A DNA stretch of 64,000 nucleotides from Euprymna scolopes (lineage: Eukaryota), in the NCBI GenBank assembly GCA_053919585.1, contig CM132825.1; one strand, given 5' to 3'. Under the pieces are notes generated by a model. It was not told the DNA's origin and made no database searches. It was given only the letters and a program-made list of their open reading frames with translations. The position numbers and the translations under genes were made by a program. Within the stretch, counting starts at the first letter, position 1; each line of letters starts with the position of its first letter. Shown one piece after another: positions 1 through 64,000 of the stretch.

Positions 1-1518
1 TCGTCCAATCACGACGTGACTTCAGAAATCAAGGCTGCATCATCTGGGAAACGTTTTCCTTTCAAAAACAACTTCATGGCTGGGAAGTCTCCTGTGCGTC
101 ATGAGTAAGTTGCTAGAATCTGTGTTAAATACAGAAGTAATCAACCATCTCAACAAAAATAACCTTCTTAGTGACACTCAATATGGTTTCCGTTCTGCTA
201 GATCTACAGCAGATTTGCTTACAGTTATATCGCATAGGATTAGCAAATTTCTCGACGGTGGCAATCTTTCTAGAGCAATTGCTCTTGACATATCTAAAGC
301 CTTTGATACTGTATGGCATAAAGGTTTACTCCATAAGATCGCTAGCTATGGTATAGCTGGAAAAGTCTTCTCAATTATTAAATCATTTCTTTCTGATAGG
401 TTCATAAGAGTAGTAGTTGAGGGGCAAAAATCAGAAGCTCACAGTATTAATGCCGGTGTCCCTCAGGGGTCCATCCTGGACCCAACTCTTTTCCTGATCT
501 ACATTAATGATCTTCCAAATCACATCCTTATATCATTTGTAGACATTTATGCTGACGACACTACCATTTATGGTAGCACATCTAAGACAGTAAACGACCA
601 AGTTCTCTCCAATTCTCTCTCCTCTGATCTTGAGCACGTAGTACAATTGGGGAAAGGAGTGGCTGGTTACTTTTAATGCATCTAAAACCAAGCTTCTCTC
701 TTTACATCATCAACATTCTGATCCACATCTGGCATCAATTGAAATGAATGGCTCTCGTCTTCAGGAGGCTTCAAGTTTTGACAAGCTTCTGGGCTTGACC
801 ATTACTCCTGATCTTAAATAGAACACGTACATCAAATCTGTTGCCAAGGCCGCTGGAAAAATGGTGGGATCTTTCTATCGATCCGGTAAATATCTCACTG
901 CTGATGCTATTCTCTATCTATATAAGAGCCAGGTACGTCCAAGGATGGAATACTGTTGCCACATCTGGGCAGGAGCTGCTAGAAAGGACTTGTCTTGCCT
1001 TGATAGAGTTCAAAATAGACTTCATAGCCTTGTAGGAGATGTCCTTTTCTCCTCCTTGCAACCTCTATCTCACAGAAGAGATGTTGCGAGTTTGTCTCTG
1101 ATGTATCGTTATTTTCATGGAAAGTGTTCGACTGAGCTTCAATCTATGGTCCCCCCTCGCCAAACTTTCACAAGAAACACTCGTCTAGCTGTAAACACTA
1201 TCAATAATTCCCCCCACACTTTATCTATGCCTAAACCTAAACGTAGATTCCATGAACAAAGCTTCTTTCTTAGAACTGCATGCCTGTGGAATTGTCTTCC
1301 GTTTTCCTGCTTTCCGGCTGACTACAATATGGTTGTCTTCAAGTATAACGTAAATAAGTTCTTGATGAGCCGTTCCATATAAGTTATCAAATTTACCAAA
1401 TTTTCATTACTAATGATTACTATATTGTCCAATTTCTACTGTACACTCTTTAACCCTTATCCTTGAGTGGCCTCTTGGCCTTGATAATGTGGTGATGCCT
1501 ATGTAAAAAAAAAAAAAA
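1..1518 (+). mobile_element. CR1-group LINE, reverse transcriptase to 3' poly(A), decayed
   Basis: QYGFR, LDISKAFD, GVPQGS.L.PTLFLIYINDL, YADD and RPRMEYCCHIW motifs. Frameshift near 645, TGG to TAG near 819, A-tail at 1505-1518. Confidence 0.93.
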
Positions 1519-2320
1519 GGTGAAAGTCAGAGAGTGAAAGGTCAGGAGAATAGGGAGGATGGGAGAGGATTTCATAACCACACACCCGTACTTCTGATCT
1601 GGCGACATGCGAGTTGTGGACCAGAGCGTTGTCCTGCAGGAGGAGGTTACCTTTGCTGATCTTGCCCCGCCTCTTGATTTTGATAGCTTCCCTTAATTTC
1701 TTCAAAAGTGAAGCATAATAAGCTCCTGTAATTGTGGTACCCTTTGCCAGGAAATCTGTCATCATTATTCCGTCCTGGTCCCAGAAGATTGTGAGCATGA
1801 CCTTTCTAGCGGAGGGCTGCATCCTTGCCTTCTTTGGAGGTGGTGAGTCCAAGTGCTTCCACTGCATTGACTGGGCTTTGGTCTCTGGATCATAGTGATG
1901 GCCCCAGGTTTCATCCTGTGTAATCAGTCTTTGGAAAAACTTTGACTCAAAAACTTTGGCACATTCATCCTTGAGCACAACGCTTCTCGCTTCTGGAATG
2001 GTGGGAGCAACCTAAGAATCCATCTGGCAGACACCTTATGCATATGCAAATGGTCATGAATGATAGTTTCCACAGACCCTGTACTAATCTTGACATCTTG
2101 GGCTATTTGGCGAATAGTAATGCGCCAATCTTCTAAAATGGCAGCCTCAACTTGACGGACAGATGCCTCATCAATGGTAGAAGGGGGGGGGCAGGTCTGG
2201 GAACTGTTTCCACAGACTTCCGGCCATGTTTGAATTCAAGATGCCAGCGTTTTACAAGGTCATATGATGGGGCATTATCACCATAAGTTTCTTTCATTTC
2301 ATCAAAAGTTTCCTGTGGTG
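1519..2320 (-). mobile_element. mariner (DD34D-type) transposase pseudogene fragment
   Basis: DETW.HHYDPETK, MLTIFWD, LLQDNA and HPPYSPDL..SDFHLF motifs, plus N-terminal HTH text in other frames. Truncated at the LINE poly(A). Confidence 0.92.
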
Positions 2321-2882
2321 AAAAATCTTTATGATGTACATACTCGTCACAGAATGAAGATGTCATATTCTAAAAATCATGTGGGTTTGGCTCGTAAACG
2401 AAAATATTTAGTTGTCAAAAGTCAAATAAAAATGTGTCCATAGAGCCCTGTTTAGAAAAGCCTATTATGGCAGGTGTTCTTCAAAATTGTTTGATCTATC
2501 TTCTGCTTCTTTTGTTCCAGCTTGTTAGACATGTTGGTCTAGTGGTCTTCATTAATTTGTTGTTTTGATACCTCATTGTAATACAGCTTCTTATTCCAAG
2601 ACTTGTGAAGCTCTTCTTGCTGACCATTAAAAAAAAAACATCTGAAGAAATTAGAATGTTTATTCCTTCAAGTATCAACATAAAATTTGTTGCATATTTA
2701 GAATTACGCTTATTAAAAAAGATACAGAAAAATCTTTATGATGTACATACTCGTCACAGAATGAAGATGTCATATTCTAAAAATCACATAGGTTTGGCTA
2801 GTAATGTTTTCATTTGGCTAGTAAACAAAAATATTTAGTTGTCAAAGGTCAACTAAAGATAAATTTGTCCATAGAGCCCTGT
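2321..2882 (+). repeat. Local direct repeat (about 2321-2450 and 2729-2882) of an unclassified dispersed family
   Basis: aaaatctttatgatgtacatactcgtcacagaatgaagatgtcatattctaaaaatca...tccatagagccctg occurs twice; diverged relatives lie near 14875 and 60941. Confidence 0.8.
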
Positions 2883-3142
2883 ATTCAGATATCAAGTCAA
2901 ATTAATTTTTGTTTAAAAGAAAGTATTTTTCGATTATAACTTTATTTAAAAATGTTTAACTCATTATCTGCGTGGTACATAATTATCTTGAGCACTTAGG
3001 GTATGAATAAGTTTTCTTCTGTGATGTCAAAGTATTTAATTAAAGCCAGCAGCATTCATCCTAGGTTGATTGAATAGGTTTCCTCTGAAGGGGGAAGTGT
3101 CAAGGGAATATTAAATTCCTAAAAATACTCCCGTCGTATGTA

Positions 3143-3996
3143 CATGTGCCCAAAAAGTCACTGAAGGGTTTTGAATTGAAATAGATTCTCTAATTTTAAT
3201 GATATCTTTCTGTAATTTTAACACAATCTAAGTGATATTGGGAAATTAAAAAAAAACCTGCAGAATTCAAACAATCTTTATTTATGAAAAAGTAATGTCT
3301 TTTAAATGTTGCTCATTTACAGCTTCACATATTTGTACTTTTTCCAAAACATTATTCATGACAGATTGCAGAATCTCTGGATTACCATTTAACTCCCTTA
3401 TTTCGTGGTCCTGGATATGACCTAAAACTATATCCGATGGTGAGGCCCCACCTTGTGGGGTGTGGAGTCACCCTTTAATTGCCTTTGCTCCCAGGTCCAC
3501 TCTGACCTGGAGTGGTAGTACCTGTTAGGGTCCCAACTATGGGTTAAATAGAATCTGACTTAAAAAAAATAAAATATACTCCATTAAAAATCGTTCCTCA
3601 AATTAACTAGATTCGGCATTAAATAACCTGAAAAGGGTTGATATGCCGTAAAACAAAAACGACCAACCAACCAACCCTTATTTCGTTCTTGATGTTTTTC
3701 TTCAATTCTTGCAGGGTTTGGGATTTGTTAACATAAACTCTTTTACAATGTTTTGAATTGTGTTGTGACTTGGGTTATCTCTTACATGCAAATGCCGTTG
3801 ATAAGCTCTTTGAGTCAAAACAATTGATCCTTGATTTTGGTAAAAAAAATTTTACAACTTGCGTACATTGTTCAATGCTATACTTATGCATAATTAATTT
3901 AAAAATATTTATAAAATATCTGAAATAGAGGAAAAAATAATCATTAATGGTAAAATGACAGATTTTCAACTCTGCAGTGACTTTTTGGACGCCCTG
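3143..3996 (-). mobile_element. Internally deleted Tc1/mariner-superfamily transposon
   Basis: Imperfect TIRs (catgtgcccaaaaagtcactg / cagtgactttttggacgccctg) flanked by TA. The minus strand gives the N-terminus MHKYSIEQ..IVLTQRAYQRH joined to the C-terminus VYVNKSQTLQELKKNIKNEIR..EQHLKDITF; the catalytic core is missing. Confidence 0.8.
3407..3674 (+). mobile_element. 5'-truncated SINE with (CCAA)n tail
   Basis: Exact 12-bp TSD cccttatttcgt (3395-3406 and 3675-3686). The central ctcccaggtccactctgacctggagtggtagtacctgttagggtccc resembles a conserved SINE core recalled from molluscan SINEs; family name uncertain. Confidence 0.8.
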
Positions 3997-4069
3997 TATA
4001 TCCCTGTTGGGCAAAATGACAACGTTAGGGTTTTTTTTTTTTGCAGTTCTTGCAGGGTGACATCTGTCT

Positions 4070-4185
4070 CCGTACAGTGCCTGGATTTCCTAAATAGTCA
4101 TCCATTTGAAATTGACCAGACTTGACATTGCTTAACTTTGGTGATCTAATGAGAACCAGTGTGTCGACACGATTGTGTCATATGC
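4070..4185 (-). pseudogene. Degenerate 5S rRNA copy or 5S-derived SINE head
   Basis: Collinear by eye over about 115 nt with the reverse complement of animal 5S rRNA (tacag..c.gg..ttcc, ccat, accag, tgctta.ctt, gatc..a.gaga), with many transitions. Confidence 0.65.
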
Positions 4186-4259
4186 CTTTTAATAAAAGCT
4201 GATCATAAACACTTCTGTTATAATTTAAGATATAAATAATTACAAATTCAATTTATCCT

Positions 4260-5530
4260 TCACTTTTTTCATTTCGTTGTTTTTGTTTGTTCTTTCTTTC
4301 TTTTTTGTTTCTCAATTCCTTTTCACTTTTTCTTTTTTTTCCTGTTCTATATTTTTCCCCTCTCGCTTTCTTTTTCCATTTGCCTTTTCCCTCTTTTTCT
4401 TTTTTTTTTTTCTATTTTGTATTTTTTATTTTTCCTTTTGCTGCCTTTTTCTTTTGCTTTTTCTCCTTTTGTTTCTTTTTCATTTGATTTTTATTTTATT
4501 TTCCTTTTTCCAAATTTTCCTTTTATTTTTTATTTTCCCTCTTTTTTCATGTCACTCTTTTTCCCCTCATTTTTTTATCTTTTCCGTCCTATTTTCTTTA
4601 CACCCTTTTTTCCTCTTTTTCTTTCTTTTATCTTTTTTCTTTTCCCTCTTTTCCCATCTTTTTTCTTTTCTCTCTTTCCCCATCTTTTTTCTTTTCCCTC
4701 TTTTCCCCATCTTTTTTCTTTTCCCTCTTTTCCCCATCTTTTTTCTTTTCCTCTTTTCCCCATCTTTTTTCTTTCCCCATCTTTTTTCTTTCCCCATCTT
4801 TTTTCTTTCCCCATCTTTTTTCTTTCCCCATCTTTTTTCTTTCCCCATCTTTTTTCTTTCCCCATCTTTTTTCTTTCCCCATCTTTTTTCTTTCCCCATC
4901 TTTTTTCTTTCCCCATCTTTTTTCTTTCCCCATCTTTTTTCTTTCCCCATCTTTTTTCTTTTCCCTCTTTTTTCTTTTCCCTCTTTTTTCTTTTCCTTTT
5001 CCTTTTTCCTTTCCTTTTTCCTTTCCTTATTTCTTTTCCCCTCTCTTATTTCTTTTCCCCTCTCTTATTTCTTTTCCCCTCTTATTTCTTTTCCCCTCTT
5101 ATTTCTTTTCCCCTCTTATTTCTTTTCCCCTCTTATTTCTTTTCCCCTCTCTTATTTCTTTTCCCCTCTCTTATTTCTTTTCCCCTCTCTTATTTCTTTC
5201 CCCTCTCTTATTTCTTTCCCCTCTCTTATTTCTTTCCCCTCTCTTATTTCTTTCCCCTCTCTTATTTCTTTTCCCCCCTCTTATTTCTTTTCCCCTCTCT
5301 TATTTCTTTTCCCCTCTCTTATTTCTTTTCCCCTCTCTTATTTCTTTTCCCCTCTCTTATTTCTTTTCCCCTCTCTTATTTCTTTTCCCCTCTCTTATTT
5401 CTTTTCCCCTCTCTTATTTCTTTTCCCCTCTCTTATTTCTTTTCCCCTCTCTTATTTCTTTTCCCCTCTCTTATTTCTTTTCCCCTCTCTTTTTTTCTTT
5501 TCCCTCTCTTTTTTTCTCCTATTTTCTCAT
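4260..5530. repeat. Polypyrimidine low-complexity tract with 17-bp and 19-bp minisatellites
   Basis: (ttttttctttccccatc)n at about 4750-4960 and (ttatttcttttcccctctc)n at about 5025-5490. Confidence 0.95.
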
Positions 5531-5563
5531 AATCCATTTAAGCAATGTATTAAATTATTAGCA

Positions 5564-5878
5564 AAATCACTGAATCATGGCATGAGTTTATTATAAGAAA
5601 AAAAAATTCTGTGTAAGCATTAAAAAAAATTATTTTTTTGTTAAATATTATATGAGGGATTTTTCCAAGATAAAATCTATTGGACTGCCATTTTGGATAA
5701 CTTGTTATTTGTTCACATATTTAAAGTGTGTATTTCTCAATGCAAAATGTGGATTTCTTAGATTTTAACTCAAAAAGATTTCTCGTATAATAATTAACAA
5801 AATGTTAAAAAAATTTATTTTAATGCTGACACAATTTTCTTTTCTTGCAATAAATTCATGCCATGATTTAGTGACTTC
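5564..5878. mobile_element. MITE-like fold-back element, copy 1
   Basis: TIRs aaatcactgaatcatggcatgagtttatt / aataaattcatgccatgatttagtgactt; a related copy lies at about 49035-49450. Confidence 0.75.
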
Positions 5879-6315
5879 ACTAAATTACTTTCTTCAGCTA
5901 CCAACATTTAAACCCATGCAGACCCTCCATTTATTATTGTGAATCGAACTTCTAATAATGTGCCAGCTCTTTCAGAGATTCAAAATCCATTAGTTTTATA
6001 AAGTTCTTTCATAATTACGTCAGTAAATATGTTCCGAAAATTAAATTTTATAATATTCAAAATTTGGTACTCTTGCAGGATTTGACCGGGATCCTCAGGA
6101 TTTTCTGTCAATTATGGGTCGGGCTCGACCGACAATCACCAGATTAAACCAAGCATTGTTCAAATGTTGAAATGCTAAATTAAAATTTTTTTGTTTGTTT
6201 TTTTTTTATAAAAAATGTAATTTTTTACTTATTTTAATTTATTGACACAAAAAAAAAAACAGCGAAATGCAACGAACCATGGAAACTGTTAGAAAATGTG
6301 TGTACAGCTATATAT

Positions 6316-6957
6316 TAGTGTTGGGATGATTAATCAGCCTCAGATTTGGGAATCAGAAAAATCAGAACTTTTCAGGAATTGGTATTGGAAAAAAGTTTGT
6401 GCATATTTTTCTATGCCAAAAACGATTCTTTAAATTGTCTCTTTGTTATGGTGTTGGAAAGAATAATGAGAAGACTCTGAAACAGTGAAATGAGTAAGAT
6501 ATCAAACAGAAAAAACAGAAATAATATTACTTAAGGACAAAGTAAAGTTATAACTTTCTCTCTCTCTCTGAGTCTTTGGTTCAGACTGCTGAAAAGCAAA
6601 ACCTGGTCACCGGAAGTGATGTCAGGAATAGTTCATTGTCAGAATTTGTAGGGGGTGCAATTCCCAACACTTTTTTTTTATTTGATTTTGTTTAAAACAA
6701 AATATTACAGTCTTTGTTAGTAATAAAATAATAAATATTTATTTATTTTAAACTACCAGTAAAACTAATATCTATAGATCGCCGCCCCCCCCCCACAAGT
6801 GTATTTCTATGTTCGAGAAAATATCTGCACATTCAACATGTTTTTTCGGGAATAAGTAGCAACTTTCTAGTTAAATATTTAGAGGTTTATAAAGAATCAG
6901 AATCGATAATTGTATTGGAATTGGGGGTGGAGGAAGATTAGATTCATCCCATCACTA
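6316..6957. mobile_element. hAT-like MITE
   Basis: Termini tagtgttgggatgattaatc / gattcatcccatcacta; flanking 8-mers ctatatat and ctatatgc resemble a decayed 8-bp TSD. Confidence 0.6.
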
Positions 6958-7128
6958 CTATATGCCACTTGAATGTTTTAACCCAAATAACTTTAAACCT
7001 TTATGGAGGAATGTCTGGGGGAGAGGGATCTTTTTTTTTTTTTTTAAAACAAAACGTCTTATAAGATTTTATTCTAGAATGACATTTAATTGTTTTAATT
7101 TTTAATTCTTGGGTTTTCTTTTCTAAAG

Positions 7129-7322
7129 GTGGTGCCCTTTTACCTGGCTGTGAAACGCCAAGTGCAGAAACATTGGTAGGTTGGTTATTGGAACATCAAA
7201 ATCTTCACGTACATGATGATTCTGACACTGACTACTCTCTATATTCAATGGAACTTTGTTCGGATGAGTCCGGATCCATGTCGGATATATTTGATGACTT
7301 TGATGATATGGAGACAGAAGAG
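7129..7322 (+). CDS. HERC2: HERC2 internal exon (end of UBA-like region plus acidic linker)
   Basis: Acceptor ttctaaag| and donor |gttagt. Reads GALLPGCETPSAETLVGWLLEH...DDMETEE, matching the recalled human HERC2 segment EALVGWLLDH plus an acidic run. Ends in phase 0, matching the next exon. Confidence 0.85.
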
Positions 7323-7618
7323 GTTAGTATTTTTATTCATTTTTTTTTTTTTCATTTTATTTCTTTATGCTCTTTTTGTTACACTTTGGCAAGTGCCTGG
7401 AAAACCATGTGTCACAATTCAAACTAAATGAAATGTGAGTGAAATTCAGAATTATAAAATTGTTCAGAAGCTGAAAGCATTGCATGGAGAAGGTTAGGCA
7501 TCACCTGACTTCACAAAATGTATATTCACTACGCAGCACCTCACACATTTAAAAGGGGTTTAGGGAACTGTTTATCATTTACGACAGCTATAATATGCAT
7601 ATTTGAAAGCCAAACACA

Positions 7619-7652
7619 TGTCTGATGAAGGGATATTTCCCGAAATATAACA
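7619..7652 (+). ncRNA. Minimal type I hammerhead ribozyme motif (Penelope-type)
   Basis: UGU CUGAUGA A GGGA uauu UCCC GAA AU AU A ACA: intact core, 4-bp stem II, palindromic stem III, 3-bp stem I. Confidence 0.55.
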
Positions 7653-7693
7653 ATATAGTTCTTTCACCTGACCATACCAATGCAAGTAAGAAC

Positions 7694-7739
<46 letters not shown>

Positions 7740-8004
7740 GATTAAGCTACACTGAATATTCCGCGTTTCATCCACTCTAGGACTCTTTGGGATATATTCC
7801 GGTTGTTTAATCACTATTGACTGTCTCTTATTAGAGTGGCAAAATTTTAATATAATAAAGAAAAAATGGACCATAATATTTAGATGTTTAATTGACTAAA
7901 ATACGAATGAAATAAAGAGGGAGAGGAAAAATAAAACGGGAAAATTATATGTTATATATATAATTGAATAAAATAATAAGTTGATTAAAAGAGAATCGCG
8001 AGGT

Positions 8005-8278
8005 GTAATTATTAAAACCCGAAACGCTTTTCGTCAGACTACTTTTTCAAGGATGTTATATCTGAAAATGTTTGTAGAAATTATAGGCAACAAAAGAGAG
8101 ATAATGAAAACAAAAAAAATTAACAAATGGAAACCATCCAACCTAATCCAATGTGTCTACCTAAATAATTTTAACTGTAACCGGAGGTTTCTCTGCATGC
8201 ACAAAGTAGGGGGGCTAGAATTGATAGCAAGCGCCTCGAGGACAACCAGGTGGAACTCTTTCCAAATCTTGTGAAAAA
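8005..8278 (-). mobile_element. Penelope-like element 3' fragment with hammerhead variant
   Basis: Minus strand reads FHLVVLEALAINSSPPTLCMQRNLRLQLKLFR*, typical of the GIY-YIG C-terminus, followed by a hammerhead-like motif at 8017-8054. Confidence 0.7.
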
Positions 8279-8981
8279 TTGAAAAAGAAAAAGAAATATT
8301 AACAATAAAATATAAGAGAAATATCTCCTTTTCAGAAACAAAAATATTGTTGAAAGCTACAAAAAAATCAAGTCATATGCAAAAACGGTTAAAAAAAAAA
8401 ACCCCAAATAACCCCAAACAACTCGACAAATTGAAAGAACTTATAGCTAAGCTAATTCATTTAGAACCTAATGGACTATTGAACTTTCAAAAATCCCTAA
8501 AGATAAACCGCACTCAAAGTATGAAAAAAAAAAACTAAAAAGAACGGACTCCATAAAATATCAACGTCATCACAAACCCAACCCTCCCCTCTAAAAAAAA
8601 AAAAACAACTGCTCTGAAGAACAAACTTCTCAAGAATCTAAAACCTACACTACAAAATCTAATAATCAAAAAGCTAAGGTCTCACCCAAGGAAACAGAAA
8701 ATAGAGAACTAAGTACATATGAATTAGATACTGATGCAACAGACCAAAATTCACAAGTAAACCCTCAAATCCTCCTCAGATAGAAAAAATAGAAACTGAA
8801 GAGCCAAACAATTCAGGCAAATATAAAAAAAATAAACCCAAACTACTCAAATATTAAATTTGACAAATAAAAGAACAAACCAATGAAATATTAGATATAA
8901 AAACTTCCAACAAAAACCAGACAGATATAGAAAAAGCAAAATAAAGAACCTATTCATGCAAAGCCTCACAAAACACAGCAA

Positions 8982-9834
8982 AATGGGGAAAGGAGTGGTT
9001 GGTTACTTTTAATGCATCTAAAACCAAGCTTCTCTCTTTACATCATCAACACTCTGATCCACATCTGGCATCAATTGAAATGAATGGCTCTCGTCTTCAG
9101 GAGGCCTCAAGTTTTGACAAGCTTCTGGGCTTGACCATTACTCCTGATCTTAAATGGAACACATACATCAAATCTGTTGCCAAGGCCGCTGGAAAAATGG
9201 TAGGATCTTTCTATCGGTCCAGTAGATATCTCACTGCTGATGCAATTCTCTATCTATATAAGAGCCAGGTACATCCAAGGATGGAGTACTGTTGCCACAT
9301 CTGGGCAGAAGCTGCTAGAAAGGACTTGTCCTGCCTTGATAGAGTTCAAAATAGACTTCATAGCCTCGTAGGAGATGTCCTTTTCTCTTCCCTGCAACCT
9401 CTATCTCACAGAAGAGATGTTGCGAGTTTGTCTCTGATGTATCGTTATTTTCATGGAAAGTGTTCGACTGAGCGTCAGTCTATAGTCCCCCCTCTCGCCA
9501 AACTTTCACAAGAAACACTCGTCTAACTGAAAACACTATCAATAATTCCCCCACTCTTTATCTGTGCCTAAACCTAAACGTAGATTCCATGAACAAAGCT
9601 TTTTTCTTAGAACTGCACGCCTGTGGAATTGTCTTCCGTTTTCCTGCTTTCCGGCTAACTACAATATGGTTGTCTTCAAGTCTAACGTAAACAAGTTCTT
9701 GATAAGCCGTTCCATATAAGTTAACAAATTTACCGAATTGATTACTATATTGTCCAATTTCTACTGTCCTCGAGTGGCCTCTTAGCCTTGATAATGTGGT
9801 GATGCCTGTGTAAAAAAAAAAAAAACAAAAAAAA
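8982..9834 (+). mobile_element. CR1-group LINE, 5'-truncated copy 2
   Basis: Highly similar to about 645-1518, including the 3' UTR and A-tail. Confidence 0.93.
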
Positions 9835-10735
9835 CAACATTCATACAATGGAACTGTAGAGGATTAATACCTAAAAATGAAGAAATACCAGAAATCATCA
9901 ACAGACAAAACTCCTCAGCAATCTGTCTACAAGAAACACTACTCAAAGAAACTCATAAATATGAGTTCAAAGGATATAACGTGTACGACAATATACATCA
10001 GCAACAAATACCAAATACACAAATTTGAGGAGTGTCCATACTAATTAAAAAAACTATATCTCACACAACCCTCTAGTTAAATACCGAACTTTTATTAATA
10101 GCAGTAGCAGCTAACCTACACCGCAAAATAACAATATACGCAATATACTGATTGAGATTGTCAGACTGACTTCCTCATCTTGGTTGTTATTGTCACAACG
10201 TTTCGGCCGTTTTGCCCTCCGGCCTTCGTCAGGTGTTAAAACGTGACAATAACAACCAAGATGAGGAAGTCAGTCCGACAATCTCAATCAATGAAAACAC
10301 CTCATCTCAAAAATACAGACAATTACTATGCGCAATATACGTTTCACCAAATCAACAAATAAAATAACAAAGAAATAGATATAATAATCAACCAACTCCC
10401 ACCCTCTTTTATAATAATGGGAGATTTCAATGCACACAGCAACCGTTGTGGAAATAATCCAAACAATAACAAGGGTAATATAATAAACGAAATATTATCA
10501 ACAACAAACTTATGTATATTAAATGATGGCAATAATATCTACATGCACCCAGCCAATGGGTTCATGTCTGCAATAGACCTATCAATATGTACCCCGTTCA
10601 TCTATATGGACTTCCATTGGGATGTATTAGAAGATCAACATGTTCACAACTAATCAAAAAATACAAAAAGACGTTCTAAAATGGAAATTACACGATGCTG
10701 ACTGGGGAAACATTTGCCAACCTATACAAAATTTT
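9835..10735 (+). mobile_element. I/Nimb-like LINE ORF2 AP-endonuclease remnant
   Basis: FIQWNCRGL, ICLQET, GVSILIK, IIMGDFNAHS, LCILNDG, SAIDLSIC and KWKLHDADW motifs, with stops. The A-rich 8280-8980 stretch may be its ORF1 end. Confidence 0.85.
10149..10326 (-). mobile_element. Penelope-derived fold-back insertion with hammerhead motif
   Basis: Inverted arms of about 48 bp around a minus-strand CUGACGA..GAAAC core; 14-bp TSD tatacgcaatatac / tatgcgcaatatac. Confidence 0.75.
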
Positions 10736-11072
10736 AAATTGCAGTGTAAACATGCATTTTGCTGCCAAACTCCTCACCCATGTTGTTGCCCCTATAAATT
10801 CGATAACTATCACACAAGTAACCCTTATACTTTAATAATCCTATGTTTTTCTGTGCATATGTGCGTTTGTATGTCCAGCTAAAGTAAAAAAAATATGAAA
10901 CAAATATCCACAAAGTTGGCTTCTTTTTTTTTTTTATTCGGAGTTACCCTGAATGAATAATATCCAAAATTTAAAAAGAATTATTCATGCTTTGGAAGTT
11001 AACTGGGCCACGTTTCCTCTGCGAAAAATGAGGGTGTACCATCGGTTTTTCGGTCATTTCCAATGTTATTTA

Positions 11073-11646
11073 TATCTATAATATAAAGGGCAGTTGTTTG
11101 TGTGTATGTGTGGGTTTATGTCCAGCTAAAAGTAAAAAAAAAAAAAACACTACAAAACCACCATCCACAAAGTTGATATATTCTTGATCAGACTTGCCCT
11201 GGATTAATAATATCTAAATTTTAGAAATAATTATTTATTCTTTGAAGGTCAACTTGAGTAGTCTTTGGCAGAGAGAGGGTTGTTTTTTGTTGTTTTCTTT
11301 TTCAAATATTTCCAGTGTTATTTATTATATAAAGGAGAGGTGATTGATTGACTTATATTTTTTTATTTTCAATATATTAAAGCAAAAGGAAAATGAACTG
11401 AGCAGAGATGAAAAAGAGGTTTCATCTATATTTGAGACTTACATTCAAACAAAAAAGACTAATAGGCTGGGCAGAAATGAAAAAAAGAATGGGGGAAATG
11501 GATGTGGAATAACAGAAGTGGAGAAAGAAAGAAAGATATTTAGAGAGATAAAATAGAAGTTTTAATATAAAGAAACTTTTTAACTGCTTTTATATATATA
11601 TATATATATATTATAGTTCCAAGCAATGCTGGGTAGCCCTGCTAGT
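11073..11646 (-). mobile_element. Helentron-like non-autonomous element
   Basis: One end is atctataatataaag; the other reads on the minus strand actagcagggctacccagcattgcttgg, the same terminus as at 13099. 10840-11070 is a partial tandem copy. Confidence 0.6.
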
Positions 11647-11740
11647 TAGTATATAAGATGGTAGCAATTACATATAATAATTGAAATATTTATTTTTCTA
11701 TAAAAAAAAATGAGGAAAGTTTTATATTTTTCTTCTCTAG

Positions 11741-11920
11741 CAATTGATGACAGCCGCCACTCCATGTGAAAGTAATACTGCTTACAAAAAAGTAACTGAC
11801 TTTGCGAGTAACGATGAATATGCAATGTATGTGAGAAGCGTCATTATGGTTGGAATAACTGTAAGATGTTGCCGAGCTTACGAAGAAGTCATAGAAGGAG
11901 ATATTGGAAAAGTTGTCAAG
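11741..11920 (+). CDS. HERC2: HERC2 exon, CPH domain N-terminal half
   Basis: ctctag| ... |gtaagg; 60 codons [60 protein letters not shown], the CPH (Cul7/PARC/HERC2) signature. Confidence 0.96.
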
Positions 11921-12084
11921 GTAAGGTTCTTTCTTATTTTTCTTTATTTCTTTTGCTTTTCCATTCTACTGGTCTCTTTCTTTTTACCTCTTTATATCTT
12001 TTTCTATCCCTTTCTATTCATTCTCTCTCCCTCTCCCAATCTCTCATGTTACTTTTCTCTTCTGTCTCTCTCTCTCTCTCTCTC

Positions 12085-12345
12085 TCTGTTTCTCTCAATT
12101 TTTCTCTGTTTCTCTCAATTTTTCTCGGTTTCTCTCAATTTTTCTCGGTTTCTCTCAATTTTTCTGTTTCTCTCAATTTTTCTCTGTTTCTCTCAATTTT
12201 TCTCTGTTTCTCTCAATTTTTCTCTGTTTCTCTCAATTTTTCTCTGTTTCTCTCAATTTTTCTCTGTTTCTCTCAATTTTTCTCTGTTTCTCTCAATTTT
12301 TCTCGGTTTCTCTCAATTTTTCTCGGTTTCTCTCAATTTTTCTCT
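12085..12345. repeat. 20-bp minisatellite (tttctctcaatttttctctg)n
   Basis: About 13 tandem copies visible directly after a (CT)n run. Confidence 0.95.
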
Positions 12346-13042
12346 TTCTCTTTTTCACTTACTATATATGTTTTAGCAGATTCAATCTTTCTACACTGAA
12401 AAGCACTGTTGAACTGAAAATATATTTTTTTCAATAAATGAAAACAAATCAACTATTTTATCAAACTTTTGTCTTCCTCGATGAGTTAACTCAAAAAATT
12501 GAAACAGATTTTATAATGGAGATAAATAGGGAATATCTGCCTTACACACGACTAAAATGCTAGTTTTATTTTGGTGTCTTTAACTGTCCCCCCACCTCCC
12601 GCAGCCTGCCTATTTTTTGCTGATGAGGAGACTTTGTTTTTAAAAGACAAAACTTTTGTCAAATTATTGTCAATATTTATCGTCAATTTAAATAAGGTGA
12701 ACATTGTTTCCAAAACTATCGTACAATCGAGTTGATTTTGTTTTTTTTTCCTTTTGAAACTGATTTTTAATTTACAATTATGACTCGTTTTACTTAATAT
12801 TAAGATAGCTCTAGGATACCTATACCTATTGAGTTATTATATATTTACAGTACAATGAGTATTGTTTTATTTTAATAGTATTAATACATTTACTAATACA
12901 TTAAAATAAACTCTGCTCTTTAGACTCCAGGTCTAATTCCCTCTAAAAAATAAAAAAAATGAAAAATATATTATGGAAATCACTCCAGACAAGACATGGA
13001 GCCACTATGTGTGAGGAGCTAAAAAATATATGTGTGTGCGTG

Positions 13043-13098
<56 letters not shown>

Positions 13099-13100
<2 letters not shown>

Positions 13101-13533
13101 TAGCAGGGGTGCCCGGCATTGCTCGGGTGTTTGGAGGTGTATGCTGTGCAAAAAAAGCAAAAAAACAAAAAAAATGGTTAATTTTTTAAAACTTTGACCC
13201 CTATTATGACCCCTTAAAATTTATTGTTTCGGGCTCAAATCACTTTATTAAGTTAGATCCATGTTCAAGGAACCTAAATCTAAAATTTCAAGTGTCTAGA
13301 CCCAAAATTGTCGGAGGAGTTTGGTAGAGTTCTTAAAGGTCAAATCGTTGAAATTTGACCCCTTAACAGCCAAATTTCTGGCTGACACCCGTCACATCGA
13401 TTTTCCCAAATCTCAGTACCCGGTATTTCAAATTTCGAGTCTATAGACTAAAAATTGACAGAGTTATTGCGTAGGGAAATGTACACAGACAGACACACAG
13501 ACAGACACGTTCACTTTTATAGATATATAGATA
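13099..13533 (+). mobile_element. Helentron-like (HINE/DINE-1-type) non-autonomous element
   Basis: Starts actagcaggggtgcccggcattgctcggg (terminal hairpin); ends with an (ACAG)n-like run then ttttatagatatatagat. A similar start occurs near 56427. Confidence 0.7.
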
Positions 13534-13760
13534 TATATATTACATCAAGGTTAAAAGCTAACCAGCAATAACTGTTATATAGATACATTCCAACTCAGAA
13601 AACAGGAATTCTTCCCCCTTTATCAGAAACTTCACTTATGGAATATGATGACAAGAGGACAAAATAACAGAAGTTTTTTATTTATTGAAAAAAAAAATCT
13701 TTTACCATCGATTTTGTTTTTGAAAATAATGTTGCATTTTATATGTTATTTTTTATTCAG

Positions 13761-13878
13761 CTGGATCAAGATGGTCTTCACCATCTGAACATTCAAGCGG
13801 ACTGGCAACGAAAAGGTGGAACCTACTGGGTACGGTACATGCATGTGGAGATACTTGGATTCACAGATGTTTCGCCCC
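13761..13878 (+). CDS. HERC2: HERC2 exon, CPH domain C-terminal half
   Basis: attcag| ... |gtaagt; LDQDGLHHLNIQADWQRKGGTYWVRYMHVEILGFTDVSP; phase 0 to 1. Confidence 0.96.
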
Positions 13879-14939
13879 GTAAGTTTTTGTGTATATTTTT
13901 TTTTTTTTAATAAAATATTTGGTGTTACTTTACAACCATTCATTCATGAAAAAGAGCATCTCATCATTTGTTCAATAATACTATTTTTGGCTTAGGTATT
14001 CTATTAGAATACCTATCATAAATTCTTACCAATAAGTTGCTTATATAATTTTTTATTCAATGAATAATTTTTTTTTTTTTTTTTTTTTTTTTTAAGGCTT
14101 TTGTTGTTAAAACAACATAATCATAGAAGACTTAGTATTTTCTAAATTTTCGAATTAAACTTATTTAATAATGTGAAAGGAGTTGTATTTGAAGGCTATA
14201 TCAATGCGGTTCTTGAGACACACCGTGGACATGAGTTGATATATAAAGAATAATGACAATATTAGAAGGAATTTTCAATCATATTACTTTTATTTACCAG
14301 CATAATGTGCCGTACAAGATGGTAGGTGTTGATGTCCCTAAAGTAGTATCTCTTCTTCAGAGGAGAAATAAAAAGAAATATATACAACTGTTCAGTGAGA
14401 CTTTCCTTTGCCGGTTTTATTTATTTCTTTATTTCCGGAAGTCAATGCAACATTCTGGCTGTCAAAAAAAAAAGGATATAAATTGTGCAAATATTATCAT
14501 ACCTCGTTTCACACTACACGCAATGCTTCAAATAAACTATAACCTCTTCCTCTTGCGTAACAATGATTTCAAAGACGTGACCCAGTTTCTCTATTCAAAA
14601 TTTGTGCCAACTACACAAATATACATCGATTCAGATTCACTGTCAAAAACTTTAGACATAGACATTTTCTCTATCTCCACGATGGAACTGATTTCTCAAG
14701 TTAATATCACCAACAAAATGAAGAGAAAAAAATATTTAAAAAAAAAAAAGAAAAACAGTAAATGAACAAGTTGTTTTAAAAAAAAGTTTCAGAAAAAAAA
14801 TGTTATTTTAATCATTTAGTAAAAAATTAGGTGCTTCTTTAGAATTCAACTTATTTTAAAGAAACTAAATTGCAGAAAAATCTTTATGTACTCATCACAA
14901 AACAAAGCTGTTGTGTTCCAAAAGTCACATAAATTGATT

Positions 14940-15138
14940 GAGTGCTTCCTTTGTTCCAACTCGTTTGACTCATTGGTCTAGTGGTCTTCAGCAATTCACT
15001 GTTTTGATATTTCATTGTAACACAGCTTCCTCATCCAGTAACTTTTTCCCAAGAATTGCAGGCTTGTGGAACTCTCTTCCTGCTGACTGTTTTCCTCCTA
15101 CCTTCAAGACTAAAACTAATAGGCATCTCCTGTCATTG
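14940..15138 (+). mobile_element. CR1-group 3' remnant
   Basis: FFPRIAGLWNSLPADCFP..FKTKTNRHL; the first part also resembles 2500-2600. Confidence 0.7.
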
Positions 15139-15485
15139 GCATACACCCGTATGCTACGAACAGTATTAAATATATCTTGGCAAAATCATCCCACGAAACA
15201 GCAACTTTATGGCAACATACGTACCATATCTAATACCATCAGGGAGAGACTACGATTTGCCGGTCAGTGTCTGAGAAGCAAGCATGAATTAGTCATGCAT
15301 TGCTATAGACTCCACGACATGGACGCGCAAGTAAAGGACGACCTAGATCCACGTACATCCAGCAAATAGCACACGACGCCAACTGTGAACCTGAAGATCT
15401 GAGGCTGCTGTTGGAAGACAGGAAACTCTGGAGAGGAAGAGTAACATTGGTCCGGACAAGGAGCCCGTCCTGATAATGATGTCAT
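15139..15485 (+). mobile_element. RTE-clade LINE 3' fragment
   Basis: YTRMLRTVLNISWQNHPTKQQLYG..RLRFAG.C.RS with a (gat)n-like tail; a paralog lies at 62180-62640. Confidence 0.8.
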
Positions 15486-16361
15486 TAGGATAATCATCTT
15501 TCATTCCTGCTAGCTCCTTATATCAAGTTTTTTATTTAGTCATAAAACTTTTTTTAGTTACAAAAATAACTATTTGATTGATTTACATTATTTTTGGAAT
15601 ATGACATTTTGTTCCATAGGTTCAATTCAAATTTTAAGTTAAATTAAAATAGAAACTACTTGACTGGGATGTCATTTTTTGGGGAGTAACTCCAATATGA
15701 CAACATAACAATTTCAATGTGAATAAATAAGAACTTTCCATATATAAAACATGTTACTATGGGATTGCTTCTCTGCAAGCTACAACATGGTCCTCTTCGA
15801 ATCCAATGTCATAAAAATAAAAATATTTATCATAAACTGTTGTGGTGTGTCCACCCTATGGATAATAATGAACACTTCCATTTACTATCAAGATCAAAAG
15901 AATATGTCTTTTGGGTTAGCACACTGGTGATGCACAAATCATGCATACTTGGCAGTCAGACTGACGTATAACCACACTTAACATTTGTTGCATTTACTTT
16001 TCTGTTCAATATAGTTTGTTTCCATTAATTACTGAGTTGTCTTTCTTCTGAACCCTTAGCCAGGTTTTTATGTATCCCTTTTTCACTGAAGTCTGAGTCT
16101 CTAAGGAAGCAACCCCTGTCATAAGCATGCGTCAGAAACAGAGATTCGTCATTAATTTCCTGGCAAAAGTGTATTGAGAATGGTTTTGACTATGTAGAAA
16201 AATTAATTCTGGAACACAAAAAATTGCTTGTTTTTATTGTATCACTCCCGTCTTTGTAGCTCTTTAACTTTTTGAGTAAAAAAAAAAAAAAATAGGGGGC
16301 TTTACCTTTGGAATAACCTTCATATGATTAGATAAATATGAATTTGTTTTTTCTTTTTCAG

Positions 16362-16469
16362 CTTCGCAGACAATAAAAGTTGGTGACAGAGTCCGCGTGA
16401 AACCCTCAGTTTCTCTGCCAATGTACAAATGGGGTTCGGTAAACCACAGGAGCCTTGGTGTTGTCACAG
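16362..16469 (+). CDS. HERC2: HERC2 exon, SH3-like repeat after CPH (first half)
   Basis: ttttcag| ... |gttagt; (P)SQTIKVGDRVRVKPSVSLPMYKWGSVNHRSLGVVT; phase 1 to 1. Confidence 0.95.
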
Positions 16470-16619
16470 GTTAGTATGATTATTTCTCCTTTTTTATATT
16501 TTTGTTTGTAATTTTTCGGGAGAAATATTTTCATCAACTTGAATATTATGAACTAGCTGAAATACTCATTATTTTCTATCAAATCTCTAAAAAAAAATTC
16601 TGTTCTGGAAAAACAATGT

Positions 16620-16866
16620 GTTTTTTTTTTTTTTCTTTTTTTTCTTTTTACTCTTTTTCACACTAACCAAGGCATATCGCCACTTGGAACATAAGGTACT
16701 ACTAGGGACTGTGGGGAGTTGAGCAGTGAGATGTCTGTTTATATTACATTTAAACTTTTGCAGACTAGTACAGTTGGGGAAACGGAGAGGGAATTCCAAA
16801 ATATGGCAGTCTGAAGGGAAAAAACTGTTCGGATAGAAGGCTTTCTGGCATCTAAGCACCTCAACA
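16620..16866 (-). mobile_element. CR1-group subfamily B 3' end with poly(A)
   Basis: VEVLRCQKAFYPNSFFP..LQKFKCNINRHL; homologous to 50900-51205 on the + strand. Confidence 0.75.
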
Positions 16867-17047
16867 ATAAAACTAATTAAAAATTACTTGTTTTAATTAG
16901 AAAGTTTTCTCATTACATTAAAGGTAGATAATTTATTTTGAAGGAAAAAAAATGTCCTTTTTAGCTTTTTTAAATGCCTAATAAGATCTCAAATTTTAAA
17001 TGATATCTCAAAAGTGCTAATATTATTTCATTAATCACATCATACAA

Positions 17048-17250
17048 GCTACTATGTCAGGTTTAATAGCTTCGTTTTCTAGGTGCATAGCTGTAGGAAT
17101 TGCATAGTCATAGTGGATGGTGTATGACTGATTTCCAACTGTTTTTGCCGATAAACATGTTCCCAGGATTTGCTGTTGCATTCGATATTCAACTTTTTAC
17201 AGATGGTCCAGTAAAGATATTTACACACTCCATTGTGTTGCATCGTATAA
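17048..17250 (-). mobile_element. RLE-type (R4/Dong-like) non-LTR retrotransposon remnant, downstream half
   Basis: Minus strand reads YYTMQHNGVCKYLYWTICKKLNIECNSKSWEH, then after a frameshift KTVGNQSYTIHYDYAIPTAMHLENEAIKPDIV. These are the RHN-like and PD motifs of the restriction-like endonuclease. Confidence 0.85.
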
Positions 17251-20200
17251 TAACCGTCCCACAGCAGAATCTTACATTTGTTTTGTGTCGCATCATATAA
17301 TAACCGTCCCACAGCAGAATCTTACATTTGTTTTGTGTCGCATCATATAATAACCGTCCCACAGCAGAATCTTACATTTGTTTTGTGTCGCATCGTATAA
17401 TAACCGTCCCACAGCAGAATCTTACATATGTTTTGTGTCGCATCGTATAATAACCGTCCCACAGCAGAACCTTACATATGTTTTGTGTCGCATCGTATAA
17501 TAACCGTCCCACAGCAGAACCTTACATATGTTTTGTGTCGCATCGTATAATAACCGTCCCACAGCAGAACCTTACATTTGTTTTGTGTCGCATCATATAA
17601 TAACCGTCCCACAGCAGAATCTTACATTTGTTTTGTGTCGCATCGTATAATAACCGTCCCACAGCAGAATCTTACATTTGTTTTGTGTCGCATCATATAA
17701 TAACCGTCCCACAGCAGAATCTTACATTTGTTTTGTGTCGCATCATATAATAACCGTCCCACAGCAGAATCTTACATTTGTTTTGTGTCGCATCATATAA
17801 TAACCGTCCCACAGCAGAATCTTACATTTGTTTTGTGTCGCATCATATAATAACCGTCCCACAGCAGAATCTTACATTTGTTTTGTGTCGCATCATATAA
17901 TAACCGTCCCACAGCAGAATCTTACATTTGTTTTGTGTCGCATCATATAATAACCGTCCCACAGCAGAATCTTACATTTGTTTTGTGTCGCATCATATAA
18001 TAACCGTCCCACAGCAGAATCTTACATTTGTTTTGTGTCGCATCATATAATAACCGTCCCACAGCAGAATCTTACATTTGTTTTGTGTCGCATCATATAA
18101 TAACCGTCCCACAGCAGAATCTTACATTTGTTTTGTGTCGCATCATATAATAACCGTCCCACAGCAGAATCTTACATTTGTTTTGTGTCGCATCGTATAA
18201 TAACCGTCCCACAGCAGAATCTTACATTTGTTTTGTGTCGCATCATATAATAACCGTCCCACAGCAGAATCTTACATTTGTTTTGTGTCGCATCGTATAA
18301 TAACCGTCCCACAGCAGAATCTTACATTTGTTTTGTGTCGCATCATATAATAACCGTCCCACAGCAGAACCTTACATATGTTTTGTGTCGCATCGTATAA
18401 TAACCGTCCCACAGCAGAACCTTACATATGTTTTGTGTCGCATCGTATAATAACCGTCCCACAGCAGAACCTTACATTTGTTTTGTGTCGGATCATATAA
18501 TAACCGTCCCACAGCAGAATCTTACATTTGTTTTGTGTCGCATCGTATAATAACCGTCCCACAGCAGAATCTTACATATGTTTTGTGTCGCATCGTATAA
18601 TAACCGTCCCACAGCAGAACCTTACATATGTTTTGTGTCGCATCGTATAATAACCGTCCCACAGCAGAACCTTACATATGTTTTGTGTCGCATCGTATAA
18701 TAACCGTCCCACAGCAGAACCTTACATTTGTTTTGTGTCGCATCATATAATAACCGTCCCACAGCAGAATCTTACATTTGTTTTGTGTCGCATCATATAA
18801 TAACCGTCCCACAGCAGAATCTTACATTTGTTTTGTGTCGCATCATATAATAACCGTCCCACAGCAGAATCTTACATTTGTTTTGTGTCGCATCATATAA
18901 TAACCGTCCCACAGCAGAATCTTACATTTGTTTTGTGTCGCATCATATAATAACCGTCCCACAGCAGAATCTTACATTTGTTTTGTGTCGCATCATATAA
19001 TAACCGTCCCACAGCAGAATCTTACATTTGTTTTGTGTCGCATCATATAATAACCGTCCCACAGCAGAATCTTACATTTGTTTTGTGTCGCATCATATAA
19101 TAACCGTCCCACAGCAGAATCTTACATTTGTTTTGTGTCGCATCATATAATAACCGTCCCACAGCAGAATCTTACATTTGTTTTGTGTCGCATCATATAA
19201 TAACCGTCCCACAGCAGAATCTTACATTTGTTTTGTGTCGCATCGTATAATAACCGTCCCACAGCAGAATCTTACATTTGTTTTGTGTCGCATCATATAA
19301 TAACCGTCCCACAGCAGAATCTTACATTTGTTTTGTGTCGCATCATATAATAACCGTCCCACAGCAGAATCTTACATTTGTTTTGTGTCGCATCATATAA
19401 TAACCGTCCCACAGCAGAATCTTACATTTGTTTTGTGTTGCATCATATAATAACCGTCCCACAGCAGAATCTTACATTTGTTTTGTGTCGCATCATATAA
19501 TAACCGTCCCACAGCAGAATCTTACATTTGTTTTGTGTCGCATCATATAATAACCGTCCCACAGCAGAATCTTACATTTGTTTTGTGTCGCATCATATAA
19601 TAACCGTCCCACAGCAGAATCTTACATTTGTTTTGTGTCGCATCATATAATAACCGTCCCACAGCAGAATCTTACATTTGTTTTGTGTCGCATCGTATAA
19701 TAACCGTCCCACAGCAGAATCTTACATTTGTTTTGTGTCGCATCATATAATAACCGTCCCACAGCAGAATCTTACATTTGTTTTGTGTCGCATCATATAA
19801 TAACCGTCCCACAGCAGAATCTTACATTTGTTTTGTGTCGCATCGTATAATAACCGTCCCACAGCAGAACCTTACATTTGTTTTGTGTCGGATCATATAA
19901 TAACCGTCCCACAGCAGAATCTTACATTTGTTTTGTGTCGCATCGTATAATAACCGTCCCACAGCAGAATCTTACATATGTTTTGTGTCGCATCGTATAA
20001 TAACCGTCCCACAGCAGAACCTTACATATGTTTTGTGTCGCATCGTATAATAACCGTCCCACAGCAGAACCTTACATATGTTTTGTGTCGCATCGTATAA
20101 TAACCGTCCCACAGCAGAACCTTACATTTGTTTTGTGTCGCATCATATAATAACCGTCCCACAGCAGAATCTTACATTTGTTTTGTGTCGCATCATATAA

Positions 20201-23200
20201 TAACCGTCCCACAGCAGAATCTTACATTTGTTTTGTGTCGCATCATATAATAACCGTCCCACAGCAGAATCTTACATTTGTTTTGTGTCGCATCATATAA
20301 TAACCGTCCCACAGCAGAATCTTACATTTGTTTTGTGTCGCATCATATAATAACCGTCCCACAGCAGAATCTTACATTTGTTTTGTGTCGCATCATATAA
20401 TAACCGTCCCACAGCAGAATCTTACATTTGTTTTGTGTCGCATCATATAATAACCGTCCCACAGCAGAATCTTACATTTGTTTTGTGTCGCATCATATAA
20501 TAACCGTCCCACAGCAGAACCTTACATTTGTTTTGTGTCGCATCGTATAATAACCGTCCCACAGCAGAACCTTACATTTGTTTTGTGTCGCATCGTATAA
20601 TAACCGTCCCACAGCAGAACCTTACATATGTTTTGTGTCGCATCGTATAATAACCGTCCCACAGCAGAACCTTACATATGTTTTGTGTCGCATCGTATAA
20701 TAACCGTCCCACAGCAGAACCTTACATTTGTTTTGTGTCGCATCATATAATAACCGTCCCACAGCAGAATCTTACATTTGTTTTGTGTCGCATCATATAA
20801 TAACCGTCCCACAGCAGAATCTTACATTTGTTTTGTGTCGCATCATATAATAACCGTCCCACAGCAGAATCTTACATTTGTTTTGTGTCGCATCATATAA
20901 TAACCGTCCCACAGCAGAATCTTACATTTGTTTTGTGTCGCATCATATAATAACCGTCCCACAGCAGAATCTTACATTTGTTTTGTGTCGCATCATATAA
21001 TAACCGTCCCACAGCAAAATCTTACATTTGTTTTGTGTCGCATCATATAATAACCGTCCCACAGCAGAATCTTACATTTGTTTTGTGTCGCATCGTATAA
21101 TAACCGTCCCACAGCAGAATCTTACATTTGTTTTGTGTCGCATCATATAATAACCGTCCCACAGCAGAATCTTACATTTGTTTTGTGTCGCATCATATAA
21201 TAACCGTCCCACAGCAGAATCTTACATTTGTTTTGTGTTGCATCGTATAATAATCGTCCCACAGCAGAATCTTACATTTGTTTTGTGTCGCATCATATAA
21301 TAACCGTCCCACAGCAGAATCTTACATTTGTTTTGTGTCGCATCATATAATAACCGTCCCACAGCAGAATCTTACATTTGTTTTGTGTCGCATCATATAA
21401 TAACCGTCCCACAGCAGAATCTTACATTTGTTTTGTGTCGCATCATATAATAACCGTCCCACAGCAGAATCTTACATTTGTTTTGTGTTGCATCGTATAA
21501 TAATCGTCCCACAGCAGAATCTTACATTTGTTTTGTGTCGCATCATATAATAACCGTCCCACAGCAGAATCTTACATTTGTTTTGTGTCGCATCATATAA
21601 TAACCGTCCCACAGCAGAATCTTACATTTGTTTTGTGTCGCATCATATAATAACCGTCCCACAGCAGAATCTTACATTTGTTTTGTGTCGCATCATATAA
21701 TAACCGTCCCACAGCAGAATCTTACATTTGTTTTGTGTCGCATCATATAATAACCGTCCCACAGCAGAATCTTACATTTGTTTTGTGTCGCATCATATAA
21801 TAACCGTCCCACAGCAGAATCTTACATTTGTTTTGTGTCGCATCATATAATAACCGTCCCACAGCAGAATCTTACATTTGTTTTGTGTTGCATCGTATAA
21901 TAATCGTCCCACAGCAGAATCTTACATTTGTTTTGTGTCGCATCATATAATAACCGTCCCACAGCAGAATCTTACATTTGTTTTGTGTCGCATCATATAA
22001 TAACCGTCCCACAGCAGAATCTTACATTTGTTTTGTGTCGCATCATATAATAACCGTCCCACAGCAGAATCTTACATTTGTTTTGTGTCGCATCATATAA
22101 TAACCGTCCCACAGCAGAATCTTACATTTGTTTTGTGTCGCATCATATAATAACCGTCCCACAGCAGAATCTTACATTTGTTTTGTGTCGCATCATATAA
22201 TAACCGTCCCACAGCAGAATCTTACATTTGTTTTGTGTCGCATCATATAATAACCGTCCCACAGCAGAATCTTACATTTGTTTTGTGTCGCATCATATAA
22301 TAACCGTCCCACAGCAGAATCTTACATTTGTTTTGTGTCGCATCGTATAATAACCGTCCCACAGCAGAACCTTGCATTTGTTTTGTGTCGCATCATATAA
22401 TAACCGTCCCACAGCAGAATCTTACATTTGTTTTGTGTCGCATCGTATAATAACCGTCCCACAGCAGAATCTTACATTTGTTTTGTGTCGCATCATATAA
22501 TAACCGTCCCACAGCAGAATCTTACATTTGTTTTGTGTCGCATCATATAATAACCGTCCCACAGCAGAATCTTACATTTGTTTTGTGTCGCATCGTATAA
22601 TAACCGTCCCACAGCAGAATCTTACATTTGTTTTGTGTCGCATCATATAATAACCGTCCCACAGCAGAATCTTACATTTGTTTTGTGTCGCATCATATAA
22701 TAACCGTCCCACAGCAGAATCTTACATTTGTTTTGTGTCGCATCATATAATAACCGTCCCACAGCAGAATCTTACATTTGTTTTATGTCGCATCATATAA
22801 TAACCGTCCCACAGCAGAATCTTACATTTGTTTTGTGTCGCATCATATAATAACCGTCCCACAGCAGAATCTTACATTTGTTTTGTGTCGCATCGTATAA
22901 TAACCGTCCCACAGCAGAATCTTACATTTGTTTTGTGTCGCATCATATAATAACCGTCCCACAGCAGAATCTTACATTTGTTTTGTGTCGCATCATATAA
23001 TAACCGTCCCACAGCAGAATCTTACATTTGTTTTGTGTCGCATCATATAATAACCGTCCCACAGCAGAATCTTACATTTGTTTTGTGTCGCATCATATAA
23101 TAACCGTCCCACAGCAGAATCTTACATTTGTTTTGTGTTGCATCGTATAATAATCGTCCCACAGCAGAATCTTACATTTGTTTTGTGTCGCATCATATAA

Positions 23201-26200
23201 TAACCGTCCCACAGCAGAATCTTACATTTGTTTTGTGTCGCATCATATAATAACCGTCCCACAGCAGAATCTTACATTTGTTTTGTGTCGCATCGTATAA
23301 TAACCGTCCCACAGCAGAATCTTACATTTGTTTTGTGTCGCATCATATAATAACCGTCCCACAGCAGAATCTTACATTTGTTTTGTGTTGCATCGTATAA
23401 TAATCGTTCCACAGCAGAATCTTACATTTGTTTTGTGTCGCATCATATAATAACCGTCCCACAGCAGAATCTTACATTTGTTTTGTGTCGCATCATATAA
23501 TAACCGTCCCACAGCAGAATCTTACATTTGTTTTGTGTCGCATCATATAATAACCGTCCCACAGCAGAATCTTACATTTGTTTTGTGTCGCATCATATAA
23601 TAACCGTCCCACAGCAGAATCTTACATTTGTTTTGTGTCGCATCGTATAATAACCGTCCCACAGCAGAATCTTACATTTGTTTTGTGTCGCATCATATAA
23701 TAACCGTCCCACAGCAGAATCTTACATTTGTTTTGTGTCGCATCATATAATAACCGTCCCACAGCAGAATCTTACATTTGTTTTGTGTCGCATCATATAA
23801 TAACCGTCCCACAGCAGAATCTTACATTTGTTTTGTGTCGCATCATATAATAACCGTCCCACAGCAGAATCTTACATTTGTTTTGTGTCGCATCATATAA
23901 TAACCGTCCCACAGCAGAATCTTACATTTGTTTTGTGTCGCATCATATAATAACCGTCCCACAGCAGAATCTTACATTTGTTTTGTGTCGCATCATATAA
24001 TAACCGTCCCACAGCAGAATCTTACATTTGTTTTGTGTCGCATCGTATAATAACCGTCCCACAGCAGAATCTTACATTTGTTTTGTGTCGCATCATATAA
24101 TAACCGTCCCACAGCAGAATCTTACATTTGTTTTGTGTCGCATCATATAATAACCGTCCCACAGCAGAATCTTACATTTGTTTTGTGTCGCATCATATAA
24201 TAACCGTCCCACAGCAGAATCTTACATTTGTTTTGTGTCGCATCATATAATAACCGTCCCACAGCAGAATCTTACATTTGTTTTGTGTCGCATCGTATAA
24301 TAACCGTCCCACAGCAGAATCTTACATTTGTTTTGTGTCGCATCGTATAATAACCGTCCCACAGCAGAATCTTACATTTGTTTTGTGTCGCATCATATAA
24401 TAACCGTCCCACAGCAGAATCTTACATTTGTTTTGTGTCGCATCATATAATAACCGTCCCACAGCAGAATCTTACATTTGTTTTGTGTCGCATCATATAA
24501 TAACCGTCCCACAGCAGAATCTTACATTTGTTTTGTGTTGCATCGTATAATAATCGTCCCACAGCAGAATCTTACATTTGTTTTGTGTCGCATCATATAA
24601 TAACCGTCCCACAGCAGAATCTTACATTTGTTTTGTGTCGCATCATATAATAACCGTCCCACAGCAGAATCTTACATTTGTTTTGTGTCGCATCATATAA
24701 TAACCGTCCCACAGCAGAATCTTACATTTGTTTTGTGTCGCATCATATAATAACCGTCCCACAGCAGAATCTTACATTTGTTTTGTGTCGCATCATATAA
24801 TAACCGTCCCACAGCAGAATCTTACATTTGTTTTGTGTCGCATCATATAATAACCGTCCCACAGCAGAATCTTACATTTGTTTTGTGTCGCATCATATAA
24901 TAACCGTCCCACAGCAGAATCTTACATTTGTTTTGTGTCGCATCATATAATAACCGTCCCACAGCAGAATCTTACATTTGTTTTGTGTCGCATCATATAA
25001 TAACCGTCCCACAGCAGAATCTTACATTTGTTTTGTGTCGCATCATATAATAACCGTCCCACAGCAGAATCTTACATTTGTTTTGTGTCGCATCATATAA
25101 TAACCGTCCCACAGCAGAATCTTACATTTGTTTTGTGTCGCATCGTATAATAACCGTCCCACAGCAGAATCTTACATTTGTTTTGTGTCGCATCGTATAA
25201 TAACCGTCCCACAGCAGAATCTTACATTTGTTTTGTGTCGCATCATATAATAACCGTCCCACAGCAGAATCTTACATTTGTTTTGTGTCGCATCATATAA
25301 TAACCGTCCCACAGCAGAATCTTACATTTGTTTTGTGTCGCATCATATAATAACCGTCCCACAGCAGAATCTTACATTTGTTTTGTGTCGCATCATATAA
25401 TAACCGTCCCACAGCAGAATCTTACATTTGTTTTGTGTCGCATCATATAATAACCGTCCCACAGCAGAATCTTACATTTGTTTTGTGTCGCATCATATAA
25501 TAACCGTCCCACAGCAGAATCTTACATTTGTTTTGTGTCGCATCATATAATAACCGTCCCACAGCAGAATCTTACATTTGTTTTGTGTCGCATCATATAA
25601 TAACCGTCCCACAGCAGAATCTTACATTTGTTTTGTGTCGCATCATATAATAACCGTCCCACAGCAGAATCTTACATTTGTTTTGTGTCGCATCATATAA
25701 TAACCGTCCCACAGCAGAATCTTACATTTGTTTTGTGTCGCATCATATAATAACCGTCCCACAGCAGAATCTTACATTTGTTTTGTGTCGCATCATATAA
25801 TAACCGTCCCACAGCAGAATCTTACATTTGTTTTGTGTCGCATCATATAATAACCGTCCCACAGCAGAATCTTACATTTGTTTTGTGTCGCATCATATAA
25901 TAACCGTCCCACAGCAGAATCTTACATTTGTTTTGTGTCGCATCATATAATAACCGTCCCACAGCAGAATCTTACATTTGTTTTGTGTCGCATCATATAA
26001 TAACCGTCCCACAGCAGAATCTTACATTTGTTTTGTGTCGCATCATATAATAACCGTCCCACAGCAGAATCTTACATTTGTTTTGTGTCGCATCATATAA
26101 TAACCGTCCCACAGCAGAATCTTACATTTGTTTTGTGTCGCATCGTATAATAACCGTCCCACAGCAGAATCTTACATTTGTTTTGTGTCGCATCATATAA

Positions 26201-29200
26201 TAACCGTCCCACAGCAGAATCTTACATTTGTTTTGTGTCGCATCATATAATAACCGTCCCACAGCAGAATCTTACATTTGTTTTGTGTCGCATCATATAA
26301 TAACCGTCCCACAGCAGAATCTTACATTTGTTTTGTGTCGCATCATATAATAACCGTCCCACAGCAGAATCTTACATTTGTTTTGTGTCGCATCATATAA
26401 TAACCGTCCCACAGCAGAATCTTACATTTGTTTTGTGTCGCATCATATAATAACCGTCCCACAGCAGAATCTTACATTTGTTTTGTGTCGCATCATATAA
26501 TAACCGTCCCACAGCAGAATCTTACATTTGTTTTGTGTCGCATCATATAATAACCGTCCCACAGCAGAATCTTACATTTGTTTTGTGTCGCATCATATAA
26601 TAACCGTCCCACAGCAGAATCTTACATTTGTTTTGTGTCGCATCATATAATAACCGTCCCACAGCAGAATCTTACATTTGTTTTGTGTCGCATCATATAA
26701 TAACCGTCCCACAGCAGAATCTTACATTTGTTTTGTGTCGCATCATATAATAACCGTCCCACAGCAGAATCTTACATTTGTTTTGTGTCGCATTGTATAA
26801 TAACCGTCCCACAGCAGAATCTTACATTTGTTTTGTGTCGCATCATATAATAACCGTCCCACAGCAGAATCTTACATTTGTTTTGTGTCGCATCATATAA
26901 TAACCGTCCCACAGCAGAATCTTACATTTGTTTTGTGTCGCATCATATAATAACCGTCCCACAGCAGAATCTTACATTTGTTTTGTGTAGCATCGTATAA
27001 TAATCGTCCCACAGCAGAATCTTACATTTGTTTTGTGTCGCATCATATAATAACCGTCCCACAGCAGAATCTTACATTTGTTTTGTGTCGCATCATATAA
27101 TAACCGTCCCACAGCAGAATCTTACATTTGTTTTGTGTCGCATCATATAATAACCGTCCCACAGCAGAATCTTACATTTGTTTTGTGTCGCATCATATAA
27201 TAACCGTCCCACAGCAGAATCTTACATTTGTTTTGTGTCGCATCATATAATAACCGTCCCACAGCAGAATCTTACATTTGTTTTGTGTCGCATCATATAA
27301 TAACCGTCCCACAGCAGAATCTTACATTTGTTTTGTGTCGCATCATATAATAACCGTCCCACAGCAGAATCTTACATTTGTTTTGTGTCGCATCATATAA
27401 TAACCGTCCCACAGCAGAATCTTACATTTGTTTTGTGTCGCATCGTATAATAACCGTCCCACAGCAGAATCTTACATTTGTTTTGTGTCGCATCATATAA
27501 TAACCGTCCCACAGCAGAATCTTACATTTGTTTTGTGTCGCATCATATAATAACCGTCCCACAGCAGAATCTTACATTTGTTTTGTGTCGCATCATATAA
27601 TAACCGTCCCACAGCAGAATCTTACATTTGTTTTGTGTCGCATCGTATAATAACCGTCCCACAGCAGAATCTTACATTTGTTTTGTGTCGCATCATATAA
27701 TAACCGTCCCACAGCAGAATCTTACATTTGTTTTGTGTCGCATCATATAATAACCGTCCCACAGCAGAATCTTACATTTGTTTTGTGTCGCATCATATAA
27801 TAACCGTCCCACAGCAGAATCTTACATTTGTTTTGTGTCGCATCGTATAATAACCGTCCCACAGCAGAATCTTACATTTGTTTTGTGTCGCATCATATAA
27901 TAACCGTCCCACAGCAGAATCTTACATTTGTTTTGTGTCGCATCATATAATAACCGTCCCACAGCAGAATCTTACATTTGTTTTGTGTCGCATCGTATAA
28001 TAACCGTCCCACAGCAGAATCTTACATTTGTTTTGTGTCGCATCATATAATAACCGTCCCACAGCAGAATCTTACATTTGTTTTGTGTCGCATCGTATAA
28101 TAACCGTCCTACAGTAGAATCTTACATTTGTTTTGTGTCGCATCATATAATAACCGTCCCACAGCAGAATCTTACATTTGTTTTGTGTCGCATCATATAA
28201 TAACCGTCCCACAGCAGAATCTTACATTTGTTTTGTGTCGCATCGTATAATAACCGTCCCACAGCAGAATCTTACATTTGTTTTGTGTCGCATCATATAA
28301 TAACCGTCCCACAGCAGAATCTTACATTTGTTTTGTGTCGCATCATATAATAACCGTCCCACAGCAGAATCTTACATTTGTTTTGTGTCGCATCATATAA
28401 TAACCGTCCCACAGCAGAATCTTACATTTGTTTTGTGTCGCATCGTATAATAACCGTCCCACAGCAGAATCTTACATTTGTTTTGTGTCGCATCATATAA
28501 TAACCGTCCCACAGCAGAATCTTACATTTGTTTTGTGTCGCATCGTATAATAACCGTCCCACAGCAGAATCTTACATTTGTTTTGTGTCGCATCATATAA
28601 TAACCGTCCCACAGCAGAATCTTACATTTGTTTTGTGTCGCATCATATAATAACCGTCCCACAGCAGAATCTTACATTTATTTTGTGTCGCATCGTATAA
28701 TAACCGTCCCACAGCAGAATCTTACATTTGTTTTGTGTCGCATCATATAATAACCGTCCCACAGCAGAATCTTACATTTGTTTTGTGTCGCATCGTATAA
28801 TAACCGTCCCACAGCAGAATCTTACATTTGTTTTGTGTCGCATCATATAATAACCGTCCCACAGCAGAATCTTACATTTGTTTTGTGTCGCATCATATAA
28901 TAACCGTCCCACAGCAGAATCTTACATTTGTTTTGTGTCGCATCGTATAATAACCGTCCCACAGCAGAATCTTACATTTGTTTTGTGTCGCATCGTATAA
29001 TAACCGTCCCACAGCAGAATCTTACATTTGTTTTGTGTCGCATCGTATAATAACCGTCCCACAGCAGAATCTTACATTTGTTTTGTGTCGCATCATATAA
29101 TAACCGTCCCACAGCAGAATCTTACATTTGTTTTGTGTCGCATCGTATAATAACCGTCCCACAGCAGAATCTTACATTTGTTTTGTGTCGCATCATATAA

Positions 29201-32200
29201 TAACCGTCCCACAGCAGAATCTTACATTTGTTTTGTGTCGCATCGTATAATAACCGTCCCACAGCAGAATCTTACATTTGTTTTGTGTCGCATCATATAA
29301 TAACCGTCCCACAGCAGAATCTTACATTTGTTTTGTGTCGCATCATATAATAACCGTCCCACAGCAGAATCTTACATTTGTTTTGTGTCGCATCGTATAA
29401 TAACCGTCCCACAGCAGAATCTTACATTTGTTTTGTGTCGCATCGTATAATAACCGTCCCACAGCAGAATCTTACATTTGTTTTGTGTCGCATCGTATAA
29501 TAACCGTCCCACAGCAGAATCTTACATTTGTTTTGTGTCGCATCATATAATAACCGTCCCACAGCAGAATCTTACATTTGTTTTGTGTCGCATCATATAA
29601 TAACCGTCCCACAGCAGAATCTTACATTTGTTTTGTGTCGCATCATATAATAACCGTCCCACAGCAGAATCTTACATTTGTTTTGTGTCGCATCGTATAA
29701 TAACCGTCCCACAGCAGAATCTTACATTTGTTTTGTGTCGCATCATATAATAACCGTCCCACAGCAGAATCTTACATTTGTTTTGTGTCGCATCATATAA
29801 TAACCGTCCCACAGCAGAATCTTACATTTGTTTTGTGTCGCATCGTATAATAACCGTCCCACAGCAGAATCTTACATTTGTTTTGTGTCGCATCGTATAA
29901 TAACCGTCCCACAGCAGAATCTTACATTTGTTTTGTGTCGCATCATATAATAACCGTCCCACAGCAGAATCTTACATTTGTTTTGTGTCGCATCATATAA
30001 TAACCGTCCCACAGCAGAATCTTACATTTGTTTTGTGTCGCATCATATAATAACCGTCCCACAGCAGAATCTTACATTTGTTTTGTGTTGCATCGTATAA
30101 TAATCGTCCTACAGCAGAATCTTACATTTGTTTTGTGTCGCATCATATAATAACCGTCCCACAGCAGAATCTTACATTTGTTTTGTGTCGCATCATATAA
30201 TAACCGTCCCACAGCAGAATCTTACATTTGTTTTGTGTCGCATCGTATAATAACCGTCCCACAGCAGAATCTTACATTTGTTTTGTGTCGCATCATATAA
30301 TAACCGTCCCACAGCAGAATCTTACATTTGTTTTGTGTTGCATCATATAATAACCGTCCCACAGCAGAATCTTACATTTGTTTTGTGTCGCATCATATAA
30401 TAACCGTCCCACAGCAGAATCTTACATTTGTTTTGTGTCGCATCATATAATAACCGTCCCACAGCAGAATCTTACATTTGTTTTGTGTCGCATCATATAA
30501 TAACCGTCCCACAGCAGAATCTTACATTTGTTTTGTGTCGCATCATATAATAACCGTCCCACAGCAGAATCTTACATTTGTTTTGTGTCGCATCATATAA
30601 TAACCGTCCCACAGCAGAATCTTACATTTGTTTTGTGTCGCATCATATAATAACCGTCCCACAGCTAATCTTACATTTGTTTTGTGTCGCATCGTATAAT
30701 AACCGTCCCACAGCAGAATCTTACATTTGTTTTGTGTCGCATCATATAATAACCGTCCCGCAGCAGAATCTTACATTTGTTTTGTGTCGCATCGTATAAT
30801 AACCGTCCCACAGCAGAATCTTACATTTGTTTTGTGTCGCATCATATAATAACCGTCCCACAGCAGAATCTTACATTTGTTTTGTGTCGCATCATATAAT
30901 AACCGTCCCACAGCAGAATCTTACATTTGTTTTGTGTCGCATCGTATAATAACCGTCCCACAGCAGAATCTTACATTTGTTTTGTGTCGCATCATATAAT
31001 AACCGTCCCACAGCAGAATCTTACATTTGTTTTGTGTCGCATCATATAATAACCGTCCCACAGCAGAATCTTACATTTGTTTTGTGTCGCATCATATAAT
31101 AACCGTCCCACAGCAGAATCTTACATTTGTTTTGTGTCGCATCGTATAATAACCGTCCCACAGCAGAATCTTACATTTGTTTTGTGTCGCATCATATAAT
31201 AACCGTCCCACAGCAGAATCTTACATTTGTTTTGTGTCGCATCGTATAATAACCGTCCCACAGCAGAATCTTACATTTGTTTTGTGTCGCATCATATAAT
31301 AACCGTCCCACAGCAGAATCTTACATTTGTTTTGTGTCGCATCATATAATAACCGTCCCACAGCAGAATCTTACATTTGTTTTGTGTCGCATCGTATAAT
31401 AACCGTCCCACAGCAGAATCTTACATTTGTTTTGTGTCGCATCATATAATAACCGTCCCACAGCAGAATCTTACATTTGTTTTGTGTCGCATCGTATAAT
31501 AACCGTCCCACAGCAGAATCTTACATTTGTTTTGTGTCGCATCATATAATAACCGTCCCACAGCAGAATCTTACATTTGTTTTGTCTCGCATCATATAAT
31601 AACCGTCCCACAGCAGAATCTTACATTTGTTTTGTGTCGCATCGTATAATAACCGTCCCACAGCAGAATCTTACATTTGTTTTGTGTCGCATCGTATAAT
31701 AACCGTCCCACAGCAGAATCTTACATTTGTTTTGTGTCGCATCATATAATAACCGTCCCACAGCAGAATCTTACATTTGTTTTGTGTCGCATCATATAAT
31801 AACCGTCCCACAGCAGAATCTTACATTTGTTTTGTGTCGCATCGTATAATAACCGTCCCACAGCAGAATCTTACATTTGTTTTGTGTCGCATCATATAAT
31901 AACCGTCCCACAGCAGAATCTTACATTTGTTTTGTGTCGCATCGTATAATAACCGTCCCACAGCAGAATCTTACATTTGTTTTGTGTCGCATCATATAAT
32001 AACCGTCCCACAGCAGAATCTTACATTTGTTTTGTGTCGCATCATATAATAACCGTCCCACAGCAGAATCTTACATTTGTTTTGTGTCGCATCGTATAAT
32101 AACCGTCCCACAGCAGAATCTTACATTTGTTTTGTGTCGCATCATATAATAACCGTCCCACAGCAGAATCTTACATTTGTTTTGTGTCGCATCGTATAAT

Positions 32201-35200
32201 AACCGTCCCACAGCAGAATCTTACATTTGTTTTGTGTCGCATCATATAATAACCGTCCCACAGCAGAATCTTACATTTGTTTTGTGTCGCATCATATAAT
32301 AACCGTCCCACAGCAGAATCTTACATTTGTTTTGTGTCGCATCGTATAATAACCGTCCCACAGCAGAATCTTACATTTGTTTTGTGTCGCATCATATAAT
32401 AACCGTCCCACAGCAGAATCTTACATTTGTTTTGTGTCGCATCATATAATAACCGTCCCACAGCAGAATCTTACATTTGTTTTGTGTCGCATCATATAAT
32501 AACCGTCCCACAGCAGAATCTTACATTTGTTTTGTGTCGCATCGTATAATAACCGTCCCACAGCAGAATCTTACATTTGTTTTGTGTCGCATCATATAAT
32601 AACCGTCCCACAGCAGAATCTTACATTTGTTTTGTGTCGCATCATATAATAACCGTCCCACAGCAGAATCTTACATTTGTTTTGTGTCGCATCATATAAT
32701 AACCGTCCCACAGCAGAATCTTACATTTGTTTTGTGTTGCATCGTATAATAATCGTCCCACAGCAGAATCTTACATTTGTTTTGTGTCGCATCATATAAT
32801 AACCGTCCCACAGCAGAATCTTACATTTGTTTTGTGTCGCATCATATAATAACCGTCCCACAGCAGAATCTTACATTTGTTTTGTGTCGCATCGTATAAT
32901 AACCGTCCCACAGCAGAATCTTACATTTGTTTTGTGTCGCATCATATAATAACCGTCCCACAGCAGAATCTTACATTTGTTTTGTGTTGCATCGTATAAT
33001 AATCGTCCCACAGCAGAATCTTACATTTGTTTTGTGTCGCATCATATAATAACCGTCCCACAGCAGAATCTTACATTTGTTTTGTGTCGCATCATATAAT
33101 AACCGTCCCACAGCAGAATCTTACATTTGTTTTGTGTCGCATCATATAATAACCGTCCCACAGCAGAATCTTACATTTGTTTTGTGTCGCATCATATAAT
33201 AACCGTCCCACAGCAGAATCTTACATTTGTTTTGTGTCGCATCATATAATAACCGTCCCACAGCAGAATCTTACATTTGTTTTGTGTCGCATCATATAAT
33301 AACCGTCCCACAGCAGAATCTTACATTTGTTTTGTGTCGCATCATATAATAACCGTCCCACAGCAGAATCTTACATTTGTTTTGTGTCGCATCATATAAT
33401 AACCGTCCCACAGCAGAATCTTACATTTGTTTTGTGTCGCATCATATAATAACCGTCCCACAGCAGAATCTTACATTTGTTTTGTGTCGCATCATATAAT
33501 AACCGTCCCACAGCAGAATCTTACATTTGTTTTGTGTCGCATCGTATAATAACCGTCCCACAGCAGAATCTTACATTTGTTTTGTGTCGCATCATATAAT
33601 AACCGTCCCACAGCAGAATCTTACATTTGTTTTGTGTCGCATCATATAATAACCGTCCCACAGCAGAATCTTACATTTGTTTTGTGTCGCATCATATAAT
33701 AACCGTCCCACAGCAGAATCTTACATTTGTTTTGTGTTGCATCGTATAATAATCGTCCCACAGCAGAATCTTACATTTGTTTTGTGTCGCATCATATAAT
33801 AACCGTCCCACAGCAGAATCTTACATTTGTTTTGTGTCGCATCATATAATAACCGTCCCACAGCAGAATCTTACATTTGTTTTGTGTCGCATCATATAAT
33901 AACCGTCCCACAGCAGAATCTTACATTTGTTTTGTGTCGCATCATATAATAACCGTCCCACAGCAGAATCTTACATTTGTTTTGTGTCGCATCATATAAT
34001 AACCGTCCCACAGCAGAATCTTACATTTGTTTTGTGTCGCATCATATAATAACCGTCCCACAGCAGAATCTTACATTTGTTTTGTGTCGCATCATATAAT
34101 AACCGTCCCACAGCAGAATCTTACATTTGTTTTGTGTCGCATCATATAATAACCGTCCCACAGCAGAATCTTACATTTGTTTTGTGTCGCATCATATAAT
34201 AACCGTCCCACAGCAGAATCTTACATTTGTTTTGTGTCGCATCATATAATAACCGTCCCACAGCAGAATCTTACATTTGTTTTGTGTCGCATCATATAAT
34301 AACCGTCCCACAGCAGAATCTTACATTTGTTTTGTGTCGCATCATATAATAACCGTCCCACAGCAGAATCTTACATTTGTTTTGTGTCGCATCGTATAAT
34401 AACCGTCCCACAGCAGAATCTTACATTTGTTTTGTGTCGCATCATATAATAACCGTCCCACAGCAGAATCTTACATTTGTTTTGTGTCGCATCATATAAT
34501 AACCGTCCCACAGCAGAATCTTACATTTGTTTTGTGTCGCATCATATAATAACCGTCCCACAGCAGAATCTTACATTTGTTTTGTGTCGCATCATATAAT
34601 AACCGTCCCACAGCAGAATCTTACATTTGTTTTGTGTCGCATCATATAATAACCGTCCCACAGCAGAATCTTACATTTGTTTTGTGTCGCATCGTATAAT
34701 AACCGTCCCACAGCAGAATCTTACATTTGTTTTGTGTCGCATCATATAATAACCGTCCCACAGCAGAATCTTACATTTGTTTTGTGTCGCATCATATAAT
34801 AACCGTCCCACAGCAGAATCTTACATTTGTTTTGTGTCGCATCGTATAATAACCGTCCCACAGCAGAATCTTACATTTGTTTTGTGTCGCATCGTATAAT
34901 AACCGTCCCACAGCAGAATCTTACATTTGTTTTGTGTCGCATCATATAATAACCGTCCCACAGCAGAATCTTACATTTGTTTTGTGTCGCATCATATAAT
35001 AACCGTCCCACAGCAGAATCTTACATTTGTTTTGTGTCGCATCGTATAATAACCGTCCCACAGCAGAATCTTACATTTGTTTTGTGTCGCATCATATAAT
35101 AACCGTCCCACAGCAGAATCTTACATTTGTTTTGTGTCGCATCGTATAATAACCGTCCCACAGCAGAATCTTACATTTGTTTTGTGTCGCATCATATAAT

Positions 35201-38200
35201 AACCGTCCCACAGCAGAATCTTACATTTGTTTTGTGTCGCATCATATAATAACCGTCCCACAGCAGAATCTTACATTTGTTTTGTGTCGCATCGTATAAT
35301 AACCGTCCCACAGCAGAATCTTACATTTGTTTTGTGTCGCATCATATAATAACCGTCCCACAGCAGAATCTTACATTTGTTTTGTGTCGCATCGTATAAT
35401 AACCGTCCCACAGCAGAATCTTACATTTGTTTTGTGTCGCATCATATAATAACCGTCCCACAGCAGAATCTTACATTTGTTTTGTGTCGCATCATATAAT
35501 AACCGTCCCACAGCAGAATCTTACATTTGTTTTGTGTCGCATCGTATAATAACCGTCCCACAGCAGAATCTTACATTTGTTTTGTGTCGCATCATATAAT
35601 AACCGTCCCACAGCAGAATCTTACATTTGTTTTGTGTCGCATCATATAATAACCGTCCCACAGCAGAATCTTACATTTGTTTTGTGTCGCATCATATAAT
35701 AACCGTCCCACAGCAGAATCTTACATTTGTTTTGTGTCGCATCGTATAATAACCGTCCCACAGCAGAATCTTACATTTGTTTTGTGTCGCATCATATAAT
35801 AACCGTCCCACAGCAGAATCTTACATTTGTTTTGTGTCGCATCATATAATAACCGTCCCACAGCAGAATCTTACATTTGTTTTGTGTCGCATCATATAAT
35901 AACCGTCCCACAGCAGAATCTTACATTTGTTTTGTGTTGCATCGTATAATAATCGTCCCACAGCAGAATCTTACATTTGTTTTGTGTCGCATCATATAAT
36001 AACCGTCCCACAGCAGAATCTTACATTTGTTTTGTGTCGCATCATATAATAACCGTCCCACAGCAGAATCTTACATTTGTTTTGTGTCGCATCGTATAAT
36101 AACCGTCCCACAGCAGAATCTTACATTTGTTTTGTGTCGCATCATATAATAACCGTCCCACAGCAGAATCTTACATTTGTTTTGTGTTGCATCGTATAAT
36201 AATCGTCCCACAGCAGAATCTTACATTTGTTTTGTGTCGCATCATATAATAACCGTCCCACAGCAGAATCTTACATTTGTTTTGTGTCGCATCATATAAT
36301 AACCGTCCCACAGCAGAATCTTACATTTGTTTTGTGTCGCATCATATAATAACCGTCCCACAGCAGAATCTTACATTTGTTTTGTGTCGCATCATATAAT
36401 AACCGTCCCACAGCAGAATCTTACATTTGTTTTGTGTCGCATCATATAATAACCGTCCCACAGCAGAATCTTACATTTGTTTTGTGTCGCATCATATAAT
36501 AACCGTCCCACAGCAGAATCTTACATTTGTTTTGTGTCGCATCATATAATAACCGTCCCACAGCAGAATCTTACATTTGTTTTGTGTCGCATCATATAAT
36601 AACCGTCCCACAGCAGAATCTTACATTTGTTTTGTGTCGCATCATATAATAACCGTCCCACAGCAGAATCTTACATTTGTTTTGTGTCGCATCATATAAT
36701 AACCGTCCCACAGCAGAATCTTACATTTGTTTTGTGTCGCATCGTATAATAACCGTCCCACAGCAGAATCTTACATTTGTTTTGTGTCGCATCATATAAT
36801 AACCGTCCCACAGCAGAATCTTACATTTGTTTTGTGTCGCATCATATAATAACCGTCCCACAGCAGAATCTTACATTTGTTTTGTGTCGCATCATATAAT
36901 AACCGTCCCACAGCAGAATCTTACATTTGTTTTGTGTTGCATCGTATAATAATCGTCCCACAGCAGAATCTTACATTTGTTTTGTGTCGCATCATATAAT
37001 AACCGTCCCACAGCAGAATCTTACATTTGTTTTGTGTCGCATCATATAATAACCGTCCCACAGCAGAATCTTACATTTGTTTTGTGTCGCATCATATAAT
37101 AACCGTCCCACAGCAGAATCTTACATTTGTTTTGTGTCGCATCATATAATAACCGTCCCACAGCAGAATCTTACATTTGTTTTGTGTCGCATCATATAAT
37201 AACCGTCCCACAGCAGAATCTTACATTTGTTTTGTGTCGCATCATATAATAACCGTCCCACAGCAGAATCTTACATTTGTTTTGTGTCGCATCATATAAT
37301 AACCGTCCCACAGCAGAATCTTACATTTGTTTTGTGTCGCATCATATAATAACCGTCCCACAGCAGAATCTTACATTTGTTTTGTGTCGCATCATATAAT
37401 AACCGTCCCACAGCAGAATCTTACATTTGTTTTGTGTCGCATCATATAATAACCGTCCCACAGCAGAATCTTACATTTGTTTTGTGTCGCATCATATAAT
37501 AACCGTCCCACAGCAGAATCTTACATTTGTTTTGTGTCGCATCATATAATAACCGTCCCACAGCAGAATCTTACATTTGTTTTGTGTCGCATCGTATAAT
37601 AACCGTCCCACAGCAGAATCTTACATTTGTTTTGTGTCGCATCATATAATAACCGTCCCACAGCAGAATCTTACATTTGTTTTGTGTCGCATCATATAAT
37701 AACCGTCCCACAGCAGAATCTTACATTTGTTTTGTGTCGCATCATATAATAACCGTCCCACAGCAGAATCTTACATTTGTTTTGTGTCGCATCATATAAT
37801 AACCGTCCCACAGCAGAATCTTACATTTGTTTTGTGTCGCATCATATAATAACCGTCCCACAGCAGAATCTTACATTTGTTTTGTGTCGCATCATATAAT
37901 AACCGTCCCACAGCAGAATCTTACATTTGTTTTGTGTCGCATCATATAATAACCGTCCCACAGCAGAATCTTACATTTGTTTTGTGTCGCATCATATAAT
38001 AACCGTCCCACAGCAGAATCTTACATTTGTTTTGTGTCGCATCATATAATAACCGTCCCACAGCAGAATCTTACATTTGTTTTGTGTCGCATCATATAAT
38101 AACCGTCCCACAGCAGAATCTTACATTTGTTTTGTGTCGCATCATATAATAACCGTCCCACAGCAGAATCTTACATTTGTTTTGTGTCGCATCATATAAT

Positions 38201-41200
38201 AACCGTCCCACAGCAGAATCTTACATTTGTTTTGTGTCGCATCATATAATAACCGTCCCACAGCAGAATCTTACATTTGTTTTGTGTCGCATCATATAAT
38301 AACCGTCCCACAGCAGAATCTTACATTTGTTTTGTGTCGCATCATATAATAACCGTCCCACAGCAGAATCTTACATTTGTTTTGTGTCGCATCATATAAT
38401 AACCGTCCCACAGCAGAATCTTACATTTGTTTTGTGTCGCATCATATAATAACCGTCCCACAGCAGAATCTTACATTTGTTTTGTGTCGCATCATATAAT
38501 AACCGTCCCACAGCAGAATCTTACATTTGTTTTGTGTCGCATCGTATAATAACCGTCCCACAGCAGAATCTTACATTTGTTTTGTGTCGCATCATATAAT
38601 AACCGTCCCACAGCAGAATCTTACATTTGTTTTGTGTCGCATCATATAATAACCGTCCCACAGCAGAATCTTACATTTGTTTTGTGTCGCATCATATAAT
38701 AACCGTCCCACAGCAGAATCTTACATTTGTTTTGTGTCGCATCATATAATAACCGTCCCACAGCAGAATCTTACATTTGTTTTGTGTCGCATCATATAAT
38801 AACCGTCCCACAGCAGAATCTTACATTTGTTTTGTGTCGCATCATATAATAACCGTCCCACAGCAGAATCTTACATTTGTTTTGTGTCGCATCATATAAT
38901 AACCGTCCCACAGCAGAATCTTACATTTGTTTTGTGTCGCATCATATAATAACCGTCCCACAGCAGAATCTTACATTTGTTTTGTGTCGCATCATATAAT
39001 AACCGTCCCACAGCAGAATCTTACATTTGTTTTGTGTCGCATCATATAATAACCGTCCCACAGCAGAATCTTACATTTGTTTTGTGTCGCATCATATAAT
39101 AACCGTCCCACAGCAGAATCTTACATTTGTTTTGTGTCGCATCATATAATAACCGTCCCACAGCAGAATCTTACATTTGTTTTGTGTCGCATCGTATAAT
39201 AACCGTCCCACAGCAGAATCTTACATTTGTTTTGTGTCGCATCATATAATAACCGTCCCACAGCAGAATCTTACATTTGTTTTGTGTCGCATCATATAAT
39301 AACCGTCCCACAGCAGAATCTTACATTTGTTTTGTGTCGCATCATATAATAACCGTCCCACAGTAGAATCTTACATTTGTTTTGTGTTGCATCGTATAAT
39401 AATCGTCCCACAGCAGAATCTTACATTTGTTTTGTGTCGCATCGTATAATAACCGTCCCACAGCAGAATCTTACATTTGTTTTGTGTCGCATCATATAAT
39501 AACCGTCCCACAGCAGAATCTTACATTTGTTTTGTGTCGCATCATATAATAACCGTCCCACAGCAGAATCTTACATTTGTTTTGTGTCGCATCATATAAT
39601 AACCGTCCCACAGCAGAATCTTACATTTGTTTTGTGTCGCATCATATAATAACCGTCCCACAGCAGAATCTTACATTTGTTTTGTGTCGCATCATATAAT
39701 AACCGTCCCACAGCAGAATCTTACATTTGTTTTGTGTCGCATCATATAATAACCGTCCCACAGCAGAATCTTACATTTGTTTTGTGTCGCATCATATAAT
39801 AACCGTCCCACAGCAGAATCTTACATTTGTTTTGTGTCGCATCGTATAATAACCGTCCCACAGCAGAATCTTACATTTGTTTTGTGTCGCATCATATAAT
39901 AACCGTCCCACAGCAGAATCTTACATTTGTTTTGTGTCGCATCATATAATAACCGTCCCACAGCAGAATCTTACATTTGTTTTGTGTCGCATCATATAAT
40001 AACCGTCCCACAGCAGAATCTTACATTTGTTTTGTGTCGCATCGTATAATAACCGTCCCACAGCAGAATCTTACATTTGTTTTGTGTCGCATCATATAAT
40101 AACCGTCCCACAGCAGAATCTTACATTTGTTTTGTGTCGCATCATATAATAACCGTCCCACAGCAGAATCTTACATTTGTTTTGTGTCGCATCATATAAT
40201 AACCGTCCCACAGCAGAATCTTACATTTGTTTTGTGTCGCATCGTATAATAACCGTCCCACAGCAGAATCTTACATTTGTTTTGTGTCGCATCATATAAT
40301 AACCGTCCCACAGCAGAATCTTACATTTGTTTTGTGTCGCATCGTATAATAACCGTCCCACAGCAGAATCTTACATTTGTTTTGTGTCGCATCATATAAT
40401 AACCGTCCCACAGCAGAATCTTACATTTGTTTTGTGTCGCATCATATAATAACCGTCCCACAGCAGAATCTTACATTTGTTTTGTGTCGCATCATATAAT
40501 AACCGTCCCACAGCAGAATCTTACATTTGTTTTGTGTTGCATCGTATAATAACCGTCCCACAGCAGAATCTTACATTTGTTTTGTGTCGCATCATATAAT
40601 AACCGTCCCACAGCAGAATCTTACATTTGTTTTGTGTCGCATCATATAATAACCGTCCCACAGCAGAATCTTACATTTGTTTTGTGTTGCATCGTATAAT
40701 AATCGTCCCACAGCAGAATCTTACATTTGTTTTGTGTCGCATCATATAATAACCGTCCCACAGCAGAATCTTACATTTGTTTTGTGTCGCATCATATAAT
40801 AACCGTCCCACAGCAGAATCTTACATTTGTTTTGTGTCGCATCATATAATAACCGTCCCACAGCAGAATCTTACATTTGTTTTGTGTCGCATCATATAAT
40901 AACCGTCCCACAGCAGAATCTTACATTTGTTTTGTGTCGCATCATATAATAACCGTCCCACAGCAGAATCTTACATTTGTTTTGTGTCGCATCATATAAT
41001 AACCGTCCCACAGCAGAATCTTACATTTGTTTTGTGTCGCATCATATAATAACCGTCCCACAGCAGAATCTTACATTTGTTTTGTGTCGCATCATATAAT
41101 AACCGTCCCACAGCAGAATCTTACATTTGTTTTGTGTCGCATCGTATAATAACCGTCCCACAGCAGAATCTTACATTTGTTTTGTGTCGCATCATATAAT

Positions 41201-44200
41201 AACCGTCCCACAGCAGAATCTTACATTTGTTTTGTGTCGCATCATATAATAACCGTCCCACAGCAGAATCTTACATTTGTTTTGTGTCGCATCATATAAT
41301 AACCGTCCCACAGCAGAATCTTACATTTGTTTTGTGTCGCATCGTATAATAACCGTCCCACAGCAGAATCTTACATTTGTTTTGTGTCGCATCATATACT
41401 AACCGTCCCACAGCAGAATCTTACATTTGTTTTGTGTCGCATCATATAATAACCGTCCCACAGCAGAATCTTACATTTGTTTTGTGTCGCATCATATAAT
41501 AACCGTCCCACAGCAGAATCTTACATTTGTTTTGTGTCGCATCATATAATAACCGTCCCACAGCAGAATCTTACATTTGTTTTGTGTCGCATCGTATAAT
41601 AACCGTCCCACAGCAGAATCTTACATTTGTTTTGTGTCGCATCGTATAATAACCGTCCCACAGCAGAATCTTACATTTGTTTTGTGTCGCATCATATAAT
41701 AACCGTCCCACAGCAGAATCTTACATTTGTTTTGTGTCGCATCATATAATAACCGTCCCACAGCAGAATCTTACATTTGTTTTGTGTCGCATCATATAAT
41801 AACCGTCCCACAGCAGAATCTTACATTTGTTTTGTGTCGCATCATATAATAACCGTCCCACAGCAGAATCTTACATTTGTTTTGTGTCGCATCGTATAAT
41901 AACCGTCCCACAGCAGAATCTTACATTTGTTTTGTGTCGCATCATATAATAACCGTCCCACAGCAGAATCTTACATTTGTTTTGTGTCGCATCATATAAT
42001 AACCGTCCCACAGCAGAATCTTACATTTGTTTTGTGTCGCATCATATAATAACCGTCCCACAGCAGAATCTTACATTTGTTTTGTGTCGCATCATATAAT
42101 AACCGTCCCACAGCAGAATCTTACATTTGTTTTGTGTCGCATCGTATAATAACCGTCCCACAGCAGAATCTTACATTTGTTTTGTGTCGCATCGTATAAT
42201 AACCGTCCCACAGCAGAATCTTACATTTGTTTTGTGTCGCATCATATAATAACCGTCCCACAGCAGAATCTTACATTTGTTTTGTGTCGCATCATATAAT
42301 AACCGTCCCACAGCAGAATCTTACATTTGTTTTGTGTCGCATCATATAATAACCGTCCCACAGCAGAATCTTACATTTGTTTTGTGTCGCATCATATAAT
42401 AACCGTCCCACAGCAGAATCTTACATTTGTTTTGTGTCGCATCATATAATAACCGTCCCACAGCAGAATCTTACATTTGTTTTGTGTCGCATCATATAAT
42501 AACCGTCCCACAGCAGAATCTTACATTTGTTTTGTGTCGCATCGTATAATAACCGTCCCACAGCAGAATCTTACATTTGTTTTGTGTCGCATCATATAAT
42601 AACCGTCCCACAGCAGAATCTTACATTTGTTTTGTGTCGCATCATATAATAACCGTCCCACAGCAGAATCTTACATTTGTTTTGTGTCGCATCATATAAT
42701 AACCGTCCCACAGCAGAATCTTACATTTGTTTTGTGTCGCATCATATAATAACCGTCCCACAGCAGAATCTTACATTTGTTTTGTGTCGCATCATATAAT
42801 AACCGTCCCACAGCAGAATCTTACATTTGTTTTGTGTCGCATCGTATAATAACCGTCCCACAGCAGAATCTTACATTTGTTTTGTGTCGCATCATATAAT
42901 AACCGTCCCACAGCAGAATCTTACATTTGTTTTGTGTCGCATCATATAATAACCGTCCCACAGCAGAATCTTACATTTGTTTTGTGTCGCATCGTATAAT
43001 AACCGTCCCACAGCAGAATCTTACATTTGTTTTGTGTCGCATCATATAATAACCGTCCCACAGCAGAATCTTACATTTGTTTTGTGTCGCATCATATAAT
43101 AACCGTCCCACAGCAGAATCTTACATTTGTTTTGTGTCGCATCATATAATAACCGTCCCACAGCAGAATCTTACATTTGTTTTGTGTCGCATCGTATAAT
43201 AACCGTCCCACAGCAGAATCTTACATTTGTTTTGTGTTGCATCGTATAATAATCGTCCCACAGCAGAATCTTACATTTGTTTTGTGTCGCATCATATAAT
43301 AACCGTCCCACAGCAGAATCTTACATTTGTTTTGTGTCGCATCATATAATAACCGTCCCACAGCAGAATCTTACATTTGTTTTGTGTCGCATCGTATAAT
43401 AACCGTCCCACAGCAGAATCTTACATTTGTTTTGTGTCGCATCATATAATAACCGTCCCACAGCAGAATCTTACATTTGTTTTGTGTCGCATCATATAAT
43501 AACCGTCCCACAGCAGAATCTTACATTTGTTTTGTGTCGCATCATATAATAACCGTCCCACAGCAGAATCTTACATTTGTTTTGTGTCGCATCGTATAAT
43601 AACCGTCCCACAGCAGAATCTTACATTTGTTTTGTGTCGCATCGTATAATAATCGTCCCACAGCAGAATCTTACATTTGTTTTGTGTCGCATCGTATAAT
43701 AACCGTCCCACAGCAGAATCTTACATTTGTTTTGTGTCGCATCATATAATAACCGTCCCACAGCAGAATCTTACATTTGTTTTGTGTCGCATCGTATAAT
43801 AACCGTCCCACAGCAGAATCTTACATTTGTTTTGTGTCGCATCATATAATAACCGTCCCACAGCAGAATCTTACATTTGTTTTGTGTCGCATCGTATAAT
43901 AACCGTCCCACAGCAGAATCTTACATTTGTTTTGTGTTGCATCGTATAATAACCGTCCCACAGCAGAATCTTACATTTGTTTTGTGTCGCATCATATAAT
44001 AACCGTCCCACAGCAGAATCTTACATTTGTTTTGTGTCGCATCATATAATAACCGTCCCACAGCAGAATCTTACATTTGTTTTGTGTCGCATCATATAAT
44101 AACCGTCCCACAGCAGAATCTTACATTTGTTTTGTGTTGCATCGTATAATAATCGTCCCACAGCAGAATCTTACATTTGTTTTGTGTCGCATCATATAAT

Positions 44201-46873
44201 AACCGTCCCACAGCAGAATCTTACATTTGTTTTGTGTCGCATCATATAATAACCGTCCCACAGCAGAATCTTACATTTGTTTTGTGTCGCATCATATAAT
44301 AACCGTCCCACAGCAGAATCTTACATTTGTTTTGTGTCGCATCATATAATAACCGTCCCACAGCAGAATCTTACATTTGTTTTGTGTCGCATCATATAAT
44401 AACCGTCCCACAGCAGAATCTTACATTTGTTTTGTGTCGCATCATATAATAACCGTCCCACAGCAGAATCTTACATTTGTTTTGTGTCGCATCATATAAT
44501 AACCGTCCCACAGCAGAATCTTACATTTGTTTTGTGTCGCATCATATAATAACCGTCCCACAGCAGAATCTTACATTTGTTTTGTGTCGCATCGTATAAT
44601 AACCGTCCCACAGCAGAATCTTACATTTGTTTTGTGTCGCATCATATAATAACCGTCCCACAGCAGAACCTTACATTTGTTTTGTGTCGCATCATATAAT
44701 AACCGTCCCACAGCAGAACCTTGCATTTGTTTTGTGTCGCATCGTATAATAACCGTCCCACAGCAGAATCTTACATCTGTTTTGTGTCGCATCATATAAT
44801 AACCGTCCCACAGCAGAACCTTACATTTGTTTTGTGTCGCATCATATAATAACCGTCCCACAGCAGAATCTTACATCTGTTTTGTGTCGCATCATATAAT
44901 AACCGTCCCACAGCAGAATCTTACATTTGTTTTGTGTCGCATCATATAATAACCGTCCCACAGCAGAACCTTGCATTTGTTTTGTGTCGCATCGTATAAT
45001 AACCGTCCCACAGCAGAATCTTACATCTGTTTTGTGTCGCATCATATAATAACCGTCCCACAGCAGAATCTTACATTTGTTTTGTGTCGCATCATATAAT
45101 AACCGTCCCACAGCAGAATCTTACATCTGTTTTGTGTCGCATCATATAATAACCGTCCCACAGCAGAATCTTACATTTGTTTTGTGTCGCATCATATAAT
45201 AACCGTCCCACAGCAGAATCTTACATTTGTTTTGTGTCGCATCATATAATAACCGTCCCACAGCAGAATCTTACATCTGTTTTGTGTCGCATCATATAAT
45301 AACCGTCCCACAGCAGAATCTTACATTTGTTTTGTGTCGCATCATATAATAACCGTCCCACAGCAGAATCTTACATTTGTTTTGTGTCGCATCATATAAT
45401 AACCGTCCCACAGCAGAATCTTACATTTGTTTTGTGTCGCATCATATAATAACCGTCCCACAGCAGAATCTTACATTTGTTTTGTGTCGCATCATATAAT
45501 AACCGTCCCACAGCAGAACCTTGCATTTGTTTTGTGTCGCATCATATAATAACCGTCCCACAGCAGAATCTTACATTTGTTTTGTGTCGCATCATATAAT
45601 AACCGTCCCACAGCAGAATCTTACATTTGTTTTGTGTCGCATCATATAATAACCGTCCCACAGCAGAATCTTACATCTGTTTTGTGTCGCATCATATAAT
45701 AACCGTCCCACAGCAGAATCTTACATTTGTTTTGTGTCGCATCATATAATAACCGTCCCACAGCAGAATCTTACATTTGTTTTGTGTCGCATCATATAAT
45801 AACCGTCCCACAGCAGAATCTTACATTTGTTTTGTGTCGCATCATATAATAACCGTCCCACAGCAGAATCTTACATCTGTTTTGTGTCGCATCATATAAT
45901 AACCGTCCCACAGCAGAATCTTACATTTGTTTTGTGTCGCATCATATAATAACCGTCCCACAGCAGAATCTTACATCTGTTTTGTGTCGCATCATATAAT
46001 AACCGTCCCACAGCAGAATCTTACATTTGTTTTGTGTCGCATCATATAATAACCGTCCCACAGCAGAACCTTACATATGTTTTGTGTCGCATCATATAAT
46101 AACCGTCCCACAGCAGAATCTTACATTTGTTTTGTGTCGCATCATATAATAACCGTCCCACAGCAGAATCTTACATCTGTTTTGTGTCGCATCATATAAT
46201 AACCGTCCCACAGCAGAATCTTACATTTGTTTTGTGTCGCATCATATAATAACCGTCCCACAGCAGAATCTTACATCTGTTTTGTGTCGCATCATATAAT
46301 AACCGTCCCACAGCAGAATCTTACATTTGTTTTGTGTCGCATCATATAATAACCGTCCCACAGCAGAATCTTACATCTGTTTTGTGTCGCATCATATAAT
46401 AACCGTCCCACAGCAGAACCTTACATTTGTTTTGTGTCGCATCATATAATAACCGTCCCACAGCAGAATCTTACATCTGTTTTGTGTCGCATCATATAAT
46501 AACCGTCCCACAGCAGAATCTTACATTTGTTTTGTGTCGCATCATATAATAACCGTCCCACAGCAGAACCTTGCATTTGTTTTGTGTCGCATCGTATAAT
46601 AACCGTCCCACAGCAGAATCTTACATCTGTTTTGTGTCGCATCATATAATAACCGTCCCACAGCAGAATCTTACATTTGTTTTGTGTCGCATCATATAAT
46701 AACCGTCCCACAGCAGAACCTTGCATTTGTTTTGTGTCGCATCGTATAATAACCGTCCCACAGCAGAATCTTACATCTGTTTTGTGTCGCATCATATAAT
46801 AACCGTCCCACAGCAGAATCTTACATTTGTTTTGTGTCGCATCATATAATAACCGTCCCACAGCAGAACCTTA
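17233..46873. repeat. 50-bp tandem satellite, about 593 copies (29.6 kb)
   Basis: Consensus catcatataataaccgtcccacagcagaatcttacatttgttttgtgtcg repeated head to tail. Only a few recurrent substitutions and one 1-bp register shift near 30666. Confidence 0.99.
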
Positions 46874-47150
46874 GTACTAGATGTCAGGTGGATCACACTC
46901 TCTACTTCTGTGTGGCAAAACCTACACTTTTTGTCATTGCTGAGACCACTCATCTTCTAAAAAGCATTGGTTATCAAACCTTGATCTTGGCCAACCATTT
47001 TAATTCTCTGCCGATCATAATGGAACGGTCCTCTTTTTAACCAGTCTATAGAGCCTTCCATGTCTATATAATCCTAGGTGAATTCATCCAGAAAATACTT
47101 GCCACAATGTTTGTGGGCCCATTCTTCCAATATTTTGTAATATTTCATAA
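46862..47150 (-). mobile_element. RLE-type (R4/Dong-like) retrotransposon remnant, upstream half
   Basis: Minus strand reads EEWAHKHCGKYF..*DYIDMEGSIDWLKRG...GQDQGLITNAF*KMSGLSNDKKCRFCHTEVESVIHLTSSTKVLL: the W..HG, WL..G, QDQ and CxxC..E..H knuckle motifs, with 2 stops. Confidence 0.85.
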
Positions 47151-47171
47151 AAGCGATTATGTTTAGTCAAA

Positions 47172-47600
47172 TCAGACACGGCATATCAACATTGATACTC
47201 TGTGAGGTTGAATATACTGAAGCTTGATTAGATTCTTTAATTGAACATGTCCAGGAAAGAAAGCACAGATGTGGCTACATAATCCCATGGATGGGTGTAT
47301 GGTGGCTTTATAGCGATATAAGATACTCTTAGGTGTGAGTAATTTTAGAGTACGATAGAAAGAGGCCACTTTCTTTTCAGCCAACTTTATAATGCCCACA
47401 ATGTAGTTATTACAATTCGTGTTGTCTTTGTATTTTAAGCCGAGGAGTTAGAACGACAAACTCTCGGGTATCGTATTATTTGTCATAGCAGTCATTGGTT
47501 GAAAAGGTTGTTTTTAGTTCTTAAAGGAAAGGAGCGCAACCTTAGTAGCATTTAAGTTCGAAACACGATATAGATTCTCTTCGATTTCATATTTCCAATC
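47172..47600 (-). mobile_element. CR1-group decayed internal fragment
   Basis: IIKLAEKKVASFYRTLKLLTPKSILYRYKATIHPSMGLCSHI parallels AAGKMVGSFYRS..LTADAILYLYKSQVRPRMEYCCHI of copy 1. Confidence 0.75.
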
Positions 47601-47854
47601 GAATCTCTTAAGCTGGAATTGAAGGAGCAACTCTTGGATGAGAAAATACAGAAACCTTGGAGTGGAAAGTCGGATGAAATTTGGACAACCCAAGAAAACT
47701 TGGATGCCATCTATCAACAAGGATCTTAGGGAGTAAAATTTGAACGGAATCAATTCTGAAGAGCATCAAGCTTAGAGACTGAGATTGCAAATTCCCAGAA
47801 AAAGTCGGACCAAATGAAATAAGTTGATAAAATGGTTGATGATGATTCAGAATT

Positions 47855-48375
47855 TTTGAGATGAGGACTGTTATTTTGTATTGTTTGTGTTACTATTCTC
47901 ATCTCGAATGTTATTTTCACAAAATCTCTGACCTTCTTCAGTTACACCTTATTGAACTTGCGAATCTAGACAGAATTTTCAACTAAATCTTTTTATATTA
48001 CTTGTATTGATAGGACTATTGTTTTCATCTTGAGTGTTATTTGTGTAATGTTTCGGGCGGATTGTCTTTCAACCAACACGCCTGAGTATAGTTAAAGAAC
48101 AATCCGACCGAAACGTTGCACAAATAACGCTCAAGATGAGAACAATAGTTTGATCAATACAAGTAATATAAAGATTATTTAGCATTTAGAAATAGAAAAT
48201 ATCTACGGAGCCAGTAACTTTTCTCTTTTCTTTTCCAAAAAAACAACCAACATGCCTGATGACAGCCAAAGAACAATCCGACCAAACTGTTGCACAAATA
48301 ACACTCAAGACGAGAACAATAGTCCAATCAATACAAGTAATTTAAGCAATCAGCTCTCATCTAAAAAAACATTCA
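47855..48375. mobile_element. Penelope-derived fold-back repeat cluster
   Basis: Inverted arms at about 47985-48075 and 48090-48181 carrying ccgaaacgttg and caagatgagaacaatagt; a third arm begins cctgatga at about 48255. Confidence 0.7.
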
Positions 48376-48628
48376 AAATTTTAAACTAAACCTTTTTTAA
48401 TTTAGTTCACGAGGGTAGATAGTTCTTGTTTTCACAGCCATAACCAGGCAGAATGTTTTTATTAAAGTTTGCTTCTTCAAACTTCCAAGAGACTCTCTTA
48501 GAATGAGTTGTTATTCAACACTATTCTCTGTTGTAGCACAGATTAATGTTGACCTGTGGCACAGTGGACTAATGTTTAATTCATACCAATGTTGTTTTTA
48601 ACATCAGGATCAATTTTTGTTTTTGCAG

Positions 48629-48737
48629 CAATTCATTCAAATGGCAGAGACATCAGCATTGATTATCCTCAACAAGCTCACTGGACTGGAGTAATTGATG
48701 AAATGGAATTGGTTCCTAGTACTCATCCTGGAGTTCT
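48629..48737 (+). CDS. HERC2: HERC2 exon, SH3-like repeat second half leading into ZZ
   Basis: tttgcag| ... |gtaagt; (A)IHSNGRDISIDYPQQAHWTGVIDEMELVPSTHPGV. Continues the 16362 exon in phase across a 32,159-bp intron. Confidence 0.95.
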
Positions 48738-49034
48738 GTAAGTAAAACTCTAATAATTTTGATAAAAGTTTAAATATTATAGAAATGGTGTATCGATGTA
48801 AACCGTAAAAAATGAAAAAGGAAAAAATAAAAAGAAGAAATGTGTCTTAAATATATCAAGAGATTATTTTTCTAACAGAAATAAAATTGAAACAAGAACA
48901 GATATTATTTAAAAAGGCGTCAATTTAATTGGCACATTCAGCGATTTAAAAAAAAAAAAAAAAATTTTTTTAAATATTGAAAATCTAAAATGCTATTCAA
49001 GTAGTCGAGAAATTTTCTTACCATAGTGATACCA

Positions 49035-49450
49035 AAATAGGTAAAGTCATGGCGTGTTTTATTGCGAGAAGAAAAAAAATTTTGTGTATTCATAAAAAAT
49101 TTTTGTTTGTTTTTGTTAAATATTATTATATGAGGAATCTTTTTCAGTTGAAACCTATTGAGAAAAGCTCATTTTACATTGAGAAATACACACTTAAAAT
49201 ATGTAAACATTAGTTGATGAATAGCAAGTTATCCAAAATGGTTGTCTATTTGGGCCATATTTGATGTTTACATATTTAAAGTGTGTATTTCTCAATACAA
49301 AATGTGTATTTCTTAATCGATTTTAACTTGAAAAGAATCCATTATATTGGAAGAAAATTTAACAAAAACAAAACAAAAAAAAATTTATGAATATAGAATT
49401 TTTTTTTTTTTTTTTTTTTCAATAAATTCATGCCATGATTTAGTGACTTT
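49035..49450. mobile_element. MITE-like fold-back element, copy 2
   Basis: Shares the aataaattcatgccatgatttagtgactt terminus and the internal catatttaaagtgtgtatttctcaat with 5564-5878. Confidence 0.72.
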
Positions 49451-49774
49451 GTCCCAAGAAAACAGGGTAGAGCAAATAGTAAGATTGCATAATTTCAGAA
49501 TGGAGTAAATTCAGAGGTGATGGAATAAGTTTAGGGAAATTTTGATATTGCTAACCAGTAGAGCATTACCATTATCTGGTGATGTATAAAAATGAAATCT
49601 AGCCAGTGAGGATTGAGGGCATGGTCTTACAGACCAGCTTAAATCTAATAATCTTACAGATAGACTAAATCTGGCCAGTATAGGGAGATGTGTGCAAAAC
49701 AGGAGACTTTGTTAGTATGGTCATGTTAAAAATAATGGACTAGAGTTCTTGAATCAGTAGAGTTGAGGTAGCAG

Positions 49775-50135
49775 AGGAAAGCTAAACAAAACATGGGAGG
49801 AAGTGATGAGGATGGACTTGACAGAAAAATGAATAAATAAAGATCTGGCCAGAGATAGATTAGTTTGGAAGTCAATTTCTAAAAGCTGTTCAACACATGC
49901 CAGTATGTTAACAGATGTTAAACCGCATGTGATGATGATAGTAAAAGAATGGATGAAAGAGTTCTTGGGTTAGTAGATGTAGAACAGTTGAGGAAGCAGG
50001 GTCAGTTGGCAGAGGAAGGCCAAAGAAAACATGCGACGAAATGGATCTGAGAGAAAGGAGGATAAATTAAGACCTGGTCAGAAATAGATTTGTTTAGAAG
50101 CCAGTTTCTAAAAGCCATTTAACACATAGCAACAT
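49775..50135 (+). mobile_element. Two RTE-clade 3' end remnants
   Basis: aaaacatgggaggaagtgat...ctggccagagatagattagtttggaagtc (KTWEEV..DL) with a (gat)n tail; a further copy lies at 60735-60835. Confidence 0.6.
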
Positions 50136-50429
50136 AAAAAAATATATTTAATCAAATATGATGGTACATTATTTCTTGACTATTAAAAATTAAAATAATA
50201 ATACGAAATAAGATATTACCTTTCTGAAATTTTAAGATGATTTATTTTTTTTTTATTTTTTTTTTTATTTTGTATTTTTTATTTTTTGTGTTACATAGGA
50301 GTCACAATTTATAAAGGCCCAGAGGCCATTCGAGGATAAGAGTTATTGAGTGTACAGTGCTCAATGGGATAATATCGTACCAGAAAAAGTCGGACCAAAT
50401 GAAATAAGTTGATAAAATGAATGATGATG

Positions 50430-51420
50430 ATTCAGAATTTTTGAGATGAGGATTGATATTTTGTATTATATGTATTACTATTCTCATCTTGAATGTTATT
50501 TTCACACTTCAGTCAGTGTAATATCTGACCTTCTTCAGCTACATCTTATTGAACTTGCGAATCTAGACAGAATTTTAAACTAAACATTATTATATTACTT
50601 GCATTGATCAGATTATTGTTCTCATCTTGAGAACAATAATTTTTGTGCAATGTTTCGGTCGGATTTCTTTCGACCAATATGAATATTCATATTGAATTCT
50701 TCAAATTACGGTACACATTTTTAGTGTTATTTTCACAACGTCAAACTCTGGAATCTTTCTGTTGGACACAAGAATCTGCACAGAATTTTAAACAGAATCC
50801 TTTATTTAATCCAGGAGGATAGCATGCTATCATTTTGTGTCGCCCGCACTGAAGATTGAACCTTCAGAAGAGTGTAACTTAACTGAATTTTACCAAGCAC
50901 TTGTATCCACTCGAATTGCAGCAAAATCCCACCCCTACACAGTAGAGATTCCTAGATGTAAGAGAGCTTTCTACTCCAGTAGTTTCTTCCCCAGAACCGC
51001 TAGACTTTGGAATTCCTTTCGGGTTCCTGCTTTCCCAACTGTATTGACATGCAGAAGTTCAAGCGTAATGTGAACCAACATCTTGCTGCCCAACTCCCTA
51101 CATAGTACCCCTGTAGCTTATGTCCCTGATAGTAGCCCCTTACATCAAAGTAGAAATGTGCCTTGTTTGTGGTGAAAATGCAATAAAAAAAAAAAAAGAA
51201 AAAAAGTAATCTATGCTACAGTTCCTTGTGGATTGCATCAGAATTCAACAGAAAGATTCCCGAGTTCAACAGGATACACCTGGAGGTCCGAAGTTTCATT
51301 GACTTTGCAAAAGTAACACTTAAGATGAGAACAGTAGGCCAAGGAATCCAAATGATCTGAAATGATACTTAAAATTTTCACTAGGGTGATGTAGTTTGGT
51401 TACAGACACCTCATCTCTAT
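50430..51420. mobile_element. Penelope-derived repeats with a nested CR1 subfamily B 3' end (50900-51205)
   Basis: Arms tactattctcatcttga / ttaagatgagaacagta; nested SHPYTVEIPRCKRAFYSSSFFPRTARLWNS followed by an A-tail. Confidence 0.68.
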
Positions 51421-51467
51421 TATAATAAGTCCGTCTTTATTATTTAGTTGCTTTTTATGTTTTGTAG

Positions 51468-51604
51468 GTGTCATGGATGTCAAATGAACCCAATTACTGG
51501 TTCGCGGTTTGAATGCAGAGTTTGCAAGAAATTTGATTATTGTGAAAATTGTTTCAAAACGAAAAGAAACCACAGACATTCCTTCAATGAAATTTCAGAA
51601 CCAG
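51468..51604 (+). CDS. HERC2: HERC2 exon, ZZ-type zinc finger
   Basis: ttgtag| ... |gtgagt; CHGCQMNPITGSRFECRVCKKFDYCENCFKTKRNHRHSFNEISEP, with ZZ Cys/His spacing. Confidence 0.96.
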
Positions 51605-52147
51605 GTGAGTTATTCATTCTTGAGCCCGTGAGGAAGAAGAAGGGTGGGGGGCAACACTAAGCTGTTTCTCACTGTTATCCAACGGCATCAAGTCCATACA
51701 TCAAAGTTGAAAAAATCAGAATTTGAAATTCCAGTAGAATTTCTATCTTGACCAAACTTTTTCAACTTCATATAAGACGCAGGACTACAATATGGGCCAA
51801 GTAGTGAATCTCTGTAATGAACAAAACTGATATTGCCAAAAGTATAACTTTCACCCTTTTTCTGTGACTTTTGATCTAGATATGCCAAAATTTTGACTAA
51901 GTTAGTGATGATTGATCAAGTGATGCCAAGCATATTAACAAACAAACTTGATCGAAAACATCATCTCTATATTTTCTTTTTAAATAAATAGAAAGAAGGG
52001 GTTTTTAATATGAGTACACAAAAAAAAAATTATAGGTGTGTATATATATATATATATATACGCGGGGTTTTTTTATATTCAAAAGTAATGGACTAATGAA
52101 TTCAACGAGGTTGTTAGATAGTGCTCAATAAAAAGAGCTGATAATAC

Positions 52148-52379
52148 TTGTTTATTGTTATATAAACATGCTCACATCCCGCTGCTACAAATAGCCACTT
52201 GTTTCAATCAAACAACAGATATCATCAGGCAGCGACTTGACTATTCAAAAGTTCAATGAATAATCATTTTATTCATTGAACTTTTGAATAGTCAAGTCGC
52301 TACCTGATGATATCTGTTGTTTGATTGAAACAAGTGGCTATTTGTAGCAGCGGGATGTGAGCATGTTTATATAACAATA

Positions 52380-52384
<5 letters not shown>
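52148..52384. repeat. Near-perfect palindrome, 116-bp arms, 5-nt loop
   Basis: Arms at 52148-52263 and 52269-52384, with one mismatch (ggcagc vs gctacc). Confidence 0.97.
52298..52352 (+). ncRNA. Type I hammerhead ribozyme motif (mirror copy on the minus strand at 52180-52234)
   Basis: CGCUAC CUGAUGA UAUC uguuguuu GAUU GAA ACAAGU ggcu AUUUGU A GCAGCG: core, three stems and a GUA cleavage triplet. Confidence 0.65.
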
Positions 52385-52425
<41 letters not shown>

Positions 52426-52996
52426 TAAGCTCTATCTTCTATTTGGTTTTATCGAGCTTTTACATCTGGTTTAGATTACTTTATAAATATTCTTTAATAT
52501 TTATAATATACTTTAGTTTTACCATCTTGGATCATTTTGGTAAATTTAATTGTAATTTTATATATATACTTTATTTCCTTATAATATATACCAATCCTTA
52601 TTTAAGAAGCTCACTGTAACTACAGAGCAATATAGTGAATGAATGACAAAAGACTATATTCCACGGTTCATGATGTTAACCATCTTATAATTTATTCCTT
52701 TAATTCAGTTGGCATTTACAATTCTTGACTGTATGTTTCGGAGTGCAAAATCAATCAGTACAAATAGTTGGGTTTAGTGACTTTATTTCTAAAATTCAAA
52801 ATGGCATAATGGAAACATAAGGTATTTACAGCTTCTCTTCCAATTTTTGGATTTTCGTCATGTCAAAACGCACTTTATTTCCTTTTGATAGATTGATTGT
52901 TGCTATTTCTTCTGATGAGTTAAGGGCAAAATAGATTCACTGATTGATGTAATAGTTGAGTGATTGAACATTGGAATATAGACTTTTCTCATTCAT

Positions 52997-53034
<38 letters not shown>

Positions 53035-53114
53035 GTAAACAAAGTTTATTTTTTGTAAATAAATAGAAAAAAGGGTTTTTAATATGCATATCAATACACA
53101 AAAATATTATAGGA

Positions 53115-53154
<40 letters not shown>

Positions 53155-53188
53155 GATATTTATTACTGATTTTCCTTTTTGCTTTTAG

Positions 53189-53376
53189 GAAGTGAAGCAA
53201 CCAATGTCGGAAAACCAGGGAAGCAGAAGCGGATATGTCCCGTGCCCAGTGGTTCAATCATTGACAATTGGCAAATCTGTGTGAGAAATCTTGCTGTGTC
53301 ATCACGAGAGAATCAGGCCTCTAGATTGCTCGATGGTGGAAGTGGTTACTGGCAAAGTGCAGGTTCTCAGGGAAAA
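53189..53376 (+). CDS. HERC2: HERC2 exon, start of DOC/APC10 domain
   Basis: ttttag| ... |gtgagt; (G)SEATNVGKPG...LAVSSRENQASRLLDGGSGYWQSAGSQGK, containing the DOC YWQS motif. Confidence 0.95.
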
Positions 53377-53399
53377 GTGAGTAGCTCCCTTTTTTTTTA

Positions 53400-53700
53400 T
53401 ATGTATTATTTGGATTCTTCAGACTACTGATTTCATTTTGAATGTTATTTTAACAATGCTTCAACTGATGTAACCTCTGACGTTTTTCTAGTATATCTTG
53501 TTAGACTCAGGAAACTTTGTCACACTTGAGAACCTCCATTGAATTTCAAATAGAACTCTTTATTTAATCCAGGGGAGTATCATGCTCTCATTCCATTAGT
53601 CATGACTGGGTAGAAGTTCTAAACAATTTGCCATTATATTTTGAGTATTGCCCACACTGAAGATTGAACCTCAATCTCCAGAAGAGTGTAACTTTACAAA
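53400..53700. mobile_element. Penelope-derived repeat remnant
   Basis: Shares ttggattctt..gactac, ctttatttaatcca and cactgaagattgaacct..agaagagtgtaactt with 50720-50880 and 61360-61550. Confidence 0.6.
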
Positions 53701-53737
53701 TGACAAAATTAGAACATATTACTCCCGTTACAAATAA

Positions 53738-54782
53738 TACAATGGGGAAAGAAGTGGCTGGTTACTTTTAATGCATCTAAAACCAAACTTCTGTCGTGAC
53801 ATCATCAACGTTTTGGTCCCCATCTGGCATCAATTGAAATGAATGGCTCTCATCTTGAGGGGGCTCCACGTTTTGACAAGCTTCTGGGCTTGACCGTTAC
53901 TCCTGATCTGAAATGGAACACTTATATTAAATCCGTTGCCAAGGTCGATGGAATAATGGTGGTATCCTTCTATCGATCCAGTAGATATCTCATGCTGATA
54001 CAATTCTCTACCTATATAAGAGTCAAGTATGTCCAAGGATGGAGTATTGTTGCTACATCTGGGCAGGAGCTGTTAGGAAGACTTATCCTGCCTTGACAGT
54101 TCAAAACAGATTTCGTAGCCTAGTGGAGGAATCCCTTTTCTCTTCTCTGCAACATCTTTCTCACAGAAGAGACGTTGCAAGCCTGTCTCTGTTTTATCGT
54201 TATTTTCATGGCAAGTGCTCGACTGAGCTCCAATTATAGTCCCCTCTTGCCAAACTTTCACGAGAAACACTCGTCTAGCTGAAAACACTATCAATAATTT
54301 CCCCCACCCTTTATCTGTGCCTAAACATAAACGTAGATTCCATGAACAAAACTTCTTTCTAAGAACTGCACACCTGCGGAACTCTCTTCCGTTTACCTGC
54401 TTTTCAGCTGACTACAATATGGTTGTCTTCAAGTCCAATGTAAACAAGTTCTTGATGAGCCGTACTCCTTAAGTAATCCAATTTACTAAATTTACACTTC
54501 TAACAATTACTATATTGGTTTTTTTTTTTATCACTGTACACTCTTTAACTCTTATCCTCGAGTGGCCTCTGAGCCTTGATAAGTGGTTATTCTTTTGTAA
54601 AAAAATCAAACTAGAAAGTCCAACTTAAATAAGTTCTTGATGAGCCATTCCCTTAATTTACTAAATTTCCACTATTAACAATTATTACGATATTGTCCCA
54701 TTGACTACTGTACACTCAGTAACCCTTATCCTCGAGTAGTGTCCAGGCCTTGATAAGTGGTGACTCCTTTGTAAAAAAAAAA
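53738..54782 (+). mobile_element. CR1-group LINE 5'-truncated copy 3 plus tandem second 3' end (about 54617-54782)
   Basis: Collinear with about 642-1518 but more diverged; two successive ccttatcctcgagt..ccttgataagtgg..gtaaaaaa termini. Confidence 0.9.
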
Positions 54783-54925
54783 CTGGGATTCTCTAAATGT
54801 ATATGACACTTATTTTAAATCTTAATTTATTGTTTTTGTTTCATTATATTAAATTACTTTTAAATTGGAAAACCATTTTTTTTTTTTGTTTCATATGTAT
54901 ACGTTTTTTTTTTTTTTTCTTTTAG

Positions 54926-55123
54926 CATTGGATACGACTGGAAATGCAGTCTGATATTCTTGTAAATCTCCTTCAGATGAAGGTAGAACCTGCAGATTCT
55001 AGTTACATGCCTTCACTTGTTGTTGTGAGTGGTGGCGATTCAGTGCACAACTTAAAAGAATTAAGAACTGTCAACATTGGAGTGTCCTTTACAACAGTCA
55101 CTTTGCTCGAGGACGTTATGGAA
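54926..55123 (+). CDS. HERC2: HERC2 exon, DOC/APC10 domain
   Basis: ttttag| ... |gtatgt; HWIRLEMQSDILVNLLQMKVEPADSSYMPSLVVVSGGDSVHNLKELRTVNIG...LLEDVME; 66 codons. Confidence 0.96.
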
Positions 55124-55329
55124 GTATGTAATTTTTAAATTTTGAATTAACCATTGGGAAAAAAAAAATGAAATGTTGAATATGTATTTTATATTCTAGT
55201 TTCCTTATTTTTTTATTACTTTTTAAAAAAGTTAAAAGATAACTTTTTTTTGCATATTAATTTTAAAATATGTTTTAGCATTATTCAAAAGAGATAAAAA
55301 AAATTTATTTTAATGTCTTCTTTTTACAA

Positions 55330-56100
55330 ATGAATCTAGATTTTATTTTTTAAAACTGAATAAAAAATGTCTTCTGCTATTTTTTGAAAATGAATAAAAT
55401 TGTCTTTTGTCATTTTTAAAAATGAATAAAAAAATATCTTAGTATTTTTAAAAATGAATAAAAAGATGTTAGCATTTTTAAAAATGGATAAAAATGCCCT
55501 TTGTCATTTTAAAAATGAATAAAAAATATTTTGTCATTTTTTAAATATTAATAAAAAATATCTTTTGTCATTTTTTAAATATTAATAAAAATATCTTTTG
55601 TCATTTTTTAAATATTAATAAAAAATATCTTTTGTCATTTTTTAAATATCAATAAAAAATACCTTGTCATTTTTTTAGTATGAATAAAAAAAATTTTGTA
55701 ATTTTTAAAAATGAATAAAAATATCTTTCTTAAAAATGAACAAAAATATTTTATTTTTTATATGAATAAAACTTTTTAATTTTTAATATGAATAAAAATT
55801 TTTAATATGGATAAAAAATTTTAATATGAATAAATATCTTTTTTTATGAATAAAAAATCTTTTTTTAAAAATGAATAAAAATAATTTATTTTTTAATGTG
55901 AATACATTTTTAAAAAATTTTAAATATGAATAAAAGCTATCTTATTATAAATTAATCAAAAATATCTTTTGTCTTTTTGTAAATGAATAAAGAATCTTAT
56001 TTTGTTTTTAAAAATCTTTTGTGATTTAGAAGAATAAAAGTATATTTGAACATTTTTTTTAATAAGACATTTTTATTTAAACTGAATAATAGATAATATC
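55330..56100. repeat. Degenerate AT-rich minisatellite (about 30-34 bp)
   Basis: Recurrent aaaaatgaataaaaaatatcttttgtcatttttt variants. Confidence 0.85.
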
Positions 56101-56575
56101 AGTTAAATATAGTTAAATATTAATTCTACTGTAAATAAAAATAAGTTTTATTTCTAGAAATGATGTTTATTTAATTATTATTGCTTACTAAAAATACTCT
56201 GGAAATTACATGGTGGCTTATTTGCAGTCTTTTGTCTTACTGCAAAAATACATTTTTTTTCTAATCACACAAAATACATGGTAAAATATTCCTAAGTTTT
56301 GGATTGTGTTATGCTTGAAAAAAAAAATTATTCGAATTGTACATAATTGGCAATAAACTAATCAAGTTATTCATCACTTAATTCCTCTGATGTTTCCTAT
56401 GTTGTTTGATGTTTCTGTAATTTTATACTAGCCGAGCTATCCGACATTGCTCAAGGCAAAAAAAATAACATAACTTCTATAACACTCTCTTTAAAATTCC
56501 ATAGAATAAGGAAAAAACATGTTCCTATATTCCTTTCGATGATTCAATAGATAATATAATTTTTGCTCATTATTT

Positions 56576-56639
<64 letters not shown>

Positions 56640-57473
56640 TATAACCATTGTGAGGAGTCTGCATTCTCCCTGTATCATTAACTTGGTAGTCGAAAAACAA
56701 AGTAAATCCCCTCCCAAAATTATAACAAAAGGGCAAGGAGAACGACGTCCCTCCCATCTCTTTTGCTAACTAAACAAAAGTACCCTCCCATGGTCAAGTG
56801 GGTCAGTTGTGTACAACCAGGGTCTGCTTAATTAAATTGTTAGTATTTGTTTTTCTTACGGATGTTTCATTGGACAACAGGGATAATTCCTGCTTGTTTT
56901 TTTTGTGATCCATTTTTTCCCTTTGGCAGGCCAATGTTCGAATGCTGTGTTTGGTTGTAAAAAGAAATTTGCCACAGCCACAAATGTTTTCAACTCCCAT
57001 AAGTCGTCCTCAGGCGTAGGATGAATTAAATAAATTGGGTGTTGTAGATTTATTGAAAAAGGCGATTAAAAGCCTTTAAAATCACAAGTGTACAGTCTCC
57101 TCCTTCATATTGAGCCTAGCTGATGGTTGGTTTGTTTATGCTTCTGTGATGAGGAGATGCAGGTTACAATGGGAGACATTTAGTTGTACATCCCTCTCCC
57201 TGATGATGATCCATGTGGGAGTGCCAATGAACACAACAATAAGTGTTTTTTTGTTTTTGTTTGTTTTTTAGGGTTTTTTTTTTTTTCAGACTTTACATAT
57301 CTCCATTTCCTTAAATTTTTTTTTCTTCTCCAAATCTTTTTTCATTCCATATAAAAAACTTTTCAACAGTTTCTTTTGAGGAATATAAATTTATCTCTGA
57401 GGAGTTTTTTTAGCAGTCTTCTGCTATTTAATGAGACATGTATAAGACATTACATAAAAAACCCTTATGCATG

Positions 57474-57516
<43 letters not shown>

Positions 57517-57623
57517 CCTATTTGGTTTTATCAAGCTTTTATATCTGGCTGAGATAATTTTATAAATATTAATTCTTTAATATTTATAATTTCCTTTAAT
57601 TTTACCATCTTTGATCATTTTGG

Positions 57624-57752
57624 NNNNNNNNNNNNNNNNNNNNNNNNNNNNNNNNNNNNNNNNNNNNNNNNNNNNNNNNNNNNNNNNNNNNNNNNNNNNN
57701 NNNNNNNNNNNNNNNNNNNNNNNNNNNNNNNNNNNNNNNNNNNNNNNNNNNN
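57624..57752. other. Assembly gap (129 N)
   Basis: Run of n in the sequence. Confidence 1.
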
Positions 57753-57987
57753 CATATTTAATTTAAAAAAGGAAGTACAAAATAAGTGAATAGTCCTTAA
57801 TCCGCGGAGTTTCAAAGAAATACTATAAATATATATATATATATATATATATAAAGAGAGAGAGAGAGAGTGCTACAGCTTCACACCATTGCAAACATTA
57901 TCTAAATACTTAATTAGTAAATGAAAAATACTGTTTTTTGTCCAATTTTAATCTTAAAAATTTTTTTTTTCTCTCTCTTTTTAAAAG

Positions 57988-58269
57988 TACTACAGATTTA
58001 TTGAGATCGCAATCAAGCAATGCCGCAGCAGTGGTATTGATTGTAAAGTACATGGCCTGTCTATAGTTGGTCGACGGAAGGCTGATGAAGATGACACTGC
58101 AGCCAACTTTGCTTTTCTTGCATCTGATGATGAAGAGGAGGACCGCAGCAGCTCACTGCAAACTTGTCGAAAGAAAACGCGGTCATCAGGCTACAGAGAA
58201 ATCCAAACACATGTACTTGTTTGGGGATTAAATGATAAAGATCAACTTGGTGGACCGAAAGGATCAAAA
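57988..58269 (+). CDS. HERC2: HERC2 exon, end of DOC, acidic linker and start of RCC1-like domain 2
   Basis: ttaaaag| ... |gtaatt; YYRFIEIAIKQCRSSGIDCKVHGL...FLASDDEEED...VLVWGLNDKDQLGGPKGSK; 94 codons. Confidence 0.96.
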
Positions 58270-58569
58270 GTAATTATTTGACTTTATTTGAATTTGTTTT
58301 TTATTTTTAGAATTTGTGTCTAGTTTTATGTTCCCTCACAAACTCACCCTTATCCTAGAGTGGTTTTTCAGCCTTGATAACCAATGACTTGTATATTGAA
58401 CATGAGTACCTCCGGCTTCCTCCTTACAAGAATATTATTGGTTGGTTTAGCCATAAATATTGACTGGTAGAATCACCTGGGAGAGATGTTGACAGGTATG
58501 TTACAAGCCTCATGTTTAAGGATATACCAGCTCCGACTACGAACACTGGTTTAGTAAGGTGACTTATCA

Positions 58570-58748
58570 GATTATTTGTATCATTTAGATTCATCGGACT
58601 ACTGTTCTCGTCTTGATTGTTTTTTCACAACGTTTCAGTTGATGTAACGTGTGAAACGTTGTGAAAATGACACTCAAGATGAGAACAGTAGTCATATAAA
58701 TCCAAATAATACGAATAACAAATCCTTATCTAAAAAAATTCAGAAACG
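58570..58748. mobile_element. Penelope-derived fold-back element lacking the CUGANGA half of the core
   Basis: gactactgttctcgtcttga..ttcacaacgtttca / tgaaacgttgtgaa..tcaagatgagaacagtagtc; same terminal ctcatct/cttatct-aaaaa motif as 10149-10326. Confidence 0.7.
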
Positions 58749-58989
58749 TCTTACCAGATTATCACTCATATATGTAACCAAGACCACTCAGCTGCTTCAA
58801 ACGAATATATCCCTTTTGTGGGGTATATCAAACTTGTCAGGAAAAAAAGAAATTAAAAAAATAAAAGCATCCAACTTTTTTTTGTAACTTCTTTAAAAAA
58901 AAAATGTTTGCCACTGATCTGTTATCTTCAATAAACAGGATAATCAAAGACAAATGGAAGAAGTGTGACAAAAGAAAGGAAAAAAGGTT

Positions 58990-60367
58990 ATCATCAGAAC
59001 AATGGATAGGAAGTTGTTCACAAAGGCACACAAAGGAAAGCTGACATGGGATTGTTGGTTAAGTGCGGCAATAAATGGGAACGAAAGGAACATATATGTT
59101 TAGAGTTATTTTACAGGAAATTTTAGGTGTGACGATGGGTTTTGTGACAGTTCACGACATACTTGAATTTATAATGGTTGACAACACTTTGGGATAGTCT
59201 TGGGTTTGTAACAGTTGATGATAATTGGGGACAGTCTTTGGTTTGTGACAATTGGCAACAGTTGGAGACAGTCTTTGGTTTGTGAAAATCGAGAACAGTT
59301 GCATCTGATGAGAATTGTGAGTTGGACATAGTTGATAGCAGGTTGCCGCTTGGACAAGATTGAGAGATCTTTAAGAGGAACAAAACTATGAATAATCCTT
59401 TAATCACAAAAATATTAAACACGATCACCTCCATCTATAACAAGAAGCAGAGTAACATCAAATTATACAGGATACTGAGTTATATCGGCATTTGTGGAAA
59501 TGAAAAAAATGTGGATAGAGCGGCAAAATAATCATTTAACATCATACTTACTAATACTAAAATTCCATACACTGATCATCAGAACAATGGATAGGAAGTT
59601 GTTCACAAAGGCACACAAAGGAAAGCTGACATGGGATTGTTGGTTAAGTGCGGCAATAAATGGGAACGAAAGGAACATATATGTTTAGAGTTATTTTACA
59701 GGAAATTTTAGGTGTGACGATGGGTTTTGTGACAGTTCACGACATACTTGAATTTATAATGGTTGACAACACTTTGGGATAGTCTTGGGTTTGTAACAGT
59801 TGATGATAATTGGGGACAGTCTTTGGTTTGTGACAATTGGCAACAGTTGGAGACAGTCTTTGGTTTGTGAAAATCGAGAACAGTTGCATCTGATGAGAAT
59901 TGTGAGTTGGACATAGTTGATAGCAGGTTGCCGCTTGGACAAGATTGAGAGATCTTTAAGAGGAACAAAACTATGAATAATCCTTTAATCACAAAAATAT
60001 TAAACACGATCACCTCCATCTATAACAAGAAGCAGAGTAACATCAAATTATACAGGATACTGAGTTATATCGGCATTTGTGGAAATGAAAAAAATGTGGA
60101 TAGAGCGGCAAAATAATCATTTAACATCATACTTACTAATACTAAAATTCCATACACTGATCATCAGAACAATGGATAGGAAGTTGTTCACAAAGGCACA
60201 CAAAGGAAAGCTGACATGGGATTGTTGGTTAAGTGCGGCAATAAATGGGAACGAAAGGAACATATATGTTTAGAGTTATTTTACAGGAAATTTTAGGTGT
60301 GACGATGGGTTTTGTGACAGTTCACGACATACTTGAATTTATAATGGTTGACAACACTTTGGGATAG
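58990..60367. repeat. 585-bp tandem duplication, about 2.35 apparently identical copies
   Basis: Units start at 58991, 59576 and 60161; the ORF track shows identical ORFs offset by 585. Confidence 0.97.
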
Positions 60368-61354
60368 ATAGGGATCTATCATCTTCTGTAAACAGGATAA
60401 TCAAAGACAAATGGCAAGAATCTTGGAATGAATGCCAAAGTAATAAATTAGACTAGATTTGGCCAACTTTTGATGAATGACCACTAGGCTACAGCAAGAA
60501 GGGAATATAAAGAGGTTGTAGTAGCCAGACTGTATACGATATACACATATTAATTGCAAACAATTTTTTAAAGATGAAGAGTCTTCAATGTGTATATAAT
60601 CCTCAGAATCATTTATAGTCAAGCATATATTAATAGACAGTCAGTGCCGACAGCAAAACCAAAGGAAATACTGCAACTTGAAAAATTTAAAGACCTGTTT
60701 AAAGACATAAGTCCGGTTGCAATATTAGCTCATAAGGGAAGGGCAAGGAAAACATGGGAGGAAGTGATAAGAAGACACTTGTAAGGGCAAGGGATAAAGA
60801 CCTGGTCAGAGATAGGATAGTTTGGAAGTCAATTAGTTTTGTTACACTGCTGGTATATTTTGTTTTTCCAAAATTAATTTCAATTTAATACTTGGTTCTT
60901 GCCCAGAATTCACCCTATATATTAAAGAACAAAAATAAAGAAAAATCTGTATGATACACGTGACAAAAAACGGAAATATCATATTCCAAAAATCATGTAA
61001 ATTGATCAGGTAGTTTTATTTTTATAAAGAAAGTCATTTTAAGTGATTAATGGGAATTCGTAAGCATTTAAACAGGACTTTTGTAGGTATGGATTGTTGT
61101 TATCTCCCTTGTTTATTTTTATTGTTTTCAACATGGCGGGCTAGAGTCATTCCTCAGATGCTCATAAAATTTCATTTTCTTAGTTAGAAATAAGACTACT
61201 TGATCAATTTACATGATTTTTGAAATATGTTTTCGTTTTGTCATAGGTACATACATCATATAAATTTTTCTTTATTTTCGTTTTTTAATATAAGAATTCT
61301 GGACAAGAACCTAACAATTTTCTGTTTCTACCATGTTTTTAATTTTGCTGTTCA

Positions 61355-61720
61355 TATTATTTGGATTCTTAGGATTACTATTCTCATTTTGAGTATCATT
61401 TTCACAATGTTTTAGTAGAAATAGCCTCTGACTTTCTTCGGGTATATTTTGCCAAACTCTGGAATGTTTCTGTCAAATTCGGGAATCTGCACAGAATTTT
61501 GAGTGGAACCCTTTATTTAATCCATGAGGGTAATATGCTCTGGTTCCATGCAGATTTCCAAGTTCAGCAGAAAGATTCCCTAGTTGAACAAGATGCTACA
61601 CCTGGAGAAGGTCGGAGGTTACATCAACCAAAAAGTTGTGAGAATAACTCAAGATGAGAATAATAGTCTGAAAATCCAAGTAATACAAATATTCAAACTG
61701 GTCAGTCAAAAATTCAGGAA
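61355..61720. mobile_element. Penelope-derived fold-back element with decayed hammerhead cores
   Basis: Arms ttggattcttaggattactattctcattttgagt / actcaagatgagaataatagtctgaaaatccaa; acacctggagaaggtcgg is a decayed acacctgacgaaggccgg. Confidence 0.68.
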
Positions 61721-61766
61721 TATGATTTTGCTGCTATTTTTAATTTTAATTTTTTTTTCTTTGCAG

Positions 61767-61848
61767 ATTAAATTACCATTCTTGAATGAGACTTTATCAT
61801 CATTAAAATGTGTACAGATTGCTGGAGGCTCAAAAAGTTTGTTTTGTG
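61767..61848 (+). CDS. HERC2: HERC2 exon, RCC1-like domain 2
   Basis: ttgcag| ... |gtaagg; IKLPFLNETLSSLKCVQIAGGSKSLFC. Confidence 0.95.
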
Positions 61849-62179
61849 GTAAGGCTATAATTTCAATCGGAAGAATTTCCTGTTTAAATTTATTGTATTT
61901 TCAAATGCAATCCTGTAATAATTCAAAACATTATGAATCTTCATTTACATTAGGTATGTTTTTTAAAAGGGTTATTTCATGAATTTAGTTTCATAATCCA
62001 GTGATTCGCCATTACTGCAGTTACCTCCCCTGCTATTTATCTTCTAGCATAGCACTACCAGAAGCGGTGATATGGCAAATCATTTCCTTTACTTTTTTCT
62101 CTCCCTCCTATATTTCCCTTTTTATTATGTTTTCTGATTGTTTTTTTTTATTTAATAATCATTCAAAAGTTTTTTAAAA

Positions 62180-62640
62180 ACATGGGTTGCATTAGATAAG
62201 CTGCAGTCAAGACTTGAAGGCTAATAAACTGAAAAGGCAGTTCTTCAGAGCAGTGGTAAAGTCTGTTCTTGTTTACAGTGTTACAACCTGGACACTCATC
62301 AAAAGATTGGAAAGAAAGCTGGGTGGCATGTACATCCATATGCTACAAACAGTGTTAAATATATCTTGGCAAGATCATCCTGTGAAACAGCAACTTTATG
62401 GCAACCTACCTGCCATATCTACTATCATCAGGGAGCAATGTCTACAATTTGTCAGTCACTGCAAGAGGAGCAAACAAGACCTGGTGAGACATGTATTGCT
62501 GTGGACTCCATGGGATGAGTGCATGAACATAGTGTGACCTAGATCCACGTACGTTCAACAAATTGTACGTGATGCCAACTGTGATCCTGAAGATCTGAGG
62601 CAACTGATGGGAGACAGGGACATCTGGAGAGAGTCAGAGA
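62180..62640 (+). mobile_element. RTE-clade LINE 3' fragment
   Basis: LKRQFFRAVVKSVLVYSVTTWTL..LQTVLNISWQDHPVKQQLYGNLP. Confidence 0.82.
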
Positions 62641-63480
62641 TAGATAAATAGACAAATAATAAAAAGAAAAACTTATTTGTTGCATTTCTGCTGCGTGTAA
62701 AAGAACGAGGATACTTTGATAAATAAAAATATAATACATCTTTATTTTTGGTCACGATTATCGACGATTGGTGTTAGGAAAGAGATGTACACACAAATAT
62801 TCAATGAATCGATTCTTCTTGGACCAATCATCAACCAACAATGGTATCCTTTTTGGTTATATAACCATTTGTGATCACCTGAAATGCACTTTTTGGGAGA
62901 TGGTATTGTGACTGTTACCATACCCCAAAGGCGTTTTATTCAGCCATCATCATTAACTGGATTGACCCGACTTTTATTACACCTGTGTAACCTTTTGCCA
63001 AAATGACCATTCAAACACACTTAACTTTTCTTTCTGACAATTTCAAGTTTCCTTGCTTCTTCATGCAGTTAGGATCATAATTTTTTATTCAAATTACCTG
63101 TTGGTACATTTGATAATTATTATTTTTCTTACCGGTGTAAGCTTTTGTCTAAACTATCTCTTGGTACACACAGTTTAGGTATTAATAAGCTGTCAGGTTC
63201 ATAATTTTTATTCAAATGACATTTTGGTACATTTGATAATTATTACTTTTGTCAAAAAATTACTTCACGGTACACACAGCCCAGATATCCAACATATTTT
63301 TATGACATTGTGTTGTATCTGCTTATTTCTTGCATGAATTTTAACAAAGTTACCTTTTATTGAGAATCAGTATTAATGAATACCTTTGCAAATCCAGATT
63401 TATGGAATACTCTTTTAAAAGTTTAACTGAATGAGTAAAATTCTATAATAAATTGCGTTTTATATTTACTTATATTTCAG

Positions 63481-63624
63481 TTACCCAGGAAGGAAAAGTG
63501 TATGCCTGCGGAGAAGCTACAAATGGCAGACTTGGTCTGGGAAATCCCAGTGGAAGTGTTCCTGTTCCAAGGCAAATAACATCACTTAGCCAATATGTCA
63601 TAAAAAAAGTAGCTGTGCATTCAG
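63481..63624 (+). CDS. HERC2: HERC2 exon, RCC1-like domain 2
   Basis: tttcag| ... |gtaaac; (V)[47 protein letters not shown], an RCC1 repeat. Confidence 0.96.
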
Positions 63625-63664
63625 GTAAACTGTTACATAATCTCTGTCTCTTATATATATGTTG

Positions 63665-64000
63665 TCAGGTCATGTCATATGCTACTGGTACCATGTAACC
63701 CAGTACTACGTGCCTCATGGTTGGGTCACCGGCGACTAAACTGGTTTCCCCACCAGACTGGTTTGGTGAGGAGGCCGGTTAGTCTGAAGGATTAAAAACA
63801 AGACCTTCCAAAGGGTGAATGAACCCTTTTTCGGGGTCAACGGCAAACTAGCACTGTGTGTGTTTGTGTGTGTGTTGGTGTGGAGAGGACTCCCATAAGC
63901 CGTGGTGAAGGCAACCTTTCTAGGAGAAGCAAATCTCTGATTTAAAAAAAAAACATTAAGCGGGAGACCAGTACCCGCATTAAGCTGGTCTGCAGTTAAA
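63665..64000 (+). mobile_element. Probable RTE-clade 5' UTR fragment
   Basis: GC-richer block aacccagtactacgtgcctc..ggtttggtgaggaggccgg..aaggcaacctttctaggagaag resembles recalled RTE 5' ends; no coding evidence within the window. Confidence 0.4.

What the first reader, a model, noticed from the sequence alone, without database searches (positions are those of the whole stretch)
17048..47150. A 29.6-kb satellite born inside the zinc knuckle of a dead RLE retrotransposon, in a HERC2 intron
Seen: removing the array rejoins one minus-strand reading frame, ..QDQGLIT..CRFCHTEVESVIHLTSSTKVLL-WDGYYTMQHNGVCKYLYWTIC..WEH..KPDIV. The 50-bp unit itself encodes the CKILLWDGYY(M/T)MRH piece. Established: CCHC knuckle, RHN/D motif and PD-(D/E)xK nuclease in this order define RLE-clade LINEs such as R4/Dong. 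Inference: the satellite arose in situ from TE coding sequence and amplified about 593-fold with its birthplace intact, expanding a roughly 2.5-kb intron to 32.2 kb in a highly conserved gene. Such a cleanly preserved origin is rarely visible.
Basis: partly seen in the sequence, partly recalled or inferred. Interest (0 to 1): 0.82.

Follow-up and report, generated by a model that had tools for sequence, protein, structure and literature searches.

The report
Giant intronic repeat born inside dead LINE
A 29.6-kb run of 593 copies of a 50-bp unit grew in place from a short coding piece of one broken retrotransposon inside an intron of the HERC2 gene of a large (probably mollusc) genome. It is a very clean example of an already known way that tandem-repeat DNA arises.

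Summary

- **The array.** Window 17233-46873 holds 592.8 head-to-tail copies of a 50-bp unit. 71% of the units are identical.
- **The flanks.** They are the two halves of one 5'- and 3'-truncated, stop-ridden minus-strand copy of an abundant LINE. Intact relatives encode RT plus a C-terminal CCHC-RHN-KPD-E-K nuclease of the R2 type and have no APE domain.
- **In-place origin.** The two halves overlap by 44 nt on an intact relative. Sister copies carry that segment once, and 48 of the 50 unit bases are collinear with the element.
- **Single locus.** The unit-to-unit junction 30-mer occurs 592 times in the 5.9-Gb assembly, and all 592 are here.
- **Copy number.** Short-read contigs of a DNA run collapse the array to an 80-nt cycle at 353x single-copy depth. 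That is 75% of the assembly's expectation, so hundreds of copies are real.
- **Gene context.** The array lies antisense in a 32.1-kb HERC2 intron between the CPH and ZZ exons. Without the array the intron would be 2.5 kb.

Caveats:
- The window copy keeps only the KPD motif of the nuclease.
- The R4/Dong assignment could not be tested.
- The array is a single-locus giant minisatellite rather than a dispersed satellite.
- This scan already found another in-place TE-born array in the same genome.

Known kind, new member.

The parts
17233..46873 (.). Tandem array of 593 units of 50 bp (29,641 bp). The modal unit is at window 17283-17332. Units 4-70 and 549-591 carry edge-specific variants and the centre is nearly uniform.
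   Evidence: TRF; unit census and variant map; junction 30-mer genome count of 592, all in this array
46874..47141 (-). Upstream (5') half of the dead LINE fragment. It matches aa ~1084-1170 of intact relatives, ends in CRFCHTEVESVIHLTSS (the CCH of the CCHC knuckle), has two in-frame stops and is 5'-truncated.
   Evidence: Genome hits at query positions 4-268, 81-88% identity, about 7000 candidates; blastn and tblastn to L053; translation
17051..17232 (-). Downstream (3') half of the same LINE fragment. It reads (Q)HNGVCKYLYWTICKKLNIECNSKSWEH, then a frameshift, then ..IHYDYAIPTAMHLENEAIKPDIV. It is cut off right after the KPD motif, and the rest of the nuclease and the 3' UTR are absent from the window.
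   Evidence: Genome hits at query positions 352-533, 88-92% identity. Sister copies continue with VEVSVP..EKITKY..IIPVIIGATG past this point. No further fragment of the family lies in the window.
16296..16469 (+). HERC2 exon immediately upstream of the array-bearing intron (after the end of the CPH/Cul7 domain). Donor GT at 16470.
   Evidence: tblastn of the HERC2-architecture protein P0063, aa 2536-2592; an RNA-seq contig ends exactly at 16469 with 63 nt continuing elsewhere; splice-site letters. The exon start is inferred from the AG.
16470..48607 (+). HERC2 intron of 32,138 bp that holds the LINE fragment and the array. It would be 2,497 bp without the array.
48608..48737 (+). HERC2 exon immediately downstream (before the ZZ-finger exon at 51469-51606).
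   Evidence: tblastn of P0063, aa 2587-2628; AG at 48606-48607 and GTAAGT at 48738. Boundaries are inferred and have no RNA confirmation.

Best explanation
An old insertion of an RLE-type (R2-superfamily, APE-less) LINE lies antisense in a HERC2 intron and decayed there. Inside this one copy, a roughly 50-bp piece was duplicated in tandem. The piece runs from the last Cys codon of the CCHC knuckle to the His of the RHN motif: 48 nt of element sequence plus 2 nt (TT) of unclear origin. The duplicate then grew to about 590 copies by repeated unequal exchange or replication slippage within the array.

Most of the growth amplified a derived variant (CpG to CpA at unit position 13) in the centre. 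Older variants were left stranded at both edges. The result is a single-locus, non-coding giant minisatellite that lengthens the intron 13-fold.

Shown: the collinearity, the single-copy state in sister copies, the uniqueness of the locus, the high copy number in independent reads, and the gene context. Inferred: the founding duplication mechanism, growth by unequal exchange, and the absence of function.
For: - **Array and frames.**
- **Flanks are halves of one element.** Both flanks hit thousands of copies of one repeat family.
- **Single copy elsewhere.** Ten sister copies read through left flank, one 42-48-nt segment and right flank without duplication.
- **Subfamily match.** The copy L055, 2.9 Mb away, matches the unit at 46 of 48 nt, including CTTACATTTG. 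So 48 of 50 unit bases are subfamily sequence.
- **Overlap on an intact relative.** The flanks map to L053 positions 3407-3716 and 3673-3897, a 44-nt overlap.
- **Unique locus.** The junction 30-mer occurs 592 times forward and 0 reverse in 5.9 Gb, all within the window.
- **Edge variants.** Variants E, F, K and M occur only in units 4-70. Variants D, G and I occur only in units 549-591. The family-majority C at unit position 38 survives mainly at both edges.
- **Block duplication.** A perfect 61-unit block is repeated 64 units away, as unequal exchange would produce.
- **Read depth.** A DNA run gives an 80-nt collapsed cycle contig at depth 4976 against 14.1 for the adjacent single-copy contig. 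That is 353x, against 469x expected from the assembly.
- **Other samples.** Array words occur in runs from 9 studies.
- **Element type.** Relatives of 1347 and 1387 aa have RVT_1, no APE hit, and R2 proteins as best PDB matches. Their C-terminus aligns to the R2Tg RLE through CCHC, RHN, KPD, E/D and K..KY.
Against: - Two unit bases (TT, positions 49-50) are supplied by neither flank.
- The 7 nt just right of the array differ at 5 positions from sister copies, so the founding junctions are not a simple clean duplication.
- No read spans the array. Its exact length rests on the assembly plus a k-mer depth ratio that is 25% lower than expected.
- The perfect 3-kb internal block repeat could be an assembler duplication.
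- The best DNA run may come from the same individual as the assembly (warning).
- No orthologous intron from another species could be examined.
Confidence: 0.88

Rival explanations
1. Assembly artefact: a short tandem duplication (a few to tens of units) was inflated to 29.6 kb by the assembler.
For: The array is 98% uniform, 71% of the units are identical, and it contains a perfect 61-unit repeated block. No spanning read could be examined. The k-mer depth is 25% below expectation.
Against: A DNA run's collapsed 80-nt array contig has 353 times the depth of the neighbouring single-copy contig. A second large run (X8) shows depth 1344 against about 5-12 for individual TE copies. The ordered, edge-specific variant pattern is what real arrays show, not random collapse or expansion.
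Confidence: 0.05
2. The tandem repeat is a feature of the LINE family or of a subfamily master copy. It would then have been inherited on insertion and only expanded here, rather than born at this locus.
For: TE-internal tandem repeats are common sources of satellites (PMC7004042, PMC9659126). L055 shares the unit's subfamily-specific bases.
Against: All sister copies examined, L055 included, carry the segment once. Intact relatives have it once within an open frame. The junction 30-mer with up to 3 mismatches is found nowhere else in 5.9 Gb.
Confidence: 0.04
3. The array is a selected functional element of the HERC2 locus, such as a regulatory, splicing-factor or small-RNA source, and not a neutral by-product.
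For: Array words appear in oligo-dT and polyA RNA-seq runs. Read on the pre-mRNA strand, each unit has a branch-point-like UAAUAAC followed by CCCACAG (read directly from the sequence; the functional meaning is an inference).
Against: In RNA run X21 the array depth per copy is about 1.1 against 28.9 for the adjacent exon, which is the level expected of unspliced intron or carried-over DNA. The unit shows no sequence constraint beyond homogenisation and has no match to a known RNA or protein function. The exon contig ends at the donor, as in normal splicing.
Confidence: 0.03

Closest known systems
Satellite DNAs derived from LINE ORF2 sequence (PROsat of Phodopus roborovskii, Pvc20 of Phoca vitulina, chicken HinfI/CR1 satellite), as tabulated in PMC9659126
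   Same: The tandem-repeat monomer is derived from the coding part of a non-LTR retrotransposon.
   Different: Those are multi-locus or heterochromatic satellites recognised by similarity, and their birthplace is lost. Here there is one euchromatic intronic locus, a 50-bp unit, an RLE-type element, and both halves of the parent copy still flank the array.
Retrotransposon-derived tandem repeats giving rise to satellites in Lathyrus (Vondrak et al. 2020, PMC7004042)
   Same: Short tandem repeats arising inside a retroelement and amplified into long arrays.
   Different: There the repeats sit in LTR-element (Ogre) non-coding regions and are carried by many element copies before amplification. Here the duplication is private to one decayed LINE copy and lies in coding sequence.
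98-kb, 221-bp-unit array born from a Gypsy integrase tail in the same genome (scan finding s1-279866, not re-tested here)
   Same: Same genome, and the same route: in-place amplification of a coding segment of a single dead retrotransposon, with the parent flanks attached.
   Different: Different element class (LTR/Gypsy against RLE LINE), unit length (221 against 50 bp), array size and locus.
R2 retrotransposon proteins with solved structures (9dou R2Tg, 9nl2/9nl3, 8gh6 R2Bm)
   Same: Relatives of the parent element share the RT, at E 1e-25 to 1e-15. They also share the C-terminal CCHC-RHN-KPD-(D/E)-K nuclease in the same order, and they lack an APE domain.
   Different: No N-terminal C2H2 zinc finger is visible. 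The family has about 16 extra residues before KPD. Its insertions are not site-specific: 3' flanks are diverse and the tail is short and A-rich. R2 targets 28S rDNA (established knowledge).

Membership tests
RLE-bearing non-LTR retrotransposons (R2 superfamily: R2, R4/Dong, NeSL, Hero, CRE) | Reverse transcriptase domain in a single long ORF | tested here: met
   Intact relatives L053 (1347 aa) and L054 (1387 aa) match RVT_1 at E 3e-28 and 3e-27. Their best PDB matches are R2 proteins at E 9e-25. The window copy itself lacks this part because it is 5'-truncated.
RLE-bearing non-LTR retrotransposons (R2 superfamily: R2, R4/Dong, NeSL, Hero, CRE) | No N-terminal apurinic/apyrimidinic (APE, Exo_endo_phos) endonuclease | tested here: met
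   No Exo_endo_phos hit at E<=0.1 in either full-length relative.
RLE-bearing non-LTR retrotransposons (R2 superfamily: R2, R4/Dong, NeSL, Hero, CRE) | C-terminal CCHC knuckle, then RHN/D, then a PD-(D/E)xK nuclease (KPD .. D/E .. K), in that order | tested here: met
   The L053 C-terminus reads CX2CX8HX4C, RHN, KPDIV, VEVSVP and EKITKY. It aligns motif for motif with the R2Tg and R2 RLE, at E 0.001. That E-value is marginal, but the alignment is collinear over 176 residues.
   The window copy stops at 17051, right after KPDIV. The E and K motifs present in sister copies are missing, and no further fragment lies in the window.
R4/Dong clade specifically | RT phylogeny grouping with R4, Dong or Rex6 references (Repbase/Dfam) | not testable with these tools
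The literature reports the 'Dong-R4' class as abundant in coleoid cephalopods (PMC8967140), which is only circumstantial. The family is not site-specific, unlike R4 (rDNA) and Dong (TAA repeats) as I know them.
TE-derived tandem repeat (satellite or minisatellite born from a transposable element) | Monomer homologous and collinear to an internal TE segment that is single-copy in the TE family | tested here: met
   48 of the 50 unit bases are collinear with the element, and sister copies carry the segment once.
TE-derived tandem repeat (satellite or minisatellite born from a transposable element) | Array flanked by the two contiguous halves of the parent copy (in-place origin) | tested here: met
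   The flanks map to adjacent positions of L053 with a 44-nt overlap.
Satellite DNA in the classical sense | Many loci or heterochromatic blocks, typically 100 kb or more | tested here: not met
   One locus only in 5.9 Gb. It is 29.6 kb, has a 50-bp unit, and lies in a euchromatic intron of an expressed gene. It is better called a giant minisatellite or VNTR.
HERC2 (host gene) | Collinear exons matching a protein with three RCC1-like domains, Cyt-b5, MIB_HERC2, CPH/Cul7, ZZ and HECT domains | tested here: met
   P0063 (4692 aa) has that architecture. Ten window exons on the + strand match its aa 2468-2964 in order, at 49-70% identity.

The most novel reading that the evidence does not exclude
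In-place amplification of coding fragments of single dead retrotransposons may be a recurrent, ongoing process in this very large mollusc genome; two clean cases have now been seen by this scan. On that reading, this intronic array is a young, length-polymorphic VNTR. One sample shows 75% of the assembly's copy number. Its alleles could alter transcription or splicing of a 4,700-residue essential gene, and such arrays would contribute measurably to intron and genome expansion.
Probability: 0.15. Interest if true: 0.55.

Novelty: new member of a known kind. Interest (0 to 1): 0.35.

Why it matters
This is an unusually legible record of how a long tandem array starts. The parent element, both breakpoints, the amplified 48 nt, the stranded older variants at the edges and a 3-kb internal block duplication are all readable at one locus. 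That makes it a good teaching or model case for testing how arrays are founded and grow: founding duplication, then unequal exchange, then central homogenisation. It is also a possible VNTR marker in HERC2. It does not reveal a new mechanism or function, because TE coding regions, LINE ORF2 included, are already documented sources of satellite DNA.

Tried and rejected
- **Pfam on the window-family C-terminal fragments.** It gave only sub-threshold zf-RVT (21 bits) and VRR_NUC (12.7 bits) hits. Classification therefore had to go through full-length relatives and R2 structures.
- **The search for homologous proteins on the nuclease region.** It returned 33 unnamed metagenomic or ENA proteins, so it gave no information on the clade.
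- **Search for the missing 3' part of the element elsewhere in the window.** This tested whether another TE had split the element. Nothing was found. The neighbouring repeat at 16590-16883 is an unrelated CR1-like tail, separated from the fragment by unique sequence.
- **Microhomology between the duplication breakpoints.** The CATT and TTG motifs would give 44- or 45-nt units, not 50 nt. I rejected this as an explanation.
- **Simple higher-order periodicity in the variant string.** None was found for lags 1-39.
- **Site-specific insertion as a test of R4/Dong.** The 3' flanks of about 30 copies are diverse.
- **Organism F (run X25).** Whether it has the array in tandem could not be settled. 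Its contigs cover the units at low depth, but single TE copies can align there too.
- **Run X8.** It is labelled 'RNA?' but behaves like low-coverage DNA: 1.4 Gb of contigs and no exon coverage. I did not use it as expression evidence.
Full report
**1. Observation**

Tandem Repeats Finder reports a single array at window 17233-46873: period 50, 592.8 copies, 98% matches, 0% indels.

Cutting at the unit-to-unit junction motif gives 593 units. Of these, 591 are 50 nt, one is 49 nt and the terminal one is 42 nt. There are only 30 sequence variants. 419 units are identical, and 92 differ only by G instead of A at unit position 13, which is a CpG site.

- The right flank ends ..CRFCHTEVESVIHLTSSTKVLLWDGYY.
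- The left flank starts LLWDGYYTMQHNGVCKYLYWTICKKLNIECNSKSWEH and, after a frameshift, reads ..IHYDYAIPTAMHLENEAIKPDIV.
- The unit encodes CKILLWDGYYMMRH.

The frame is dead. It has two in-frame stops in the right flank and a frameshift in the left flank.

**2. The flanks are two halves of one retrotransposon copy**

Each flank hits thousands of places in the 5.9-Gb assembly (about 7000 first-look candidates each). The matches cover window 17051-17232 at 88-92% identity and 46877-47141 at 81-88%.

Ten sister copies aligned across the junction read left flank, then one copy of the 42-48-nt segment, then right flank, with no duplication.

A copy 2.9 Mb away on the same contig (L055) matches the array unit at 46 of 48 positions, including the CTTACATTTG stretch that the family majority spells differently. 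So 48 of the 50 unit bases are collinear subfamily sequence. Only the last two (TT) are unexplained.

Against an intact relative, the right flank plus last unit maps to element positions 3407-3716, and the first unit plus left flank maps to 3673-3897. The 44-nt overlap is the amplified segment. At protein level the ranges are aa 1084-1206 and 1171-1245.

The window copy is therefore a roughly 490-bp internal fragment, 5'-truncated as LINE copies usually are. It is also cut off at 17051, immediately after KPDIV. Sister copies continue with ..ATLVEVSVPNDAGLNRAEREKITKYQGLMYDMKRNWNLRKISIIPVIIGATG... No further piece of the family lies in the window.

**3. What the element is**

Protein search of the genome found many open copies, with frames up to 1355-1390 aa and 24,446 first-look candidates.

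Two of them, L053 (1347 aa) and L054 (1387 aa), have these features:
- A central RVT_1 domain (E 3e-28 and 3e-27), with no APE/Exo_endo_phos hit and a weak zf-RVT hit over the CCHC.
- R2 retrotransposon proteins as best matches among solved structures (9nl3, 9dou, 9nl2, 8gh6), at E 9e-25 to 2e-15.
- A C-terminal 268 aa that aligns to the R2Tg and R2 restriction-like endonuclease through CX2CX8HX4C, RHN, KPD(I/L)V, V(E/D)V(S/T)V and EK(I/V)xKY. The E-value of 0.001 is marginal, but the alignment is collinear over 176 residues.

This meets the definition of RLE-type LINEs that I know from Yang, Malik and Eickbush 1999.

The clade could not be tested. The N-terminus shows no C2H2 finger. The 3' ends carry a short A-rich tail in diverse flanks, so the family is not site-specific. 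The RepeatMasker class 'Dong-R4' is reported as abundant in coleoid cephalopods (PMC8967140), which is circumstantial only.

The amplified segment runs from the codon of the fourth knuckle ligand (Cys) to the His of RHN. The unit still encodes that Cys and the Arg of RHN, as sister copies do. The decayed edge copies now read Thr and Gln there.

**4. One locus only, and really long**

The 30-mer spanning the unit-to-unit junction, allowing 3 mismatches, occurs 592 times forward and 0 times reverse in the whole assembly. The window alone contains 592. The tandem form therefore exists nowhere else in 5.9 Gb.

Public runs are available only as Logan contigs. In DNA run X1 (organism A), the array collapses to an 80-nt contig, which is 50 + k-1 and so a closed cycle. 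That contig has no mismatches and a depth of 4976. The adjacent single-copy contig over the exon (16305-16607) has a depth of 14.1.

The ratio is 353. The assembly predicts a mean of 469 for those 50 words. X1 thus supports about 75% of the assembled copy number. That means hundreds of copies, and possibly shorter alleles in that sample.

Array words are held by runs from 9 studies, nearly all of organism A.

**5. Internal anatomy and growth**

Variants E, F, K and M occur only in units 4-70. Variants D, G and I occur only in units 549-591. The centre is almost pure modal unit, interspersed with the G13 variant.

The C at unit position 38, which is the family-majority state, survives almost only at the two edges. 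The modal unit carries the CpG-decayed A13.

A perfect block of 61 units (3.05 kb) recurs 64 units further on.

This is the classical signature of growth by unequal exchange or slippage, with homogenisation in the centre and older variants stranded at the margins. That reading is an inference.

The founding event is not fully readable:
- TT at unit positions 49-50 is fixed in all junctions, but neither flank supplies it.
- The 7 nt just right of the array differ at 5 positions from sister copies. Together with the preceding base they form an 8-bp palindrome that is unique in the window.

**6. Gene context**

A 4692-aa protein with the full HERC2 architecture has three RCC1-like domains, Cyt-b5, MIB_HERC2, Cul7/CPH, ZZ and HECT domains. 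It matches ten + strand exons of the window in order, at aa 2468-2964.

The array-bearing intron lies between the exon ending at 16469 (GTTAGT donor) and the exon starting at 48608 (after CAG). That makes 32,138 bp, or 2,497 bp without the array.

An oligo-dT RNA-seq contig ends exactly at 16469 with 63 further nt lying elsewhere, as a spliced transcript would.

In that run, array depth per copy is about 1.1 against 28.9 for the exon. This is intron-level signal, not an independent transcript.

The LINE is antisense to the gene.

**7. Comparison and verdict**

Tandem repeats derived from transposable elements, including LINE ORF2 segments, are documented: PROsat, Pvc20 and chicken HinfI/CR1 in review PMC9659126, and retrotransposon-derived arrays in PMC7004042. 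Another agent of this scan reports a 98-kb array born from a Gypsy integrase tail in this same genome (s1-279866; not re-tested here).

This is therefore a new, exceptionally clean member of a known kind. It is a single-locus giant minisatellite rather than a classical satellite, and I found no evidence of function.

Both the observation and the interpretation stand, with four corrections:
- The nuclease is incomplete in the window copy.
- The R4/Dong assignment is untested.
- The word 'satellite' is used loosely.

Noticed in passing
G000 loci L044-L052, L053 (ORF 1498-5538, minus), L054 (ORF 1258-5418, minus): The RLE-type LINE family has a young subfamily. Many copies are 98-100% identical over the last 225 nt, with open frames up to 1355-1390 aa. 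A striking share of the best hits lies on contig C46. The family looks recently or currently active.
   Followed up: partly
window 16590-16883 (minus strand): A fragment of another, extremely abundant repeat with a CR1-like C-terminal tail (..SFFP..W..LP....FK..VN..). Summed contig depth at 16706-16781 reaches about 200,000 in run X1. It is unrelated to the RLE element.
   Followed up: no
window 4630-5514: An 0.9-kb CT-rich tandem array with nested periods of 19, 26 and 51, in an upstream HERC2 intron. It produces strong GC and AT skew.
   Followed up: no
window 12083-12345: A 20-bp x 13 minisatellite (96% matches) about 160 bp downstream of the HERC2 exon at 11771-11923.
   Followed up: no
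window 59126-60270: A tandem duplication with a 585-bp period. Identical 103-aa, 72-aa, 76-aa and 69-aa open frames recur at an offset of 585. This is beyond TRF's period limit.
   Followed up: no
window 1502-2369 (minus strand): A mariner-type transposase remnant with long open frames (..DETWGHHYDPETK..VMLTIFWD..YSPDLS..DFHLF).
   Followed up: no
window 20-1379 and 8945-9523 (+ strand): Reverse-transcriptase and C-terminal fragments of a CR1/jockey-like LINE (..YGFRS..STADLL....YADD..). Two related copies lie in upstream introns.
   Followed up: no
window 52148-52384: Another first-stage note on this window reports a palindrome with a hammerhead ribozyme on each strand (s1-288593). I did not examine it.
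   Followed up: no
window 46871-46880: A cluster of 5 substitutions in 7 nt, forming an 8-bp perfect palindrome with the preceding base, exactly at the right array boundary. It may be a repair scar of the founding duplication.
   Followed up: partly
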